NCBI GenBank assembly: GCA_963822145.1
Contig: CAWGGG010000004.1
Span: 1,252,972-1,316,971 of the forward strand
Direction of reading: 5' to 3'
Length of the DNA stretch: 64,000 nt
DNA from: an uncultured Bacteroidales bacterium
GTDB taxonomy: Bacteria; Bacteroidota; Bacteroidia; Bacteroidales; UBA10428
Shown here piece after piece: positions 1-64,000 of the stretch (the stretch's first letter is position 1; each line of letters opens with the position of its first letter). The notes under the pieces are model-generated. The model did not search any database, was not told the origin of the DNA, and saw nothing but the letters and a program-made list of their open reading frames with translations. A program made the translations under genes and the position numbers.

Positions 1-439
1 TCAGTGCGATCAGCAAATCAATGCTGTTTTCATTATGACGATCATATTTAACCTGCCTGATAACAGTGAGTTGGTTCTGATTGAACTGTTCAATTGCTTG
101 GGCATTGAGTTTGCTGGAGGGTTTAAAATATGCCAGTTTGAAGTTCACTCCATGTGTGGTAAAGCCATTGCGGATCACATCCAGTAGACCCCTGCTTTCA
201 ATTTCTTTGAATAGGCGATGCAGGAACTGTTTCTTGACCTGTTCTCCATGAATAGTGGAGAGTTTGTTCCATTCCTTGGGTTGGCTGGTCTGGATAAAAT
301 CAAACAGGTATTTCTCCAGCAATGCGGTTTCCCGATTAAAGTCAACAGGTGATCCTTGGGTGTATTCCTTTGAAGCAAGAAGCAGGTCAACCACTTCCTG
401 TTCAAATCGGGTTTCGTTATGGATATAGGCTTCAGGCAT
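1..439 (-). CDS. hsdR: Type I restriction enzyme R subunit, N-terminal part (partial, continues beyond the left edge)
   Basis: Hand translation of the minus strand from the ATG at 439-437 gives MPEAYIHNETRFEQEVVDLLLASKEYTQGSPVDFNRETALLEKYLFDFIQTSQPKEWNKLSTIHGEQVKKQFLHRLFKEIESRGLLDVIRNGFTTHGVNFKLAYFKPSSKLNAQAIEQFNQNQLTVIRQVKYDRHNENSIDLLIAL..., open to position 1. It resembles the N-terminal nuclease region of HsdR proteins. Its start overlaps the hsdS stop (ATGCCTGA), and it lies downstream of hsdM-hsdS. It is absent from the ORF track because it runs off the edge. Confidence 0.7.
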   Translation of the reverse strand, partial: MPEAYIHNETRFEQEVVDLLLASKEYTQGSPVDFNRETALLEKYLFDFIQTSQPKEWNKLSTIHGEQVKKQFLHRLFKEIESRGLLDVIRNGFTTHGVNFKLAYFKPSSKLNAQAIEQFNQNQLTVIRQVKYDRHNENSIDLLIAL

Positions 440-1797
440 GGTTTATCGGGTAATCCCTGACATCGATCTTGCCTGTGACGGCTTCGTTAATGAGAGAGGT
501 TTTGTATTCCTGCAATAGTTCTATCTGGCAAATTTCCTTTTCAATATAGACATTATTTGCTCAACTTTTATATTTAAAAACGCATAAATTTCAATTTGCT
601 CCTTTAATGGCGATGAAGGAATCAAAACGATTTTATTATAGATGAATTTAATCCTTCCATAATTGATCCTTTGCTAAAAGCTTTAATGTAATATGCAATC
701 GATTGACTGTCATTTATTAAAGGTCAAGAAGCGGTGAATAAAACTTTATTAATCAATTCGAATTCGAATCAAATGAAATCCATAATATCCTTTTCAATTT
801 TGTCGGGAATAACCTTAGATTTACCAGTTGTTCCCATCATTGTAATTATAATATCACCTTCATTGATGGTGTATTGAATCATTTCTTCATAATATTCATC
901 TGATATATATCTTTTGCCTATTGAAAAATCATTATTAATGACATTTTCCTACCATATACCTTATATCAGATTCCGTAAGTATACAATCTTAAGCAGAATC
1001 CCAAAGGGTCCTATTTTAATACCTTCTTTACCTTCAATAAATAGAAGTTTGAGTTGTTTAACTTTCCAATGCTCCGGTATCTCCCCCAACCATTCAATCC
1101 CCGAATCCTTCATGGGCACATCTGGGTCTAATCCTTTGGTGACAGCCTGATTGATGAGTGCCGTACGTTCCTCTTGCAGTAGTTCGATGAGACGTTGCTT
1201 TTTGGCGATCAGGTCATCGATCTGCGGGTTTTGTGGTCGAGGAAGGTAGCGATTTGGGATTGTTCGGGGAAGGGAGGTAATTGTAACCGCTCATTAAAGT
1301 AAAGCCCGGTATCAAATTTTGTATCCCTGTTGTTTGCTTTATAAAACGAGTATTTTAGCTACTGAATATAAATAGTGAAAGATATAGACAAGAAAATTTA
1401 GGATCTGTATTGGGGGATAATTCAATTTTTGCTATAAAAAATTCGAGCATACTGCTCTTAGATTGAGATTAAATCTTATTACCCTTCCTACTGGTTGTTT
1501 TTCTCCACCTCCAGATTTCTCTATTAGTAAGTTGTTTTGATACAATATTCTTCCATTTTGTTGTTGAACAGGAATGTTACGATAAGTTAGGTTTTCAGTA
1601 GCAACACCCAAAGTAATCATATTATAATCTACAATCCGAATACAAACCAGATCAGTGCCGTCTTCCACTGGTTCATTTCCCCAAACACCATTAACTTCTT
1701 TGGTGATAAGCGTTTTAATTCGACATTCTGTCCAGTGTAGCGGAACTCGATCTATCCAATCAATGCCAGTATCTTTATATTCAGGGTACTGTCTCAT
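432..1797 (-). pseudogene. hsdS: Type I R-M specificity subunit HsdS, disrupted by several stops and frameshifts
   Basis: The 121-aa ORF 1432-1797 has an HsdS-like TRD1 start (IDWIDRVPLHWTECRIK) and ends at a TAG. Hand translation further down recovers the conserved HsdS central region in shifted frames: [19 protein letters not shown] / (1-nt gap near 1222) / [74 protein letters not shown]. This is followed by many in-frame stops in TRD2. An intact-looking C-terminal helix ELLQEYKTSLINEAVTGKIDVRDYPINHA* ends at 432. Confidence 0.8.
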
Positions 1798-1800
1798 AGC

Positions 1801-3513
1801 CTATTCCAATATCGCTTTAATCATCCCATCCGTTTCCTGTTCCAGCTTCAGAATATCAGTCCGTATCTCATCCAGTGACCGCAAGGGCTTGTATTTGTAA
1901 AAATACCGGGTGAAGTTGATCTCATAGCCGATCTTGGTCTTGCTGTGATCGATCCAGGCATCTGGTAAATGTGGTAAAACCTCCCGCTTGAAATATTCTT
2001 CAATATTATCCTTCAATGGCACATCTTCATTGTCACGGAGCGATGCATCCGGTTTGGGATTCCCTTTCTTATCCATCACAATCTTACAATTTTCCAGCAA
2101 AGGTCGCTCAACAACAATCCTGCTATACCCGAAGTCCTCGTTATCGAATATCTTGCAGTACTCTCCTTCACAATATTCCCCGTATATCCTGGTAATCTCA
2201 TCAATTTGCTTCTCGGAGATAATATTTCTCTTGTTCCCCAATGCCTTGGTCATTTTCTCGAACATGCCCACTGCATTGATCAGCTGTATTTTCCCCTTGC
2301 GTCTTTCTTCCTTCCTGTTTGTCAGAAACCACAGATAGGTGAAGATGCCGGTGTTATAAAAGAGCTGATCCGGGAGGGCAATAATGGCTTCGAGCATATC
2401 ATTCTCGATGATCCACTTCCGGATATCACTTTCACCTGATCCCGCACCGCCTGAAAAAAGTGGTGAGCCATTATGTACAATCCCTATTCTTGACCCCGAA
2501 CCATCTGTTTTCATCTTCGATATGAGATGCAGGAGGAATAGTAAAGAGCCATCGGATATTCGTGGCAGACCTGCACCAAACCGTCCAGCAAATCCCATCT
2601 TTTCATGCTCATCAGTTACTTGTTTCTCCACCTTCTTCCATTCCACACCGAAGGGTGGATTGGTCAGCATGTAGTCGAACTTATGGCTCGGGAAGCCGTC
2701 GTTGGACAGACTATTACCTAGTATGACGTTAGAAGGGTTCTGTCCCTTTATGACCATATCGGACTTGCAGATGGCATAGGATTCGGCGTTGAGTTCTTGT
2801 CCGAAGACCTCCAGGCGGGCATCAGGATTAAGTTCATTCAGGTATTCCTGGGCAACCGATAGCATACCTCCCGTGCCAGCACAAACATCATATAAAGTCT
2901 TTACAATGCCCTTTTTAGTTAATATTTCACGATCATTCTGGAAGAGGATGTTTACCATTAACCGTATGATCTCACGCGGGGAAAAATGCTCCCCCGCTGT
3001 CTCATTGGAAAGCTCCGAGAATCTTCTGATCAGCTCCTCATAGAGGTAGCCCATGTGATTATTATCAATCTTAGCCGGATGCAGGTCGATTTCCTGGAAC
3101 TTCTTGATTACCATAAAAAGTAAATTCGCCTCCTCCAGCTTATTGATCTGGACCTCGAAGGCAAAGTTCTCGATAATATCACGGGCGCTCTCTGAGAAAC
3201 CAGCGATATAGTTCCGCATGTTGGCTGCTATGTTCTCAGGATCGGCTATAAGCTTATTGAAATCGTACAGCGAATGATTGTGGAAGTTGTATCCGGATAC
3301 GTTGTTCAGGATGGGATCTATGTTCTGTACTTTCATGCTTAACACCCTGGGATACTCTGCCAGCACCTTAGCCTTGGTATCAGCCAGCACGCAATCGAGC
3401 CTTCTAAGGACAGTAAGTGGCAGGATCACCTTGCCATAATCACTTTGTTTATAGTCGCCCCTGAGCAGTTCGGCTATCGACCAGATGAAATTTGCTGTGT
3501 CGAAGAAATTCAT
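1801..3513 (-). CDS. hsdM: Type I R-M DNA methyltransferase subunit M (N6-adenine)
   Basis: 570-aa ORF. It has an HsdM N-terminal domain (MNFFDTANFIWSIAELLRGDYKQSDYGKVILPLTVLRRLD), the SAM motif DVCAGTGGML and the catalytic motif NPPFG. The stop lies 3 nt before the hsdS start. Confidence 0.92.
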   Translation of the reverse strand: MNFFDTANFIWSIAELLRGDYKQSDYGKVILPLTVLRRLDCVLADTKAKVLAEYPRVLSMKVQNIDPILNNVSGYNFHNHSLYDFNKLIADPENIAANMRNYIAGFSESARDIIENFAFEVQINKLEEANLLFMVIKKFQEIDLHPAKIDNNHMGYLYEELIRRFSELSNETAGEHFSPREIIRLMVNILFQNDREILTKKGIVKTLYDVCAGTGGMLSVAQEYLNELNPDARLEVFGQELNAESYAICKSDMVIKGQNPSNVILGNSLSNDGFPSHKFDYMLTNPPFGVEWKKVEKQVTDEHEKMGFAGRFGAGLPRISDGSLLFLLHLISKMKTDGSGSRIGIVHNGSPLFSGGAGSGESDIRKWIIENDMLEAIIALPDQLFYNTGIFTYLWFLTNRKEERRKGKIQLINAVGMFEKMTKALGNKRNIISEKQIDEITRIYGEYCEGEYCKIFDNEDFGYSRIVVERPLLENCKIVMDKKGNPKPDASLRDNEDVPLKDNIEEYFKREVLPHLPDAWIDHSKTKIGYEINFTRYFYKYKPLRSLDEIRTDILKLEQETDGMIKAILE

Positions 3514-3679
3514 AATGGATAAGATCTTAAGTTCGTCTAAGAAGGCTATGCGTCCTCGTTTATGAGCCGTTGGTGTTATCTAAGTGCTAACTTATCTAGG
3601 TATGCCAAGGTAACAAATTGAATTAACATTTGCAAACCCGCTGCCAGCAATGGCTTATACAAGTTGTTGGTAGCTATTT

Positions 3680-6430
3680 TTAATATGCTTCAAATGAGGA
3701 TAAATTTCTATCTAGTTCAGAATTTGCTCTTGACTCAGCTTTCATAATTCTTTTCCAATGGATAAAGAAATAAACTGAACTTATACATAGCCAAATCAAG
3801 TAACAATAAATTAATATATTACTAATTTTTAATATGAATGTTTCCGTTTTGTGTAGCAAATAGAGAAGGCAGCCTAAGAACAAAATTAGAATGTAATATA
3901 GATTAAAATTAAAGGGAAAGAAGAATCCAAGGGGCATAATCTTTTTACTGACTTTCGCAAGCTTACTTTCATTCCAATTATTTACACCATAAAATGCATA
4001 AACAAGTGAACTTCCAATTATGGCAATTTTGTTAAATTCAGAAGTGGTTATTAGTTTCATAAACCCTAAGATATAAATCGCTGTAAATCCTCCTGCCAAA
4101 AATAATAGAATAGAGTTAAACTGTCGGGTCAATATTTTATAGGTAATGGGATAAACTAAATAGGGATAACGTCTGGAGCCAGAAATATACATTATAATGT
4201 GTATTATTGATAATAAAAGAAAAAATACTAACTGCAAATTATGACTATTAAAAAATAGTAGCGAATACATACACACTGAAATAATCCAAAAGAAAAGAGA
4301 TTTTTTATTTATATTCCATGATAGTCCATTAACAAAGGTTTTCAGAATTTCTTTAGAATCATATATTTTTTCTTTTGTACTTAAAAAAAACGAGATTATA
4401 ATAGTCGGCATCATGCTTTCTCTATAATAGGGATATTCGCGGTGAACTCTCCTTTTTGGTTCTGTAACTTCTTTAATAAATTGCTTATAATTAGATATAC
4501 AGGGAACTAATTCACATATGACAGGTAGTTCATTATGTCTATGTCTAGGTCGCTGAATTGTAGTATTAATGATTTCTTTAAGTAAGAGTCGTGATAAATG
4601 TTCTTTTTTTCGTTTATTTAAAGAAGGTAGCAAATTTATTAGTTGATTAAATCTATCAGAGGTAATCCTTTTCGCAAGTAAATCAGCTGCTTTTATACTC
4701 GCAGAATCTTCACCATCTTGTATCCATGAAACCAAAAGATTTTCAAAGCTTGAACTTAAATAGCCCGCTTCACTTAAACATATTTGCCAAACCTCAGGAT
4801 GTTTAGCGAGCATATTATTGGCTGATTCAGTACCAGCCATCCCTAGTGATAAGCCGACAATTGAGGATACCTCATCATTTGAAGTAAGTCTTTTTTCAAG
4901 TTCAGAATAGAGTCTTAGTTCAATACTATCTCTAATCTTTCTTAAAAGTGGAATCAATGATCCTTTTATATCAGGATTTTTTTTGTCTATATTGTCTAGA
5001 CACACCTGAGCAGCTTTATTTTGCATTTCAATTGAAGGTGTAGGACATTCAGCAACCGCTGCAACTGCTAATATTGGGTCACTATTAAAAAAATGTACTA
5101 ATACTTCTGATGGATCTTTTTGTTGGGCAATAAAAAGCAAAATTGCTTCTCTCCACCATGTAATAGGCTTTAGTTCAGATATATCCTTTATTTGAATCTG
5201 AATTACTATCTCTTTAGATGCAAAAAACTCCTGTAAACCAAATTGTGCGAAAAACAAATTACCTCCATCCTTAAGCAGAATACCTGTTTTAATTGTTATA
5301 CTGTTAATAATATTTTCTGCTTCCTCTCGTCTATAACCAAAAGTCGGTAATAATTTGCTTATAAAATCACATGCAACATTTAATGGAATCTCAGAAATAT
5401 TATTTTTATGCATATGAAAGGAAAGGCTAGTTAAGATTCTATCATAAACATTCCTATATGGATCAGGCGAATGTCCCTGAGCCATGGCCCAATCAATAAC
5501 CAACCATCTTGCCATTGTCTGTAAATACTCATACCTTTCTTCTGGAATACCGAGGTTTGCTTCTGTATAATGCATTAAGCCACCAACAAGTAATAGTGGT
5601 GACCTAGTCAGTTCCATTATTCTCGGTGAAGTAGCCAAATCCCTAAAAAACGTATCACTAGATTTACTTTTGGGATATTCTATAGGCCATTTATTAGCGA
5701 AACGTTTAATTTGTTCATCAGATAAAGGCCTTACCTCGAATATTGACTTAATATTTAAAGGTATATCGCGATATGCCTCCTTTCTGCAAGTTACTATTAA
5801 GCTTCCGCAATTATTAAAATAATTTGAATAAAAAATATTTATTTCATCGCATATTCTCTTACGTAAATGAGGCCTTATCTCATCAAGACCATCTAGAATT
5901 ACTAATGAATGATTTAATAGATTCTTTTTTAATGTTTCACTTGGATTAGTGAAACCGAATTGCTTCATCTTTCCAATAATATGCTCAATTATTGGTTCAC
6001 TTCCACCATAATCTTTTAATCTAATGAAAAATGGCAAATTATTATGGCTACGATTCAAATGCTTAATTATTTGCTTTTTGGCAGTAGTTGACTTGCCAGC
6101 TCCTGGTCCTCCAAGAAGAACATATGAATCGGGTATATCAGGTGTATCAATTCTATCACTAGTCATAAGATCACTCACAGCCAAATCCAAATCTACATAT
6201 ACATCATTTAGAGAAAATCCCTTTCGCTTCCCGACAACTATGAGTGTATTACATTCTTCAACTAAATATTTTTTGTATTTCTTAATTGCTGTCTTGTTCT
6301 TAAAGAATAGTAGAATCGTTTTAAATACTCCTAACCATTTTAATAGTAAAATAAATATTACACTAGCGATTAGACTATAAAAAATTGCCATGTAATCCCA
6401 ATCTTTTATTAAAGGAATAAAGGTTATCAT
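3680..6430 (-). CDS. Membrane-anchored NACHT/STAND P-loop NTPase (N-terminal TM helix, NACHT, helical region, C-terminal multi-TM domain)
   Basis: 916-aa ORF. Motifs: Walker A LLGGPGAGKSTTAKK, Walker B LVILDGLDEI, NACHT-like IVTCRKEAY. There is a hydrophobic N-terminal segment (AIFYSLIASVIFILLLKWLGVF) and about 6-7 hydrophobic helices in the last ~230 aa (nt ~3683-4363). The gene is much more AT-rich than its neighbours. Confidence 0.8.
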   Translation of the reverse strand: MITFIPLIKDWDYMAIFYSLIASVIFILLLKWLGVFKTILLFFKNKTAIKKYKKYLVEECNTLIVVGKRKGFSLNDVYVDLDLAVSDLMTSDRIDTPDIPDSYVLLGGPGAGKSTTAKKQIIKHLNRSHNNLPFFIRLKDYGGSEPIIEHIIGKMKQFGFTNPSETLKKNLLNHSLVILDGLDEIRPHLRKRICDEINIFYSNYFNNCGSLIVTCRKEAYRDIPLNIKSIFEVRPLSDEQIKRFANKWPIEYPKSKSSDTFFRDLATSPRIMELTRSPLLLVGGLMHYTEANLGIPEERYEYLQTMARWLVIDWAMAQGHSPDPYRNVYDRILTSLSFHMHKNNISEIPLNVACDFISKLLPTFGYRREEAENIINSITIKTGILLKDGGNLFFAQFGLQEFFASKEIVIQIQIKDISELKPITWWREAILLFIAQQKDPSEVLVHFFNSDPILAVAAVAECPTPSIEMQNKAAQVCLDNIDKKNPDIKGSLIPLLRKIRDSIELRLYSELEKRLTSNDEVSSIVGLSLGMAGTESANNMLAKHPEVWQICLSEAGYLSSSFENLLVSWIQDGEDSASIKAADLLAKRITSDRFNQLINLLPSLNKRKKEHLSRLLLKEIINTTIQRPRHRHNELPVICELVPCISNYKQFIKEVTEPKRRVHREYPYYRESMMPTIIISFFLSTKEKIYDSKEILKTFVNGLSWNINKKSLFFWIISVCMYSLLFFNSHNLQLVFFLLLSIIHIIMYISGSRRYPYLVYPITYKILTRQFNSILLFLAGGFTAIYILGFMKLITTSEFNKIAIIGSSLVYAFYGVNNWNESKLAKVSKKIMPLGFFFPFNFNLYYILILFLGCLLYLLHKTETFILKISNILIYCYLIWLCISSVYFFIHWKRIMKAESRANSELDRNLSSFEAY

Positions 6431-6974
6431 ATGTAATAAATATTAAAAGTGATACTTGATTTTTTTTCAAAATAGCTGCCAACTAATGTTTAACCGCAAT
6501 GCGTCTAAATTCCATTTATCTAATTTAACCATACTTAATCTATCACAAGGTGATTAGGCACCGAAGTAATATGCTAAAATTTTAGTTAGGCTAAATATAA
6601 GAAAAAATGTCCTATCAATTCAATTGAGTGGAGGTATCTGGGGATGAGGTCTTAATTATCATATAACCGGGGAGCGATCAAGAAAGCGATTCAAATTTGC
6701 GAAACCCATACCGTCGTACATTGTGTTGATATACAATATACTAAGCAGTGAATAATGGAAAATGAATTTTACCTACCCGTATGCCGAGGTGATAGCCATT
6801 GGCATCATTAGTTTAATCAGCACTGTAAGTGACTGGCATATAACCCACTAAAGTTAGACTATCTAGTATATTATAAGAAAAGATATTTTTTATTTTCTGG
6901 CAAGTTATAATATACGAAACTCTTCGTAGTACGTCGAATTACATATTGAAGTTTAATCAAATTCATTGTACAAA

Positions 6975-8296
6975 TTAAACAACCCTCAATTTACTTTGCT
7001 TCTGAAAATATCCCATCAATATTTTAGCGTGTTCATCAGGAGTTACTTTGATATAAGTTAAAAATGCTCTTTCTGTTCGGTGTCCTGTTATTGCCATAAT
7101 TGTTATACTTGGGATGCCAGCTTTAAACATATTAGTAGCGAATGAACGTCGAGCGCAATGGGTGGTTAATAGTTCATATTTGAGTTTTTGCACTTGTACC
7201 TTCAATCCTGCCTTAGTCTTACTGGTTTCTGTTTTCACTTTCAGAATGTCAAGTTTTTGGCCTAATTCCTTCAAATAAGCGTTCATGTTAACATTACTTA
7301 TGTCCGGTGGCAAACTGTTAGGCTGGTCTGAATATTTACTCATTATAGCTTTTACTTGCCAATGAATCGGTATAACAACTCTTTCACCTGTCTTTTGGGT
7401 TGTAATATGAATAAATTCACCCTGTATATCCTTTCTTTGATACTGGTAAAGTCTGAAAAGCGCAAACCCGTCCAGCAACCCACCAAAAACAAATCCCGTA
7501 CACGTTCTAACCTATGGTTATCTGTTAGGTCTAAATCATATATAGCCTGAAGTTCCTGTTCATTAAGGTAAATAGTGTCGGCCTCCTCCCTTAACACCTT
7601 AAACCTTTTATAAAATGTGAATTTATTAACGTCCTTTTCAGGGCTTGCAGCTTCATTCAGAATCCTTTTTAGGTTCTTAATATGCTTGCCGATATTGTTT
7701 TGAGTAAACCCATACTTCTTTACCTCATTTCCCTCCTCGTCCTTGATAGTTTGCTTAGTTTCAAGGTACTTTACAAAGTCTGAATAGAATTCTGAATCCA
7801 TTGTATCAAAATCAACTCGCCTATTATTATCCTTTGCGAAGTCTTTCAGGCAGGTTAAGGTTTGCTGATAACTGAATGATATATCACTTCTGGAATCTTG
7901 TCTTCTTTCGGTGTTTAGTCTTTGTCGGGTTTCATTAATAAAATGCTCGGTAAATTCGAACAGATTGCTGGGTATAGTCTTCTTTTGCCCTCTTATTCCC
8001 GTTTCAAGCAGTTTTTTATACTCAGCCGGGCTTGGTTCCTGGTGGTTGTTTTCATTCAAATATCGCCGAAAAATGTCCTTTGCGTCAATTTCCATATTGT
8101 CCAGACGTAGATTAAACTCAGGGTGTTCCGGAAATGACCCTGATTGTTTTGCACGTTGTTCTTCTTTATCCCAAAATTTCGGGTTAATTGATTCCCTGGT
8201 ATAAAAAACAACTCTTTTATTTGAATATCTAATAATCAGATTAATAGGAGTATCCTTTTTTGATTTAGGACTCTTTAAGTTGAAATTTGTTTTCAT
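6975..8296 (-). pseudogene. Tyrosine recombinase/integrase (Bacteroidetes Arm-binding type) split by a -1 nt frameshift
   Basis: Two overlapping ORFs cover the gene. ORF 7352-8296 holds the N-terminal arm-binding and SAM-like domains, ending ...LFLVGCWTGLRFSDFTSIK. ORF 6975-7478 holds the catalytic part: ...KDIQGEFIHITTQKTGERVVIPIH...HCARRSFATNMF...GHRTERAFLTYIKV, with the R..HxxR..Y catalytic residues. The frames join if one A is added in the AAAGAAAGG run at about 7431-7440. Confidence 0.8.
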
Positions 8297-8340
8297 GGCA
8301 TTGATTTTAAGATCATAGTAAATATAGCCATTAGTTCAAT

Positions 8341-8364
8341 ATGGTGTCGGTTATGGTGTCGTTT
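8341..8364. repeat. Tandem 12-mer ATGGTGTCGGTT / ATGGTGTCGTTT next to the integrase start (possible arm-type or att-proximal site)
   Basis: Read directly at 8341-8352 and 8353-8364, 45 bp outside the integrase start codon (8296). Confidence 0.5.
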
Positions 8365-8516
8365 TTTATTAACTATTTTGAATTATTTCTAATTATTTTT
8401 TACTTGCTTTGATTCTAAAACCTCCATTATATAAAGCTTTTTAACATGAAACCCTTTGTTATTAAATATACTAAGAAATGTAGGTAGCAGTCCCGTCGTG
8501 ACCGCTAAAGTTGATG

Positions 8517-8544
8517 AAGCCTGAAGATCACTTCAGGCTTTTTT
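8517..8544 (+). terminator. Rho-independent terminator-like hairpin
   Basis: AAGCCTGAAG (8517-8526), loop ATCA, CTTCAGGCTT (8531-8540), followed by a T-run. Confidence 0.6.
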
Positions 8545-8737
8545 CATTTATTCATACGACGGGGCGAGAAGTTCATCCCGCCGGAATGAAAATGAAGGCA
8601 GGAAATCCCGTCATAACCGTAATAGAAGCGATTTAATCCCTTTTGGCTCAGCAAAAACGCACCTGACTTGGGTTTTTAAATGTGTAACTTGGAATAATAG
8701 TTTATCTGCAGTAATTTTATTCTTAGATTAAACAATC

Positions 8738-9760
8738 ATGAAAGTAATTAACATTAATTTCCTAAAACACTTATCTATCCTTTGTTTTCTGGTTCTGACA
8801 GTATATGCCTGTGAAAAACCGGAACCGCAGATTGCAATTGAAACCGGAAGCATTATTGATATAAGCTATTCCAATGTTACCGTTACAGGCAATATCATTG
8901 ATATCGGTGAAGGAATAGAAAATTACGGACATATTGCAGCCACTGACAGCGCTTTCACGGTTAATGTGAAAAAATCAACTTTGTACCATCCATTCGAAAC
9001 AGGAGTATATTCATCCACGATTTACGGACTTACACCGAATACATTATATTATGTGCGCGCTTATGCAACCTTTTCAACGGATACGGTTTATGGAAAATGG
9101 GTTGACTTTACCACTATTCAGCAGGAAACCGGAACTTTTACGGATAGCCGTGACGGACAAGAATATGGTTGGGCAACTATTGGCCTCCAGCAATGGATGA
9201 CTGAGAATCTGGCCTATTTGCCTGCTGTCAGCCCGTCATCTGAAGGGTCATATCATTCACCCTGTTATTATGTTTATGGATATGAAGGTACTTCCCTAAC
9301 CTCAGCAAAAGCTGAAAGCAATTACTCAACCTACGGGGTATTGTATAACTGGCCGGCGGCTATGGACGGGGCAAGCAGCAGTAGCAGCAATCCAAGTGGT
9401 GTGCAGGGGGTATGCCCGAGTGGCTGGCATTTGCCGAGCGATGCTGAATGGGCGGAGTTAACTCTTTTTATAGGTGGTGAACGTGTTGCAGGCGGCAGAT
9501 TAAAGGAATCCGGATATGATCATTTCTGGTTCCCCAATACCGATGCAACCAATGAACAAGGGTTCACCGCGCTTCCGGGCGGTTACCGCAAAGACGGTGG
9601 TACGTTCATTAGAATTGGGCAGGTCGGTGTTTGGTGGTCGGCTACGGAGGTTTATATGGGGAGTGCTGAGACCGTGAGCATGGGCTACCTGGGTGCAGCG
9701 GTAAACCCTTATTTTCACGTCAATGAGGTTGGGATTAGTGTCCGGTGCGTTAAGGATTGA
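8738..9760 (+). CDS. FISUMP (Fibrobacter succinogenes major paralogous domain) lipoprotein
   Basis: 340-aa ORF. It has a signal peptide with a lipobox-like VYAC. Hallmark FISUMP motifs are present: TDSRDGQEYGWATIG.QQWMTENL, YGVLYNW.AA, CPSGWHLPSDAEW, GFTALPGGYR, WWSATE and a C-terminal SVRCVKD. Confidence 0.85.
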   Translation: MKVININFLKHLSILCFLVLTVYACEKPEPQIAIETGSIIDISYSNVTVTGNIIDIGEGIENYGHIAATDSAFTVNVKKSTLYHPFETGVYSSTIYGLTPNTLYYVRAYATFSTDTVYGKWVDFTTIQQETGTFTDSRDGQEYGWATIGLQQWMTENLAYLPAVSPSSEGSYHSPCYYVYGYEGTSLTSAKAESNYSTYGVLYNWPAAMDGASSSSSNPSGVQGVCPSGWHLPSDAEWAELTLFIGGERVAGGRLKESGYDHFWFPNTDATNEQGFTALPGGYRKDGGTFIRIGQVGVWWSATEVYMGSAETVSMGYLGAAVNPYFHVNEVGISVRCVKD

Positions 9761-9827
9761 TTTATTTGGTAATTTGCTTGAATTTAAATTCCAATAATAG
9801 AAAACCCTTCGGACCGCAACAATATTT

Positions 9828-9855
9828 AAAGCCTGGAATTGTTCCGGGCTTTTTC
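9828..9855 (+). terminator. Rho-independent terminator-like hairpin after the FISUMP gene
   Basis: AAAGCCTGGAA, loop TTG, TTCCGGGCTTT, followed by a T-run; the stem has one G-U pair. Confidence 0.6.
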
Positions 9856-10045
9856 AGTTTTAATATGGGACGAGAAGTTCATCCCGCCGTGACCACAGAA
9901 TAGGCAGGTCAGCCCCTGTTGATCTTTAGATTGACGCGGTTTTTTTTATGTGATATTGAATTTCCGGTATTCGCTATAAAATATTAGTTTTGAGGAAAAA
10001 TTTATATCAAATAATTTTCGCGATTAAACTGCAAAAATAAGCCGG

Positions 10046-12319
10046 ATGGAAAACATGTTCAAAACGGTATTGAAGATCAGATGGCTGATCATTTTCATGG
10101 TGGTAGGCATTACTGTCTATTTAGCCTACCAGATTCCAAAAATCAGGATTAATTCGGATGTGATCAGTTCATTGCCTGATAACGATCCTGATGCGGTGCT
10201 GATAAAAAAGATAGGGGCTCAGTTTGGCGGGAACAGGATGGGGATGATCATTCTGGAATCTGATAATATATACACACCCGAAGTGCTTGCCCATGTCAGG
10301 CAGATTTCCGATACGGTGTCTCGTATTGAAGGCATCTCATCGGTAACCAGTCTGACCAACATGATGGATATCAAAGCGGGTGAATTTGGAATGGAGATTG
10401 GTCAATTGATAGATGAGAATAATCATCCGGAATCACTTGAAGATTTTAACGCACTGAAAAAAAGGCTGTTATCTAAGGACATGTATAGAGGATCCGTTGT
10501 TTCAGAGGATGGAACAGCTACAATTATTTTGTTTACCCTTTTTGATGATGCCGATATACAATCAGTAGCCAATGCAGTGAAAGACAAAACCGAATCGCTC
10601 CATCTGCCTGAACGAATGTATTATGCCGGATCACCCATGATGATCACCTCCATCGCTCATCTGATCTCGGCAGACCTGACCCGGTTGCTTCCCGTCGCCT
10701 TCCTTTTGATAGCCCTTGTCCTTTTTCTGGGCTTCCGTTCATTCAGGGGGTTGATACTGCCTTTGCTTACCGCGATTATTGCTATCATCTGGGTCCTCGG
10801 AATTATGTCGCTTACTGGATCGGAGATGAGCATGGTTTCCAACAATATACCCATTGTTTTACTGGCAGTTGGCACTGCCTATGCCATCCATGTGCTGAAC
10901 CGGATAGACCAGGTGAAGGGGAAGCTCGATCGGGCTATCATAGTTGCCCTCACCTATGTTACTATTCCTGTCATTCTGGCTGCACTGACTACTATTGCCG
11001 GTTTTATCTCTTTCCTATTCGGTTCTTATCTTACCATGATCATGGATTTTGGATTATATACGGCACTGGGAACATTTTTCGCCCTGGTTCTTTCTTTGTT
11101 TTTTGTTCCAGCAATAATTTCGGTTTTCTCATGGAAAAATATAAACAAAACGCGTGAAGACAGGAAAGGCAAGGCTTATTTATCCATTTATTTCCTGGAT
11201 CCGATCCAGAAACTTTTATTTAAACATACTAAAGCCATCCTGGTAATCTGGATCCTACTGACTGTTATCAGCATAGGGGGTATTTTTCTTATTAAAAGGA
11301 ATGTTGACATCAGGAATTATTTCAAAAAGGATAACCCGACCCGGGTTGCTGAAGATATCATGAACAGGAAATTTGGGGGGACAAAACCTGTTTTTGTATT
11401 GTTTAAAGGCGATATCCAAAGCCCGGAACTGCTGAACACCATGCTCAGGGCTGAGGAATACATGAAACAGGATCCGGGTGTCGTTACCACCCAATCGGTT
11501 GCTGATCTTATTGTTGAATTAAATGCTGCTCTGGGTGAGGGTAAGAAAATTCCTGATGAAAAGGATAAAATCGAACAATTATGGTTTTTACTCGATGGAA
11601 ACGAGATGATGCAGAAGTTTGTATCAGAAGATCAAAATGAAGCCATTATCATCTCAAAGTTTCAATCTACCGAGAATAAAGATAAGCAAGCATTCGGAGC
11701 TTATATGGAAAAGTTCATCGAAGAAAACTCAACAGCAGCCTGTACCATTGAAATAACCGGAATGCCCTTTATTGATGTCACCATGGATAGAAGTTTGATT
11801 TACAGTCAGGCTGGTAGTCTGGCTATAGCCCTTATTTTTGTTATCATTATTGTAGGCGCTATTTTGCGTTCTTTTATCGCAGGTATCTATGCAGCCATAC
11901 CGATCATTTCGGCAATCATTATCCTTTTCGGGATCATGGGTTATGCCGGCATTCCGCTGAATATAGTTACCGTACTGGTTGCCAGTATTGCCGTTGGGAT
12001 TGGCATTGATTATTCGATACACGTCATCACGCATTTTAATGATTCCATAAAAAAGGGCGCTTCGATCGCCCAGGCATTGAAAGATACGATCGGGATCAGC
12101 GGGAAAGCAATAATCATTAATGTTAGTTCAGTTTCAGTGGGATTTCTTGTACTGCTCTTCTCCGAAATGGTCCCGCTGCAATATTTTGGATTGCTGATAT
12201 TCCTGAGCATGGTTGCCTCAGGTCTGGCTGCCTTAACATTCCTGCCAGTGATCCTGATACTTGCCCACCGGCGAGATAAAGTTATTCAAACCCGCGTAAA
12301 AAGTAAAAATCAGTCTTAA
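10046..12319 (+). CDS. MMPL/RND-superfamily exporter permease
   Basis: 757-aa ORF with two blocks of about 6 TM helices separated by soluble domains. This is the typical predicted-RND-exporter architecture, and the gene sits next to a LolA-like gene. Confidence 0.8.
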   Translation: MENMFKTVLKIRWLIIFMVVGITVYLAYQIPKIRINSDVISSLPDNDPDAVLIKKIGAQFGGNRMGMIILESDNIYTPEVLAHVRQISDTVSRIEGISSVTSLTNMMDIKAGEFGMEIGQLIDENNHPESLEDFNALKKRLLSKDMYRGSVVSEDGTATIILFTLFDDADIQSVANAVKDKTESLHLPERMYYAGSPMMITSIAHLISADLTRLLPVAFLLIALVLFLGFRSFRGLILPLLTAIIAIIWVLGIMSLTGSEMSMVSNNIPIVLLAVGTAYAIHVLNRIDQVKGKLDRAIIVALTYVTIPVILAALTTIAGFISFLFGSYLTMIMDFGLYTALGTFFALVLSLFFVPAIISVFSWKNINKTREDRKGKAYLSIYFLDPIQKLLFKHTKAILVIWILLTVISIGGIFLIKRNVDIRNYFKKDNPTRVAEDIMNRKFGGTKPVFVLFKGDIQSPELLNTMLRAEEYMKQDPGVVTTQSVADLIVELNAALGEGKKIPDEKDKIEQLWFLLDGNEMMQKFVSEDQNEAIIISKFQSTENKDKQAFGAYMEKFIEENSTAACTIEITGMPFIDVTMDRSLIYSQAGSLAIALIFVIIIVGAILRSFIAGIYAAIPIISAIIILFGIMGYAGIPLNIVTVLVASIAVGIGIDYSIHVITHFNDSIKKGASIAQALKDTIGISGKAIIINVSSVSVGFLVLLFSEMVPLQYFGLLIFLSMVASGLAALTFLPVILILAHRRDKVIQTRVKSKNQS

Positions 12320-12381
12320 CAAAATTGTAATACAGGTGTTCCTTAAGAAAATACTGAAATAGAGCATTAAACAATCAACTA

Positions 12382-13140
12382 ATGAAAACTTACAAATATT
12401 CAAGCCTTCTTTTAATTGCATTACTTTTTGCCGTTTTGATGGATGCAGCATCCCAGGATGCCAAAACTGTCCTGGATAATATGGATAAGATCATCTTCTC
12501 TCCAAAGGATAAACAGGCCAAGGTTACCATGATTTTGACCGATAAATTCGGCAAAGAAAAGGTGCGCGAAGCGGTTTTGCTGCAAAAAGGAACCGATAAA
12601 AAACTATACCGTTACACCAAGCCGGAATCTCAAGCCGGAATTGCCACATTGTCCTTATCCAGTGATGTCATGTGGCTCTACATGCCAGCATTTGAAAAAC
12701 CCAAGAAAATCTCCATGCTTGCCAAGGGTCAATCCTTCAACAATACAGATTTCTCATACGAAGACATGGTAACGACACCTTACGGAGAGCGCTATACGGC
12801 GAGTGCCTTGGTGACCGGCAAGGATGTTTTTGTGCTTACTCTCATTCCCAAGTCGAATAAATCGGCTTATTCAAAAATCATTGCCAAAATCAACAAATCA
12901 TACGGGTATCCAATATCGATGGAATTTTACAATGGCAGCGGGATTAAGTTCAAGGAATCAGTTTACCGGTATGAAAAAATTGGCCGGTATTGGAATGCAA
13001 CGGAGTTAGTAATGAAGGATCTCGAGAGAAATCACAGCACCAAAATTCTGTTATCGGATGTAAAATTTGACCAGGGCCTGGCAGATGATCTTTTTACAGT
13101 GGAAAACCTGAAGCCCTCAGGAACCAAAGAAGCCAATTAG
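12382..13140 (+). CDS. Outer-membrane lipoprotein-sorting (LolA-like) protein
   Basis: 252-aa ORF with a signal peptide. The motif order is typical of the LolA_like family: DAKTVLDNMD...KGTDKKLYRYTKPESQAGIATL...WLYMPAFEKPKKIS...SFNNTDFSYEDM. Confidence 0.75.
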   Translation: MKTYKYSSLLLIALLFAVLMDAASQDAKTVLDNMDKIIFSPKDKQAKVTMILTDKFGKEKVREAVLLQKGTDKKLYRYTKPESQAGIATLSLSSDVMWLYMPAFEKPKKISMLAKGQSFNNTDFSYEDMVTTPYGERYTASALVTGKDVFVLTLIPKSNKSAYSKIIAKINKSYGYPISMEFYNGSGIKFKESVYRYEKIGRYWNATELVMKDLERNHSTKILLSDVKFDQGLADDLFTVENLKPSGTKEAN

Positions 13141-13189
13141 TATTATCCGTCATACAGGCCAATCCTTGTATTTAGACTATGAAAGTAGT

Positions 13190-13723
13190 CTATACTCTAA
13201 AAAAACTGAAATGCACGCTGCCATAATTACGTTCTTGATGAAACCGGGAGTGGTGATGAAAGTGGTGGGTTCTGGAATGTTCGAGGATAAACCATCCCCC
13301 ATCAATCAGTAATTGGTGTTGGAAAACTTTGTCCGGTATCTCTTCCAGGTTAATTAAATCATAGGGTGGATCAGCAAAAATAAGGTGGTATTGTTTTTTG
13401 CAGATGGAAAGGAACCTGAATACGTCCATCCTTACCGGGTGAATCTGCTGCATCTGCAGTTCCGCCGCTACCCTGGCGATGAAGCGGACTGACCGGCTGT
13501 TAATATCCACCAGATCAATCTCACGGCAACCTCTTGAAGCAAATTCAAAGCTTATGCTGCCTGTACCCGAAAAGAGATCAAGAACGCGGATTTCCTCAAA
13601 GTCAAAGTGATTGGCCAGAATATTAAATAAAGCTTCACGGGCAAAATCAGTGGTAGGTCTTCCGTCAAAGCCCTTGCTGACCTCTATTTTTCTGCCCCTG
13701 TATGTTCCTCCGACAATACGCAA
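13190..13723 (-). CDS. rsmD: 16S rRNA (guanine966-N2)-methyltransferase RsmD
   Basis: 177-aa ORF. N-terminus (TTG)RIVGGTYRGRKI, SAM motif LDLFSGTGSISFE and catalytic FADPPY. The only available start is a TTG. Confidence 0.8.
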   Translation of the reverse strand: MRIVGGTYRGRKIEVSKGFDGRPTTDFAREALFNILANHFDFEEIRVLDLFSGTGSISFEFASRGCREIDLVDINSRSVRFIARVAAELQMQQIHPVRMDVFRFLSICKKQYHLIFADPPYDLINLEEIPDKVFQHQLLIDGGWFILEHSRTHHFHHHSRFHQERNYGSVHFSFFRV

Positions 13724-14565
13724 GCTTGAAGGTTTAACAGATTAAGAAATCTAACTGCCCGGAGTTGATCAAGACCAGGAGCCAGCGCGGGAATCCCCTG
13801 AACTGCAGTAAAAACTGTCCCGGATATATATTGCTTCAGTATTTCAAAATAGCTCATTCTGGAGCTTTGCTCACCTGAAATGAAAAGCGGGACTTTCTGC
13901 GGCTCATACCCCAATTGTTTATAAGCATACAATACATAATACAAGAGATCGCTTTCACTGACATACTGAAACGTATTATAAAGCTGAAGCTTACCATCAT
14001 CCATGGCAGCCAGATCAAAAAATCCGTTATTCAGTCCTGCAAATACTGCAGGTTTTGAGTAAGCTTTCTGACTGGCAGCGATGTGCATCAGAAAGGGTGT
14101 TGTCTGGTTTAAAAATGTAACTTCTTTAAAGTGCAGCGAAATCATTGAAACCAGATCCCGCTGAAATGCATAAACATTGTAAATTTCCAAGGGGGCCACA
14201 AAACTGCTGAAGATTTCATGGTCCACCTCACCGGCATGATTAAATGCCAGATAGTCTGTCATTTTGTCCCGGCTAAAAAAGGTGGCCGGTATCAGGGTGG
14301 ATTGCTGGGTATACCCAAGAAAAACTACCTTCTGAAAATAAAGGCTCAGGATATCATCTTTCTCAAAAACCTCACCGATCTGGGTAATCAGATCCTCAAC
14401 AAGATGAACATTTTTAAAATTATGTCCTCTGAAAAGGAGATAATGTCCTGCCTTATTGTTAAAAACACAATAAATGAGTCCATTCTGATTTGCCTGTATC
14501 GACAAGGAATACGTTTCCGATGCATCCTTTTGAAAGGTCCGGTCAATAAAATTAATATCCTGCAT
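13684..14565 (-). CDS. DUF3822-like protein (conserved Bacteroidetes neighbour of rsmD)
   Basis: 293-aa ORF that overlaps the rsmD start by 40 nt. The N-terminal pattern YSLSIQANQNGLIYCVF recalls DUF3822. This assignment is from memory only. Confidence 0.5.
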   Translation of the reverse strand: MQDINFIDRTFQKDASETYSLSIQANQNGLIYCVFNNKAGHYLLFRGHNFKNVHLVEDLITQIGEVFEKDDILSLYFQKVVFLGYTQQSTLIPATFFSRDKMTDYLAFNHAGEVDHEIFSSFVAPLEIYNVYAFQRDLVSMISLHFKEVTFLNQTTPFLMHIAASQKAYSKPAVFAGLNNGFFDLAAMDDGKLQLYNTFQYVSESDLLYYVLYAYKQLGYEPQKVPLFISGEQSSRMSYFEILKQYISGTVFTAVQGIPALAPGLDQLRAVRFLNLLNLQACVLSEEHTGAEK

Positions 14566-14705
14566 GTGTCACAATTTCACCCATCAAATACTACAGCTAA
14601 AAAAAGGTAATCCCAGGATTATACCATAACTGCGAATTTAAGTAAAAATCCAACACCGGTAATTCGTTTAATAAATAACTTTGTCCGGTTACAAGCCATA
14701 CCTGC

Positions 14706-16118
14706 ATGCTTTCGCAATTTCTCCGCCAGCTCATACAACAATACCTGGGTCATGATCCCACACCCGGACAGGTTGATCTGATGCATAAACTGGCCGCATA
14801 CATACTCAATCCTGAAAGCAGCAAAGCATTTATAGTAAAAGGGTATGCCGGTACCGGCAAAACCTCGTTGATCAGCGCACTGGTGAAAGCACTTGAAGAA
14901 ATGAAAGTGAAAACCCTTTTACTTGCACCTACCGGAAGGGCTGCCAAGGTTTTTTCGTCTTATGCGGGAAAGGGAGCCTATACCATTCACAGGAAGATAT
15001 ACCGGCAGAAGTCGTCCAACGACGGCTTCGGAGAGTTTGAACTGAACAGGAACCTTTCCAATGATCTTATTATCCTGGTGGATGAGGCTTCTATGATTTC
15101 AGACACCGTTGCAGAAGATAAGATTTTCGGCTCTGGCCGTTTACTGGCCGACCTGATCAGTTTTGTTAATGATGGTAGGAATTGCAGGCTGGTACTGATT
15201 GGAGATACCGCTCAGCTGCCGCCTGTTGGCATTGCTTTGAGTCCCGCACTCGATAAAAATGAGCTTTCCCTTTATATGCCCGTTGCAGGCGAAGCCATGC
15301 TTACTGATATTGTACGCCAGAACCAGGAATCCGGAATCCTGGTAAATGCAACCGTGGTCAGAAATCTAATTGCAGCAGATAATTTATCCTTGCCGCGGTT
15401 GAAAAACCTGAACCATACCGATATCCGCTTTATCTCGGGGCAAGAATTGACGGAATGTCTCGAAAAGGCTTATGACAAATACGGTCATGAAGAAGTAATG
15501 GTCCTTTGCAGGTCGAACAAAAAGGCAAACCAGTATAACCAAGGCATCAGAAAGCAGGTGCTGTTCAGGGAGGAAGAAATTGTCAGTGGCGATTTACTGA
15601 TGGTGGTAAAAAACAACTATTTCTGGGTTACCGGCAAGCCCGACCTGGATTTTATTGCCAATGGTGATATGGTAAAAGTACTGAAAATCAAAAAATATAT
15701 TGAAAGATACGACTTCCGGTATGCTCTTGTTCAACTGCACCTGGTGGATTATGGCATTGATTTCGAAGGCTGGATAATGCTGGATACACTAACCGTAGAA
15801 TCAGCTGCATTGAGTCGCGAAGACAGTTACAGGCTCTACCAGTGCGTTCTTGAGGATTACAATCATCTCGACACGAGGAAGAAACAATACAAAGCTGTAA
15901 AGGAAGATCCCTTTTTCAATGCCCTCCAGGTAAAATTCGCCTATGCCGTTACCTGTCACAAGGCCCAGGGCGGACAATGGAAATCCGTGTTCATCGACCA
16001 GGGCTATGTAACCGCTGAGAGAATTGATTTAGAATACCTGAGATGGTTGTACACGGCTATCACAAGGGCGACCGAGGAGCTTTACTTTGTGAATTTCCCT
16101 AATGAGAGTTTGGAATAA
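14706..16118 (+). CDS. RecD/PIF1-like ATP-dependent DNA helicase (AAA_30 / UvrD_C_2 type)
   Basis: 470-aa ORF. Motifs: Walker A GYAGTGKTSLISAL, Walker B ILVDEASMI, GDTAQLPPV and a C-terminal YAVTCHKAQGGQW. Confidence 0.8.
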   Translation: MLSQFLRQLIQQYLGHDPTPGQVDLMHKLAAYILNPESSKAFIVKGYAGTGKTSLISALVKALEEMKVKTLLLAPTGRAAKVFSSYAGKGAYTIHRKIYRQKSSNDGFGEFELNRNLSNDLIILVDEASMISDTVAEDKIFGSGRLLADLISFVNDGRNCRLVLIGDTAQLPPVGIALSPALDKNELSLYMPVAGEAMLTDIVRQNQESGILVNATVVRNLIAADNLSLPRLKNLNHTDIRFISGQELTECLEKAYDKYGHEEVMVLCRSNKKANQYNQGIRKQVLFREEEIVSGDLLMVVKNNYFWVTGKPDLDFIANGDMVKVLKIKKYIERYDFRYALVQLHLVDYGIDFEGWIMLDTLTVESAALSREDSYRLYQCVLEDYNHLDTRKKQYKAVKEDPFFNALQVKFAYAVTCHKAQGGQWKSVFIDQGYVTAERIDLEYLRWLYTAITRATEELYFVNFPNESLE

Positions 16119-16206
16119 TGTGCTAATGTGCAAATGTGCTAATGTGCAAATGTGCTAATGTGCAAATGTGCAAATGTGCAAATGGGCTGATGTGCAAATG
16201 GGCAAA
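16119..16206 (+). repeat. Tandem octamer array (TGTGCWAA) x11 starting directly after the helicase stop codon
   Basis: Units read at 16119, 16127, ... 16199: tgtgctaa/tgtgcaaa alternating, then tgggctga, tgtgcaaa, tgggcaaa. Confidence 0.95.
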
Positions 16207-16229
16207 TGTTCCGGTCACCGTTGGACTAC

Positions 16230-16259
16230 AGCCTTTTAGCCTTTAGCCTAAAAGCCTTT
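16230..16259 (+). repeat. Short tandem array AGCCTTT(T)/AGCCTAAA x4, 9 nt from the stop of the minus-strand receptor gene
   Basis: agcctttt agccttt agcctaaa agccttt, read at 16230-16259. Confidence 0.8.
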
Positions 16260-16268
16260 GTCATGTTA

Positions 16269-18653
16269 TTAAAAATCAATCCTGTAACTGATATTCGGAA
16301 TTACTACAGCCTCCTCATGGGGTTCTGTGAGTCCGGTTCTAAAATTATACCTGTAACCATAAAATTCCTTTTGAAACAGGAGGTTAACGAATTGTACCGA
16401 CCAGGTTGAGGAATGTCTGGGTTTGTTCTTTTGCCATGATGCTGTGAAATCAAGATAATAAACCGCAGGCTCCTGATCGGAATATGCGTGGTTTTCATCG
16501 TATACTACGTCCTTTGCGAGAGCAGAAGCGTCTTCATCAACTGGACTCATCCGGTCCCCGCCCAGCAGGCTGAATCTCCAGTTTATGCCCAGGGTGTTGT
16601 TTTTGCCTTTCCCTGTTTTCCATTCTTTCCCAAAGAGAAGATTGACCACGTAATTCCTGTTGAATCGGGTATTCCTCTCTATCCCATCGCCGCCGGTATA
16701 CCTGGAATCAAACAATGAGGCAGTAAAAAGGTAGTAATAGCCAGCCTGCAGAAACCGTTCAAGAGTTATGTCTACGCCATAATTTTCGCCTGAGCCATTA
16801 TTTACCAGAGAATCATTGAAAAACCAGTCCATTTCAAGGTTCGTCATGGAAAATGATGTGCCTTTGATCACGGGAACATCATAGAGATACTGATAAAATG
16901 GTTCGATCCGTAACCGGCTGAATTCACCTGTAGCTATTTCATAGGCCATAACCCAATGCTGCGCTTTAGTAAAAGTCAGGTTTTTATTGGGTTGGACTAT
17001 TCCTGTTGGAAGCGTTTGCTGGGCAAGATAAAATTGTATTGGTTCCAGACGGCTGTGCAAACCATATGCCAGGCTAAGAGATTGCTTCTGGGATAGCTTC
17101 CATTTCGCGCTGACCCTGGGCTCCAGGGTCGCATTATTGCTGAGGGTAAGGAACTGCGAATGCAGACCTAAATTGATCATCCAATTCGGAGATAGCTCTA
17201 TTCTTGATTGGGAATAGAATTGAAACAGGTTACTTCCTCCTTTTTCATCCGCAAAGGTTTGGAGCGACAGATCATCAGCCGTTGACTTCAGCAAAACATC
17301 ATAGGATAATCTGTTATAAATAAAGCCTGTACGGTTTGTATGCCGGGGACTGAATTTATGGTTGAGAAGCAGACTGAGTGAATATTTTGTGAGATTTTGG
17401 GCAATTTCATCCTTCGGGTAGAAGACCATAGCCGTATTTAACCTTTCACGGAACCAATAGATATCATTACCGGTGATTGCTGCAGAGGTGTTCAGGTAAG
17501 TCCTTTCAGAGATGATAACCTTATGATTAATACCCACCACACCCATGCGGTTTTTATTAACATCTTCTTCAACATCCTGATAATATTGCCATTCTGTAGA
17601 ATCTGTTTTTACCTCTGAACCGCTGACATCTGCGGACAGAAGACCCCACAAACAAAGCGTCCCGGACTTTCCCATCGGAAAATTCAGTTTAAAAGCCAAA
17701 TCCTGGTACCGGATACCCCTTGCATTCTCCGGAAGCAAAGGAGAAATCAGGGAAAGCGTTGAATATCGGTAATTAAAAAGATAGGAGGCCTTTTTACCCC
17801 TTACAAATGGACCCTCCGTGGAAAGGTCGATACCTGTTAACCCGGCTTTAACAGTATACTCACGTTTTTCATAATTTCCTGTGCGCATTTTCATATCAAA
17901 TACCCCCGACAAAGCATTTCCATACTCTGCCGGGAAAGCCCCGGTGTAAAAATCAGAATTAGTCAGCATTTGAGAACTTAATGCCGTTATCCCGCCTCCT
18001 CCGAAAGCTGTAACATTGGCAAAATGGCTTGGATTGGGTATTTCTACACCCTCCATCCTCCAGAGGAGTCCTTTTGGAGCGTTCCCGCGAATTACGATAG
18101 CGTTGGAAGATAAGGAACCAGCCACACCTGCGAATGAAGAGGCAAGCCGGGATGGGTCATCAATACCTCCTGCATAGCGTGAAGCTTCTTCCATGGTGAG
18201 TTGCCTGGCGCTGATCATCGCCATTGGATTAACTGCCTGTTCTTTATTCGAATAGGCCTTTACTTCAACCTGTTGCAAATTTACAGTGGATTCTTTCAAG
18301 GATACCTGCAGAACCACTTCTTTCCCGCTCAAAACCAATACCTCCGATCTAACCAGAGGCTCATAACCAACAAAGCTGAATTTCAGACTGTACCTGCCAA
18401 CCGGCACAGAGGTGAGTCTGAAATTTCCATTGACATCAGTCGTTGTTCCGATTACCGGATCCGTGCCAAGAATCATTACTGTAGCACCTGGTAAAGGAAT
18501 TTGTGAATCCAGATCCAACACAACTCCTTTGATGGTTTGTGTAAGGTTTTGTGAATAGACTCCTGTACCAATAGAAAACGAAGTAAAAATCACTATCCTG
18601 AGAATCGTGCCGGGAATTTGGAATATCTTTTTTTTCATCCTGATGATTTTCAT
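16269..18653 (-). CDS. TonB-dependent-receptor-like outer-membrane beta-barrel with an N-terminal carboxypeptidase-regulatory-like domain
   Basis: About 794-aa ORF. It has a signal peptide and a CarboxypepD_reg motif (IKGVVLDLDSQIPLPGATVMILGTDPVIGTTTDVNGNFRLTSVPVGRYSLKFSFVGYEP), and the C-terminal residue is aromatic (F). The track start at 18665 is a TTG; the first ATG is at 18653. Confidence 0.75.
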   Translation of the reverse strand: MKIIRMKKKIFQIPGTILRIVIFTSFSIGTGVYSQNLTQTIKGVVLDLDSQIPLPGATVMILGTDPVIGTTTDVNGNFRLTSVPVGRYSLKFSFVGYEPLVRSEVLVLSGKEVVLQVSLKESTVNLQQVEVKAYSNKEQAVNPMAMISARQLTMEEASRYAGGIDDPSRLASSFAGVAGSLSSNAIVIRGNAPKGLLWRMEGVEIPNPSHFANVTAFGGGGITALSSQMLTNSDFYTGAFPAEYGNALSGVFDMKMRTGNYEKREYTVKAGLTGIDLSTEGPFVRGKKASYLFNYRYSTLSLISPLLPENARGIRYQDLAFKLNFPMGKSGTLCLWGLLSADVSGSEVKTDSTEWQYYQDVEEDVNKNRMGVVGINHKVIISERTYLNTSAAITGNDIYWFRERLNTAMVFYPKDEIAQNLTKYSLSLLLNHKFSPRHTNRTGFIYNRLSYDVLLKSTADDLSLQTFADEKGGSNLFQFYSQSRIELSPNWMINLGLHSQFLTLSNNATLEPRVSAKWKLSQKQSLSLAYGLHSRLEPIQFYLAQQTLPTGIVQPNKNLTFTKAQHWVMAYEIATGEFSRLRIEPFYQYLYDVPVIKGTSFSMTNLEMDWFFNDSLVNNGSGENYGVDITLERFLQAGYYYLFTASLFDSRYTGGDGIERNTRFNRNYVVNLLFGKEWKTGKGKNNTLGINWRFSLLGGDRMSPVDEDASALAKDVVYDENHAYSDQEPAVYYLDFTASWQKNKPRHSSTWSVQFVNLLFQKEFYGYRYNFRTGLTEPHEEAVVIPNISYRIDF

Positions 18654-18714
18654 ATTTTTGAACAAAGTAACTTTCAGGGAGTGAAATTTGAAATCCTGAT
18701 AAATCAGTATATTT

Positions 18715-19494
18715 ATGACTAATCCGCTGCACGATCTCTTTAATGAATATGAAAGATTGCTTGACAGTCAGGTTTTCAATCCCGCTGAATTGGATTACAG
18801 GATACTCGATTATCATATTCCCTTGCTGGAACAAATAGATGTTGTGGACAGCGGTTGTATTTCCATTTTCGATTTGTATCAGCGAAAACATGTTTATTAT
18901 TCATCCAAATTCGAAGAAGTCCTGGGCTGGGACGCTAAACTTGCTGTTGAAGATGTTGGCTATACCAACAGCCTGATTCATCCTGATGATTTGTATTTAT
19001 TATTCAAGGCTGGAGTTTATTACATTTCCCTTGGATTCGCTTTGAAAAACCGGAGAGATAGCAAAAATTACAAGACGATTTTCGAATACCGAGTAAGGGG
19101 AAAGGGCGGCAAATTCGTAAGGATCATTGAACAACAGGTGCCTTTAGAATTTGACAAGTCAGGCAACGTATGGCTGGCGCTGAGCCTGGTAGATCTTTCA
19201 CCTGATAATGATCTGAAAAGTCCTTTTCGGGGCAGGTTGAAAAACCAGGTAACCGGGGACCTGTATTCTTTTCCGCCAGAAGAAGATCTTTTCCGGGCAA
19301 AAACCTCACTGACAAACCGTGAAAAGGAGATATTGGCACTCATAGCCCGGGGGCTGATCAGTAAGGAAATTGCCGATAAATTATATATCAGCGTAAATAC
19401 TGTAAATACGCACCGTCAGAGAATAATTGAAAAACTTAATGTAAGCAATACCTATGAGGCAATCAGATATGCGCATGACAGGGGAATCTTTTAA
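18715..19494 (+). CDS. LuxR-family transcriptional regulator (PAS-like N-terminal domain plus C-terminal HTH)
   Basis: 259-aa ORF. C-terminal motif LTNREKEILALIARGLISKEIADKLYISVNTVNTHRQRIIEKL. It is divergent from the receptor gene. Confidence 0.8.
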   Translation: MTNPLHDLFNEYERLLDSQVFNPAELDYRILDYHIPLLEQIDVVDSGCISIFDLYQRKHVYYSSKFEEVLGWDAKLAVEDVGYTNSLIHPDDLYLLFKAGVYYISLGFALKNRRDSKNYKTIFEYRVRGKGGKFVRIIEQQVPLEFDKSGNVWLALSLVDLSPDNDLKSPFRGRLKNQVTGDLYSFPPEEDLFRAKTSLTNREKEILALIARGLISKEIADKLYISVNTVNTHRQRIIEKLNVSNTYEAIRYAHDRGIF

Positions 19495-19497
19495 TAA

Positions 19498-19521
19498 TGT
19501 GCAAATGTGTAAATGTGCAAA
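19498..19521 (+). repeat. Tandem octamer array (TGTGYAAA) x3 just after the LuxR stop codon
   Basis: tgtgcaaa tgtgtaaa tgtgcaaa, the same unit and orientation as the array at 16119-16206. Confidence 0.9.
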
Positions 19522-19572
19522 TTTTAAAAAGGTGGGTGGTTTATTATTAAATAGTTTATTATTATAGGTTTT

Positions 19573-19965
19573 ATGGCTAAAGAATATACCGATGATTTAT
19601 TGCTGGATTTCGGATCAGATGGAAATTTGCTGATACCGGTAATTACCCAGGATTTTAGAACGAAGAATGTTTTAATCCTCGCCTATACCAATAAAGCAGC
19701 ATTTGAAGAAACCAGGTGCAGCGGATATGCCACATACTTCAGCAGAAGCAGGAAGGAGATCTGGAAAAAAGGAATGATATCCGGTGATTTATTGAAAATA
19801 GTGGAGATCAGGGTCAATTGTGAGCAGAATTCGCTCCTATATCTGGTAACCATTGAAGGGAAGGGGTCCTGTCATGCCCTCAGGAAAGATGGCCTGCCCT
19901 ATTCTACCTGTTTCTACCGCCGTATCGTACCTGGTGAAAACAAGCTGGATATTGTTGATAAATAG
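19573..19965 (+). CDS. hisI: Phosphoribosyl-AMP cyclohydrolase-like protein (monofunctional HisI)
   Basis: 130-aa ORF. HisI-like motifs: IPVITQD..TKNVLILAYTNKAAFEET...ATYFSRSRKEIWKKG..SGD.L.IVEIRVNCEQNSLLYLV. Confidence 0.7.
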   Translation: MAKEYTDDLLLDFGSDGNLLIPVITQDFRTKNVLILAYTNKAAFEETRCSGYATYFSRSRKEIWKKGMISGDLLKIVEIRVNCEQNSLLYLVTIEGKGSCHALRKDGLPYSTCFYRRIVPGENKLDIVDK

Positions 19966-19975
19966 AATTACAAGA

Positions 19976-20617
19976 TCAGAAGCGGACGAAAAGTCCGAAT
20001 ACTCCCAGTAATATCAAAACTACACCAGAAAGCAACTTCTCATGATGATCCAGAAAATGTGACTGAATCGCCCGGACACCTTTATTGCCCAAATAAACCA
20101 ATAATACCATCCCCGAGACTGTAATCATTACGTAGATCAGGGAAACTAAAATTATCCCGGGCCAACCTTTTGATCCTGCCTGAAAATAGTAAGCTTCAAT
20201 TTCGATACAAGGGCTCAGGAACATGGCGAATGCCAGGGAGGTTATAATGGCCCATTTTGAACGATTCCGGATCTTTCCTGCATCTGTTCCATGAACATGC
20301 CTGTGGTGCTTTAACAGGTCGATAACCAGGTAGATCAGCCCCAGGATTATCAAAACAGCCGGAGCGACCGTTTCAGCAATGAAGGCATAATTCCTGCTGA
20401 GGCTGATACCGATTATGCCAATGGTAATCCCGACCAACACAGTACTCAGCGTATGTGCAAAGCCACTGATGGCGGCAACCATTAACGTATCCTTCTGCGA
20501 CCAGTTTTCTGCCCTGCCAAGGGCAACCACGGGCAACCAGTGATTAGGAATGGCAGCATGTACAAGACTCAATAAAACACTTCCAAGAAACAACTGCAGC
20601 ATGTCAGAGAGGATCAT
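19976..20617 (-). CDS. Polytopic membrane protein with a His-rich loop, putative metal-ion transporter
   Basis: 213-aa ORF with about 6 hydrophobic helices, an HAAIPNHW motif and the loop LLKHHRHVHGTD. The functional call is weak. Confidence 0.55.
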   Translation of the reverse strand: MILSDMLQLFLGSVLLSLVHAAIPNHWLPVVALGRAENWSQKDTLMVAAISGFAHTLSTVLVGITIGIIGISLSRNYAFIAETVAPAVLIILGLIYLVIDLLKHHRHVHGTDAGKIRNRSKWAIITSLAFAMFLSPCIEIEAYYFQAGSKGWPGIILVSLIYVMITVSGMVLLVYLGNKGVRAIQSHFLDHHEKLLSGVVLILLGVFGLFVRF

Positions 20618-20705
20618 AGCGTGATCAACAAATATAAACGTTTTGATTGATCGAATCCCGGCAGGGGTATAAAAAAACTAACATAATTTGCATACCTGTT
20701 GAAAT

Positions 20706-20749
20706 CCCGGTGCTAAGTTTGCGCATTGATCAATGCAGCCTGCACCGGG
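20706..20749 (-). terminator. Long hairpin downstream of porP/sprF (possible terminator, no clear U-tract)
   Basis: CCCGGTGC (20706-20713) pairs with GCACCGGG (20742-20749). They enclose the palindrome GCATTGATCAATGC. Confidence 0.3.
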
Positions 20750-20788
20750 CTTCTTTATTCCGTTTATATCGGGGATTTAAATGGAATA

Positions 20789-21790
20789 TCAATAAGTATT
20801 GAGCCATCTATAACGTCTTGCAGTATCACCAAGTTTCATGGCTGCCATAAACTCATGTGATCCATAGGTATGGCTCATTAAGGGATTAAAGTTATAATCA
20901 AAAGCATACCCTACAAAATACCGATCGAATTTCGCACCAAAGAAAAAGATCATGGCGCCACCGGTCCTGTAAGACAACCCCGCCCAATAGTCTGACTTAT
21001 AGAGTACTTTCCCCGTAATATCCAGCTGCGCTTTTGTTGCGACAGGTATCTTAACCAGCATGGAAGGTTCCACGGCGAAATTCTCATTAATATTATAGTA
21101 ATACCCGGCGAGAAGATTATAATTTCTGTTTATCGAATAATCACTGCCGTTGTTGTCGCCAAACTGAATGGATGACTGAAAAATCTGCATGATAGAGATA
21201 CCTCCGTAAAGGGAGGCTGAAGTATAATAAACCCCGAAATTGGCATCCGGAATATAAAGCGTGCCTTTCGAACCGTCTATAAGAGGGTCCGGCATTTCAT
21301 CAGAAAGGTGTAACTCCGATTTGTTCAGCTTTATCTGATAAAAAACACCCGACAGGCCAAAAGACAACTGGCCCTCCTTAATCGCCAGGTGATAGGCATA
21401 TGTCCCTTCCAATCCTGTACGGTCAAGGGGACCAAAATGGTCATTATAAACATGAGCTGCCCATCCCACTCTTCCGGACCGGGAGCTGAGCCTTTTCTTT
21501 TTGCGAACGGAAACGTTTTTGGAAATAAAACTGTTCCGAAGCAATCGGGAATCAATGGTAATCGCATGTGTTTTTGGAGTACCATCGAGACCCACCCATT
21601 GTTCCCGGGCTAACAGGTTGATGGTTGTATAGCCATCGCTGCCGGCAGCTCCGGGATTTAATAAAAACTTATTAAAAGTATACTGGCTGTATACGGGCAG
21701 CTGCTGTGCTCCAAGCCAACAGGCTGGCAGGATCAATACCAGCATCAATATGGATTTTTTAAGTTTTCGGAGCATATTGATTGTATTCAT
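20789..21790 (-). CDS. PorP/SprF-family type IX secretion system membrane protein
   Basis: 333-aa ORF. It has a signal peptide followed by the family-typical QQLPVYSQYTFNKFLLNPGAAG. It lies 12 nt downstream of a giant T9SS type-B cargo gene. Confidence 0.85.
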   Translation of the reverse strand: MNTINMLRKLKKSILMLVLILPACWLGAQQLPVYSQYTFNKFLLNPGAAGSDGYTTINLLAREQWVGLDGTPKTHAITIDSRLLRNSFISKNVSVRKKKRLSSRSGRVGWAAHVYNDHFGPLDRTGLEGTYAYHLAIKEGQLSFGLSGVFYQIKLNKSELHLSDEMPDPLIDGSKGTLYIPDANFGVYYTSASLYGGISIMQIFQSSIQFGDNNGSDYSINRNYNLLAGYYYNINENFAVEPSMLVKIPVATKAQLDITGKVLYKSDYWAGLSYRTGGAMIFFFGAKFDRYFVGYAFDYNFNPLMSHTYGSHEFMAAMKLGDTARRYRWLNTY

Positions 21791-21802
21791 AGGGTTTCAG
21801 TT

Positions 21803-24800
21803 TTATCGGATTATAGTGATAGTACCCGCAACTGGCTCGACACCGTCAATTTTAAGATCAATAATATAATAGTAGGTATCCATAGGCAAATCTTTGCCAT
21901 TCGTTCCGGTGCCATTCCAGTTATTGCGGTAGCCGCCATCAGATCTGAAAACCAATCTTCCCCAACGATCAAATACTTGAATATCAGCATCAGGGAAAAG
22001 ATGTATATTGTTGATTTCCCAGTAGTCATGAACATTGTCTTCATTGGGTGTGAAAGCATTGGTAATAATGCCCAGCAACGTTTCCGGTGTACATTCCCCG
22101 ATCAAAATCTCATCGTAAGCCTGGCAGCCATTTTCATCCGTAACAGTAACACTAACCAGGCCAGCTCCTTCATGCACTGTAATGGGATTGATGATTTCAT
22201 TGGTCGACCAATCATAAACTGCAAAATCACCTGCATCGAGTATCAAAGCATTATCACCGCAAAGAATTGTATCATTGCCCAGGTTCACGACAGGATTGCT
22301 ATACTGGGATACCATCACCGTGTCAGTTCCTGAACAGGAATATGCATCCCAAACCTTCACGGAAACCTCTCCGGCAGTTGTTGCTGTATAAATAGGCCCT
22401 TCGGAATTATCTTGCCATAGATAATTTGTGAATTGATCCGTCAAATCGAATGTATAACTATCATTCCCGCAAAGAGCAACCTCACCACCCAGATCAGGAT
22501 CCGGCTGAGATATCATGACCAGCGTATCGCGAATGGCACTGACACAGCCGTCTGCACTTGTTTTCTCCAGTTGAAGTGTATAATCGCCCGCCGGAAAATC
22601 CCAGTCGATTTCGAAATTCACTGTATCCAGTATCATGGAATCCAGCTCCGGTATCCTCCAGTTATAGGAAGACAAATGATCAGGATTCCTGACATAATAA
22701 TAGGCATTGGATTGTCCGTAGCATTCAACATCCACATATCCCTCCGGGAATGAACCCGTATGGGCTGAAGCAATCATCTCAGCCACAGGGATTTCAAAAG
22801 CATGCGAATGGGCACTGCTATCCCAGGTTCCAACACATCCGGAAAGGGTATTCATAGCCCTGGCCCAAACCTGTAATGAGGAACCTTCTGCAATGCTGGC
22901 CTCGTATTCGAAAGGCGGTGAGCTTACAGTTTCAATCACAGTAATACCTCCATCCAGTGAAAACTCAACCTGATCGCCATGGGTGACCATTGCGGAGAAA
23001 ACAACATCACCTGCACCACAACGGTCGGCACTTTCAACAGAAACCGTCGGAATTGAATTAACGGTGATATAATCCACCTTGAGCAGGGTATCACTGATAC
23101 CGTTCTCAACAATGAGTTGTACCGATTTCGATCCTGCAGTCAGGTATTGCACTGTATGAGGTCCCATTCCGGTTGCTGAGGCTGGAACGGCATCTGCGCC
23201 AAAACTCCATTGGTAGGTTCCTGTTGCCATTCCTTGAGACGCATCAGTGAAAAGAACAGATTCTCCGAGACAAATCACGGTGTCGTTGGCAATGAAACCA
23301 GCTGATATATTGCAGCCCAGTATGGTGATTGCCAGAGAAACAGGATCGCCCTGACAACCAGAGGCATCTGTTTCGATAACAGTAACATTACCACTCTGCA
23401 TTCCGAAATCAATCAGGATCTGATTATTCCCAGGACCGGTCTCCCCCGAAGCAATAGTAGCATCCGTAGGTACGCTCCAACTATAGCTTGATCCAGCGGT
23501 AACTGCAACGCTATAGGCAACACCAGTGGCCATACAGCTTGGTGCCACCGCTCCAGTAATGGAGGAGGTTAGCGGGAAGGAGGTTACTGAAGTATGAGTA
23601 GCAGCAACGGGACCATTACAGCCGAATGCAGTTGCGGTGATGGTAGATGTTCCGTACCAGTCTGCATCATAAGTGACCTCTCCTGAGGCTGAATTAATGG
23701 TATTGCCTGCTGCTGTTGAACCTGCATCCAATGTATAGGTTATACCTGTACTGTTGCTTGCCGTAGCAGTATAAACCACGGTTCCAGCGGAATGGCATCG
23801 TGTTGATGTAATTCCCGCATCAAATACAGGCACGCCAACCGATTGAATAACTGTTATCGGATAGCTGGCACTTACTGTGCCGTTGCCACAGGCATTCACT
23901 CCCTGTACCGTGAGCGTGCCCGAGGTCGCGTTCGCTGCAAAGCTGATCGTTACCGCATTCGTCGTGCCGCCCGTGATCGTGGCCCCTGTGCCGCTGTAAC
24001 TCCATGTATAGGATGTGGCATTCGTTATCGCCCCCACACTGTATGATACGTTATTCTGTCCCTGGCATACGGGTGATGTTCCCGTGATCGCCCCGGCTGC
24101 TGCCGGCAACGGGTTCACCGTTATCGCGTATCCTGCACTTACCGTTCCGTTGCCACAGGCATTCACTCCCTGTACCGTGAGCGTGCCCGAGGTCGCGTTC
24201 GCTGCAAAGCTGATCGTTACCGCATTCGTCGTGCCGCCCGTGATCGTGGCCCCTGTGCCGCTGTAACTCCATGTATAGGATGTGGCATTCGTTATCGCCC
24301 CCACACTGTATGATACGTTATTCTGTCCCTGGCATACGGGTGATGTCCCCGTGATCGCCCCGGCTGCGCCCGGTAACGGGTTAACTGTTATGGGATATCC
24401 TGTGCTTACCGTTCCGCTGCCGCAGGCATTCACTCCCTGTACCGTGAGCGTGCCCGAGGTCGCGTTCGCTGCAAAGCTGATCGTTACCGCATTCGTCGTG
24501 CCGCCCGTGATCGTGGCCCCTGTGCCGCTGTAACTCCATGTATAGGATGTGGCATTCGTTATCGCCCCCACACTGTATGATACGTTATTCTGTCCCTGGC
24601 ATACGGGTGATGTCCCCGTGATCGCCCCGGCTGCGCCCGGTAACGGGTTAACTGTTATGGGATATCCTGTGCTTACCGTTCCGCTGCCACAGGCATTCAC
24701 TCCCTGTACCGTGAGCGTACCCGAGGTCGCGTTCGCTGCAAAGCTGATCGTTACCGCATTCGTCGTGCCGCCCGTGATCGTGGCCCCTGTGCCGCTGTAA

Positions 24801-27800
24801 CTCCATGTATAGGATGTGGCATTCGTTATCGCCCCCACACTGTATGATACGTTATTCTGTCCCTGGCATACGGGTGATGTCCCCGTGATCGCCCCGGCTG
24901 CGCCCGGTAACGGGTTAACTGTTATGGGATATCCTGTGCTTACCGTTCCGCTGCCGCAGGCATTCACTCCCTGTACCGTGAGCGTGCCCGAGGTCGCGTT
25001 CGCTGCAAAGCTGATCGTTACCGCATTCGTCGTGCCGCCCGTGATCGTGGCCCCTGTGCCGCTGTAACTCCATGTATAGGATGTGGCATTCGTTATCGCC
25101 CCCACACTGTATGATACGTTATTCTGTCCCTGGCATACGGGTGATGTTCCCGTGATCGCCCCGGCTGCGCCCGGTAACGGGTTAACTGTTATGGGATATC
25201 CTGTGCTTACCGTTCCGCTGCCGCAGGCATTCACTCCCTGTACCGTGAGCGTGCCCGAGGTCGCGTTCGCTGCAAAGCTGATCGTTACCGCATTCGTCGT
25301 GCCGCCCGTGATCGTGGCCCCTGTGCCGCTGTAACTCCATGTATAGGATGTGGCATTCGTTATCGCCCCCACACTGTATGATACGTTATTCTGTCCCTGG
25401 CATACGGGTGATGTCCCCGTGATCGCCCCGGCTGCTGCCGGCAACGGGTTAACTGTTATGGGATATCCTGTGCTCACCGTTCCGCTACCGCAGGCATTCA
25501 CTCCCTGTACCGTGAGCGTGCCCGAGGTCGCGTTCGCTGCAAAGCTGATCGTTACCGCATTCGTCGTGCCGCCCGTGATCGTGGCCCCTGTGCCGCTGTA
25601 ACTCCATGTATAGGATGTGGCATTCGTTATCGCCCCCACACTGTATGATACGTTATTCTGTCCCTGGCATACGGGTGATGTCCCCGTGATCGCCCCGGCT
25701 GCGCCCGGTAACGGGTTCACCGTTATCGCGTATCCTGCACTTACCGTTCCGTTGCCACAGGCATTCACTCCCTGTACCGTGAGCGTGCCCGAGGTCGCGT
25801 TCGCTGCAAAGCTGATCGTTACCGCATTCGTCGTGCCGCCCGTGATCGTGGCCCCTGTGCCGCTGTAACTCCATGTATAGGATGTGGCATTCGTTATCGC
25901 CCCCACACTGTATGATACGTTATTCTGTCCCTGGCATACGGGTGATGTTCCCGTGATCGCCCCGGCTGCGCCCGGTAACGGGTTAACTGTTATGGGATAT
26001 CCTGTGCTTACCGTTCCGCTGCCACAGGCATTCACTCCCTGTACCGTGAGCGTACCCGAGGTCGCGTTCGCTGCAAAGCTGATCGTTACCGCATTCGTCG
26101 TGCCGCCCGTGATCGTGGCCCCTGTGCCGCTGTAACTCCATGTATAGGATGTGGCATTCGTTATCGCCCCCACACTGTATGATACGTTATTCTGTCCCTG
26201 GCATACGGGTGATGTCCCCGTGATCGCCCCGGCTGCGCCCGGTAACGGGTTAACTGTTATGGGATATCCTGTGCTTACCGTTCCGCTGCCGCAGGCATTC
26301 ACTCCCTGTACCGTGAGCGTGCCCGAGGTCGCGTTCGCTGCAAAGCTGATCGTTACCGCATTCGTCGTGCCGCCCGTGATCGTGGCCCCTGTGCCGCTGT
26401 AACTCCATGTATAGGATGTGGCATTCGTTATCGCCCCCACACTGTATGATACGTTATTCTGTCCCTGGCATACGGGTGATGTTCCCGTGATCGCCCCGGC
26501 TGCGCCCGGTAACGGGTTAACTGTTATGGGATATCCTGTGCTTACCGTTCCGCTGCCGCAGGCATTCACTCCCTGTACCGTGAGCGTGCCCGAGGTCGCG
26601 TTCGCTGCAAAGCTGATCGTTACCGCATTCGTCGTGCCGCCCGTGATCGTGGCTCCTGTGCCGCTGTAACTCCATGTATAGGATGTGGCATTCGTTATCG
26701 CCCCCACACTGTATGATACGTTATTCTGTCCCTGGCATACGGGTGATGTCCCCGTGATCGCCCCGGCTGCTGCCGGCAACGGGTTAACTGTTATGGGATA
26801 TCCTGTGCTCACCGTTCCGCCACCGCAGGCATTCACTCCCTGTACCGTGAGCGTGCCCGAGGTCGCGTTCGCTGCAAAGCTGATCGTTACCGCATTCGTC
26901 GTGCCGCCCGTGATCGTGGCCCCTGTGCCGCTGTAACTCCATGTATAGGATGTGGCATTCGTTATCGCCCCCACACTGTATGATACGTTATTCTGTCCCT
27001 GGCATACGGGTGATGTCCCCGTGATCGCCCCGGCTGCGCCCGGTAACGGGTTAATAGCAACAGTCGGGGTAGTGGTTAATTGTTCACTGCATCCATTATT
27101 GTAAGACAAAACGTTAAATGTTGTATTGCCAGTCAAAACACCGGATGGAAGATTTATGCCGCCTCCTGTTCCGGCAACGGAGGATCCTATGTTTATGACT
27201 CCCTCACGTAACTGGTAACTGAATCCGGATTGTGAGCCGGCAACATTGATTATGGCAATACTGCCATCACATACTGATGCGGGAGCGGTAACTATAAGGC
27301 TGGTTAATGGTTGCGGGTCTACTACCACATTAACAGTATTTGTGGCAAAAGTACCAGGTGAACCACTTCCCACAACATGTTCATCAACCATTACCGATCC
27401 TGCACCTGCAGAATTCCAGGTTACTGAAATTGAATTCTGAGTTGTAGAATAGGTAGCGCTGCATCCGGTACAATTACCGTTTGTAACTGTCCACCTGTAT
27501 TCATGGTTTGCCACCAGTGTGGTTGAATATCCCAAGGTGGTGCCAATACAAATATTGGAATTGGTAGGTGTAATGGAGGGCGCCGGGGTGTTTACCACTG
27601 TAATTGCCTGTATATCTGAGGATGAACAACCAGCGTTGGTTTCAATTACCTGCAGTTGGTAAACGCCAGGCGTACCTGTTATTGCAATTGTTTTAGATTC
27701 CGAACTTCCTCCGGGAATAGATCCGCCGCTTGCACCCACCCATTGCCATACATAAGTGCTTCCGCCGTGCAAAGCAGTTGAAAAAGCACGCGATTCGTTC

Positions 27801-30800
27801 ACTCCGACTGTAAAGGTTGCACCGGTGATGTCGGGTATGTATGAATTAAGAATTGTGACCGGGAATGTTGTTCCATCAACTATTCCGGAGGATGACGCAT
27901 CGGAAACCGCTGTCAGCTGAACATTGTAAGTTCCAGGTCCTCCAAAATCAGCACCTGTTAGCTGAATATTATAAGTGCCCGAACTGATCCCGGATTGAAC
28001 AAAACTGTTCGGACCAGCATTATAGGAGAGGGTCCAGTTCGGAGAACCGGTCAATACAACGGTTACTGTTATAACATCCCCATTGTTGCAGACGGATGCC
28101 GGATTTACATTTGTTATTCTTGCGGTAACACCGGTGACACCCAAGGTAAAAATGTAATTATCAGTAGCAACGGGTACACTGGTGGCAACAGTTCCGGAAG
28201 AAAGGGTACCGGCTGCCACATTACCCTTTTCTTCCCATCTGTTTGAAGGAGTAACCCATTCAGCTACCCGGGTAGAATTAACAGCGCCTATATTGCTGAA
28301 GTTATCCCAACGAAGGCGCACATTTGCAGTGTTCGCACCTGGACGCGTAACGATCCAGTATTCATTGTTGCTTACCCATGTAAGAGGGGATAATAGATTC
28401 GATCTGCTATAACTTCCATTGGGGTCATTGTTTATATATTGTACCCGCCAATCATTAGTAGCACTAACTTCTGATATTAAAACATTCCCGTAACGTGTCG
28501 GTTTACCGGCAGAAGCATTAAAATTACCCACCGGGAAATTAAAGGACTGACCCAGGAGTATTCTCTTGTTTAAAGGCCCATCAACAAATGAAGCGTCACT
28601 TCCACCTATCACTGCAAAGGGTGAGGTATTGGTAATGGTCAGCAGATTGGTACTGGTAGTATTTATTCTTCCGTTGGTGAGGTAAAGCCGGTTGGATATT
28701 TCAGCAGTGCCGGACAATGCTACTCCGGAAGGATTATTAATCCTGAAATTATAAAAATGTTCAGGATTTGGTGTCGTAATTGTCTGTAATGCCGATCCCT
28801 CAAAGGATACAACTCCCTTACCCGGTAAAAATCCGTTAGCATAACTATCTGTCCAGTTACCCCAGATGATAATATCCTTATTATAAAGCGTATTGTTCAC
28901 CTGGCTTCCGGTTATCAATAGATTACCCTTTATCAGAAGATTAACGCAGGATAAACTTTTGGCTATTGATCCCGTGAATTCAAGATTCTGGTATGTTTTA
29001 AAGGTTGGTGACACGCTGCTTGACAACATTGGGCCATTCGATCCATTGTATTCTACAGTACTTCCTGTGGTGTTCAAAAAACCGGTATAGTCACCACCGG
29101 GAAATACAAACTGGCTTGACAGGGTGTTAACGATAATAAAACGACCGTTACCGCTGACATGGCCAAAGTTATGACCAATTGTACTGTTAATATTTAAGAT
29201 GCCATTATCCAGTATTGAATAGGCAGATCTGTCATCATTGGTAATATTGATTTTGTGTCCGGCCTTAATAATGATCGGGTTACCATCGGGAGGTGATGTT
29301 GACACTGTTCCATTGTGTCCGCCAGTGGCCCAACTGGTTGCCATATTCCAATCAGCACCTGTTGTTGTGATGTTCAATGCATTGTCATAGCTATAATAAA
29401 CAGGTTTGGATGCAAAATTTATTGCTTCACCGCATGTGTATTCACCATCAATATAGGCTGTTCCGGTAAGATCAATGCTGTGATTCCCGATGTTGATAAC
29501 CCCGTGACCGAGGTTTGTCCATACATTTGAATAGTATCTTGCACCGACAAATGTGGCATTTGTTTCAAGGGTCCCCTGTATATCACCGGACAGGTATTTA
29601 TAGGAATGGGATACGGATGTGAGGCCACCGAAATCAGTGTTTGTAACATTCCAGTAATACTGCAGTTCATTGAGCGGGGCATCGGTCAAGGACGGAATTC
29701 TATTGTTAATCGGTTTAATGGTAATGGAACCGGGTGCTCCGGTATAGCTTAACGTATAGGTCGCCGGGGTATATTTGTTTGCTACACCAATTGGGAAGGT
29801 AAATGTTGCAGGTGATGAAGGAGGAAATACTTTAGTAACACCTTTGTCACTCAGCACACCGTTGGTAATAATCCAGTTATTATTCGCGGGGTTACCAGGT
29901 ACAGGGGCGGCACTGATTGAAGAAGCTGCACTTAAGGTTATTCGGTATTCATCAGCATACAGGTAACCGGAAGTTAGGGTTATTACTCCATTCAATGTGA
30001 TATCATTGGCAAGCGTCACGCCATTGGCAGCCCCATTGCTGAAATTAACATTACCAAACTGACCATTGCCATTACCCGAAATGATCTGATTTTTTGTTCC
30101 CTGTATAACCAGACTGCCTAAACCTGTGGCCGAGGCGTGAATTCCACTGTTAATGATATTGCCCTGAGCGATAATATTAAAATTATTGGCATTAATCAAT
30201 GATCCGCCGTTAATGGTAAGGGAATCGCTAATAACAGGATTCACAGCTCCTGAAAATGTAATTCCGGTTCCGGTAGTCTTGTTAATCAATAGTTTGTTGA
30301 AAGTGGTGGCAACACCAAACGTTGCACTCTGCGTGTTGCTGCCGTTAAAAATGGTGGTATTGGTTCCGGCGGTATATGTTCCGTTGTTGGTGTAATTTCC
30401 TTCAACACTAACATTTCTGTTGTTGCAATTGAGAACACTATTTGTGGCGATATTCAGATTTCCGGAAAGCACCAGCGCATTTACCATAATTCTGGCTGTA
30501 GCAACATTGGTGGCATTTCCGGTAACGGATAAGTTATGCAAATTACAGGAGGCATCAATATTGTAGGTTTGATTGCTGGTCAGTGTACCTTGCGACAGGT
30601 TCATGGTTCCTCCTGTAACATTGCTGATTTCAGGCCTGATGTAAACATCGCCGAAATCGACGCCCCCTCCCCGGATAATGTTAAGATTGCCTCCGCTGAA
30701 AGCAAAAGAGCTGCTGTTGTTGCAGATTTCAAATTTTGCACGGGTATTATCATAATTCTTACCGTAAATAGTGACGGTTCCGTTTGACTGGGTATACTGC

Positions 30801-33800
30801 AACGCTCCCTGTGTAATTAATGAATTGCGTTTTATCTGACCATTGACATTCAGATTACCACCGCTCACCATAATTGTAGGATTTCCTTCCGAGGAATACT
30901 CAATACAATTTCTACGGTTGTTAACCATGTTCCCGACATTTAAGGTACCCGACAAAACCTCAAGTTTCCCGATCAGGAAAAGAGAACTGTCATTGACATT
31001 GTTGTCCACCACGGTTATATTGGCCAGACTGTCCACACTCAGGCATCCGGTTTCAGGAATTGTAAAACTTCGAGTGGCTGAAAGGCTCAAGGTTCCTTGT
31101 TTGATACGTATGGTTCCGTTCCTTAAGGTTAGTGCCGGATCAAAGGCGGCTGAAGTAGATATTGCAGCCCTGACATTCAGAACAGGTGTTTGCGAGGTGC
31201 CCTTATTGACTTCCAGTGAATAAAATGATTTTGCGGCACCCCGTATACTTGCATCTGTAATACCCTTAAAATAGCTGAATATCCTTCCTGGTGCGTTATT
31301 CAGGTTGAATGTTCCTGAACCGGTAAGGCTGCCGTATAATTCTAACACATGGTTAACGGCCGTGCCGAGGTTGTATACTCTGAAAGTACCGTTAACATTA
31401 AGATCTCTATAGACTTTTATAGTTTGTGCATTGTTGTTCCGTACTTCGAAAATCCCCGATGTAACTATCAGATCATGATTTACTGTGATGGTATGAACTG
31501 CCAGGGTATTGGTATTCACCTGGCCCGTTCCTGTGCCGATTATGTTCAGATCATTATAGATATTCAGGTTGCTGTTGGGCAATGTCACTATTGCTGTGTT
31601 CTGGGGACTGATTGTAAGGTTAAAGTAATGATCCAGTGTTAACCCGGTTATATCAGAAACAGTGGGAATTAAAATACTACCTGCACCAATGGTATAGTAA
31701 TCAACAGTACCACCGGTTTCGCCAATAAAATCACCAAAATCTCCCCGAGGGAAATAATTATTTGCCGCTATCCGTAACGTTCCGCTTCCTGATACGCCTT
31801 TGTCCGGCAAAGCTTCAAAATTATGCCCTATGGTAGCCTGAAGGTCGAGCACAGAACCAGAGTAGATGGTTAGACTTCCGGCATTTTTGCCATTCTGGTT
31901 GATAGTTACAGTATGACTATGCGTCGCATCACCAATTATTACCAGGGTGTTGCCATCCGGTACACTGGCGCCGCCCGGTCCTCCAACAGCCGTTGATGAC
32001 CAGGTAGCCGTATTGTTCCAATCACCATTTAGACCCGTACTGTAGCGAACCTGAACAGGTCCGAATGCTGCCGGTTCTCCGGCCGTATATTCTCCCTCAG
32101 CTGTATATGCAGTATCATAGGTCACAACATTGTTACCGTCATTTACCAATACCACATTATTTATTGATATCCAGTTACCTGCCCCATTATTTCTGTAGGC
32201 TGCCGGAATATAATTGCTCTCCGTTCCACTGACGAAGAAGTTGGACAATGCTCCATCATAGGTATAATTGTGTATCACTGAATTTGCCGGTACGCCTGAA
32301 AACCCTGATTCCGAAGTTTTCCAGTAGCAGGCAAGTGAATTGGCAGACTGTGAAAGAGGATGTCTTGTATTCACTGGTCGTGTGGTTACCGTACCATATG
32401 CAGATGGAGCTGCAGCATATCGAACCGATGCAGGCATATAGTAATAAGTAGAATTGCCCGAATTATAAAATCCGAAGGGAAACAAAAAAGCATTCGTATT
32501 GGTGTAGGTCTTGCTCAATCCGCCGTCAGACAATAAACCACTGGTCTGAATCATGCGGGTATTGTTGAAATTCTTCGATGTTCCGGTTAAATTATCAAAT
32601 ATATCGCCGGTAGCGGTGAGGATCAGGTTGTTTGATCCAATATTCAATATGGCTGCGGTGTTGGCCAAGCGTAAATCACCTGTTATTATCGTATTTGCCT
32701 GCAGGTTAACAGAACCAGATGTCTTATTAAGTGTCAGGTTGTTGAACATACCTGATCCGTCACCGGTGATTACTTGCACTGCTGCTCCCGTAAGCTGAAT
32801 GCTTCCTGCGCCGCTCACCGGTTTAAAGTGCGTGCCTGAGTTTGAAATATTTCCCTGCACCTGAAGAATGCGGCCATTATCATTTAAAGTACATCCGTCA
32901 TCAATCTGAAGATTTGCTTTAACAATAACCGGAACAGCAGGAGTGGTATTATTTAGGGTCAGGTCCGATGCATTAGAAAGCGTAAGGTTATTGAGATTTC
33001 CACTGATTGTTCCCAGTATATCAAATGTCTGAGGCCCACTTCCATTGAAGATTGTAGTATTCGTGCCAGGTGTATAGGTTGTTCCTGAAGGAATGTAAAA
33101 ATCTCCCCCAATAAGTAAATCGACATTTTGTGTATTATTGAATACTGCTGAATTTTCCAAGGATAAATCATGAAGAATGATCAGCGGGAGAGCAACAGTA
33201 AGTCCGGTAAATCCAGCAATCGGCCGTACCTGGAAAGTGTTTGCAGTTCCGTATATCTGAAGATTCGGCAGGGGAACTCTTGAATTGAAATAAGCATTGC
33301 GAGGTGTTGAATTGATCCGAATGGTACCTCCTGTGACATTAATATTACGGGGAAGACTGCCAAGTACCATGCTGAAATTCTGGGCTATACCTCCGGCATT
33401 GTTTGGTTGCTTAATATCGATGATACCTCCTGACATAACAAAAACATTTTCAGGAAAAGGGATTGAGAAGGAAGCATGATTATCAGCAGCTCCAGTATCA
33501 TCATATCCCGTAAGCGTGAGGCTGCCGCCATACATTTTAAATGATCCCCTGTGGGTTGCCCCACCCAGAACAGAAGTTCTTAATGATTGTGTGGTAATGG
33601 TTCCGCTTTCGATCTCATAGTTTCCTGATTCCCTGAGGATCATACCGATCTGGCCTGCAAAACTTGCCAGGCAGTCTGACGAAAACCTGATTTTGCCATA
33701 AGCATAAATACCACTGAACTGGGCTACAGAATTAAAGGAAACCGTACAGCCATCAAACCAGATCCCGGCATCTTCATCAACAACGTAGCAATTAGTTGTT

Positions 33801-34897
33801 AAAGAAGGGATGATGATTCCCGGGCCAAGTCGAAGTGTGCCGGAAAGCAATCCAAGGGCATTCATGTTTGGGATGTTGGGTGCGGTGCCGGGATTGAAAT
33901 CTTGCCGGTTGTTGCGGCCCATCAGTTGAAAATTGGTGCTGCTATTTGCGTCAATATTCAGGATATAGGTCTGATCAGTGCCTTTCGAGATCTGAATGCG
34001 ATAAAATACCGAAGTATTACCGCAATAAACAAACTGGTCCTTGCCGGAATTGTCAAAGATTGCATCAGAATATCCATCAGAAACAAGTGGAGGATCCGTC
34101 GTATAGTTTGGAGCCAGAAGCGTTGTAAGCCTGATAATTCCATAATTCGTCAAATTACCGCTAAAATATATCTGATGCCTGTATCTTTGTGCCCCTACAA
34201 GTATTTGTCCGCTGGCATCCACCTGAGCATTGCCAAATACTCTGACTGTTCTTGCAGCGCCGCCGGCGGCACTGCTGCCAATTCTAAGTATACCTTTCTC
34301 AATCGTAATATTTCCATTAATAGTCAGCGCAGCGGCGTTATCATACAGGACTTCATCGGCAGGATTATTTAAACTAATGACCAGATTATTGAAAGTAAAC
34401 TGCGTAAGTGTAAATCCTCCCATGTTTCTGTATTCAACGGTGCCACCACCTGCATTCACAAAGCTACCGGATGCGAAAGTAGGAAATGTTGCAGTGGATA
34501 GCCTTAGCAAACCTGATCCGCTAAAGATCCCAAAACTATGTACAAAGGTATTGGTTGTCAGGTCAAGCACTGCCCCTTCCTGAATGGTAAATCCAAGCGT
34601 TGTAATTGCCGGAACAGCCGCCTGAATGGTTACCGTGCGACCATTCAGAATGACCACAGTATTATTTACAGCAGATGAAGGTGTATTATTACCAGGATTA
34701 ATAAGGGTTGTTCCTGATGGATCAGTTGTCCAGGTCCTCCAATCTGTCCAGTTGCCCGACTGATAACTATACCAGGTTGTTTGTGCATAAATGCCTGCTG
34801 AAAAGAGGAATATAAGTAAGAATATAGAGAGTAAATTGCGAAAGCAAGGGATCCAATCATTTATGCTAATAAAGAATTTGCCCAAATTAGTCTTCAT
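21803..34897 (-). CDS. Giant SprB-like cell-surface adhesin with a T9SS type B (gliding-motility-associated) C-terminal sorting domain
   Basis: 4364-aa uninterrupted ORF with an N-terminal signal/anchor. It contains long beta-rich repetitive regions, 12 tandem 89-aa PKD/Ig-like repeats and further Ig-like domains. The C-terminus is NAFTPNEDNVHDYWEINNIHLFPDADIQVFDRWGRLVFRS...YYYIIDLK...GTITIIR. Confidence 0.92.
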   Translation of the reverse strand: MKTNLGKFFISINDWIPCFRNLLSIFLLIFLFSAGIYAQTTWYSYQSGNWTDWRTWTTDPSGTTLINPGNNTPSSAVNNTVVILNGRTVTIQAAVPAITTLGFTIQEGAVLDLTTNTFVHSFGIFSGSGLLRLSTATFPTFASGSFVNAGGGTVEYRNMGGFTLTQFTFNNLVISLNNPADEVLYDNAAALTINGNITIEKGILRIGSSAAGGAARTVRVFGNAQVDASGQILVGAQRYRHQIYFSGNLTNYGIIRLTTLLAPNYTTDPPLVSDGYSDAIFDNSGKDQFVYCGNTSVFYRIQISKGTDQTYILNIDANSSTNFQLMGRNNRQDFNPGTAPNIPNMNALGLLSGTLRLGPGIIIPSLTTNCYVVDEDAGIWFDGCTVSFNSVAQFSGIYAYGKIRFSSDCLASFAGQIGMILRESGNYEIESGTITTQSLRTSVLGGATHRGSFKMYGGSLTLTGYDDTGAADNHASFSIPFPENVFVMSGGIIDIKQPNNAGGIAQNFSMVLGSLPRNINVTGGTIRINSTPRNAYFNSRVPLPNLQIYGTANTFQVRPIAGFTGLTVALPLIILHDLSLENSAVFNNTQNVDLLIGGDFYIPSGTTYTPGTNTTIFNGSGPQTFDILGTISGNLNNLTLSNASDLTLNNTTPAVPVIVKANLQIDDGCTLNDNGRILQVQGNISNSGTHFKPVSGAGSIQLTGAAVQVITGDGSGMFNNLTLNKTSGSVNLQANTIITGDLRLANTAAILNIGSNNLILTATGDIFDNLTGTSKNFNNTRMIQTSGLLSDGGLSKTYTNTNAFLFPFGFYNSGNSTYYYMPASVRYAAAPSAYGTVTTRPVNTRHPLSQSANSLACYWKTSESGFSGVPANSVIHNYTYDGALSNFFVSGTESNYIPAAYRNNGAGNWISINNVVLVNDGNNVVTYDTAYTAEGEYTAGEPAAFGPVQVRYSTGLNGDWNNTATWSSTAVGGPGGASVPDGNTLVIIGDATHSHTVTINQNGKNAGSLTIYSGSVLDLQATIGHNFEALPDKGVSGSGTLRIAANNYFPRGDFGDFIGETGGTVDYYTIGAGSILIPTVSDITGLTLDHYFNLTISPQNTAIVTLPNSNLNIYNDLNIIGTGTGQVNTNTLAVHTITVNHDLIVTSGIFEVRNNNAQTIKVYRDLNVNGTFRVYNLGTAVNHVLELYGSLTGSGTFNLNNAPGRIFSYFKGITDASIRGAAKSFYSLEVNKGTSQTPVLNVRAAISTSAAFDPALTLRNGTIRIKQGTLSLSATRSFTIPETGCLSVDSLANITVVDNNVNDSSLFLIGKLEVLSGTLNVGNMVNNRRNCIEYSSEGNPTIMVSGGNLNVNGQIKRNSLITQGALQYTQSNGTVTIYGKNYDNTRAKFEICNNSSSFAFSGGNLNIIRGGGVDFGDVYIRPEISNVTGGTMNLSQGTLTSNQTYNIDASCNLHNLSVTGNATNVATARIMVNALVLSGNLNIATNSVLNCNNRNVSVEGNYTNNGTYTAGTNTTIFNGSNTQSATFGVATTFNKLLINKTTGTGITFSGAVNPVISDSLTINGGSLINANNFNIIAQGNIINSGIHASATGLGSLVIQGTKNQIISGNGNGQFGNVNFSNGAANGVTLANDITLNGVITLTSGYLYADEYRITLSAASSISAAPVPGNPANNNWIITNGVLSDKGVTKVFPPSSPATFTFPIGVANKYTPATYTLSYTGAPGSITIKPINNRIPSLTDAPLNELQYYWNVTNTDFGGLTSVSHSYKYLSGDIQGTLETNATFVGARYYSNVWTNLGHGVINIGNHSIDLTGTAYIDGEYTCGEAINFASKPVYYSYDNALNITTTGADWNMATSWATGGHNGTVSTSPPDGNPIIIKAGHKINITNDDRSAYSILDNGILNINSTIGHNFGHVSGNGRFIIVNTLSSQFVFPGGDYTGFLNTTGSTVEYNGSNGPMLSSSVSPTFKTYQNLEFTGSIAKSLSCVNLLIKGNLLITGSQVNNTLYNKDIIIWGNWTDSYANGFLPGKGVVSFEGSALQTITTPNPEHFYNFRINNPSGVALSGTAEISNRLYLTNGRINTTSTNLLTITNTSPFAVIGGSDASFVDGPLNKRILLGQSFNFPVGNFNASAGKPTRYGNVLISEVSATNDWRVQYINNDPNGSYSRSNLLSPLTWVSNNEYWIVTRPGANTANVRLRWDNFSNIGAVNSTRVAEWVTPSNRWEEKGNVAAGTLSSGTVATSVPVATDNYIFTLGVTGVTARITNVNPASVCNNGDVITVTVVLTGSPNWTLSYNAGPNSFVQSGISSGTYNIQLTGADFGGPGTYNVQLTAVSDASSSGIVDGTTFPVTILNSYIPDITGATFTVGVNESRAFSTALHGGSTYVWQWVGASGGSIPGGSSESKTIAITGTPGVYQLQVIETNAGCSSSDIQAITVVNTPAPSITPTNSNICIGTTLGYSTTLVANHEYRWTVTNGNCTGCSATYSTTQNSISVTWNSAGAGSVMVDEHVVGSGSPGTFATNTVNVVVDPQPLTSLIVTAPASVCDGSIAIINVAGSQSGFSYQLREGVINIGSSVAGTGGGINLPSGVLTGNTTFNVLSYNNGCSEQLTTTPTVAINPLPGAAGAITGTSPVCQGQNNVSYSVGAITNATSYTWSYSGTGATITGGTTNAVTISFAANATSGTLTVQGVNACGGGTVSTGYPITVNPLPAAAGAITGTSPVCQGQNNVSYSVGAITNATSYTWSYSGTGATITGGTTNAVTISFAANATSGTLTVQGVNACGSGTVSTGYPITVNPLPGAAGAITGTSPVCQGQNNVSYSVGAITNATSYTWSYSGTGATITGGTTNAVTISFAANATSGTLTVQGVNACGSGTVSTGYPITVNPLPGAAGAITGTSPVCQGQNNVSYSVGAITNATSYTWSYSGTGATITGGTTNAVTISFAANATSGTLTVQGVNACGSGTVSTGYPITVNPLPGAAGAITGTSPVCQGQNNVSYSVGAITNATSYTWSYSGTGATITGGTTNAVTISFAANATSGTLTVQGVNACGNGTVSAGYAITVNPLPGAAGAITGTSPVCQGQNNVSYSVGAITNATSYTWSYSGTGATITGGTTNAVTISFAANATSGTLTVQGVNACGSGTVSTGYPITVNPLPAAAGAITGTSPVCQGQNNVSYSVGAITNATSYTWSYSGTGATITGGTTNAVTISFAANATSGTLTVQGVNACGSGTVSTGYPITVNPLPGAAGAITGTSPVCQGQNNVSYSVGAITNATSYTWSYSGTGATITGGTTNAVTISFAANATSGTLTVQGVNACGSGTVSTGYPITVNPLPGAAGAITGTSPVCQGQNNVSYSVGAITNATSYTWSYSGTGATITGGTTNAVTISFAANATSGTLTVQGVNACGSGTVSTGYPITVNPLPGAAGAITGTSPVCQGQNNVSYSVGAITNATSYTWSYSGTGATITGGTTNAVTISFAANATSGTLTVQGVNACGSGTVSTGYPITVNPLPGAAGAITGTSPVCQGQNNVSYSVGAITNATSYTWSYSGTGATITGGTTNAVTISFAANATSGTLTVQGVNACGNGTVSAGYAITVNPLPAAAGAITGTSPVCQGQNNVSYSVGAITNATSYTWSYSGTGATITGGTTNAVTISFAANATSGTLTVQGVNACGNGTVSASYPITVIQSVGVPVFDAGITSTRCHSAGTVVYTATASNSTGITYTLDAGSTAAGNTINSASGEVTYDADWYGTSTITATAFGCNGPVAATHTSVTSFPLTSSITGAVAPSCMATGVAYSVAVTAGSSYSWSVPTDATIASGETGPGNNQILIDFGMQSGNVTVIETDASGCQGDPVSLAITILGCNISAGFIANDTVICLGESVLFTDASQGMATGTYQWSFGADAVPASATGMGPHTVQYLTAGSKSVQLIVENGISDTLLKVDYITVNSIPTVSVESADRCGAGDVVFSAMVTHGDQVEFSLDGGITVIETVSSPPFEYEASIAEGSSLQVWARAMNTLSGCVGTWDSSAHSHAFEIPVAEMIASAHTGSFPEGYVDVECYGQSNAYYYVRNPDHLSSYNWRIPELDSMILDTVNFEIDWDFPAGDYTLQLEKTSADGCVSAIRDTLVMISQPDPDLGGEVALCGNDSYTFDLTDQFTNYLWQDNSEGPIYTATTAGEVSVKVWDAYSCSGTDTVMVSQYSNPVVNLGNDTILCGDNALILDAGDFAVYDWSTNEIINPITVHEGAGLVSVTVTDENGCQAYDEILIGECTPETLLGIITNAFTPNEDNVHDYWEINNIHLFPDADIQVFDRWGRLVFRSDGGYRNNWNGTGTNGKDLPMDTYYYIIDLKIDGVEPVAGTITIIR
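23849..27052 (-). repeat. 12 head-to-tail, near-identical 267-bp coding repeats (89-aa PKD-like domain)
   Basis: The unit is NPLP[GA]AAGAITGTSPVCQGQNNVSYSVGAITNATSYTWSYSGTGATITGGTTNAVTISFAANATSGTLTVQGVNACG[GSN]GTVS[TA][GS]Y[PA]ITV. Antisense ORFs recur every 267 bp (24015, 24282 ... 26685). 12 x 267 = 3204 bp, which matches the unit boundaries at 27052 and 23849. Confidence 0.95.
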
Positions 34898-35217
34898 AAT
34901 AGGTAGAAATTAGGGATGTCGGCAAGTTATTACAACAGTGCGCATATTAAAAGCATTTAGAGAATTACTTATTAACTTTTTTATGAAAAGTAACCGTCTT
35001 ATCACGTGTAGGTTCATATCGTTATGCACATTCAGATCAGTTTCCCTTAACGAAATTAGTAATAAAAAAAATTCTTTCCTTACCTACCTACCACATTATC
35101 GTTCAGTTTATTACCTTGTAACACCAGTTTTTAGTGTGAAACGGAAAATAACCAGGGTCAATCCTCCGTTGTTATCACAAAAATCTTTTACCTTTGGCGT
35201 ATAAAAAAATAATTACT

Positions 35218-36078
35218 ATGAATAAAAATAAATTTAATTCCCTGATGGTACTGCTTGTATTGGCTTTATGCCTTCCAATTGCCTGTAAAAAAAGCAGTGA
35301 AACAAAAAAGAATATTGGTATTCAGCTCTACTCGCTGAGGGACAGCATGAGCGTGAATCCGGTGAAAACAGTTGAAGAGGTTGGCAAGATCGGCTACACT
35401 TTTGTTGAACCTGCTGGTTATTCCGACGGTAAGTTTTATGGTATGAGCCCGGCCGATTTTAAATCATTGATTGAAAATAACGCGATGATCGTGATCAGTT
35501 CTCATACCGGCCAGCCGGTTCCGGATTCAGCCAGGTGGGACAGCGTGATGACCTGGTGGGATCAGTGCATAGCTGCTCATGCCGCAATCGGAACGAAGTA
35601 TATTGTTCAGCCCTTTATGGACAGCATCGGCTATCAGTCTATTGCCGGATTACAACGCTATTGTGATTATTTCAATGCCATTGGAGAAAAATGCAAAGCC
35701 CAGGGAATGAAATTTGGTTATCACAACCATTCTGATGAATTCAAACAGGTAGAGGGTCAGGTGATCTATGACTATATGCTGGAACATACCGATTCCTCCA
35801 AAGTTGTTTTCGAGATAGATCTATACTGGGCTAAAGAAGGGGGTGCAGATCCTGTTGCCTATTTCACCAAATATCCCAGGCGTTTTGAACTCTGGCATGT
35901 TAAGGACGTGAAGGAAGTTGGCGCCAGTGGGACCATGGACTTTAAAACCTATTTTGAAAATGCTGAATTGTCCGGCATGAAATACCCGATCGTAGAGCAG
36001 GAAGAATATACGACAACCCCGCTCGAAGGCGTCAAGCAATCCTTTGAATTTCTTAACACTGCCGAGTACGTGAAATAA
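35218..36078 (+). CDS. Sugar phosphate isomerase/epimerase (xylose-isomerase-like TIM barrel), lipoprotein
   Basis: ORF with the ATG at 35218 (the track start at 35194 is a TTG). It has a signal plus lipobox LPIAC and the motif IGIQLYSLRD typical of the family. Confidence 0.75.
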   Translation: MNKNKFNSLMVLLVLALCLPIACKKSSETKKNIGIQLYSLRDSMSVNPVKTVEEVGKIGYTFVEPAGYSDGKFYGMSPADFKSLIENNAMIVISSHTGQPVPDSARWDSVMTWWDQCIAAHAAIGTKYIVQPFMDSIGYQSIAGLQRYCDYFNAIGEKCKAQGMKFGYHNHSDEFKQVEGQVIYDYMLEHTDSSKVVFEIDLYWAKEGGADPVAYFTKYPRRFELWHVKDVKEVGASGTMDFKTYFENAELSGMKYPIVEQEEYTTTPLEGVKQSFEFLNTAEYVK

Positions 36079-36132
36079 TTGGAAATGGTTCTTCATGGGA
36101 CCCTGATATTCCCGTTCGGGTCTAAGATTAAG

Positions 36133-36172
36133 GTAGAGACGGTACTGCTGTGTACCGTCTCTACTTTTTTTT
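36133..36172 (+). terminator. Strong rho-independent terminator
   Basis: 13-bp perfect stem GTAGAGACGGTAC (36133-36145) / GTACCGTCTCTAC (36152-36164), a 6-nt loop, then 8 T. Confidence 0.85.
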
Positions 36173-36215
36173 ACAGGAAATTTGTATATTGCATATACAT
36201 AACCAACATGAAAAA

Positions 36216-37964
36216 ATGAAGCAACTTTCTTTCTTATTCCTCCTTTTTTGGTCGACAGGTTTTTCCACAGCTCAAGTTCCGCGGCAAAAAACCTATTGTA
36301 ATCCAATGGATATCAATTACCGTTATAACTTTGAGCAGCTGAATGAAAACATTTCTTACCGTTCAGGAGCTGATCCGGTAATTGTCAACCACCGGGGCGA
36401 GTATTACCTTTTTGTTACTATTTCCGGTGGATGGTGGCACTCGACAGACCTGCTTCACTGGGAATATGTTGTGCCGGATAAATGGCCCATGGAGGATATG
36501 TGTGCCCCGGCCGCGCTATCAGTAAGGGATACCCTTTTTCTATTCCAAAGTACTTTCGATCTCCGGCCGATTTTTTATACCACAACTCCATGGAACGGGC
36601 ATCTTGAGTTCTATAACAGGCTGCTTCCCAAACTGCGTGGTGCGACAGGCCCCTGGGACCCTGCCATTTTCCATGATGACGATACTGACAAATGGTACAT
36701 GTACTGGGGCTCCTCCAATGTCTTTCCCATATATGGCATCGAACTTGACCATAAAAAGCGTCTCACTTATATAGATACGGCAAAGGTCATGTTTTACCTG
36801 AATCCCGAGCTGCACGGATGGGAACGTTTCGGCCGGGATCACCGCGACAGCATAAAGCCATTCATTGAGGGGGCATGGATGACCAAGTATAAGGGGAAGT
36901 ATTATCTCCAGTATGGCGCCCCAGGCACGGAATACAATGTTTATGCAAACGGCACTTATATAGGAGACCATCCGCTTGGACCATTCCTTTATGCACCTTA
37001 TAATCCCATTTCCTATAAACCGGGAGGTTTTTTGACCGGGGCCGGACATGGAAATACCTTCCAGGATAATTTCGGCAACTACTGGAATACCGGAACACCC
37101 TGGGTTGCTGTCAACTGGAATTTTGAACGGCGGGTAGCCATGTTCCCGGCTGGATTTGACGGTGACGGACAGATGTTTTCCAACACCCGATTCGGGGATT
37201 TTCCGCATTATCTGCCTGCCTCAAAATGGACAGATAAGGATGACCTGTTCACAGGATGGATGTTGCTATCCTACAGGAAACCCTGTACTGCTTCCTCTTC
37301 CAGAATCAACTACGCTCCTCTCACTGTAACAGATGAGAATCCCCGTACTTTCTGGGTAGCCGAGCGCAAAACAGAAGGTGAATGGCTGATCATTGACCTT
37401 CAGCAAAATTGTGAAGTCCGGGCTGTCCAGGTTAACTATACCGATTTCCAGTCGGGCATATTCAACAGCGATTCCAGTGTTTACACCCGGTTTATATTAT
37501 ATCAGTCGGATGACGGAAAGACATGGAAGCTAATGGCAGATCTTTCAAAGGAAAAGAATGACCGGCCGAATGCCTATATTGAACTCGAGAAACCTGTAAA
37601 CACAAGATACATTAAGTTCCAGCATATCTATGTCGCCTCCAGAAACCTGGCTGTAAGCGACATACGGGTATTCGGTAAAGGTACTGGCAAACCGCCCGCA
37701 TGTCCGGTTGACCTGCAAATATCCCGGGATAAGGATCCTCGCAATGTGTTTCTTTCCTGGGATCCGGTTAAAGGTGCTACAGGATATAACATTTTGTGGG
37801 GAATCAAACCTGAGAAACTTTATCAGACCTACCAGAGGTTTGCGGACGAAGGTAACCGGCTTGAGATAAGGGCTCTTAATGTTGGCCAGGAGTATTATTT
37901 TGCCATTGAAGCATTTAATGAGAGTGGCGTTTCACTTCCCAGTAAACCGGTATATTGTAAATAA
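36216..37964 (+). CDS. Secreted glycoside hydrolase family 43-like enzyme with F5/8-type-C (discoidin) and Fn3-like C-terminal domains
   Basis: The start is set at MKQLSFLFLLFWSTGFSTAQ, because the track start at 36150 (GTG) lies inside the upstream terminator. GH43-like motif GADPVIVNHRGEYYLFVT. Discoidin-like motif FWVAE...EWLIIDL...VQVNY. Confidence 0.72.
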   Translation: MKQLSFLFLLFWSTGFSTAQVPRQKTYCNPMDINYRYNFEQLNENISYRSGADPVIVNHRGEYYLFVTISGGWWHSTDLLHWEYVVPDKWPMEDMCAPAALSVRDTLFLFQSTFDLRPIFYTTTPWNGHLEFYNRLLPKLRGATGPWDPAIFHDDDTDKWYMYWGSSNVFPIYGIELDHKKRLTYIDTAKVMFYLNPELHGWERFGRDHRDSIKPFIEGAWMTKYKGKYYLQYGAPGTEYNVYANGTYIGDHPLGPFLYAPYNPISYKPGGFLTGAGHGNTFQDNFGNYWNTGTPWVAVNWNFERRVAMFPAGFDGDGQMFSNTRFGDFPHYLPASKWTDKDDLFTGWMLLSYRKPCTASSSRINYAPLTVTDENPRTFWVAERKTEGEWLIIDLQQNCEVRAVQVNYTDFQSGIFNSDSSVYTRFILYQSDDGKTWKLMADLSKEKNDRPNAYIELEKPVNTRYIKFQHIYVASRNLAVSDIRVFGKGTGKPPACPVDLQISRDKDPRNVFLSWDPVKGATGYNILWGIKPEKLYQTYQRFADEGNRLEIRALNVGQEYYFAIEAFNESGVSLPSKPVYCK

Positions 37965-37995
37965 GGGTACACCCTGCAGTTTAACGCAAGAACTT

Positions 37996-38997
37996 ATGAA
38001 AACAACAGCAATTACTGTATTCCTTGTATTGGCCATCATCCTGACAGGCTGTGTTCAGAACCAAAAAATGATCATGACTGTGACAGGACCCGTTGATGTT
38101 AATCTGATCGGAATCACACTGGCACACGAACATATCCTGGTGGATTTTATTGGGGCGGACAGCTCCGGTTATCACCGTTGGAACAAGGATACCGTAATTG
38201 CTAAAGTGCTTCCGTATTTGCTGGAAGCAAAGGCAGCGGGAGTATCCACCCTGGTGGAATGCACACCAGCCTACCTCGGGAGAGATCCTGTTTTGTTGAA
38301 ACGACTTTCGTTACTCAGCGGTTTGAATATCATCACCAATACAGGTTATTATGGCGCCATTGAAAACAAGGCCATACCGGATCACGCGTATGAAGAAACC
38401 GCTGATCAGCTTGCAGCAAGATGGATTGCTGAATGGGAGAATGGTATAGAAGACACAGGTATCAAACCGGGCTTTATTAAAATTGCCATACCTGAAGATT
38501 CAATGCTGTCCGCTATACATGAGAAGATCGTGCGGGCAGCAGCAAGGACACACCTGAAAACAGGTTTAGTCATCAATGTGCATATAGGCCCATCAGCGGC
38601 AGCGGAAGCGGTATTAAGGTTACTGAAAGAAGAAGGAGTGCACCCTTCGGCATTCATATGGACACATGCACAGGCAGGGAGCCAGGACTCGCATGTCAGG
38701 CTGGCTGAAACCGGCACCTGGATCTCCCTTGACAATGTCATGCCGGATAATATTGCCCAATATGTATCTGCGCTGATCCATTTAAAAAACAACCATTTGC
38801 TTCAAAACGTGCTGATATCCCATGATGCTGGCTGGTATGATGTAATAAATCCCGGAAGCGTGAAATACCGGGGATATACTACTGTCTTTGAACAACTTAA
38901 ACCAGCTCTAATTAACGCAGGGTTCTCCGATAAAGAGTTTAACAGGCTCCTGATCGACAATCCTGCCAGGGCGTATGCGATTGGAAGGAAGATCTAA
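37996..38997 (+). CDS. Phosphotriesterase-family (PTE/PHP-like) metal hydrolase, lipoprotein
   Basis: Start at MKTTAITVFLVLAIILTGC (ATG at 37996). Hallmark motif GITLAHEHILVDF. The track start at 37879 overlaps the previous gene. Confidence 0.8.
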   Translation: MKTTAITVFLVLAIILTGCVQNQKMIMTVTGPVDVNLIGITLAHEHILVDFIGADSSGYHRWNKDTVIAKVLPYLLEAKAAGVSTLVECTPAYLGRDPVLLKRLSLLSGLNIITNTGYYGAIENKAIPDHAYEETADQLAARWIAEWENGIEDTGIKPGFIKIAIPEDSMLSAIHEKIVRAAARTHLKTGLVINVHIGPSAAAEAVLRLLKEEGVHPSAFIWTHAQAGSQDSHVRLAETGTWISLDNVMPDNIAQYVSALIHLKNNHLLQNVLISHDAGWYDVINPGSVKYRGYTTVFEQLKPALINAGFSDKEFNRLLIDNPARAYAIGRKI

Positions 38998-39037
38998 GAT
39001 TTAAGATTCAAGATCCAAGATTTAAGATTCAAGAAAT
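38989..39037 (+). repeat. Tandem heptamer array (AAGATYY) x7 overlapping the PTE stop codon
   Basis: aagatct aagattt aagattc aagatcc aagattt aagattc aagaaat. The TAA stop (38995-38997) spans the junction of units 1 and 2. Confidence 0.95.
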
Positions 39038-39066
39038 TGAACTAACCTTTGTCAACAACATGAATT

Positions 39067-40566
39067 ATGGATGCCAGATACCAACCGCCTTATAAGGCCC
39101 GACGTGAATTCATTAAGACTGCTTCAGTGGCAACAGCTGGATTCACCATACTACCTTCAGCAGTTATCAGCGGACTTGGGCATAAAGCTCCGAGTGACCG
39201 TTTGAATATTGCTGGTATCGGGGTTGGTGGAAAAGGTCATGCCAACCTGGTCGGCATGAAAACTGAAAATATAGTTGCCCTTTGTGATGTTGACTGGAAT
39301 TACAGCAAAACTTGTTTTGATGATTTCCCGGAGGCAAAAAAATATTGGGACTGGAGATTAATGTTTGATGAGATGGGGAAATCCTTCGATGCAGTAATGA
39401 TCTCCACAGCGGATCATACCCATGCCGTCATTGCTGCCCATGCCCTTACTCTGGGAAAACATGTCTATTGCCAGAAGCCGCTCACCCACGCTGTTTATGA
39501 ATCCAGGCTGCTAACGCAACTGGCCAGAAAGTACAGGGTTGCTACCCAAATGGGTAATCAGGGCAATTCAGGAGAAGATGTTAGAGAAGTATGTGAATGG
39601 ATATGGAATGGTGAAATCGGTGAAGTTAGGGAGGTGCACGCATGGACCAATCGTCCGATCTGGCCTCAGGGATTACAGCGTCCGGCCGAAATCATGAAAG
39701 TACCCAAAACCCTGAACTGGGATCTTTTCATCGGACCTGCTCCGTTAAGACCTTTCCATGAGATTTATACTCCCTGGAACTGGAGAGGGTGGTGGGACTT
39801 TGGTACCGGTGCCTTTGGGGACATGGCCTGTCATGTCCTTGACCCGGTTTATGCTGCACTTCATCTGGGTTATCCTACCCATATTACCGGAAGTTCAACC
39901 TTGATGAACACTGAAAGTGCCCCGCAGGCTGAAACGGTGCAGTTCCGGTTTCCCCCACGCGAAAACCTTCCGCGACTGGCCTTGCCCGAGGTCAGGGTTT
40001 ACTGGTATGACGGCGGAATTCTTCCCACACGGCCGGATCTGATCCCTCCGGGTTTTTCCCTGATGGACGATGGACTGGGTGGCTGTATCTTTGTCGGGAG
40101 CAAAGATACCCTGTTTTGTGGTTGCGGTGGAACCAACAAGAGGCTCCTTTCAGGCCGCCTGCCCCGGGTGGCAAAAACCCTGAGAAGGGTTCCCGGTGCA
40201 AAGGGCTATGTTGACGGGCCTCATGAGCAGGACTGGATCAGAGCCTGTAAGGAATCGCCTGAGTACAGAATTGAAGCAACTTCAAATTTTAGTTACTCAG
40301 GGCCTTTTAATGAGATGGTTTTACTGGGGGTTCTGGCGGTTCGCCTCCAGGGTCTTAACCGGATCCTGGAATGGGATGGTGAAAATATGGCATTCAGGAA
40401 CATTTCTGATTCAGATGAACTAAAAGTGGTCACCAAAGACGAATTTAAGGTGGTGAACGGGCATCCCAGTTTTGATACACAATATGCGACATTCAATGCG
40501 AAGCAATCAGCCCGGGAATATATCAGACATACCTACCGTGAAGGATGGAATCTGCCCGTGATTTAG
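39067..40566 (+). CDS. Gfo/Idh/MocA-family oxidoreductase with a twin-arginine signal
   Basis: 499-aa ORF. Tat-like ARREFIKTASVATAGF and Rossmann motif NIAGIGVGGKG. Confidence 0.8.
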   Translation: MDARYQPPYKARREFIKTASVATAGFTILPSAVISGLGHKAPSDRLNIAGIGVGGKGHANLVGMKTENIVALCDVDWNYSKTCFDDFPEAKKYWDWRLMFDEMGKSFDAVMISTADHTHAVIAAHALTLGKHVYCQKPLTHAVYESRLLTQLARKYRVATQMGNQGNSGEDVREVCEWIWNGEIGEVREVHAWTNRPIWPQGLQRPAEIMKVPKTLNWDLFIGPAPLRPFHEIYTPWNWRGWWDFGTGAFGDMACHVLDPVYAALHLGYPTHITGSSTLMNTESAPQAETVQFRFPPRENLPRLALPEVRVYWYDGGILPTRPDLIPPGFSLMDDGLGGCIFVGSKDTLFCGCGGTNKRLLSGRLPRVAKTLRRVPGAKGYVDGPHEQDWIRACKESPEYRIEATSNFSYSGPFNEMVLLGVLAVRLQGLNRILEWDGENMAFRNISDSDELKVVTKDEFKVVNGHPSFDTQYATFNAKQSAREYIRHTYREGWNLPVI

Positions 40567-40685
40567 AGAATGAGGGGTGACAGGAATAATTCAAAATATT
40601 AGATTATTTTTGATTTAACATGAACAAAAACAGTCTGAAATTGTCAAGGTATTGCGGATATGTAAATTTTAAAACACGCTGAAAC

Positions 40686-41627
40686 ATGAAGATTACGGTT
40701 GTTGGAGCTGGAAATGTTGGTGCGACTTGCGCAGATGTGCTAGCTCACAGGGATGCTGCCCACGAGATTGTACTGGTGGATATTAAACCGGGCATAGCTG
40801 AAGGAAAGGCGCTGGATATTTGGCAGAGTGCACCGATTGACAGGTTTAATTCAAAACCCATAGGAGTAACAGATAATTATCTTGCTACCGCAAACTCAAC
40901 CGTTGTGGTAATAACATCGGGACTGCCCCGCAAACCCGGTATGAGCCGCGATGACCTGATTGAAACCAATGCTGTAATCGTGAAGAGTGTGACCGAACAG
41001 GTAATCCAGTATTCACCCTGTGCCATTATCATCGTGGTTTCCAATCCTCTTGATGTCATGACTTACCAGGCCTATTTAACGTCACGTTTCCCCCGGACCA
41101 GGGTCATGGGTATGGCCGGAATTCTGGACACCGGACGTTATAAGGCATTCATTGCTGATGAGCTGAATGTATCTCCCAAAGACATCAGTGCCTTGCTACT
41201 CGGGGGGCATGGCGACACCATGGTTCCTTTGCCTAATTACACAACCGTTTCCGGAATACCGGTAACGGAATTGCTATCCAGGGAAAGAATAGACGCCATT
41301 GTGGAACGTACCCGGTTTGGCGGCGGAGAACTCGTAAAACTGATGGGTACTTCAGCCTGGTATGCACCTGGCTCTGCTGCAGCACAAATGGCTGAGGCAA
41401 TTGCCCGTAATCATAAACGTGTGTTTCCGTGTTGTGTGAAACTTGAGGGCGAATATGGCCTGGAGAATGTTTTTGTTGGAGTGCCTGTAGTACTTGGTAA
41501 AAACGGAATCGAAAGAATTATAGAACTAAGTCTTACCGACGAAGAGAAATTGCAGCTGAATGCAAGTGCTAAGGCTGTTAAAGAAATGATGGATGTACTT
41601 GATAAACTGGAAGAAAAAAGCCGTTAG
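40686..41627 (+). CDS. mdh: Malate dehydrogenase (LDH-like family)
   Basis: 313-aa ORF. Motifs MKITVVGAGNVGATCA, ITSGLPRKPGMSRDDL and GGHGDTMVP. Confidence 0.9.
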   Translation: MKITVVGAGNVGATCADVLAHRDAAHEIVLVDIKPGIAEGKALDIWQSAPIDRFNSKPIGVTDNYLATANSTVVVITSGLPRKPGMSRDDLIETNAVIVKSVTEQVIQYSPCAIIIVVSNPLDVMTYQAYLTSRFPRTRVMGMAGILDTGRYKAFIADELNVSPKDISALLLGGHGDTMVPLPNYTTVSGIPVTELLSRERIDAIVERTRFGGGELVKLMGTSAWYAPGSAAAQMAEAIARNHKRVFPCCVKLEGEYGLENVFVGVPVVLGKNGIERIIELSLTDEEKLQLNASAKAVKEMMDVLDKLEEKSR

Positions 41628-41645
41628 AGGGATCTAACGGCTTTT
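41616..41645. terminator. Bidirectional terminator hairpin between mdh (+) and a small minus-strand ORF
   Basis: 12-bp stem AAAAGCCGTTAG (41616-41627) / CTAACGGCTTTT (41634-41645), with loop AGGGAT. An A-run precedes it and a T-run follows. The mdh stop codon lies inside the stem. Confidence 0.7.
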
Positions 41646-41663
41646 CAACAGTTCGTTCATGAT

Positions 41664-41888
41664 TCAGTAGGCCGCATTCTCCTTAGCCGGATTCTTCATT
41701 ACGTAATCTCTCGAGAAATCTACTATCCTTCTCACTACACGATCATCCACATCACTCTCGAGGCATTTTAAGTAATATCCCACCGCTTCAAGTTCATCAC
41801 TTTCTAAAAATCCTGCAAGCTTAATAAATTCATTTTCATTATTATCGGAGAATTTGGTTGAACCAAAAAGAGTAGAGGTTCTGTTCAT
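41664..41888 (-). CDS. Small acidic hypothetical protein
   Basis: 74-aa ORF with an ATG start. I recognise no motif, so coding status is uncertain. Confidence 0.4.
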   Translation of the reverse strand: MNRTSTLFGSTKFSDNNENEFIKLAGFLESDELEAVGYYLKCLESDVDDRVVRRIVDFSRDYVMKNPAKENAAY

Positions 41889-41996
41889 AGATTAATTATT
41901 AAATTAATAATATTACTACATGTTAGAACGCACCAAATTATTCAGAAATTGTGATAAAGGTAATAATTTTTAATTACCGTGCAATAGTTAAGGGAA

Positions 41997-42132
41997 GGGA
42001 CCAGGGACGAGGGACGAGGGACAAGTAGCATCTGGAAGTGCTGTAATGATGGGGAAAATTCAATTACTGTTATTTCCCAACTGTATTACAATTCCTCAAA
42101 CACCTTGTCCCTTGTCCCTTGTCCCTCGTCCC
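41997..42132. repeat. Inverted pair of heptamer arrays (GGGACNA x4 / TYGTCCC x4) separated by 80 bp
   Basis: Left arm 41997-42024: gggacca gggacga gggacga gggacaa. Right arm 42105-42132: ttgtccc ttgtccc ttgtccc tcgtccc. The right arm ends 2 nt from the stop codon of the ECF sigma gene. Confidence 0.9.
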
Positions 42133-42134
42133 TT

Positions 42135-42725
42135 CTATGAAGCGGTAAGCGTGAGGTTCCTCTCCTTGACCATTCGCCGGAGGTTAAGCAAGGCATAACG
42201 CATCCGGCCCAATGCTGTGTTAATGCTTACATTGGTATGATCAGCAATTTCTTTGAAGCTTAATTCACAATACTGTCTCAGAATAAGAACCTCTTTTTGC
42301 TCCTCAGGCAGGTTATCGATAAGCCCGCGTAAATCCTTCCGGATCTGTCTGTCAATGATGCTGTCTTCTTCAGGTTTTACTGCATATTTTCTTGAATTCA
42401 GGATATCCAATCCAAAATCCTCACGGTAGGAAGCATTGAGCTGACGTTCCTTTCTGTAATGATCGATAACCAGATTATGGGCTATGCGCAGCACCCAGGC
42501 CAGAAATTTCCCGTTGTCACGGTATTTGCCTCCATCCAGAGATTTGATAACTTTAATAAAGGTATCCTGAAAGATGTCCTCAGCGAGATGCTGATTCTTC
42601 ACCAACAGGAAAATGTAGGTATAAACTTGTTTCCGATACCGGTTGATGAGCAGTTCAAGGCTGTTCATATCGCCGCTGATGAACTTGTCTACAAGCTCAT
42701 TGTCAGCCAAATAAATTTTATTCAA
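42135..42725 (-). CDS. ECF-type RNA polymerase sigma-70 family factor
   Basis: 196-aa ORF. Region 2: DIFQDTFIKVIK...FLAWVLRIAHNLVIDHYRKE. Region 4: LPEEQKEVLILRQYCELSFKEIADHTNVSINTALGRMRYAL. The start is a TTG preceded by AGGAGG. Confidence 0.85.
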   Translation of the reverse strand: MNKIYLADNELVDKFISGDMNSLELLINRYRKQVYTYIFLLVKNQHLAEDIFQDTFIKVIKSLDGGKYRDNGKFLAWVLRIAHNLVIDHYRKERQLNASYREDFGLDILNSRKYAVKPEEDSIIDRQIRKDLRGLIDNLPEEQKEVLILRQYCELSFKEIADHTNVSINTALGRMRYALLNLRRMVKERNLTLTAS

Positions 42726-42888
42726 AACTACCTCCTTTTTGAGTTAAAAGTAAAGTAGAATTGTAGCGATAGGCAGTCCTCCTGTTGTTGGTTTAATTTG
42801 CAAAGTAAACCGCTTTATAAAAATAAAGCAATAATTTTGTCGAAAGTATACTATTTTTTTTTCAAAAGCAACTTTTTTATTTTTCCAC

Positions 42889-45711
42889 ATGTCGGGTAAC
42901 AACTCTTTATACGAAAAAAATGTCATTTCGGTTTCAGGAGCAAGGGTGCATAATCTCAAAAACATCAGCCTTTCCATTCCGCGTGATAAATTAATTGTTG
43001 TTACTGGCCTTTCCGGTTCCGGTAAATCATCCCTGGCTTTTGATACGATTTATGCTGAAGGACAGCGCCGATATGTTGAGAGCTTATCATCCTATGCCCG
43101 GCAGTTCTTAGGCAGGATGAACAAACCTGAAGTAGACTTCATCAAAGGTTTGCCACCTGCCATTGCAATTGAACAAAAGGTGAATACCCGAAATCCCAGA
43201 TCCACGGTTGGTACATCAACTGAGATATACGATTACCTGAAACTGCTATTTGCCCGTATAGGCAAAACCTTTTCCCCTGTATCCGGGATAATGGTTAAGA
43301 AAGAAACCGCTACAGATGTGGCAGATTACATTACCTCCTTTCCGGAAGGAAGCCGGCTTCTGTTACTTTGTCCATTGAAGGGCAACGGGAATATAAGCTT
43401 TGCCCAAAAGCTGGAAGACCTCAAGCAACAGGGAATCACACGGCTTGAAATCAACGAAATGATTCTTAAACTCGAAGAGGCAATTGTGCAGTATAATCCC
43501 GAAGATGCCGGTGAGGTCAATATCGTGATTGACAGGATTGTGGTAGCTTATGACGAAGATTCCAGGAGTCGTTATGCCGACTCTGCCCAGATGGCTTTCC
43601 GGTCAGGAGAAGGAAAATGCATGGTTAAACCAGTCGATGGTGGGCCTGGGATGCGTTATTTCAGTGACACCTTTGAGGCTGATGGATTGCGGTTTGAAGA
43701 GCCTTCGGTACATATGTTCAGCTTCAATAATCCCATCGGGGCCTGTCCTCACTGTGAAGGATACGGGAAGGTCATCGGCATCGACGAAGACCTTGTCATT
43801 CCCAACAAGAATCTTTCAATATTTGAAGATGCAGTGGTGTGCTGGAAAGGGGAAAAGATGAACAAGTGGAAAGAAAAACTTATATACAGTGCTGATAAAT
43901 TTGGGTTCCCCATACACCGGCCCTATTTCGACCTGACAGAGGAGCAGCAACTGGCCCTTTGGAACGGAAATCGGTATTTTAAAGGTATTTATGCCTTTTT
44001 TAACTATCTTGAATCGAAGAAATATAAGATTCAGTACAGGGTTATGCTGGCACGCTACAGGGGCAAGACTGTCTGTCCGACCTGCCGGGGTACCCGACTG
44101 AAAAAAGAGGCCTCCTATGTTAAAATACAGGGAATCAGCATGCAGGATCTTGTTATTATGCCTGTTTCATTACTACGCAACTTCTTTCATGACATCAGGC
44201 TTAATCCGCATGATATGAAAATTGCCGGCAGAATTCTTACAGAAATACAAACCCGGTTACAGTATCTGACCGATGTCGGTCTTGGCTACCTCACCCTGAA
44301 CCGCCTCTCCTCTACCCTTTCGGGCGGAGAATCTCAGCGGATAAACCTGGCCACAACCCTGGGCAGCAGTCTGGTCGGTTCGCTTTATATCCTGGATGAG
44401 CCCAGTATTGGTTTGCACCCTCGTGACACCGGCCTGCTGGTAAAAGTATTGAAGAATCTTAAGAATATTGGCAATACTGTGCTGGTGGTAGAGCATGAGG
44501 AGGAAATCATACGAGCGGCAGATGAAATCATTGATATCGGACCACTGGCTGGTCGGATGGGTGGCGAGATTCTTTTTCACGGCTCCTTCCGCGAACTTAT
44601 TCAAAAACATGATGGTCTGACTGCCCAATACCTGCGTGGAGAGATGAAGATCGATGTGCCACCGGTGCGGAGAAAATGGAGCAATTATATTGAAATTTCA
44701 GGTGCCAGGGAAAACAATCTGAAGAACATCAATGTCAGAATCCCGCTGAATACCATGACGGTTATTACAGGGGTAAGCGGCTCGGGAAAATCATCGTTGG
44801 TTAAAGGAATTATTTATCCTGCTCTGAATAAACTCATCCAGGGTGCCGGAGATAAAGGTGGAAAATTCCAGGACCTATCAGGGGACCTGCATCTTCTTCA
44901 GGGCGTTGAATTTGTTGATCAGAACCCTATTGGCAAATCAACCCGGTCGAATCCGGTCACCTATATCAAAGCCTTTGATGAAATCAGAAAACTCTTTGCC
45001 GGTCAGACCCTTTCAAAGTATAACGGATTTACACCTTCTCATTTTTCTTTTAATATCGATGGTGGCAGATGTGAGGAGTGCCAGGGAGAGGGAGAGATCA
45101 AAGTGGAAATGCAGTTTATGGCGGATGTTCATCTGATTTGTGACAGTTGTCACGGACGCCGGTTCAAGGACGAGGTACTTGAGGTACATTACGAAGGTAA
45201 AAACATACATGATATTCTTGAACTCACCATTGAGGAAGCCATAAGCTTTTTCGGCTCTCAAAGAGGTTCCACGGAGAAAGTCATTGCCCGCAAGCTGACA
45301 CCCCTGGCTGATGTTGGGCTTGGATATGTAAAACTGGGTCAAGCCTCAAGCACCCTGAGTGGTGGTGAAAGTCAGCGCGTTAAGCTGGCCTCCTTCCTGG
45401 GCACAGAAAAAGAAGAGAAATCTGTACTTTTTATCTTCGATGAACCCACCACCGGTTTGCATTTTCATGACATCAGGAGACTTCTGGATGCCTTCAATGC
45501 ACTCATTACTAAGGGACATTCCGTTTTAATTGTGGAACACAATCCTGATGTAATAAAAACTGCTGATTGGGTAATTGACCTTGGACCTACTGGAGGTGAT
45601 GCGGGTGGTTACCTGGTTTGTGAGGGAACTCCTGAACAACTGGTGCAATGTGAAAATTCTTTTACCGGAAAGTTCCTTGCAGGAAAACTAAAAGTGAAAA
45701 GTGAAAAATGA
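42889..45711 (+). CDS. uvrA: Excinuclease ABC subunit A
   Basis: 940-aa ORF. It has two ABC ATPase modules ([25 protein letters not shown]; LSGGESQR twice) and zinc-finger cysteines. Confidence 0.95.
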
Positions 45712-45771
45712 AAAGTGGAAGAAAACAGACTCTGCGTTTTTCACTTTTCATTTTTCACTTTTCATTATTCA
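45691..45771. repeat. Inverted pair of heptamer arrays (AAAGTGA-type) forming a 23-bp perfect hairpin between convergent genes; likely a bidirectional terminator
   Basis: Left units span 45691-45725 and overlap the last uvrA codons and its stop. Right units span 45737-45771. The perfect complementary arms are TGAAAAGTGAAAAATGAAAAGTG (45695-45717) and CACTTTTCATTTTTCACTTTTCA (45742-45764). Confidence 0.9.
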
Positions 45772-45777
45772 TTGATA

Positions 45778-46218
45778 CTATTTGTCCTGAAATCCAAACA
45801 TAATGGCCACACAGCCGCTGTTTGGAAATTCGCTTTTCTGAGCGGATACAGGGACTTTTATAACTATTTTAAGCTGTTGGCTTGATTCAAGCTTAAAATC
45901 CCAGGTACCATTCGTATCATGTTGCTTATTATCATAAAGAACATTTTTATAAGCATCAACAACCTGGAATTCAATAGGGGGCAAAGCTTCTGAACCACAA
46001 ATTGCCAAACGGTAGCTCTGACCCGAATAGAATGTTTTGTAAAGTTCTGCTTCTTCACCTTCAGTTAATATTGCCGCATGATAATTACCATCATGTATAT
46101 AACCCGTAAGCTCCAGTTTGCACAATTTCTTGGCAAATCCTTTGCATTGAGCATTGACCTTTAAACTGAATGTTACAAGAACGGCCAGGGTTACTATATA
46201 GGGGAGATACTTTTTCAT
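45778..46218 (-). CDS. Hypothetical secreted protein
   Basis: 146-aa ORF with a signal peptide (MKKYLPYIVTLAVLVTFSLKVNAQ) and four Cys. No family recognised. Confidence 0.6.
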   Translation of the reverse strand: MKKYLPYIVTLAVLVTFSLKVNAQCKGFAKKLCKLELTGYIHDGNYHAAILTEGEEAELYKTFYSGQSYRLAICGSEALPPIEFQVVDAYKNVLYDNKQHDTNGTWDFKLESSQQLKIVIKVPVSAQKSEFPNSGCVAIMFGFQDK

Positions 46219-46230
46219 ACGTATAGAATT

Positions 46231-47172
46231 TTATTGAACGAAATTATTTCTTAATGACTGAACAGCAGCCTGAAGCTCCAAAAATGCTTCAGCAGTATAG
46301 TTGATTTTGGTTTGTGAATTTAGCATGGCAACTCCGTTGGAATCAGCTTCACCAACTTTTACAGCAGAGGTCTGAACTTCAATTTTTTCATACGCGGCTT
46401 TCAGGCTATGAAGTTCATTAATGAGTTCAACAATATCCCTGTTTTCTTCACCCGTTGCTTTCTGCTTGTTGTCTTGTAACATCCTTTCAACAATACTGAA
46501 TGATAATTTCTGCTCAGCAATACGATCAGACAGTTTATTTCCTTTAACCGGACTGTTACCGACCAATTGTGACCCCAGATAAAGTCCCTCGATCCATCCT
46601 CCAACCAGTACCATGGCAGCAACATCCTGCTGGTCATTTTCTTTCAGGTATGAACTTGAATTCAGAAAAGTTTCGGATATGATATCCATTACCACATCAC
46701 GGTTATTCAGGTTCTGTTCCAGCCGCTTCATGGTTTCTTCATCAATAGCATCGCTGATGCCCATTTCCGTTGCCAGCTGCTTTGTAACATCCATGTATTT
46801 CAGGGAGGTCTGAGCCTGGTCGAACAGGCAGGCAAAGCTGAGATCTGTAGTGTAAATGCCCAGATTCAGGGCTTTACTTTTATTGGTTGAATACATTACA
46901 GCATTTTTAAGATCATTCAGTGCCATCTCGTTGTATGCAGCACCTGCTGATTTAATAAGCATAGCCGTTTCCAGCGGTGAGGGCAGGGAATAGAATATCT
47001 TTTTCGCTTTATCAATATCACTAAAAATATCTTCTTCTGTCAAAAAATCCTCAAAACCTACTTCTTTCCCATCCTGACCTTTTTTCCCTGATCGACATGA
47101 ATCGTTTAGCAGGAGGATTCCTAACAAAACGATAAGACTGACAAACCGCATATTAAAGTAATGATGTCGCAT
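46231..47172 (-). CDS. Hypothetical lipoprotein
   Basis: 313-aa ORF with a signal plus lipobox-like LLNDSC. It lies 12 nt upstream of the 146-aa ORF. Confidence 0.6.
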   Translation of the reverse strand: MRHHYFNMRFVSLIVLLGILLLNDSCRSGKKGQDGKEVGFEDFLTEEDIFSDIDKAKKIFYSLPSPLETAMLIKSAGAAYNEMALNDLKNAVMYSTNKSKALNLGIYTTDLSFACLFDQAQTSLKYMDVTKQLATEMGISDAIDEETMKRLEQNLNNRDVVMDIISETFLNSSSYLKENDQQDVAAMVLVGGWIEGLYLGSQLVGNSPVKGNKLSDRIAEQKLSFSIVERMLQDNKQKATGEENRDIVELINELHSLKAAYEKIEVQTSAVKVGEADSNGVAMLNSQTKINYTAEAFLELQAAVQSLRNNFVQ

Positions 47173-47362
47173 GAGTTAAGTGTTTAAAAGTTGACTTCTT
47201 AAATATATAAGAATCATAGTTGTAGTAAAATTACTATAATAAACGACTAAATTTTATTAAAGTTACTGTTTTGTTCTTTTTTTTGGTAGGTTACAATGAA
47301 CATGATATCAACAAATACTATCCCACCCGACTACAAATTGAATTACAATAAATTAATATGGT

Positions 47363-48028
47363 TTACACAGCGCCGGGATTGGGATTCCCAGATTCCTGCC
47401 CCCTGTAAAACCTGCAGTATTCTTTAATTCCGCAAGTGCTGCATTTTGGTTTTCGCGCCAGACAAACATACCTGCCGTGCAGTATAAGCCAATGATGGGC
47501 AAGGGAAAGCAGGTCTCTGGGGAAATGCTTGACCAATTGTTTTTCTGCAGCTTCAGGAGACCTGGCTCCAGTGGTTAGTCCCAGTCTGGCTGAAACCCTG
47601 AAAACATGCGTATCAACCGGCATGGCCGGATTTCCGAATGCCACAAGCGTAATAACATTTGCTGTTTTGCGACCTACGCCCGGCAGTGTCATCAATTCAT
47701 CAACAGATTCAGGCACCTGGCCGTTAAAATCCTCCATGATCTTCTTCGCCATGGCTGAAAGATGTTTCGCCTTGTTATTGGGATAGGTACAGGACCGAAT
47801 GTACTGAAAAATATCCGCGGGAGTGGTATTTGCCATTGCTTCCGGTGTGGGAAATTTCGCCAGCAGGGCAGGCGTGATAAGATTTACCCTTTTGTCGGTA
47901 CATTGAGCGGACAGAATAACGGAAACAACCAGACCAAAGGGATTGACATACTCCAATTCTGTTTCAGCAACGGGCACATATTCCAGGAAGTAGCTGATGA
48001 TTTTGGAGTATCTTTCCTTAATATTCAT
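47363..48028 (-). CDS. nth: Endonuclease III (DNA glycosylase/AP lyase)
   Basis: 221-aa ORF. HhH-GPD motif LPGVGRKTANV and an Fe-S cluster loop CLARKPKCSTCGIKEYC. Confidence 0.9.
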   Translation of the reverse strand: MNIKERYSKIISYFLEYVPVAETELEYVNPFGLVVSVILSAQCTDKRVNLITPALLAKFPTPEAMANTTPADIFQYIRSCTYPNNKAKHLSAMAKKIMEDFNGQVPESVDELMTLPGVGRKTANVITLVAFGNPAMPVDTHVFRVSARLGLTTGARSPEAAEKQLVKHFPRDLLSLAHHWLILHGRYVCLARKPKCSTCGIKEYCRFYRGQESGNPNPGAV

Positions 48029-48114
48029 TTGTTGGGTATCTTATGCAGCAAATTTAACACTTAAATCGATTTGTCATCCTCCGGTTCTTTAGCAGTGATA
48101 AATCTTGCCTTGCA

Positions 48115-48146
48115 TTTGTTTTTTAAAATTACTATGCCTATATTTG
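48115..48146 (+). promoter_or_regulatory. Candidate Bacteroidetes-type promoter (-33 TTTG, -7 TAtaTTTG) for the aromatic operon leader
   Basis: TTTG lies at 48115-48118 and TATATTTG at 48139-48146, with 20-bp spacing. The motif pair ends 19 nt upstream of the leader ORF ATG. Confidence 0.45.
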
Positions 48147-48164
48147 CATCATTATAATTTATAC

Positions 48165-48242
48165 ATGAATATAGTATCAAACATAGCCGCTTTCTTTTAC
48201 TTTTATTTTTGGGTAAAACCTGAAGGGGCTTTGTTTGTATAA
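48165..48242 (+). promoter_or_regulatory. Candidate attenuation leader peptide ORF MNIVSNIAAFFYFYFWVKPEGALFV*
   Basis: Hand translation gives 25 codons. Seven consecutive aromatic codons (F F Y F Y F W) occupy 48192-48212. The ORF lies between the promoter motif and a terminator, directly upstream of pheA. Confidence 0.6.
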
Positions 48243-48265
48243 CATTTAGATATAAAAGCAAAGAG

Positions 48266-48292
48266 GTCCCGCAAGAACGGGACTTTTTTTTT
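48266..48292 (+). terminator. Intrinsic terminator (attenuator) 25 nt upstream of pheA
   Basis: GTCCCG (48266-48271), loop CAAGAA, CGGGAC (48278-48283), then 9 T (48284-48292). Confidence 0.7.
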
Positions 48293-48316
48293 ATTTAAAC
48301 TGAAAAGTTAACAAGC

Positions 48317-49177
48317 ATGAGCGAGTCCACCACATCACCAAAACGAATAGCTATTCAGGGCGGATACGGCGCATTTCATGAAATTGCCGCCTATGGCTAT
48401 TTTGAAAATGAAGAGATTGAGATTGTTCCCCGGAATACATTCAAGGACTTGTTCAGTGCTTTAAAACAAGGGAAGGTCGACTACGGGATTACGGCTATTG
48501 AGAATTCCATTGCGGGAAGTATCCTTCCCAATTATACATTGCTGCTTGAATCGAACCTGAAGATTGTTGGCGAAATATACCTTCGTATAAAACAAAATCT
48601 GGTGGCATTGCCAGGTCAGACCATTGCTGATATCCGTGAGGTATATTCACATCCCATGGCCATTTTACAATGTCAACGCTTTTTCGACGATCATCCCGGT
48701 ATAAGGCTTATTGACAGCATCGACACAGCTTTGAGTGCCAAAGAAATCGCTGACAAAAATATGACCGGCGCAGCAGCAATATCTTCAGGCCGGGCTGCAG
48801 AAAAGTATCATCTGTCGATAATTGCAGAGAGTATTGAAACCCATAAAAAAAACTATACACGTTTCCTGATCCTAAAGGGAAAAAATGGAGAGATCCATGA
48901 TGCAGAAGCTGTTAACAAGGCATCACTTACCTTTGCCCTGGCCCATAAGATCGGTGGCCTTTCGAAGGTACTCTCCATCCTGTCCTATTATGAGATCAAC
49001 CTGGCTAAAGTTCAATCGATGCCCATTATTGGCAAGGACTGGGAATACCAGTTCTTTGTGGATGTTGAAATTGACAATTACCAGCATTATTATCAGGCCA
49101 TTGAAGCTATTAAACCGTTTACCAGCGGTCTTCAGATTCTTGGTGAGTATTTAAAAGGTAAATCAATCATGGAATAA
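48317..49177 (+). CDS. pheA: Prephenate dehydratase (with a C-terminal ACT domain)
   Basis: 286-aa ORF. Motif IAIQGGYGAFHEIAA plus PDT and ACT organisation. Confidence 0.88.
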   Translation: MSESTTSPKRIAIQGGYGAFHEIAAYGYFENEEIEIVPRNTFKDLFSALKQGKVDYGITAIENSIAGSILPNYTLLLESNLKIVGEIYLRIKQNLVALPGQTIADIREVYSHPMAILQCQRFFDDHPGIRLIDSIDTALSAKEIADKNMTGAAAISSGRAAEKYHLSIIAESIETHKKNYTRFLILKGKNGEIHDAEAVNKASLTFALAHKIGGLSKVLSILSYYEINLAKVQSMPIIGKDWEYQFFVDVEIDNYQHYYQAIEAIKPFTSGLQILGEYLKGKSIME

Positions 49178-49178
49178 A

Positions 49179-50264
49179 ATGAAAGTAACATTAAAACTAG
49201 AGAAATTTGAATTCAAAGGTGTTCCGAAAGAAAGACCATTGATGATGGCTGGTCCGTGCAGCGCTGAAACCGAAGAACAGGTCATGACCACTGCAAGACA
49301 GCTGAAGGATTATGGTATCCGCATATTCAGAGCCGGGCTCTGGAAACCCCGTACAAGACCAAATGCTTTTGAAGGTGTTGGAAAGGAAGGGTTGCCCTGG
49401 CTGAGGCGGGTAAAAGAGGAACTGGGCATGTATACAGCTACTGAAGTAGCCAACGTCAAGCATGTTTATGATGCCCTGAAGGCCGGAATTGATATCATCT
49501 GGTTGGGCGCAAGAACAACAGCAAATCCTTTTGCAGTGCAGGAAATTGCTGATTCCCTCCGTGGTGTGGACGTACCGGTCCTTGTCAAAAATCCGATCAA
49601 CCCGGATGTGGAGCTTTGGATCGGGGCATTTGAAAGGTTGAACAGTGCCGGTATCCATAAACTGGCAGCCATCCACCGGGGATTTTCAATCTACAGCAAG
49701 ACCCTATACCGGAATAATCCGCAGTGGGAGATTCCAATCGAATTAAAGCGGTTGATTCCGGACCTGCCTATCATTACTGATCCCAGTCATATCTGCGGCA
49801 GTCGTGAATTGTTGTTTGAAATATCACAGAAAGCCATGGACCTTGATTTTGACGGTCTTATTGTAGAAACACACTGCAATCCCGATCAAGCCCTGAGTGA
49901 CGCACAACAGCAGCTTACTCCGGAAAACCTTAACAAATTAATCTCCAGGCTGGTGCTCAGAAGTGCCAGCATACAAAATAATGTATTACTTTCGACCCTG
50001 GAAGAACTGAGACACGAGATTGACAAATATGATGATAAGCTGATGGAGATTTTTGAACACCGTATGGCCGTTTCGCGCAAAATAGGTCAGTATAAAAAGC
50101 AGAACAGCATTACCATCTTGCAGACCACCCGTTGGGATGAAATCATCCGGAATAAAATTGATCAGGCTGCTAAAAAAGGTTTGGGCGAGGAATTCATTAT
50201 AAAAATTTTCCGTGCTATTCACGAAGAATCCATTAATCACCAGACCCGTGTAATGAATGAATAG
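49179..50264 (+). CDS. Bifunctional 3-deoxy-7-phosphoheptulonate (DAHP) synthase (type I-beta) / chorismate mutase
   Basis: 361-aa ORF. DAHPS/KDO8PS-like N-terminal part (MMAGPCSAE...IFRAGLWKPRT...). C-terminal CM type 2 helices (LEELRHEIDKYDDKLMEIFEHRMAVSRKIGQYK). Confidence 0.88.
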   Translation: MKVTLKLEKFEFKGVPKERPLMMAGPCSAETEEQVMTTARQLKDYGIRIFRAGLWKPRTRPNAFEGVGKEGLPWLRRVKEELGMYTATEVANVKHVYDALKAGIDIIWLGARTTANPFAVQEIADSLRGVDVPVLVKNPINPDVELWIGAFERLNSAGIHKLAAIHRGFSIYSKTLYRNNPQWEIPIELKRLIPDLPIITDPSHICGSRELLFEISQKAMDLDFDGLIVETHCNPDQALSDAQQQLTPENLNKLISRLVLRSASIQNNVLLSTLEELRHEIDKYDDKLMEIFEHRMAVSRKIGQYKKQNSITILQTTRWDEIIRNKIDQAAKKGLGEEFIIKIFRAIHEESINHQTRVMNE

Positions 50265-51293
50265 ATGAAAACCATAGAGATTAACACTGATGCAAAAGTT
50301 TCCAGAATCATTATCGGTGAAAGTCTAAAAAACCTTTCCGCTTATGTCCCGTCCGGTAAGGCAATCATTATTACTGATGTAACCTTACACAGGATATACG
50401 GGAAAGACTTTCCGCCCTTTCCGGTAATTGCCATGGGTTTGGGCGAGTCCCATAAAACCCTTGAAACACTTGCATACATTTTTGAAAGGCTCATTGAATA
50501 TGAGACTGACCGGTCGACCTTTATTATAGCCATTGGTGGCGGGATTGTATGCGATGTGGCTGGTTTTGCGGCCTCAGTTTATATGCGCGGCCTGCACTTT
50601 GGCTTTGTTTCCACCACCCTGCTTTCACAGGTTGATGCCAGTGTGGGCGGAAAAAATGGTGTTAATTTTCTGGGTTATAAAAACATGCTGGGTGTTTTTA
50701 ACCAGCCTGATTTTGTGCTTGTTGACACCGGTATGCTTCAGACCCTTGATCAAAGGGAATTTCGCTCAGGCTTTGCTGAAATAGTAAAGGCCGCTGCCAT
50801 TAAGGATGCTTCCCTTTTCAGCTACCTGGAGAATCATCACCAGGATGCCCTTGTGAATAATACTGACGTTCTGGAAAAACTCATCTATGAGGCCGTTCTA
50901 ATCAAGTCGCAGGTGGTACAGCAAGACGAAAAGGAAAAAGGGGAAAGGAAAAAGCTCAATTTCGGACATACCTTTGCCCACGCCATTGAAAGGAAAACAG
51001 GGATGTTGCATGGTGAAGCTGTTAGTATTGGAATGGCCCTTGCAGCAGCATTTTCAGTAAAACTGGGCTTCTTGCAGCAATCGGAATCCGACCGTATCTC
51101 TCAGATCCTCAATAGCCTGAAACTGCCTACAAAATGGGAAAAAAACTGTTCGGATCTGGTTTCCGACATGAAAAAAGATAAAAAACGTGAGGGCGACTAT
51201 TTGCATATGGTTTTTTTAAGTCATATCGGCAATGCCCTAATTGAAAAGATCTCATTTAATCATTTGGAAAAACTTAGTCATGATTTGTGCTAG
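50265..51293 (+). CDS. aroB: 3-dehydroquinate synthase
   Basis: 342-aa ORF. Motifs IAIGGGIVCDVAGFAAS, VDASVGGKNGVN and NFGHTFAHAIE. Confidence 0.9.
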   Translation: MKTIEINTDAKVSRIIIGESLKNLSAYVPSGKAIIITDVTLHRIYGKDFPPFPVIAMGLGESHKTLETLAYIFERLIEYETDRSTFIIAIGGGIVCDVAGFAASVYMRGLHFGFVSTTLLSQVDASVGGKNGVNFLGYKNMLGVFNQPDFVLVDTGMLQTLDQREFRSGFAEIVKAAAIKDASLFSYLENHHQDALVNNTDVLEKLIYEAVLIKSQVVQQDEKEKGERKKLNFGHTFAHAIERKTGMLHGEAVSIGMALAAAFSVKLGFLQQSESDRISQILNSLKLPTKWEKNCSDLVSDMKKDKKREGDYLHMVFLSHIGNALIEKISFNHLEKLSHDLC

Positions 51294-51918
51294 CATAGCA
51301 GAAAAAAATGTGGAAAAGTGCATTCAGGCACTTGATATGGTTGAAATGGCTGAAATCAGGATCGATCTCGCGGAATTCAACAATGATGAAATCCGGTCGG
51401 TATTTTCAAGACGAAAAAAAACAATTGCCACCTGCAGACCAGGAAAAATAAGAGAGGAAGAACGCGTGGAAATTCTGAAAATTGCCATTGAATCCGGTGC
51501 AACATTTGTAGATATTGAATACGAGGCCACTCCGGAATACAAAAATGATCTCATTGAATTTGCCCACAGTCATCAGTGCGACGTCATCATTTCCTATCAC
51601 AACTACGACAGGACTCCCGAACTGGATGAACTTGAAGAAATTGTTAAAAGCTGTTATACTCAGGGCGCGGACCTCGCCAAGATTGCCACACACATTAATG
51701 TTAACCGCGATAATTCAAAGATCCTGTCGCTTTACAAAGCACCTGGCAGACTGGTTGCGATAGGCATGGGTGACCTGGGAAGAATCAGCCGGATCGTAGC
51801 CCCCTTCCTGGGAGCTGAGTTTACTTATGCCGCGCTCAATGAGGATGAAGCCACTGCGCCGGGACAGATAAGCTATGAACGACTCAATAAGTTTATTCTT
51901 GAAATTCAACAAATTTGA
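51280..51918 (+). CDS. aroD: Type I 3-dehydroquinate dehydratase
   Basis: Start chosen at the ATG at 51280 (MICASIAEKN...), which overlaps the aroB end by 14 nt. The track start at 51241 lies deeper inside aroB. Motifs: EIRIDL, ISYHNYDRTP, DLAKIA, MGDLGRISR. Confidence 0.8.
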   Translation: MICASIAEKNVEKCIQALDMVEMAEIRIDLAEFNNDEIRSVFSRRKKTIATCRPGKIREEERVEILKIAIESGATFVDIEYEATPEYKNDLIEFAHSHQCDVIISYHNYDRTPELDELEEIVKSCYTQGADLAKIATHINVNRDNSKILSLYKAPGRLVAIGMGDLGRISRIVAPFLGAEFTYAALNEDEATAPGQISYERLNKFILEIQQI

Positions 51919-51924
51919 CCCTGT

Positions 51925-52932
51925 ATGAATAGTTTTGGAAAAATATTCAGGATCAGCATTTTCGGGGAATCCCATGGCACACATGTCGGGATTACCCTGG
52001 ATAATTGTCCTGCCGGATTGCCGCTCAAAACAGAAGACTTTCTGACAGAACTTGCACGCCGCCGCAGCGGAGCAAAAGGTACTACGCCCCGTAAGGAGGC
52101 TGATCTGCCACACATTATCAGCGGTGTGTTCAATGAACATACCACGGGTGCTCCCATAACCATCATATTTGAAAATACAAATACAAGATCGCGTGATTAT
52201 ACTGCGCTTCGGGACACACCACGACCGGGCCATGCCGATTTCGTGGCACTGAAAAAGTATGGGGGGTTTGAGGATTATCGGGGTGGCGGACATTTTTCAG
52301 GACGTCTCACCCTGGGATTGGTTGCTGCAGGAGTTATCGCCCGAAAGTTATTATTGCCAGCGACCATTCATGCCCATATACTGGAAGTGGGTGGTAGTGT
52401 AAACATCGATGAAGCTATTGAACGGGCTGAGGAAAAGCAGGATTCCATAGGTGGAATCATCGAATGTTCAGCTAAGAATATGCCTGTTGGTATGGGTGAA
52501 CCATTTTTTGATTCCATGGAATCGGTGCTCAGTCACATGATGTTTTCAATACCCGCAATTAAAGGAATTGAATTCGGTTCAGGTTTCGCAGCGGCAAAAA
52601 TGTGGGGCAGCGATCATAATGATAAAATCATATCACCGGATGGCCTTACCGCAACCAATCATTCCGGGGGTATCAATGGCGGAATCAGTAATGGCAATGA
52701 TCTGGTATTCAGGGTTGTGGTCAAGCCTACTTCCAGCACTCACCAGAAACAGACTACCATCAACCTCCGGAGCGGAACCATGGTGGACCTTGAAATTGAG
52801 GGCCGTCACGACACCTGTATCGCCCTCAGGGTACCCGTTGTAGTGGAGGCTGCCACAGCCATTGTACTGGTAGATCTGATGATGCAGTCGCAGTTGATTC
52901 CGAGAATAGCAGTCAAGGCTGCAGACTATTAA
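51925..52932 (+). CDS. aroC: Chorismate synthase
   Basis: 335-aa ORF. Motifs FGESHG, GRHDTC and the N-terminus MNSFGKIFRISIFGESHG. Confidence 0.9.
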   Translation: MNSFGKIFRISIFGESHGTHVGITLDNCPAGLPLKTEDFLTELARRRSGAKGTTPRKEADLPHIISGVFNEHTTGAPITIIFENTNTRSRDYTALRDTPRPGHADFVALKKYGGFEDYRGGGHFSGRLTLGLVAAGVIARKLLLPATIHAHILEVGGSVNIDEAIERAEEKQDSIGGIIECSAKNMPVGMGEPFFDSMESVLSHMMFSIPAIKGIEFGSGFAAAKMWGSDHNDKIISPDGLTATNHSGGINGGISNGNDLVFRVVVKPTSSTHQKQTTINLRSGTMVDLEIEGRHDTCIALRVPVVVEAATAIVLVDLMMQSQLIPRIAVKAADY

Positions 52933-52940
52933 CTGAATTT

Positions 52941-52988
52941 AACAACAACAACCAACAACCAACAACTAACAACTTACAACTATTAACT
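52941..52988 (+). repeat. Tandem heptamer array (AACAACY-type, about 7 units) between aroC and tyrA, flanked by a 14-bp direct repeat
   Basis: aacaac aacaacc aacaacc aacaact aacaact tacaact attaact. The direct repeat ACTATTAACTGAAT lies at 52925-52938 and 52979-52992. Confidence 0.95.
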
Positions 52989-52993
52989 GAATA

Positions 52994-53770
52994 ATGAAAA
53001 TCTTAATACTCGGTGCCGGCAAAATGGGTTCGTGGCTGATTGAATCACTGTGTCTCGACTATGAAGTTGCCGCCTATGATAATGATCTTACGCGGCTCAG
53101 GTACTTTTTCAACACCGCAAAACTGGTTTCCTATGAAGAAATACGAAGTTTCAACCCCGATATGGTCATAAATGCCGTTAACCTCGAAAGAACGGTTCCT
53201 GTTTTCCAGGAAATCCTACCCTATTTGGGCAAGAACTGCATCCTGGCCGATATTACTTCTGTCAAGAACGGATTACAGCGGTTCTACCCTGAATCGGGTC
53301 GAAGGTATGTTTCCACCCACCCCATGTTCGGGCCTACTTTTGCCAACCTCAAGGACCTTACAGGCCACAGCGCCATAATCATCCGTGAATCCGATGAGGA
53401 AGGCAAAGCCTTCTTCAGGAATTTCTTCGAATCCTTTAATCTGAATATTTTTGAATACTCTTTCACGGAACACGATCAAACCATTGCTTATTCGTTATCG
53501 ATACCCTTTGCTTCTACCATGATCTTCGCCGCCTGCATGAAAAAACAGGAGGCACCGGGCACAACTTTCCGGAAACACCATGAAATAGCCAAGGGACTTT
53601 TATTCTCCGAGGATGATTTCCTTCTTTCAGAAATTATGTTCAGTCCCTTTACCCTGGAGCAGCTCGAAAAAATCAGCGATCAGCTGGAACACCTCAGGGA
53701 AATTATCAAAGAGAAGGATACCGCCAAAATGAGACAGTTTTTAAGTTCTTTGCGCAAGAATATCCGGTAG
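52994..53770 (+). CDS. tyrA: Prephenate dehydrogenase
   Basis: 258-aa ORF. Rossmann motif MKILILGAGKMGSW and HPMFGP. Confidence 0.8.
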   Translation: MKILILGAGKMGSWLIESLCLDYEVAAYDNDLTRLRYFFNTAKLVSYEEIRSFNPDMVINAVNLERTVPVFQEILPYLGKNCILADITSVKNGLQRFYPESGRRYVSTHPMFGPTFANLKDLTGHSAIIIRESDEEGKAFFRNFFESFNLNIFEYSFTEHDQTIAYSLSIPFASTMIFAACMKKQEAPGTTFRKHHEIAKGLLFSEDDFLLSEIMFSPFTLEQLEKISDQLEHLREIIKEKDTAKMRQFLSSLRKNIR

Positions 53771-53772
53771 TT

Positions 53773-55005
53773 TCAACGGCAGTTTTCGATAATATACTTA
53801 ATGGCGCGGTTTTCACCCATACCTCTCGCCCTTTCCAGGTCAGAGCAACCATTTTCTTTATCGCCTGATTCCATCTTGGCGACTCCAAGGTACATCCAGG
53901 TTTCTGCGTCATCGGGATTCAGGTCAAGAGACATGGACAAATCCCCGATCGCGTAACGGTATGTAGTAGTTTTTAAATAAGTTTTACCCCTTGATTTATA
54001 GTAGTCACTGTTATTAGGGTCTTCTTTGAGATTCCTGTTGAAATATTTCAGTGCGTTGATATAATCTCCGGCTTCATAACAGTATTCGCCACATTGATGA
54101 CCGGCTTGCTGGTCATTTTCGAAGTATTTCAGGTAAAACAACATATCCTTAATGGCTGGCTCCCATGACTGCATAGCTGCGTATGCCGCTGCACGCTGCG
54201 GGTAAAGGTTAAAAGCGGCTGGATCAAGCCTGATGGCCTTATTAAAATCATTCACGGCATCCCGGTATCTTCCGGCCATAAAATAGGCCTGCGCCCGTTG
54301 CGGATATATTTTTGTGAAGTTTTTATCCAGATCCAGCGCTGCAGAATAGTCGGAAAGTGAAGCAGCATAGTTACCCAGTTCAAACATCACAGTCCCCCTG
54401 AGGGCCAGCAATTTAACATTATCCGGTGATGCTTCCAGGGCGATTGTGAGTAAGGAACCTGCTTCATCGAACGATTTTCTTTTACAGTAATAAGCCGCCT
54501 CGGCAGTGATCTTTTCTTCCTTACTATACCAATCCTGCTCCCATAAGGCTTCCCAATCAGCGGTTGCCTGTAATCTGTCAAAGGCCGGATCCTTTTTAAG
54601 GCTGTCCTCAGGTAACCTGAATTCAGATTGGAGATGGCGCTTTAAAAAAGCAATGGCATCTGCACTTTCTCCTGAAACAGCATAGACACGGGCCAGCCAG
54701 ATATCAGCAATGCCCGGGTAGATTAAATTCGCCTCTATAAAATCTTCAGCTGCAGCAGGATAATCCTTAAGCTGCAGCAGCGATGTGCCTCTCTTAATAA
54801 ATATCTGTTCATCAGCATTATTACGGGATATCGCTGCTGAGAAACCCTCGACCGCCTTCTGATACTCCCCTTTCCTTAAACTTGCGGAGCCCGAAAGATA
54901 AGCTGCATCAGGAGTTTGTGAGTAAGCATGGCTCCAGGTGGCAATAAAGGCCATTATAAAGGCAACTGCCAGTAAATTTTTATTTTGTTTCTGTCTCACC
55001 TGCAT
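53773..55005 (-). CDS. Secreted tetratricopeptide-repeat (TPR) protein
   Basis: 410-aa ORF with a signal peptide and many TPR-like A..Y/A..A repeats. Its start overlaps the upstream T9SS gene by 26 nt. Confidence 0.75.
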   Translation of the reverse strand: MQVRQKQNKNLLAVAFIMAFIATWSHAYSQTPDAAYLSGSASLRKGEYQKAVEGFSAAISRNNADEQIFIKRGTSLLQLKDYPAAAEDFIEANLIYPGIADIWLARVYAVSGESADAIAFLKRHLQSEFRLPEDSLKKDPAFDRLQATADWEALWEQDWYSKEEKITAEAAYYCKRKSFDEAGSLLTIALEASPDNVKLLALRGTVMFELGNYAASLSDYSAALDLDKNFTKIYPQRAQAYFMAGRYRDAVNDFNKAIRLDPAAFNLYPQRAAAYAAMQSWEPAIKDMLFYLKYFENDQQAGHQCGEYCYEAGDYINALKYFNRNLKEDPNNSDYYKSRGKTYLKTTTYRYAIGDLSMSLDLNPDDAETWMYLGVAKMESGDKENGCSDLERARGMGENRAIKYIIENCR

Positions 55006-57604
55006 ATCCTTCTACGTAAACGTGAATAAATCCCACGATTGTCCTGATCTCTACTCCACTTATTCTTGGTTCATATACATCGCATATATAATAATAAACT
55101 CCTGAAGAGACCTTGTTGTTTGAGTTCCTGTAATTACCCTCCCAGTTAATGGCGGGATCACTGGTATCGTAAACAAGCTGTCCATAACGGTTGAAAATCT
55201 TCATATCAACCTTTTCAACAACGTTATTGAGGTTGTTTGAAACAAACTTGTCGAAGATTCCGTCGCCGTTTGGAGTAAATACATTGGGCAATTCATACAT
55301 AATGCATTGATCAACGCAGATCCGCGTGGAAAAAGTGCTTTCATTCTCAAAAGAATCCACTGCTGTCACGGCATAGCAGCCAGCCAGCATGAATCCTTCG
55401 TTCATCTGGTGGTAAAAGACGGTGTCAGTGGCCGGAGATACACTGGTAAGTGAATCCAGGGGTGTTGCAACATCCGGAGAATAATAGATGTTATAGCGAA
55501 TTACATCATCCGAACAAGTACGGTTCGGATTGGTCCAGGTAAGGACATTCATCAAACTGTCGCAACGCGATTCGACTGTTAATAAAGGCGGGCACGGAGC
55601 AGTGACATCAACAGGGGTACCGCAACTGACATGTGATAGATTGGCATTTGTAAAGTTAACACCATCAATAGGTCTCCAGCCAATACTTTTCACCTGATAG
55701 CAATACGTTTCACCATTCTTTAATCCTTTATCAATAAAAATATTGTCCTCGGACATCGCAATGGAATCAAAATCCAGGCTGGCATTCTGCCGGTAGATCA
55801 CATACCGGTCATTGATCCAGGGGGCTTTCTTTCTGATATCAAGCGTTAACTGGTTATCCTCGGGAGTAATTAGGATATAGAGCGATGAAGCTGTTTCACT
55901 TTCTCCCGGCTTCATTTCAAAACGGTTGCCTGGTGTGTTATTGAACATAATCACCCTGTAATAATAAGGATATCTGATGGTGTTGCGTGGTGAATCGATG
56001 AAGGTAGTATCATTCAGATTCAAGGTCTGAACGGAATCAATCAGTATAAAATCATTCGGATCCGGAGTATCGGAACGATAAATCAGGTAAACATAGGGCC
56101 CTGGCGCGGCAACCGGATCAAAATTCCGTGGTTTGGCCCAGGATATAAAAATGCTTCCGGAAGCTTCATCCACCCGGGTCACGCTGACATTAAGAAGGGA
56201 TGGAAACCCGGGTACAAGGGAACTGCAGGTTTCATTTGAAACAAAACTTTCGCTTCCATCATGATAATAAGCAGTGACCAAATAGCAATAATCGATGCCC
56301 TGTATCAATCCCTCTCCATTATTGTCATCCGTAAAGGCAGTGCCGTTCTTCCCTTCTGTTCTGGCGATCTTTACAAAGCCCGTGTAAGACGGTACGCCAT
56401 TTTCACAACTGTCCGGGGTAAATCCGAAGCTGCTTTCACGCCGGTAAATGTAATAGCCCAGAACATTCCCGCAATTGTTCTGATCCCAGGTCAGGTCAAT
56501 CTCAGAACTGGTGGAAGTTGCCTGAAGGTTTTCCGGGCCCGGAGCCAGAACCCTGATCGTAAAATTATCAATATCCACCAGGCTGATATCATTGTTGATA
56601 TCTTCGGCTTTGAGGGTGACCTGGTATGGCTGATTCCGGATGTGATCGCAAGTGGTCTGCCAGCTGAAATTGTAAGTTGCAAATCCTCTGCCGGATGCTA
56701 CATGGGTAAAAGTTGCAGGAGAGTTCTCCACAATAAATGGGCCCCCATTCATATTCAGAATGATAGAATCATTATCCATATCGGTGGTAGTCACCTGAAA
56801 CTCAACCAAAGCGCCAGCAGTAAAACAAAGATCAGTCAGGGGAGGATTAACCGGTGGATTATTGTCAGTTTTATAAACATCGATCTGCATATCCCGGACA
56901 ATATTGCCGATTTTCACACCCTGCCGCCATTCTTCGATGTTCATGGCCACATTGTATTTCCCGGTATCGGTTGGTGTATACCATACCAGGTCACCCACAA
57001 CGGGGTCCACATAAAATGTATCGCTGAACGTCGGAAGCACATAACTGGAAATGGGTTTACCATCCTGTCCGGTACAAACTGTCAGCTTGTAGGAAAGGCT
57101 GTCTCCGTCGGGATCAAAAGCCGCGGGATTGTGGATAAAAATATGTCCCAGTGCGGCCTTGTCAATAGGATAATTCAACAATACCGGGGTGCTGTTGTTC
57201 CCAATTTCAGGGCTTATGATCAGGGTGGTCTTGATCGAAAATATTACATCCACCGAATTCGGAATATTATTAATGCCATAATTTCGGTTCGGATCCTGCA
57301 TTAAAACCTGATAAATGCCCGGACCCGGAAAAGTATGTGTTGTGATGTATTTGTTCCAGTAATAGTAATTTGGCAGTTCAATTCTGCTGTCGAGGCCGAC
57401 AACTGAAGACGAGTTATCACCCCATTCAACCGTCAGTTGTGAGCGGTTAGCAGCACTCAGGGTATACGTAAAGGTTGTTACGGTAACCTCATAGGTATAA
57501 CCTGCCACCTGTTTGAATGTAATCTCCCCTGCCCTGTTATGCGTGGCAAAAAGCATGGCAGGCAGCAGTAAGAGTGCAGAAAATATGAAAACGCATTTTT
57601 TCAT
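54980..57604 (-). CDS. T9SS type B sorting-domain (gliding-motility C-terminal domain) surface protein
   Basis: 874-aa ORF with a signal peptide. The C-terminus is NVFTPNGDGIFDKFV...MKIFNRYGQLVYD...GVYYYICDV. Confidence 0.85.
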   Translation of the reverse strand: MKKCVFIFSALLLLPAMLFATHNRAGEITFKQVAGYTYEVTVTTFTYTLSAANRSQLTVEWGDNSSSVVGLDSRIELPNYYYWNKYITTHTFPGPGIYQVLMQDPNRNYGINNIPNSVDVIFSIKTTLIISPEIGNNSTPVLLNYPIDKAALGHIFIHNPAAFDPDGDSLSYKLTVCTGQDGKPISSYVLPTFSDTFYVDPVVGDLVWYTPTDTGKYNVAMNIEEWRQGVKIGNIVRDMQIDVYKTDNNPPVNPPLTDLCFTAGALVEFQVTTTDMDNDSIILNMNGGPFIVENSPATFTHVASGRGFATYNFSWQTTCDHIRNQPYQVTLKAEDINNDISLVDIDNFTIRVLAPGPENLQATSTSSEIDLTWDQNNCGNVLGYYIYRRESSFGFTPDSCENGVPSYTGFVKIARTEGKNGTAFTDDNNGEGLIQGIDYCYLVTAYYHDGSESFVSNETCSSLVPGFPSLLNVSVTRVDEASGSIFISWAKPRNFDPVAAPGPYVYLIYRSDTPDPNDFILIDSVQTLNLNDTTFIDSPRNTIRYPYYYRVIMFNNTPGNRFEMKPGESETASSLYILITPEDNQLTLDIRKKAPWINDRYVIYRQNASLDFDSIAMSEDNIFIDKGLKNGETYCYQVKSIGWRPIDGVNFTNANLSHVSCGTPVDVTAPCPPLLTVESRCDSLMNVLTWTNPNRTCSDDVIRYNIYYSPDVATPLDSLTSVSPATDTVFYHQMNEGFMLAGCYAVTAVDSFENESTFSTRICVDQCIMYELPNVFTPNGDGIFDKFVSNNLNNVVEKVDMKIFNRYGQLVYDTSDPAINWEGNYRNSNNKVSSGVYYYICDVYEPRISGVEIRTIVGFIHVYVEGYAGETETK

Positions 57605-57642
57605 CCAGACAAAGTTAGTAATTCCTGTAAATTGCGGACACC

Positions 57643-58158
57643 TTATTCTTCCTTTATATCCAATTGTAACTGACGGGTATGGTAGTTAAAAGAATACCCC
57701 TGCTCCCAGGTACCTCGGGTAACAATAACCAGATTGTTCTGATCTTCATAAAGATCAAGGAGGAGCATATTGGTCAGCATAAAAGGTTTATGGCTGCTAC
57801 CAGGCCAATTGCCTTTAAAGTAGAGCCAGATGAAATCCTCATCCTGTTCTTTCCGGACATATTCGTAACGTAGCGTATCCTTTCCGCTAAACAGGATCAA
57901 CGATTTGCCCAGGTACCTGTTGAGCAGGGTGAGCTGATCGCCGGAAAAATCCCGGCTTATTTCAGGGTTGATCTGAACCTCATACAGGTGGTAAAACAAC
58001 AGGTTGAAATCGCTCGCGTATAATTTTATGGACAAGGATACTGCTTTCTTATCCGTATCAATTTCAATACTGGTAAAAGATACATGCATGGGGTGAAATT
58101 CCAGGGATGAAAGGAGCATGAAAGAAAAAAGGATTGTCATTATTTGGTTCAATAGCAT
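57643..58158 (-). CDS. Hypothetical secreted protein (DUF6702-like HPMHVS motif)
   Basis: The ATG at 58158 gives MLLNQIMTILFSFMLLSSLEFHPMHVSFTSIEID... The track start at 58179 is a TTG. The family call is from memory only. Confidence 0.5.
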   Translation of the reverse strand: MLLNQIMTILFSFMLLSSLEFHPMHVSFTSIEIDTDKKAVSLSIKLYASDFNLLFYHLYEVQINPEISRDFSGDQLTLLNRYLGKSLILFSGKDTLRYEYVRKEQDEDFIWLYFKGNWPGSSHKPFMLTNMLLLDLYEDQNNLVIVTRGTWEQGYSFNYHTRQLQLDIKEE

Positions 58159-58332
58159 GTTGTGACGAAACAGCCTCAAAAAATGTACCCTTTTGTATTT
58201 TTTTTAAGGTTCTGGATCAATAATGTTCATCAAAATTTAAAATAGCATGGTCAAGATATTTTCCAAGTCACCATATTTTACCCTATTTTTGTTTCCAACG
58301 TTATGTTTTCAGCTTAAACCTAAATCTGTAAG

Positions 58333-59391
58333 ATGAAGATACTGGTTACCGGAACAGCCGGATTCATTGGATTTCATTTGGCTAAAAAACTCCTTGCCCA
58401 GGGTCATGAAGTTGTCGGACTGGATATTATTAACGATTATTATGATGTTAACCTGAAATATGCACGATTATCTCAAACCGGTATTGACAGGAAAACTATC
58501 GAATACAACCAGGTTGTTGAAAGCACTCTTTTTGCTAACTACCGGTTCGTCAAACTGAAACTGGAGGATCGTGATAACCTCAACAGACTATTCAGACAGG
58601 AGAAATTCGACCGGGTGTGCAATCTGGCTGCTCAGGCAGGGGTTCGCTACAGTCTTACAAACCCCTATGCTTATATCGACAGCAATATTGTTGGTTTCAT
58701 TAACATCCTGGAGGCTTGCCGTCATAACCATATCGGACATCTCGTGTATGCAAGCAGTTCCAGTGTTTACGGACTTAACGAAAAGATCCCGTTTTCCGAA
58801 AAAGACAATGTGGACCACCCCATCAGCCTGTACGCCGCCTCTAAGAAAAGTAACGAATTGATGGCGCACACCTACAGTCATCTTTTCAGTTTACCTACCA
58901 CAGGACTTAGATTTTTCACTGTTTACGGACCATGGGGAAGACCGGACATGGCTCTTTTCATTTTTACCAAGGCCATCCTCGAAGGGATGCCCATTAAAGT
59001 ATTTAACAAGGGGCAAATGGAACGCGATTTCACCTATATTGATGATATTGTGGAAGGGATTTTCAGGATTCTAACCACTGAACCTCCTGCAGGAAATGTG
59101 CATTGGAGCGGTCAGCAGCCGGATCCCTCAACATCACCCGCCCCCTACAAAATCTACAATATTGGCAACAATACACCGGTGAAAATTATGGATTTCATTC
59201 GTATTCTTGAAAAAACCATCGGAAGAAAGGCTGATATTGAATATTTGCCAATACAAGCCGGCGATGTAAAGAAAACATGGGCTGATGTGGAAAAATTAGA
59301 TAGTGTCTTCAAATACAAGCCAACTTGTTCTGTGGAACTCGGAATCGAAAAGTTCGTTACCTGGTACCACAATTTTTACCAGACTCGTTGA
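58333..59391 (+). CDS. NAD-dependent nucleotide-sugar epimerase (UDP-glucuronate 4-epimerase-like SDR)
   Basis: 352-aa ORF. Motifs MKILVTGTAGFIGFHL, the YxxxK motif (YAASK), and GLRFFTVYGPWGRPDMA. Confidence 0.85.
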   Translation: MKILVTGTAGFIGFHLAKKLLAQGHEVVGLDIINDYYDVNLKYARLSQTGIDRKTIEYNQVVESTLFANYRFVKLKLEDRDNLNRLFRQEKFDRVCNLAAQAGVRYSLTNPYAYIDSNIVGFINILEACRHNHIGHLVYASSSSVYGLNEKIPFSEKDNVDHPISLYAASKKSNELMAHTYSHLFSLPTTGLRFFTVYGPWGRPDMALFIFTKAILEGMPIKVFNKGQMERDFTYIDDIVEGIFRILTTEPPAGNVHWSGQQPDPSTSPAPYKIYNIGNNTPVKIMDFIRILEKTIGRKADIEYLPIQAGDVKKTWADVEKLDSVFKYKPTCSVELGIEKFVTWYHNFYQTR

Positions 59392-59423
59392 AAACTAACC
59401 GAGTGCCTGCAGAAAACCAATCT

Positions 59424-60275
59424 TTAATTCTTCATCCCCTTTATGTCGCCGGCATCACCGCGGTTCTCAATCACGTCAATGATCCGCTGAAACAGCAAGG
59501 GTGCGGCATAAGCGGCAAAATCCGCGCTGGGATGTGAATCATTGTTGCCGGCTGAAAACTTCTCAGGCAGGTAAAGCCCACCTTCCGTTTCCAGACTTCT
59601 GAAATCCCAGATAAAAATATTATCTCCTTTTTCATCCCAGGTATTCACCACCCAATTAAAGAATTCTTTGGCCCTTGCAGCATCTCTTTCATTTGTTTTG
59701 CTTTCCACCAATGCAGCTCCCGTCCAGACTATAAACTTTGTGTCAGGGAATTGTCTCATTTTTTCCTTCAGTGCTGCATATTGGAGCTTATAATTTTCAA
59801 TGGTCTTTTCTTCCGAATCGGCGCCGGGCATTCCAGTCGATTCAATAATATTGCTAACGGGGAAGCAGTGCTTGAAAATGATCACATCGAAATTCTTAGT
59901 GAGCATTTCCAGTGTCGGTTCATCTTGGTATGGACTTTCTCCGGAATTCTTTACCCATATATTGTAATAATCATACGGATAATTCTTCCAACCGTAGGGT
60001 TCCATTTTAGGAAAATACTGACTTTCAAACTGGTAATGGGTATTATTTTCGCGGTTGTAGCGCAGGAATGATTTCTCGATGGTTCCTTTCACACCAAGCT
60101 TAAACAGTATTCTTGATGTTTTACCACGCAGGATGACTTTGCCGGTACTGTGATGTAAAAACAGGATTCTGGACGATCTGGACATAGAAATTGTATTATT
60201 TTGTTTATTGCAGGCTATAATCAGGGATAAAGAAAGTATAACCACGACACAGGGAAAAACAAATATTCTCATCAT
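59424..60275 (-). CDS. Hypothetical lipoprotein, SGNH/flavodoxin-like hydrolase-fold candidate
   Basis: The ATG at 60275 gives MMRIFVFPCVVVILSLSLIIAC. The track start at 60284 is a TTG. It shares ordered short motifs with the N-terminal domain of the divergent gene at 60475. Confidence 0.6.
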   Translation of the reverse strand: MMRIFVFPCVVVILSLSLIIACNKQNNTISMSRSSRILFLHHSTGKVILRGKTSRILFKLGVKGTIEKSFLRYNRENNTHYQFESQYFPKMEPYGWKNYPYDYYNIWVKNSGESPYQDEPTLEMLTKNFDVIIFKHCFPVSNIIESTGMPGADSEEKTIENYKLQYAALKEKMRQFPDTKFIVWTGAALVESKTNERDAARAKEFFNWVVNTWDEKGDNIFIWDFRSLETEGGLYLPEKFSAGNNDSHPSADFAAYAAPLLFQRIIDVIENRGDAGDIKGMKN

Positions 60276-60474
60276 GCGGTTCAATTGCAGTTCATTAATA
60301 CACCATGCTAAAAATATAAAATTTTACCTCACTGTCAAAGATATTAGACGTATTCCTTAATAATATTTTTAAATATTCCTTCCAGAAAATTCTCAAACTT
60401 AATTGCTTTATATTAACTTTAAAATATCAGTACAGCTGAAAAAACTATACCAAACCCTAAAACTCTCAGAAATC

Positions 60475-62169
60475 ATGAAAAGAATAGCATTAGCTTTATT
60501 GATTGTGCGTCTCTGTTCTTGCTTAAGCGCACAAGCGCCTGTTATTATTGATCACCGTTGCACCGATTTTTACAAAATCCCGGTTCCCTGGATGGCTGAA
60601 GCCAAATCTGACCTTCACATTGCCTATGGTCATTCCTCCCATGGCAGTCAGCTTAACTCAGGCATGATAGGAATTTACGAACAGTATGGTCCATTTTACG
60701 CATTTGAGCACGGTGGATCAGACGGAGAACTCGATTTGCACAACTATTTTATACGAGGGATTGACCTGGGAGAACCCAATTTCACTGCCTGGGCGGATTC
60801 TACCCGAAAGTACCTGAACAATCCCGCCAATGCTGATGTGAACGTGATCATCTGGTCCTGGTGCGGCCAGTTAAGCTGGGCCACCCAGGATGATGTGGAC
60901 CTGTACCTGGCATTAATGGAGCAATTGGAAAAGGATTACGCAGCAGTTAAATTCGTTTATATGACAGGTCATCTGGATGGCACTGGCATAGGGGGAAATT
61001 TAAACATAAGAAATGAACAAATACGGGCATACTGTAACAGTAACAACAAGATCCTGTTTGATTTTGCAGATATAGAAAGTTATGATCCCGACGGCCTGGT
61101 AAATTACATGGCGTTGGCTGGCAATGATAATTGCGACTATGACTCCGATAATAACGGTAGTCGTGATGCCAATTGGGCCGTTCAGTGGTGCAGTAATAAC
61201 CCCGACAGTTGTTATTACACAGGCAGTTGTGCGCATTCCCAGGCGTTAAACTGTCAGCGAAAAGGAATTGCCGCCTGGTGGCTATGGGCGAGGCTGGCAG
61301 GATGGAACGGTCAGCCTCCCGTAGATCCCCTGATACCGGTAACCGGTATTACCATCAGCGCTGAAGGAGGTGCAGCAAGCATTGACAGTAAAGGTGGCGC
61401 CCTGCAATTGTCTGTTGAAGTCCTTCCGGCAAATGCTTCAGATAAGACGGTTACATGGTCGCTGACCAATGGAACGGGCCAGGCTTCTGTAAGTGCTTCA
61501 GGCCTTGTTACCGCAATTGCTGATGGCACTGTTACCGCCATTGCAACCGCTAATGATGGCTCAGGGATATCAGATTCTTATCCTATAAGTATTTCCAATC
61601 AATCTGTTGATCCCCTGATACCGGTTACCGGTATTACCATCAGCGCTGAAGGAGGTGCCGCAAGCATTGACACTAAAGATGGCACCCTGCAATTGTCCGT
61701 TGAAGTCCTTCCGGCAAATGCTTCAGATAAGTCTGTTGCCTGGTCAGTGACCAACGGTACAGGCCAGGCTTCTGTAACCGCTGCAGGACTTGTTACCGCA
61801 ATTGCTGATGGCACTGTTACTGCCGTTGCAACCGCCAATGATGGCTCAGGCATAACAGATTCTTATCCCATCAGTATTTCCAATCAACAAATACCATCCG
61901 GAATAAAACAAAACGAACCTGATCAATATGGCATCACGCTGGCTGATTGGGAGCTGATAGTAAATATGCCTGAAAATACCCGGTGTCAAACGGTCTCGTT
62001 GTATAACCTGCAGGGCATGCTGGTTGAGAAACTTACGGAACCCAGGAATCCAGCTGTTTTCGATATAGGAGAGCTTCCTTCGGGTTTTTATTTTCTGGTT
62101 ATATCCGGCAATTCAAAGCAAAGCATCATTAAGCTGGTGAAACCTGGACATGAAGTTTCATATTATTGA
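60475..62169 (+). CDS. Secreted protein: hydrolase-like N-domain, 2 x Big_2 (bacterial Ig-like) domains, T9SS type A C-terminal sorting domain
   Basis: Start at MKRIALALLIVRL (ATG at 60475; the track start at 60403 is a TTG). Two 95-aa repeats contain LQLSVEVLPANASDK.V.WS.TNGTGQASV...GLVTAIADGTVTA. The C-terminus is VSLYNLQGMLVEKL...LPSGFYFLVISG...IKLVK. Confidence 0.8.
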   Translation: MKRIALALLIVRLCSCLSAQAPVIIDHRCTDFYKIPVPWMAEAKSDLHIAYGHSSHGSQLNSGMIGIYEQYGPFYAFEHGGSDGELDLHNYFIRGIDLGEPNFTAWADSTRKYLNNPANADVNVIIWSWCGQLSWATQDDVDLYLALMEQLEKDYAAVKFVYMTGHLDGTGIGGNLNIRNEQIRAYCNSNNKILFDFADIESYDPDGLVNYMALAGNDNCDYDSDNNGSRDANWAVQWCSNNPDSCYYTGSCAHSQALNCQRKGIAAWWLWARLAGWNGQPPVDPLIPVTGITISAEGGAASIDSKGGALQLSVEVLPANASDKTVTWSLTNGTGQASVSASGLVTAIADGTVTAIATANDGSGISDSYPISISNQSVDPLIPVTGITISAEGGAASIDTKDGTLQLSVEVLPANASDKSVAWSVTNGTGQASVTAAGLVTAIADGTVTAVATANDGSGITDSYPISISNQQIPSGIKQNEPDQYGITLADWELIVNMPENTRCQTVSLYNLQGMLVEKLTEPRNPAVFDIGELPSGFYFLVISGNSKQSIIKLVKPGHEVSYY

Positions 62170-62298
62170 TCATTAAAATAATATCGTTTGTCCTATCATT
62201 AGATATCTTGATCGAATTCACACAGAACTATTCTTACAATTCAGGATTTTTTTAGATATTTATGCCCGGTAAACATTCTAAATTCAAGCCAAGCGACC

Positions 62299-62559
62299 AT
62301 GGATTACGACCTGATTGAACATAAAGTCATTGATTATGTCAATAAAAATACTCATTGTGACATTCAGCAACTGCAGCCTCAAACGCTGCTTTTCAAAGAA
62401 GGCATTTTTGATTCCATGGCTTTCGTACTCCTGATCGATTTTATTGAACAATCCTATGGAATTAAACCCCAGGATGAAGACCTGGTTGAGGAAAATTTCG
62501 AATCCATAGAAGCTATTTCAAAGTATATCCATCGAAAGATGGAATTTGCTGTCTCTTAG
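62299..62559 (+). CDS. Acyl carrier protein-like (phosphopantetheine-binding) protein
   Basis: 86-aa ORF. It has an FDSMAF motif with a serine in ACP-like context and an acidic helical composition. Confidence 0.65.
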   Translation: MDYDLIEHKVIDYVNKNTHCDIQQLQPQTLLFKEGIFDSMAFVLLIDFIEQSYGIKPQDEDLVEENFESIEAISKYIHRKMEFAVS

Positions 62560-62589
62560 CTGCTTAACCATTCCAAAATCAAGCACATC

Positions 62590-64000
62590 ATGTGCGGAAT
62601 TGCCGGGATTTACAGCCGTTTCGGGCCAATTGGAGATATGGCTCCATGGGTAGAAAATATGCTGGCCCGGATACACTATCGCGGCCCTGATGAAAGCGGT
62701 ATTTACGTCAACAAACAGTTGGCCATGGGCAGCGTAAGGCTAAGCATCATTGACCTGCAGACAGGCCGTCAGCCAATATCCTCACCCGACGGTAAAAACT
62801 GGATTGTATACAACGGAGAGATTTTCAATTATTTAGAGCTTAAAAAGGAACTCCGTCAATTGGGCTTCTCATTCCGGACGGAAAGTGATACAGAAGTATT
62901 GCTGAACGCTTACCTGGCCTATGGGACAGATTGCCTGAACAGGTTAAACGGGCAATTTGTTTTTGCACTTTGGAACAATGAAAAAGAGGAGTTGTTCATG
63001 GCCCGCGACCGGATGGGTATCCGGCCCCTGTTTTATACCTGGGTCAGGAATACCCTCGTCTTTGGTTCAGAGATTAAAACCCTCCTTGAACATCCTGAAG
63101 TCAGGGCAGAAATCGATCCGGCGTCCCTTTCCCAGGTGTTTACCCTTTGGACCACAATACCCCCTGCGACGGCATTTAAGAATATCTATGAACTGCCACC
63201 CGGCCACTTTTTTAAAGTATCCAGCGGACAACAGCAGATTCGTTCATTCTGGTCGCTGAAGTTTCCTCCTGAACAAGACGTTGCTTTTAAGGGAACCATT
63301 GAGGATGCATCGGCAGAATTGTTGCATCTTTTAAAAGATGCCGTAAGGATCAGGCTCAGGGCTGATGTTCCGGTTGCTGCCTACCTGAGCGGCGGACTTG
63401 ATTCCAGCGCCACAACAGCGTTGATCAAAAACCTGGAACCGCAAACCTTGCAGACCTTCTCCATTGGGTTTACTGAAAGTGAGTTTGATGAAACTCCCTA
63501 TCAGTCTGAGGTTTCCAAATATCTCGATACAAAGCATACCGGATTTCTCTGCACGCTGGATGATATTGGGGAATATTTCCCACAGGTGGTTTGGCATGCT
63601 GAAATCCCGCTTTTGCGAACCGCTCCGGTCCCCATGTATTGCCTCTCCAAAAAAGTAAGGGAGCAGCAGATTAAGGTAGTTATTACCGGTGAAGGGGCTG
63701 ATGAGATGCTTGCCGGGTATGATATATTCAAGGAAGCTATTATCCGCGAGTTCTGGTCGAGGCAACCCGAATCAAAATTTAGACCTTTGCTCCTGAACCG
63801 GTTATATCCTTACCTGGCTCAATTTCAAGGCAAAAACAAAGCCCTTCTGAAATTCTTTTATGGTTACAAACTCAGCGACACCGATTCACCATTTTATTCC
63901 CATGCACTGCGCTGGCACAATAACTCCAGCCTGCTGAACTATTTATCACCGGACCTCAGGGCTGTCCTTAACGGGTACAACTGCCTGGATGATCTGGAAA
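62590..64000 (+). CDS. Asparagine synthase (glutamine-hydrolysing)-family amidotransferase, partial (continues beyond the right edge)
   Basis: Hand translation from the ATG at 62590 gives MCGIAGIYSRFGP...YRGPDESGIY...GSVRLSIIDL...YNGEIFNY...SDTEVLL..., then the PP-loop motif SGGLDSS near 63390. It is open to position 64000. It is absent from the ORF track because it runs off the edge. Confidence 0.88.
   Translation, partial: MCGIAGIYSRFGPIGDMAPWVENMLARIHYRGPDESGIYVNKQLAMGSVRLSIIDLQTGRQPISSPDGKNWIVYNGEIFNYLELKKELRQLGFSFRTESDTEVLLNAYLAYGTDCLNRLNGQFVFALWNNEKEELFMARDRMGIRPLFYTWVRNTLVFGSEIKTLLEHPEVRAEIDPASLSQVFTLWTTIPPATAFKNIYELPPGHFFKVSSGQQQIRSFWSLKFPPEQDVAFKGTIEDASAELLHLLKDAVRIRLRADVPVAAYLSGGLDSSATTALIKNLEPQTLQTFSIGFTESEFDETPYQSEVSKYLDTKHTGFLCTLDDIGEYFPQVVWHAEIPLLRTAPVPMYCLSKKVREQQIKVVITGEGADEMLAGYDIFKEAIIREFWSRQPESKFRPLLLNRLYPYLAQFQGKNKALLKFFYGYKLSDTDSPFYSHALRWHNNSSLLNYLSPDLRAVLNGYNCLDDLE

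Follow-up and report, generated by a model that had tools for sequence, protein, structure and literature searches.

The 64-kb window of an uncultured Bacteroidales genome that we analysed carries tandem arrays of 7-8-nt units that gather behind stop codons. These arrays are heptamer and octamer long simple-sequence repeats (SSRs), like the STRR sequences, the Xanthomonas and Nostoc repeats and the TAACTGA repeats. Their best reading, which we judge just about probable, is that of hypermutable slippage arrays surviving in the untranslated strip behind stops, with facing pairs forming hairpins. Slippage and tolerance are not the whole story, because the arrays are polar and particular units are reused. 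Knowledge of bacterial heptamer arrays dates from 1990; what is new here is the uncultured Bacteroidales lineage, its related genomes and their phages, not the kind of repeat. The original statement that no described element class matches was wrong, as heptamer SSRs with these features have been reported (PMC4692102; PMC4679880).

Tandem Repeats Finder, together with direct reading, recovered all seven loci that had been claimed at gene ends (Table 1). Counting periods of 6-9 and at least three copies, the program found nine arrays in the window, all of period 7-8 and with 3.4-11.6 copies, against 0-2 (mean about 0.4) in 30 Markov shuffles of the window. A stop codon lies at most 15 nt away from 7/9 arrays, where 2.1 would be expected for arrays put at random positions in non-coding space (P about 0.001). 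In line with the original observation, all arrays scored for period had units of 7 nt (23 arrays) or 8 nt (12 arrays). The unit was also thought to differ between loci, and at least five unrelated units do occur inside 37 kb of this one genome, but two window loci have AATGTGCA in common. The claimed absence of arrays from 5' ends and gene bodies needs similar qualification: the aroC array also stops 5 nt before the next start codon, and a weak array at 50929-50954 (AAAAGGA x3.7) falls within a gene. The identities of the genes beside arrays were checked with Pfam, and exact-protein look-ups of UvrA, the helicase and the GFO oxidoreductase gave no match. No Rfam family matched at the gathering score across the whole window. 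The units are contiguous and 7-8 nt long, unlike CRISPR arrays, with their 23-47-nt repeats and unique spacers.

Table 1. Tandem arrays and array hairpins at gene ends, with positions in the window.
Feature	Position	Strand	Remark
(AATGTGCW) x11.6 direct array	16117-16209	+	Tandem Repeats Finder and reading; helicase TAA (16116-16118) supplies the array's first TAA
AGCCTTT-like weak array (AAAGGCT-like on the receptor sense strand)	16230-16259	-	9 nt from the receptor stop
(AATGTGYA) x3.4 direct array	19496-19522	+	directly 3' of the TAA of a LuxR-type gene; hisI starts 50 nt beyond
(AAGATYY) x7 direct array	38989-39037	+	contains the PTE stop codon TAA; next start codon 30 nt past its end
Long hairpin directly 3' of the ECF sigma-factor stop	41996-42134	-	order: 5' arm (AAGGGAC) x4.6, 42103-42134; 80-nt inner stem-loop; 3' arm (GTCCCTN) x3.9, 41996-42024
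Hairpin where uvrA and a 146-aa gene converge	45690-45773		arms are inverted arrays: (AAAGTGA) x4, 45690-45720; (TCACTTT) x5, 45737-45773; loop 18-23 nt
(AACAACY) x6-7 direct array	52940-52988	+	fills the 61-nt aroC/prephenate-dehydrogenase spacer; begins 8 nt past the aroC stop

In the array behind the helicase gene, the units degenerate toward the 3' end. The AGCCTTT-like array beside it was scored as x2.6 with indels by Tandem Repeats Finder and shows four AGCC at 7-8-nt spacing. These two arrays may be parts of one composite element, and the second may, to judge from its sequence, be the amplified inner part of an element shared with the first. AGGCT-type units are also present in genomes L003, L006 and L007. 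At the same locus, GGTCACC ... GCCTTTGT resembles loop ends seen elsewhere; its likeness to GGTCGCCTTTGT junctions was judged by eye only. The array behind the LuxR-type gene is identical in an independent assembly (L085), and the PTE array has a 21-nt higher-order period. A 13-nt direct duplication, CTATTAACTGAAT, encloses the aroC array and holds the aroC stop; TAACTGAAT lies on both sides of this array, which in L086 has equal length and three substitutions. We also observed that TGTGCAAAT is like a relaxed DnaA box (8/9 positions), which the other units are not.

Facing arrays form two hairpins in the window. The one behind the sigma-factor gene folds with -79 kcal/mol (z -8.45), and on the sense strand its G-rich arm carries four GGG tracts separated by 4-nt loops. 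A conserved promoter and a small gene lie downstream, and the inner sequence is single-copy in the window, with no MITE-like copies there. The uvrA hairpin folds with -43 kcal/mol (z -6.7). Its left arm encodes the last residues of UvrA (KVKSEK) and the TGA, its right end lies 4-6 nt from the stop of the convergent gene, and a U-tract, UUUUAGUUUU, is found in one direction only, toward that gene. Partner arms differ by 0.75 mismatches per unit, compared with 1.73 for shuffled partners (0/1000 shuffles as low); the arms of inverted pairs co-evolve. A terminator role had been among the suggested functions, and it is plausible only for the inverted pairs; the solitary helicase array has no significant RNA fold (z -1.0 sense, -0.1 antisense). 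The inverted pairs are predicted to form very stable hairpins, which are probably terminator or processing structures. Ordinary terminators are also present in the genome, and a simple terminator scan listed neither window hairpin. Selection for a fold in the sense mRNA found no support, as in 43/55 co-directional pairs the antisense strand folds more stably; many of these pairs are homologous phage spacers and hence not independent.

The attraction to stop codons recurs outside the window. In six related Bacteroidales genomes, 18/29 arrays abut a stop (4.9 expected), and start-codon abutment is depleted in close relatives (1 versus 4.8 expected). Metagenome contigs show the stop-codon association too. 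That arrays always abut stops fails beyond the window, where about 60% of the arrays of close relatives, and 30-40% of those in the metagenome sample, do so. Array density per kb in the clade was 2.77 in convergent, 0.64 in co-directional and 0.79 in divergent regions, compared with 0.026 in genes. Convergent regions exceed divergent ones in the two other sets as well; co-directional intergenic regions are the densest class in the metagenome set, divergent regions are the least dense intergenic class in 2/3 sets, and genes are near zero. The recurrence in relatives and metagenome contigs, this density gradient and the strand polarity described below support the prediction of a common process at gene 3' ends.

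On the sense strand, stop-adjacent arrays have more G than C in ratios of 25:7, 32:6 and 62:0, whereas array-free 3' flanks are at about 50:50. Moreover, the G-rich arm is the 5' arm in 119/126 inverted pairs. Solitary arrays in co-directional spacers gave 15:15 and 38:31, and do not show the stronger sense G bias that Rho avoidance predicts for operon-internal spacers. The G bias is a property of stop-proximal arrays and of the 5' arm, not of spacer type.

At the junction itself, the array zone is placed between the stop codon and the conserved downstream promoter. UvrA is conserved through ...TGKFLxGKL, and the rest is array-encoded and variable; in L007 the UvrA ORF reads about 25 codons through an array. 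A hand tally of the listed sequences showed that the gene TAA is the first array TAA in about 14/19 overlapping AATGTGCW cases, where random frames would give about 1/3. Arrays are in register with the stop only where they overlap it, necessarily so. We rejected the in-register stop as a sign of decayed units in the spacer, the phase being random once a gap intervenes. The arrays also differ from phase-variable contingency loci in that they lie at 3' ends and change only C-terminal tails; their neighbours are housekeeping genes (uvrA, aroC, hisI).

Independent assemblies of near-identical strains carry matching arrays; the comparison covers the uvrA, LuxR-type and aroC loci. In L081 an arm of the uvrA hairpin is one 7-nt unit shorter, a copy-number difference that backs slippage, one of the processes originally proposed. 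The loop of this hairpin is flipped in L082, and its arms have diverged in L083 and L084. Homologous phage spacers likewise vary in array copy number. In other genomes the uvrA, sigma-factor and aroC ends have arrays with other units or periods, and the orthologous aroC stops of L001 and L002 carry different units; L002 and L007 have the sigma-factor unit AAGGGAC at the orthologous gene end. Presence varies as well as copy number. In L005 the genes at the uvrA site overlap, leaving no intergenic region and no array, and L003 has a single-unit hairpin there, whose unit is the one amplified in L006. These comparisons show that arrays gain and lose whole units and that the unit turns over between species while the gene-end position stays; the arrays are dispensable at orthologous sites.

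Certain units nevertheless recur at separate loci, which in-place slippage leaves unaccounted for: 12/61 within-genome array pairs, counted on genome stretches rather than whole genomes, differ by at most one mismatch, versus 1.5% by chance. AATGTGCW was seen in more than 120 metagenome stretches and in 29 viral ones; contigs with such arrays span 33-54% GC, and temperate phages have them too. In HK97-like phages nearly all late-operon spacers hold an array hairpin, and hairpins so placed are hard to dismiss as junk. In this phage family and some gut contigs, AATGTGCR arms enclose a conserved loop of about 42 nt (GGTCGCCTTTGTACGCTGAGTA...). Outside arrays, single AATGTGCW is not enriched (3 copies versus 6.5 expected for the whole window), which rules it out as a dispersed seed. 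A literature search for the unit strings themselves returned no paper.

How slippage and tolerance would produce the placement can be outlined. Arrays would accumulate behind stops, reaching back to the last constrained codon, because a 7-8-nt change is presumably tolerated only from the stop codon up to the promoter or start that follows. Sometimes an array would take over the native stop codon and give the protein a variable C-terminal tail. Solitary direct arrays, which are unstructured, are probably filler for the most part. A complementary pair of facing arrays with the G-rich arm first would form a long hairpin, most likely a bidirectional terminator, an mRNA 3'-end protector or an intercistronic processing structure; selection for pairing, or else templating and recombination between the arms, would keep the two arms matched. 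A pure tolerance filter predicts neither the sense G>C bias nor the G-rich-arm-5' order, and the strict 7/8 period is likewise part of the pattern that this reading leaves over.

Some of what is left over would be expected of a sequence-specific binding platform, an alternative that we nonetheless regard as unlikely. A host factor recognising the units (AAUGUGCW, UUAGGKN, AAGGGAC) in RNA or DNA would act just after translation stops, in termination, decay, re-initiation or insulation, and arrays such as (AAUGUGCA)n and (AATGTGCA)n would be selected multimers of its site. The identity of units within genomes, across genomes of very different GC and in phages fits such a factor, as do the strict polarity toward the neighbouring gene, the presence of arrays between nearly all late genes of one phage family and the retention of AAGGGAC behind the sigma-factor gene in three genomes with a UvrA about 79% identical to that of the window. 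A single recognised site is harder to reconcile with at least five unrelated units in 37 kb, with the free replacement of the unit at a given gene end among relatives, with the array-free sites of L005 and L003 or with the lack of enrichment of single AATGTGCW, and the factor remains a hypothetical candidate. Non-autonomous mobile or REP/MITE-like palindromes, inserted next to stops and later amplified by slippage, would explain the dispersal of units within genomes. REP elements reportedly lie a short way 3' of stop codons (Liang, Rudd and Deutscher, 2015), the loop of about 42 nt turns up in either orientation and in numerous distinct spacers, and the duplication around the aroC array also points this way. 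The conserved junction is found in only about 20% of metagenome AATGTGCW arrays, however, and the sigma-factor inner sequence is single-copy in the window. There is moreover no regular target-site duplication, no terminal inverted repeat beyond the arrays and no transposase nearby, and the phase of gapped arrays relative to the stop is random, all of which makes insertion rather improbable.

We give even less credit to G-quadruplex elements, as proposed for the Xanthomonas GGGAATC and Nostoc GGGGAYT repeats. The four sense-strand GGG tracts of the sigma-factor AAGGGAC x4 and the G-rich coding strand next to stops, the latter as in PMC4692102, agree with them; 6/7 loci lack G3 tracts (AATGTGCW, AAGATYY, AAAGTGA, AACAACY, AAAGGCT), and AACAACY is C-rich on the sense strand, leaving this a very improbable account. 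Stop-bearing units whose period is not a multiple of three give stops in three frames, as also noted for the TAACTGA repeats (PMC4679880), and might form a fail-safe catching read-through or frameshifted ribosomes behind the gene. Many units hold the gene's stop in register (TAATGTGC, TAAGATT, TGACTGG, TAGGGGC). We rejected this backstop as a general explanation and consider it scarcely credible: with the ORF-overlapping part removed, three-frame stops are as common on the sense as on the antisense strand (11 versus 10), GGGACAA, CAACAAC and GATTTAC arrays lack stops in all sense frames, the UvrA ORF of L007 reads through such an array, and arrays run to 11-30 copies where three would suffice.

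The preferred reading, slippage arrays behind stops, agrees in most features with known repeats. Short tandemly repeated repetitive sequences (STRR) were reportedly described in cyanobacteria by Mazel et al. in 1990. Like the arrays here, STRR and the long SSR (LSSR) class are tandem heptanucleotide families at many intergenic loci with lineage-specific abundance; their units are others, and a stop-anchoring rule is not known to be among their descriptions, as judged from secondary text. In the LSSR class of Mrazek et al. (2007), to the extent summarised in PMC4679880, heptamers are the modal long SSR and polymerase slippage was proposed; a slippage rationale for 7-nt units is among the passages quoted there. 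Closest in placement are the heptamer SSRs of Xanthomonas (GGGAATC) and Nostoc PCC 7120 (GGGGAYT) described by Rehm et al. (2015; PMC4692102), which gather on or next to stop codons, are scarce where genes diverge, occur in inverted pairs and, 3' of genes, have their G-rich strand on the coding side. As here, they consist of head-to-tail 7-nt units (2-26 copies there), are strongly intergenic, include opposite-strand pairs able to form stem-loops and differ in length and sequence among close relatives at one intergenic site (PMC4692102). Unlike here, one dominant G3/G4-tract unit prevails per genome, four units are preferred and the repeats are read as G-quadruplexes (PMC4692102), whereas the window lineage, of another phylum, has several unrelated units per genome, mostly without G4 ability, octamers besides heptamers, and arrays in phage operons. 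At least four G3 tracts, a feature of that subclass and not of the whole class, are found in the AAGGGAC array only. The TAACTGA direct repeats, which MacGregor (2015; PMC4679880) described in Beggiatoaceae, Cyanobacteria and five Bacteroidetes, are also mostly intergenic heptamer arrays. A further point of likeness is the TAACTGAAT found on either side of the aroC array in the window. In forward orientation they hold stops in three frames, hence ORFs end inside them, and the long arrays of Gramella, Aequorivita and Elizabethkingia are mixed with other heptamer repeats (PMC4679880). That study covers a single unit, unlike the multi-unit window, and in Beggiatoa the repeats lie just 5' of start codons, with a proposed role in translation initiation (PMC4679880).

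Enterobacterial REP/BIME elements resemble the arrays in being extragenic, 3' of stops, hairpin-forming, clustered in alternating orientation and placed in convergent or co-directional gaps, not promoter regions. REPs affect mRNA stability and termination, and translation when within about 15 nt of the stop. A REP unit is a 20-40-nt imperfect palindrome, unlike the tandem units of the window, which are 7-8 nt long and not self-complementary and whose direct array has no fold. REPs are mobilised by RAYT transposases, and no such IS200-like transposase was found among the ORFs examined in the 64-kb window. The inverted pairs resemble intrinsic bidirectional terminators and T7-type intercistronic RNase III hairpins in that they give long stable stems directly behind stops, and in the phages the array hairpins separate the cistrons of an operon. 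The array hairpins, with 25-70 bp stems and 18-85 nt loops, are far beyond the usual terminator geometry.

In a broader and decidedly tentative interpretation, the arrays would be the product of a transcription-polar, sequence-selective system of environmental and gut Bacteroidales and their temperate phages. Within it, hairpins with the G-rich arm first, and their half-forms, could be a distinct class of gene-end or intercistronic punctuation, built from a small library of units (AATGTGCW, TTAGGKN, GTTGACAA, AAGGGAC). The maintaining factor could be an RNA- or DNA-binding protein, R-loop-dependent expansion or an unrecognised mobilising activity, and stems whose base holds both a stop and the next start might link re-initiation to termination. 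The stop-codon attraction of heptamer arrays has been on record since 2015 (PMC4692102); this lineage offers handles on it, namely many units in one genome, a sharp 7/8 period, near-absolute arm order and strain-level polymorphism in unit steps and loop flips. Temperate phages with hairpin-punctuated late operons provide a compact experimental system. Array hairpins may also mark transcript ends that consensus terminator scans miss; the simple scan used here listed neither hairpin of the window. In practical terms, the arrays break short-read assemblies and move predicted stop codons and C-terminal tails.

Most of the tandem arrays with a period of 7 or 8 nt in the window adjoin stop codons. 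We located them by running Tandem Repeats Finder (TRF) on the entire window and by reading each array directly in the sequence, and both approaches bore out arrays at all the loci named in the original prediction, the AGCCTTT locus being weak. The identities of the neighbouring genes were confirmed by Pfam. At a period of 6-9 and at least three copies, the window holds nine arrays, compared with 0-2 in 30 Markov shuffles. Seven arrays lie within 15 nt of a stop codon, against 2.1 expected from random placement in non-coding DNA (P~0.001). The claim that arrays are absent from 5' ends and gene bodies needs small corrections: the far end of the aroC array also lies 5 nt short of the following start codon, and the weak AAAAGGA array is genic. 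The units are mostly distinct, as had been claimed, except that one is common to two window loci.

Repeats and associated features in the window and related contigs (window coordinates unless a contig is named; L002 and L069, related genome loci; L234, phage contig)
Feature	Position	Setting	Basis
(AATGTGCW) x11.6	16117-16209	array's first TAA is the helicase stop (16116-16118)	TRF and reading
(AATGTGYA) x3.4	19496-19522	directly 3' of the TAA of the LuxR-type gene	TRF and reading
(AAGATYY) x7	38989-39037	PTE stop inside array	TRF and reading
GGGACNA arms	41996-42024 and 42103-42134	second arm ends at sigma-factor stop	TRF and reading
AAAGTGA arms	45690-45720 and 45737-45773	uvrA TGA spanned; end 4-6 nt from stop of convergent gene	TRF and reading
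(AACAACY) x6-7	52940-52988	begins 8 nt after aroC stop	TRF and reading
AGCCTTT "array"	16230-16259		weak: TRF x2.6 with indels
AAAAGGA x3.7, weak	at 50929	within a gene	
TGTGCAAAT	16125-16180, 19496-19519		
(A)CTATTAACTGAAT, direct duplication	52927-52940 and 52980-52993	flanks aroC array; includes aroC stop codon	
267-bp (89-aa) unit, 12 tandem copies, 97% identity	23848-27054	in 4364-aa ORF, 21803-34897 (-)	
285-bp unit x2, 90% identity	61324-61887	inside ORF 60403-62169	
22-nt unit x2.3 (TTTTTTCAAAAGCATACTATTT)	42835-42885	divergent promoter region between sigma-factor gene and uvrA	
~76-aa ORF (MNRTSTLFGSTKFSDNNENE...)	41660-41890 (-)	downstream of ECF sigma-factor gene	
TTAGACT x32.7	L069 2893-3121	~50 nt after uvrA stop, more distant Bacteroidales MAG	
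~28-nt units (CCCGAAACCCTTCAAGCGGTCGCAGACC), many	L002 12830-13240	uvrA 3' spacer, following short heptamer array	
Array pairs, examples	L234 2121-2232, 5619-5758, 7589-7769, 9360-9582		

The 22-nt repeat, the only one at a 5' end, falls outside the 7-8-nt class. TAACTGA, a heptamer known from work on Beggiatoaceae, occurs in the duplication flanking the aroC array. The sequence TGTGCAAAT agrees with the relaxed DnaA-box consensus TGTGNAWAA at eight of nine positions, a likeness that is probably coincidental because the other units have no such match.

A UvrA search returned 80 loci, all labelled Bacteroidota except L016, the best match (84% identical) being from an uncultured "Bacteroidales bacterium" MAG. 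The close-relative set consisted of six usable loci with UvrA 77-84% identical (L004 was too short and was left out), and gene order in these six is that of the window. Five of them are array-rich and L005 carries one array only; overall, the density is 22 arrays per 100 kb, whereas more distant Bacteroidales have 3.1. Of the 29 arrays in the six loci, 18 adjoin a stop, compared with 4.9 expected and a lower number in every one of 1000 placements; a single array adjoins a start, where 4.8 would be expected. Periods of 7 (23 arrays) and 8 (12 arrays) make up nearly the whole period spectrum of the clade. The preferred period is 8 in L001 and 7 in L002, L003 and L007, which may be a property of each genome. 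In all three sequence sets, convergent spacers hold more arrays per kb than divergent ones, and genes hold hardly any. Moreover, independent JGI, ENA and Logan assemblies encoding identical neighbouring proteins have their arrays in matching positions. The original prediction had named two outcomes against itself, random placement and a lack of arrays in other assemblies, and both questions are thus answered in its favour. The observation holds and is statistically sound, and the proposal of a common process at gene ends was right, stop abutment being above chance in the window and in the six relatives alike. Short-read contigs often start or end inside arrays (L081 at its 3' end; L087, L115, L116, L162, L166 and L167), indicating that arrays break assemblies; they are probably under-counted in MAGs. 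The longest array among the genome loci is the TTAGACT array of L069, and the ~28-nt units of L002 represent a different, longer repeat type.

Comparison of orthologous spacers revealed differences in presence and copy number among strains and relatives. For strains, the arrays were compared across five contigs with 94.6-99.98% identity to the window. In L081, an arm of the uvrA hairpin is short by one 7-nt unit; the loop between the arms is inverted in L082, and in L083 and L084 the arms have diverged and the UvrA tail is different. The LuxR array of L085 is the same as the window's, and three substitutions separate the aroC array of L086 from that of the window. Between species, the array site is kept and the unit, even the period, is replaced. 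The units at the uvrA stop are AAAGTGA in the window, TTAGGTGT in L001, GTGACTG in L002, ACAGGCT in L006 and GGGACAA in L007; those at the aroC stop are AACAACY, GGTGATTA and GGTATTC. The window, L002 and L007 all retain AAGGGAC at the sigma-factor stop. In L005 the genes at the uvrA site overlap and so leave no spacer, and L003 has a single-copy hairpin (ACAGGCT...AGCCT); hence, arrays are dispensable at this site. ACAGGCT is amplified in both arms in L006, and at least one inverted pair looks like an amplified small hairpin.

UvrA conservation stops at ...TGKFLxGKL, and the residues beyond are encoded by the array and differ in every genome: the tails read KVKSEK, GV or QATGYRLQ before the stop, or, in L007, continue for ~25 residues, with a unit that carries no sense-frame stop. 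The array zone 3' of the sigma-factor gene is hypervariable, and the next promoter and small gene are conserved in all seven genomes. Altogether, the variable UvrA tails and the conserved downstream promoter indicate that arrays fill exactly the interval from the last constrained codon to the next functional signal. All seven close genomes conserve the ~76-aa ORF together with the promoter-like region upstream of it.

Rfam gave no match, and a literature search for the unit strings found no paper. The statement that no described element class matches these arrays nevertheless proved mistaken, as the class had been described in 2015. The heptameric SSRs of Xanthomonas and Nostoc lie between genes, are rarely found between divergent ORFs, and show a strong bias towards positions right beside stop codons or overlapping them; their coding strand is the G-rich strand, inverted pairs occur, length varies among close relatives, and function was not established (Rehm et al., 2015; PMC4692102). 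TAACTGA heptamer arrays, which give stops in all three frames, are present in Beggiatoaceae, Cyanobacteria and five Bacteroidetes (MacGregor, 2015; PMC4679880). According to the summary in the latter paper, Mrazek's LSSR survey found heptamers to be the most abundant class and proposed polymerase slippage. The window arrays share every testable defining feature of the heptamer/octamer SSR class, with the exception of G-quadruplex potential, a feature of a subclass only. The earliest known members of this class are the STRR families of cyanobacteria. The window arrays add a member in uncultured Bacteroidales and their phages. REP/BIME elements, CRISPR arrays and contingency loci are each defined by features that the window arrays do not have, and the arrays are probably not MITEs either.

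The two inverted pairs of the window fold as very long hairpins (-43 kcal/mol, z -6.7; -79 kcal/mol, z -8.45), and the 11-copy direct array has no significant fold in either direction. Ordinary terminator hairpins are also present elsewhere in the genome. We lean, at slightly better than even confidence, towards the arrays being hypermutable products of slippage that selection confines to the strip following the stop, the complementary pairs serving as terminator or processing hairpins. Slippage would generate the arrays, selection would act as a tolerance filter, and the pairs may terminate transcription or direct processing. Stepwise copy-number changes, flipped loops, persistence of array position, variable protein tails and stable hairpins were all directly observed. 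Several other ideas were dropped. The sense-RNA hairpin is not the more stable of the two strands (sense in 11 cases, antisense in 43), although these counts are not independent because many of the spacers are homologues in phages. Three-frame stops are about equally common in antisense and in sense once ORF overlap is removed (10 and 11), and an in-register stop codon is trivial where the array overlaps the stop and random in phase where there is a gap.

Polarity and unit reuse, on the other hand, are not accounted for by slippage plus tolerance. Beside stops, arrays have G>C on the sense strand of that gene at ratios of 25:7 for genome loci, 32:6 for metagenome arrays with other units and 62:0 for phage contigs, against about 50:50 for array-free 3' flanks. 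In inverted pairs, the 5' arm is the G-rich one in 119 of 126, and co-directional spacers overall show no sense-strand bias. The resulting rule, a G-rich array by the stop and a C-rich array by the following start, is the one described for the Xanthomonas and Nostoc SSRs by Rehm et al. Separate loci of one genome have a common unit in 12 of 61 pairs, versus 1.5% by chance. The sequence (AATGTGCW)3 occurs in at least 120 stretches of JGI metagenomes, on contigs of 33-54% GC. Among the matches listed, a sense stop adjoins the 5' edge in 28 of 95 arrays and a convergent stop adjoins the 3' edge in 4 of 96, the gene's TAA usually being the very first TAA of the array. Single AATGTGCW copies are not enriched. 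Together with the 7/8 period, the polarity and the shared library of units leave room for a dedicated, transcription-linked mechanism or a binding factor behind the arrays, which we regard as unlikely.

The AATGTGCW octamer was also found in 29 IMG/VR stretches, most of them in HK97-like temperate phages with terminase, portal, protease, capsid, tail, amidase and integrase genes. In these phages, an inverted array pair fills almost every late-operon spacer, at 73 arrays per 100 kb. Partner arms resemble each other more closely than shuffled partners do, at 0.75 versus 1.73 mismatches per unit. The pairs in the IMG/VR contigs (L208-L235), built of octamers or heptamers, span the spacer from a few nt past one stop to within a few nt of the next called start. 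The conserved loop junction of this phage family is seen in only ~20% of metagenome arrays among the matches listed. The loop itself is a conserved ~42-nt sequence present in both orientations, with GGTCGCCTTTGTACGCTGAGTA... and GAGTGGCGCAGCC as recurring loops.

Follow-up and report, generated by a model that had tools for sequence, protein, structure and literature searches.

The window, a 64,000-nucleotide stretch of DNA from an uncultured Bacteroidales bacterium, carries an operon for aromatic amino acid biosynthesis preceded by a short leader ORF and a terminator (Table 1). Pfam assignments agree with the gene set that an earlier, sequence-only reading had proposed (pheA, DAHPS/CM, aroB, aroD, aroC, and tyrA), with the last gene being prephenate dehydrogenase-like, and the operon covers the Phe branch, the Tyr branch, and common-pathway enzymes. 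The ATG at 51280 is the likely start of aroD; the mechanically called ORF begins at TTG 51241. A convergent TPR gene follows the tyrA-like gene. Synteny is conserved: 61 of 78 relatives have a DAHP synthase/chorismate mutase gene directly 3' of pheA.

Table 1. Features of the pheA leader and its downstream operon, in window coordinates
Feature	Position	Strand	Detail or basis
Candidate -33 promoter element TTTG	48115..48118	+	Read in sequence; 20 nt upstream of -7 box
Bacteroidota-type -7 promoter box TAnnTTTG (TATATTTG)	48139..48146	+	Read in sequence
Leader ORF	48165..48242	+	25 codons plus stop; ATG at 48165; product MNIVSNIAAFFYFYFWVKPEGALFV; read from sequence
Region 1, 5' strand of P1 (1:2 anti-antiterminator)	48178..48188	+	In leader codons 5-8
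Regulatory codon run FFYFYFW	48192..48212	+	TTC TTT TAC TTT TAT TTT TGG
Region 2, shared strand	48225..48241	+	P1 3' strand (48227-48237) or antiterminator 5' strand (48225-48241)
Antiterminator hairpin (2:3)	48225..48270	+	Fold of nascent RNA 48222-48277
Intrinsic terminator (3:4)	48266..48292	+	Stem GTCCCG/CGGGAC, then T9
pheA (prephenate dehydratase), first gene	48317..49177	+	Pfam PF00800, E = 1.3e-57
Bifunctional DAHP synthase/chorismate mutase	49179..50264	+	Pfam PF00793, PF01817
aroB (3-dehydroquinate synthase)	50265..51293	+	Pfam PF01761, PF24621
aroD (type I 3-dehydroquinase)	51280..51918	+	Pfam PF01487, E = 1.9e-44
aroC (chorismate synthase)	51925..52932	+	Pfam PF01264, E = 2.8e-116
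tyrA-like prephenate dehydrogenase, last gene	52994..53770	+	Pfam PF02153, E = 3e-10

Both motifs of the previously noted Bacteroidetes-type promoter pair are present upstream of the leader. Among relatives, 64 of 75 loci have a TAnnTTTG box in the 90 nt preceding the leader ATG, mostly 18-20 nt before it, and the weakly conserved -33 TTTG, at a spacing of 17-23 nt, is found in 19 of the 64 loci having a -7 box. By analogy with the mapped start site in Flavobacterium psychrophilum, transcription would begin near 48152, and the 5' UTR would be approximately 13 nt long. Between the terminator and pheA, no candidate promoter motif is visible in most loci.

The 25-codon leader ORF was found as described earlier, with four Phe, two Tyr, and one Trp codon in an uninterrupted run, and it is the single mini-ORF in the window with at least seven of eight aromatic residues. 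An F/Y-rich mini-ORF also lay upstream of pheA in 78/78 Bacteroidales loci with enough upstream sequence, in relatives whose PheA identity reaches down to 65%. Specifically, 80 related loci comprised 75 with an ATG-initiated mini-ORF and a terminator, two with a mini-ORF whose terminator went undetected, one (L037) whose leader has a GTG start and a terminator, and two that were short of upstream sequence. Comparable mini-ORFs numbered 90 within the pheA upstream zones (36 kb, nested ATGs counted) and 0 in the approximately 925,000 strand-bases that related loci contribute beyond these zones. The aromatic run spans 5-13 codons in relatives, with means of 5.6 Phe and 2.5 Tyr, and synonymous codons are mixed (TTT 246, TTC 176, TAT 105, and TAC 85). 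Across 68 distinct leader peptides of 14-34 residues, conservation is confined to the aromatic run, and the residues on either side of it follow the demands of RNA pairing. Phe and Tyr codons occur in 75/75 leaders and Trp, as a single codon, in only 19/75, indicating that Phe and Tyr are the conserved signal; the suggestion that all three aromatic aminoacyl-tRNAs are sensed is thus not supported as a family feature.

The family as defined here comprises 89 instances, with an alignment and a covariance model. Covariance model R1 matched the window once, at 106.5 bits, and its plus-strand matches in relatives all lay directly upstream of pheA; the only others were two weak minus-strand matches (L045 and L033) overlapping the terminator.

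The terminator consists of GTCCCG (48266-48271), the loop CAAGAA, CGGGAC (48278-48283), and a T9 tract (48284-48292), and A-U pairs can lengthen its stem to 48260-48289. Its folding energy is -15.8 kcal/mol (z = -5.2), and it is the best terminator-like site in 46000-56000 by consensus scan. This hairpin and its nine T residues had been recognized correctly, but the distance from the T tract to the pheA ATG at 48317 is 24 nt rather than 25. An intrinsic terminator, usually with T8-10, follows the leader stop by 40-70 nt in 75 of 77 relatives tested. On alignment A2, the stem is 94.8% paired with 22 double-change cells, a level reached by 0/500 shuffles. Since the neighboring nth gene (47363-48028) is divergent on the opposite strand, the terminator does not belong to it. 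A dispersed repeat was likewise rejected, given that the pattern GTCCC-N4-12-GGGAC has one copy in the window and, in relatives, is found solely upstream of pheA. The only other strong pre-gene terminator in the window (36133-36172) merely ends the preceding ORF and was dismissed as a second attenuator.

Folding each sequence separately recovered three mutually exclusive hairpins, 1:2, 2:3, and 3:4. The segment 48150-48300 is strongly structured (z = -6.9), and folds of it and of its parts, a check proposed with the sequence-only reading, returned the P1, antiterminator, and terminator structures. In the minimum-energy fold, P1 spans 48174-48240 (-24.1 kcal/mol, z = -5.0). The antiterminator (-13.3 kcal/mol, z = -2.3, folded over 48222-48277) is a hairpin of approximately 17 bp in which G48225-28 pair with U/C48267-70, 48229-36 with 48256-63, and 48238-41 with 48251-54, leaving AGG 48264-66 as a bulge; it overlaps the terminator by only 4-6 bp. 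An 8-bp antiterminator had been proposed between GGGGCTTT (48225-48232) and GAGGTCCC (48263-48270). This pairing is possible (-9.2 kcal/mol), but the minimum-energy hairpin shares only its outer GGGG:UCCC pairs; the exact register was 87% paired on A2 with no covariation, sliding by -1 was nearly equal, and the longer hairpin was preferred. At equilibrium, the terminator plus an inner AU-rich hairpin (-19.9 kcal/mol) is more stable than the antiterminator, and the switch would therefore depend on cotranscriptional kinetics and transcription-translation coupling.

Relatives show the same alternatives. When folded from 9 nt past the last aromatic codon up to just before the terminator 3' arm, 93% of 75 relatives formed an antiterminator equivalent (mean z = -3.7) that takes up the terminator 5' arm, with GGG after the leader stop pairing with CCC of that arm. 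Full-length minimum-energy folds contained the terminator in 66/72 relatives and, in 65/72, paired region 2 with a leader ORF segment lying before the aromatic run ends, the partner in P1 being mostly ORF nt 14-26. The region 2 GGG is present in 72/75 relatives; its start is 10 or 13 nt from the last aromatic codon in 44/72 sequences, and in most it follows the leader stop by 0-2 nt.

Compensatory changes support P1 and the terminator. On A3, a MAFFT alignment of 33 close relatives, P1 is 82.7% paired (35-53% when slid) with 23 double-change cells, which 0/500 shuffles reach. On the model-fitted alignment A4, 9/9 P1 pairs covary, as do 16/19 pairs of P1 and the terminator taken together (84.8% paired versus 29-59% slid). 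RNAalifold on a 63-sequence MAFFT alignment recovered the terminator and nothing else, and P1 counted on that alignment is 66% paired because two leader subfamilies are misaligned with each other in region 1, a problem resolved with the subalignment A3 and with A4. The outer 4 bp of the antiterminator are 98.5% paired on A3 (fourth pair AU 15, GC 10, and GU 7), where the GGG is invariant, and the outer pairs are 96-98% paired across the alignments examined. Family-wide, antiterminator covariation is weak and confined to one position, with GGG and CCC invariant; 63/500 shuffles pair as well as the real alignment, and a -1 slide retains 93% pairing. One linked position joins regions 2, 3, and 4: there, 11 sequences read G/C/G, 24 read A/U/A, and 26 read G/U/A, with A opposite C almost absent. 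A comparative search upstream of pheA orthologues, as had been recommended, found the F/Y-rich mini-ORF in 78/78 assessable loci and compensatory changes in P1 and the terminator.

Taken with the promoter and operon, these data make it very likely that the locus is a ribosome-mediated leader-peptide transcription attenuator that ties expression of the pheA-DAHPS/CM-aroB-aroD-aroC-tyrA operon to the availability of charged tRNA-Phe and tRNA-Tyr. The original proposal of a leader-peptide attenuator before the aromatic operon gains strong comparative support from the universal mini-ORF, the three exclusive hairpins, and their compensatory changes. From the ORF, the three alternative helices with their conservation and covariation, and the spacing, all of which are observed directly, we infer the ribosome footprint geometry, transcription-translation coupling, the termination event, and the amino acid response. 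Ribosomes cover approximately 9-12 nt 3' of the A site, and the observed spacing fits a stalled ribosome that would free region 2 and a ribosome at the stop codon that would mask it. Transcription would begin a few nucleotides past the TAnnTTTG box, and the leader would be translated with RNA polymerase still inside it. When Phe or Tyr is scarce, the ribosome is predicted to stall in the FFYFYF(W) run, covering region 1 and the run itself and leaving the GGGG at 48225 free, such that region 2 could pair with region 3. The resulting antiterminator would sequester the terminator 5' arm, and polymerase would read into pheA. When Phe and Tyr are plentiful, the ribosome would proceed to the stop and cover region 2, the GTCCCG/CGGGAC-U9 terminator would form, and transcription would end near 48292. 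The stop is UAA at 48240 in the window and, in most relatives, a UGA directly abutting the GGG. If the leader were not translated, region 1 would pair with region 2 as P1, the terminator would form, and the operon would be off.

The closest known counterpart is the leader peptide attenuation element of F. psychrophilum pheA-aspC3, THC0290_N_0195 (Guérin et al. 2021, ISME Commun 1:33, PMC9723704, supplement D9, Table S7), for which condition-dependent read-through and top expression in minimal medium have been reported (PMC9723704). The pheA leader described here is not the first Bacteroidota example, since a leader of like design (…SFYFYW…) was published in 2021 (PMC9723704). That element belongs to the same phylum, lies upstream of pheA, and has a mini-ORF with an F/Y/W run, MNTNNTFYSNNSFYFYWNIGRDCYMVI; GGGAUUGU, located 10 nt after UGG, is complementary to ACAAUCCC in the terminator 5' arm, and a T9 tract follows the stem. 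The published 170-nt RNA yields the same P1, antiterminator, and terminator folds, and its architecture and spacing are identical to those of the window leader (10 nt from UGG to GGG). With Bacteroidales profile A2, the F. psychrophilum element was the sole nhmmer match among 2000 shuffled decoys, although the match is weak (15.3 bits, E = 0.002) and the similarity could partly reflect shared constraints. The two differ in class (Flavobacteriia versus Bacteroidia), in the aromatic run (interrupted, FY…SFYFYW, versus 7-9 consecutive aromatic codons), and in the operon (pheA-aspC3… versus pheA-DAHPS/CM-aroB-aroD-aroC-tyrA). Furthermore, transcriptome support is confined to the F. psychrophilum element.

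The E. coli pheL-pheA leader (Rfam RF01859, Phe_leader) shares the short Phe-run ORF, the 1:2/2:3/3:4 hairpins, and an intrinsic terminator before pheA. In the window leader, by contrast, Tyr codons are interleaved with Phe, the operon adds tyrA and common-pathway genes, and a Bacteroidota-type promoter is present without a Shine-Dalgarno sequence; the window leader is probably an analogue of pheL rather than a homologue. The RF01859 model matches the window leader end to end at 37.7 bits (E = 4.5e-4) against a gathering score of 55, and at that score there is no match in the window or in 20 relatives. This subthreshold match is not independent evidence, because similarly low scores are scattered through the Bacteroides thetaiotaomicron genome. 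At gathering score, no Rfam family matches the leader locus, and T-box has no match in the window; at E <= 10, T-box has none in 47000-49500. In E. coli, multivalent attenuators include the thr leader, with Thr and Ile codons, and the ilvGMEDA leader, with Ile, Leu, and Val codons. These likewise mix, in one leader, the codons of two or more amino acids whose pathways depend on the same operon; in the window leader those are Phe and Tyr, and the operon carries pheA, tyrA, and the common pathway. The E. coli leaders concern other amino acids and have no known sequence relationship to the window leader. The abstract of Vitreschak et al. 2004 (FEMS Microbiol Lett 234:357) reportedly mentions attenuators in Bacteroidetes/Chlorobi; the survey of Naville and Gautheret (2010) did not cover Bacteroidetes. 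The belief that curated leader families are all proteobacterial was mistaken, as Rfam includes Bacteroid-trp (RF01692; Weinberg et al. 2010, PMC2864571), a curated Bacteroidota leader-peptide-type cis-regulator of the trp operon, showing that leader-peptide logic for aromatic operons was already recognized in this phylum. Bacteroid-trp leaders carry Trp codons (e.g., WWW in F. psychrophilum) upstream of trpE, whereas the window leader has a single Trp codon and its downstream genes are phe/tyr and common-pathway genes; RF01692 has no match in 47000-49500 at E <= 10.

Alternatively, the leader might act mainly after transcription, through pheA translation, mRNA stability, or Rho-dependent polarity, rather than by intrinsic termination at the U tract. 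With no Shine-Dalgarno sequence in the mRNA, a stem 24 nt before the pheA start could also affect initiation. However, the GC-rich stem followed by T8-10 that is kept in nearly all relatives is the signature of intrinsic termination and not of start site masking, and read-through past the F. psychrophilum leader varies with condition. In addition, the distance from the T tract to pheA ranges from 6 to >200 nt among relatives, and start site sequestration is thus not conserved. We consider this explanation improbable. A translation-independent attenuator, to which a protein, tRNA, or metabolite binds (T-box, TRAP-like, or riboswitch) and in which the mini-ORF is incidental, would accord with the strong structure of 48150-48300, but it appears very improbable: no T-box or riboswitch family matches 47000-49500 at E <= 10, the ORF, its start codon, its frame, and 5-13 aromatic codons are kept across 68 peptides with synonymous variation, and the position of the stop codon is tied to region 2. 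Such conservation of the ORF and stop placement, together with synonymous variation, would be unexpected for a nontranslated sensor.

Another possibility is that the mini-ORF, with an ordinary terminator of its own, serves to make a functional hydrophobic micropeptide and plays no part in regulating pheA. As a class, the peptide is indeed conserved, and trans-acting leader peptides do exist elsewhere, such as peTrpL in Sinorhizobium. Nonetheless, conservation is limited to the aromatic run, with flanks that follow RNA pairing and lengths that vary from 14 to 34 residues; the ORF always lies on the same strand directly upstream of pheA; most loci show no separate promoter motif before pheA; and the antiterminator ties the ORF to the terminator, leaving the micropeptide explanation extremely improbable. 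Chance co-occurrence of a T-rich ORF and a hairpin deserves thought in a T-rich intergenic region of 33% GC, and for GTCCC-N-GGGAC alone the chance expectation is 0.4 per window. The comparative data refute it to the point of virtual certainty, given 0 comparable ORFs in the ~925-kb control, the presence of the arrangement in all 78 assessable loci, and the covariation.

With ribosome-mediated attenuation as the preferred explanation, control of the aromatic amino acid operon in an uncultured Bacteroidales lineage gains a well-supported account, while the known repertoire of regulatory mechanisms is unchanged. Classical ribosome-sensing attenuation with precise spacing appears to work in bacteria that initiate without Shine-Dalgarno sequences, which makes transcription-translation coupling in Bacteroidota directly testable. 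Annotation pipelines leave the pheA leader family unannotated because no current Rfam model captures it. More tentatively, and with somewhat more doubt than confidence, the window leader can be viewed as a member of an ancient, phylum-wide Bacteroidota (Bacteroidia and Flavobacteriia) family of bivalent Phe/Tyr attenuators that is missing from Rfam and that, in about a dozen Bacteroidales lineages, is duplicated as two full attenuators placed one after the other. If this is true, transcription and translation would have to be tightly coupled in Bacteroidota, given the strict stall/stop geometry, the ~13-nt 5' UTR, and the lack of a Shine-Dalgarno sequence.

The stop position of the window leader is atypical. 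Two extra nucleotides, GTAAAACC where relatives read GTAACC, place the usual UGA beside region 2 out of frame, moving the stop to 48240-48242, and the ORF thus runs the length of region 2, ending at 48242. The atypical stop may reflect a genuine variant or an assembly error in a homopolymer, the AAAA run at 48216-48219. A 91% identical relative, L082, has the short leader form without the 2-nt insertion, and a contig carrying an identical PheA begins 29 nt upstream of pheA. The F. psychrophilum leader reads through region 2, as does the window leader.

The pheA leader of this uncultured Bacteroidales bacterium is very probably a real element and is very probably interpreted correctly as a transcription attenuator, a computational judgment in which conservation, per-sequence folds, and covariation bear out the sequence-only reading. 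The promoter motifs, 25-codon ORF, aromatic run, and hairpin with nine T residues were all found as that reading described them; the distance from the T-tract to pheA is 24 nt rather than 25. By Pfam, the operon encodes PDT, DAHP synthase plus chorismate mutase, aroB, aroD (type I dehydroquinase), aroC, and a prephenate-dehydrogenase-like gene, all closely spaced, with a convergent TPR gene downstream and a divergent nth gene upstream.

Features of the window leader (window positions) and tandem attenuator units upstream of pheA in related Bacteroidales (positions within each locus)
Feature	Position	Strand	Basis or remark
Candidate TTTG promoter motif	48115-18	+	sequence reading
TATATTTG promoter box	48139-46	+	sequence reading
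Leader ORF MNIVSNIAAFFYFYFWVKPEGALFV, 25 codons	ATG 48165, stop 48240-42	+	sequence reading
Seven aromatic codons of leader	48192-48212	+	sequence reading
Terminator arms GTCCCG / CGGGAC	48266-71 / 48278-83	+	sequence reading
T9 tract after terminator hairpin	48284-92	+	
pheA ATG	48317	+	24 nt beyond T-tract
Tandem units, L027	2721-2989		
Tandem units, L031	2709-2982		
Tandem units, L032	2699-2983		
Tandem units, L034	2689-2984		
Tandem units, L058	2696-2974		
Tandem units, L060	2702-2980		
Tandem units, L069	2648-2945		
Tandem units, L072	2651-2950		
Tandem units, L076	1042-1340		

Conservation was assessed in 80 loci (one genome per species; PheA 65-88% identical), and synteny (pheA, DAHPS/CM, aroB, aroD, aroC) is conserved. 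An ATG-started mini-ORF with at least 6 aromatics in 8 residues lies upstream of pheA in 77 loci, and a GC-rich hairpin with a T-tract lies 40-70 nt past the leader stop in 75. Of the other three loci, L037 (2847-2968) has a leader of the same type with a GTG start (MKINNAYSFFFFFYFSKVS), overlooked by ATG-only ORF scans and scoring 89.5 bits with the covariance model described below, and in two the sequence upstream of pheA is limited to 61 and 118 nt. Mini-ORFs with aromatics at 7 or more of 8 residues numbered 90 inside the 450-nt upstream zones (nested ATGs counted) and none outside them in approximately 925,000 strand-bases scanned; the 48165 ORF is the sole such ORF in the 64-kb window. 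Likewise, the window contains the terminator hairpin pattern a single time, and relatives have it exclusively upstream of pheA. A TAnnTTTG box precedes the leader ATG in 64/75 relatives, mostly at 18-20 nt, and the upstream TTTG is weakly conserved (19/64 relatives). In the F. psychrophilum pheA leader (THC0290_N_0195), transcription starts approximately 6 nt past the promoter box (PMC9723704), and by analogy the 5' UTR of the window leader would be approximately 13 nt. The locus is flanked by a uvrA-like ABC ATPase gene (42889-45711, +) and by nth, encoding endonuclease III (47363-48028, -). Among 45 relatives with nth, the gene points away from the leader promoter in 40, so the 136 nt between nth and the leader probably contain a back-to-back pair of promoters.

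Two hairpins, compatible with each other, are supported by both energy and covariation. The folding energy of the full leader (48150-48300) is -44.8 kcal/mol (z = -6.9), and the terminator at 48266-92 is the best terminator-like site in 46000-56000 (-15.8 kcal/mol, z = -5.2). In the minimum-energy fold, region 1 (48178-88, leader codons 5-8) pairs with region 2 (48227-37), forming the P1 hairpin around the aromatic run (-24.1 kcal/mol, z = -5.0). Full-length folds of 72 relatives form the terminator in 66 and pair region 2 back onto the leader ORF, mostly at nt 14-26, in 65. Compensatory changes occur in both hairpins: the terminator is 94.8% paired with 22 double-change cells in a MAFFT alignment of 63 sequences (A2), where none of 500 shuffles reached the observed value, and P1 is 82.7% paired, versus 35-53% when slid, with 23 cells at 4 pairs among 33 close relatives (A3; 0/500 shuffles). 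In an alignment of 89 sequences fitted to the model (A4), with counts thereby biased toward that structure, P1 plus terminator are 84.8% paired versus 29-59% slid, and 16/19 pairs covary (0/500 shuffles). A covariance model of P1 plus terminator (R1) has a single match in the window (48162-48291, 106.5 bits) and 89 matches across 564 kb, all but two directly upstream of pheA on the pheA strand; the two exceptions are weak, reverse-strand matches on the terminator. The strongest intrinsic terminator of the window lies elsewhere, at 36133-36172 (+), where T8 follows a GC-rich stem of 14 bp (-22.8 kcal/mol); situated 55 nt past the stop of ORF 35194-36078 and 51 nt ahead of the next gene, and without a leader ORF, it appears simply to end the preceding gene.

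The antiterminator was examined by folding the RNA that would be free when a ribosome occupies the last aromatic codon and the terminator 3' arm is still unmade. A long hairpin formed in 93% of 75 such RNAs (mean z = -3.7), in which the GGG after the leader stop pairs with the CCC in the 5' arm of the terminator. In the window it spans 48225-48270 (GGGG:UCCC, a 3-nt bulge, then CUUUGUUU.UAUA with UAUA.AAAGCAAAG) and has an energy of -13.3 kcal/mol. The 8-bp pairing originally proposed shares only the outer four pairs, and its register is weaker (-9.2 versus -13.3 kcal/mol for the longer hairpin). These outer 4 bp are 98.5% paired in A3 (4th pair AU 15, GC 10, GU 7, other 1; 1/500 shuffles) and 95.8% paired in A4, where GGG/CCC is invariant and variation is confined to the 4th pair (63/500 shuffles). 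Because covariation in A4 is weak, statistical support for the antiterminator comes chiefly from geometry and from the folds of individual sequences rather than from covariation. One position is tied across regions 2/3/4, as G/C/G in 11 sequences, A/U/A in 24, and G/U/A in 26. The GGG begins 10 or 13 nt past the aromatic run in 44/72 sequences and 0-2 nt past the stop codon in most. With its known footprint, a ribosome stalled in the aromatic run would leave region 2 exposed, and one terminating at the leader stop would mask it, a mechanism like that of E. coli pheL. This would imply coupling of ribosome and polymerase on mRNAs that lack Shine-Dalgarno sequences, a point that adds some interest.

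The window leader differs from most in its stop. Relatives, including the closest available (L082, PheA 91% identical), read TGG RTA ACC TGA followed by AGGGGC, whereas 48213-48222 of the window reads GTAAAACC, 2 nt longer than the usual GTAACC. The usual UGA (48221-23) is consequently out of frame, and translation would continue through region 2 to UAA 48240, extending the peptide by 7 residues. The difference may be genuine or may stem from a homopolymer error in the assembly; the long form also occurs in approximately 13/75 relatives and in F. psychrophilum, and is compatible with the attenuator model since a terminating ribosome still masks region 2.

The proposal that all three aromatic amino acids are sensed is supported for Phe and Tyr, whose codons are present in 75/75 leaders (means 5.6 and 2.5; TTT 246, TTC 176, TAT 105, TAC 85), but not generally for Trp, a single terminal codon in just 19/75. 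Judged from codon content, Phe and Tyr together make up the conserved signal, in keeping with an operon that has pheA, tyrA, and common-pathway genes but lacks trp genes. The lone UGG of the window may contribute to sensing but is not a family feature. As a bivalent leader, the element resembles the E. coli thr and ilv leaders.

The attenuator is neither a new kind of system nor the first Bacteroidota example. The sequence-only reading took curated leader families to be proteobacterial, a view contradicted by Bacteroid-trp (RF01692) in Rfam (PMC2864571). In the closest precedent, Guérin et al. predicted terminator and antiterminator hairpins in the F. psychrophilum pheA leader, an element without an Rfam match that is conserved in other Flavobacteriaceae genera; they observed read-through that varied with growth conditions and expression that peaked in minimal medium (PMC9723704). 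In our comparison, this RNA carries GGGAUUGU 10 nt past UGG and the complementary ACAAUCCC as terminator 5' arm, adopts the same three folds as the Bacteroidales leader, and, placed among 2000 shuffled decoys, was the sole nhmmer match to the Bacteroidales profile (E = 0.002). No Rfam family reached its gathering score in the window or 20 relatives; Phe_leader (RF01859) scored 37.7 bits in the window (E = 4.5e-4; gathering score 55). In B. thetaiotaomicron, an annotation pipeline gave 11 low Phe_leader matches (18-26 bits) spread over the genome, listed as 'RNA thermometer' (PMC7366714 supplement), so the window match is not strong evidence; such sub-threshold matches are common in AT-rich Bacteroidales DNA and not diagnostic. 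The element is a well-documented new member of a known leader class that no Rfam family covers.

A further point of interest is that, in some relatives, the entire attenuator unit is duplicated in tandem. Nine loci carry two complete units in series upstream of pheA, each with an F/Y-rich leader ORF and its own terminator (see table), and L064 and L070 are probably tandem as well. R1 matches both units, and the second-unit peptide is more divergent, often with W or C; the window has a single unit. Elsewhere in the window, one open reading frame of 4364 codons occupies 21803-34897 (-), and a separate 874-aa protein with a CHU_C type IX secretion signal is encoded at 54980-57604 (-).
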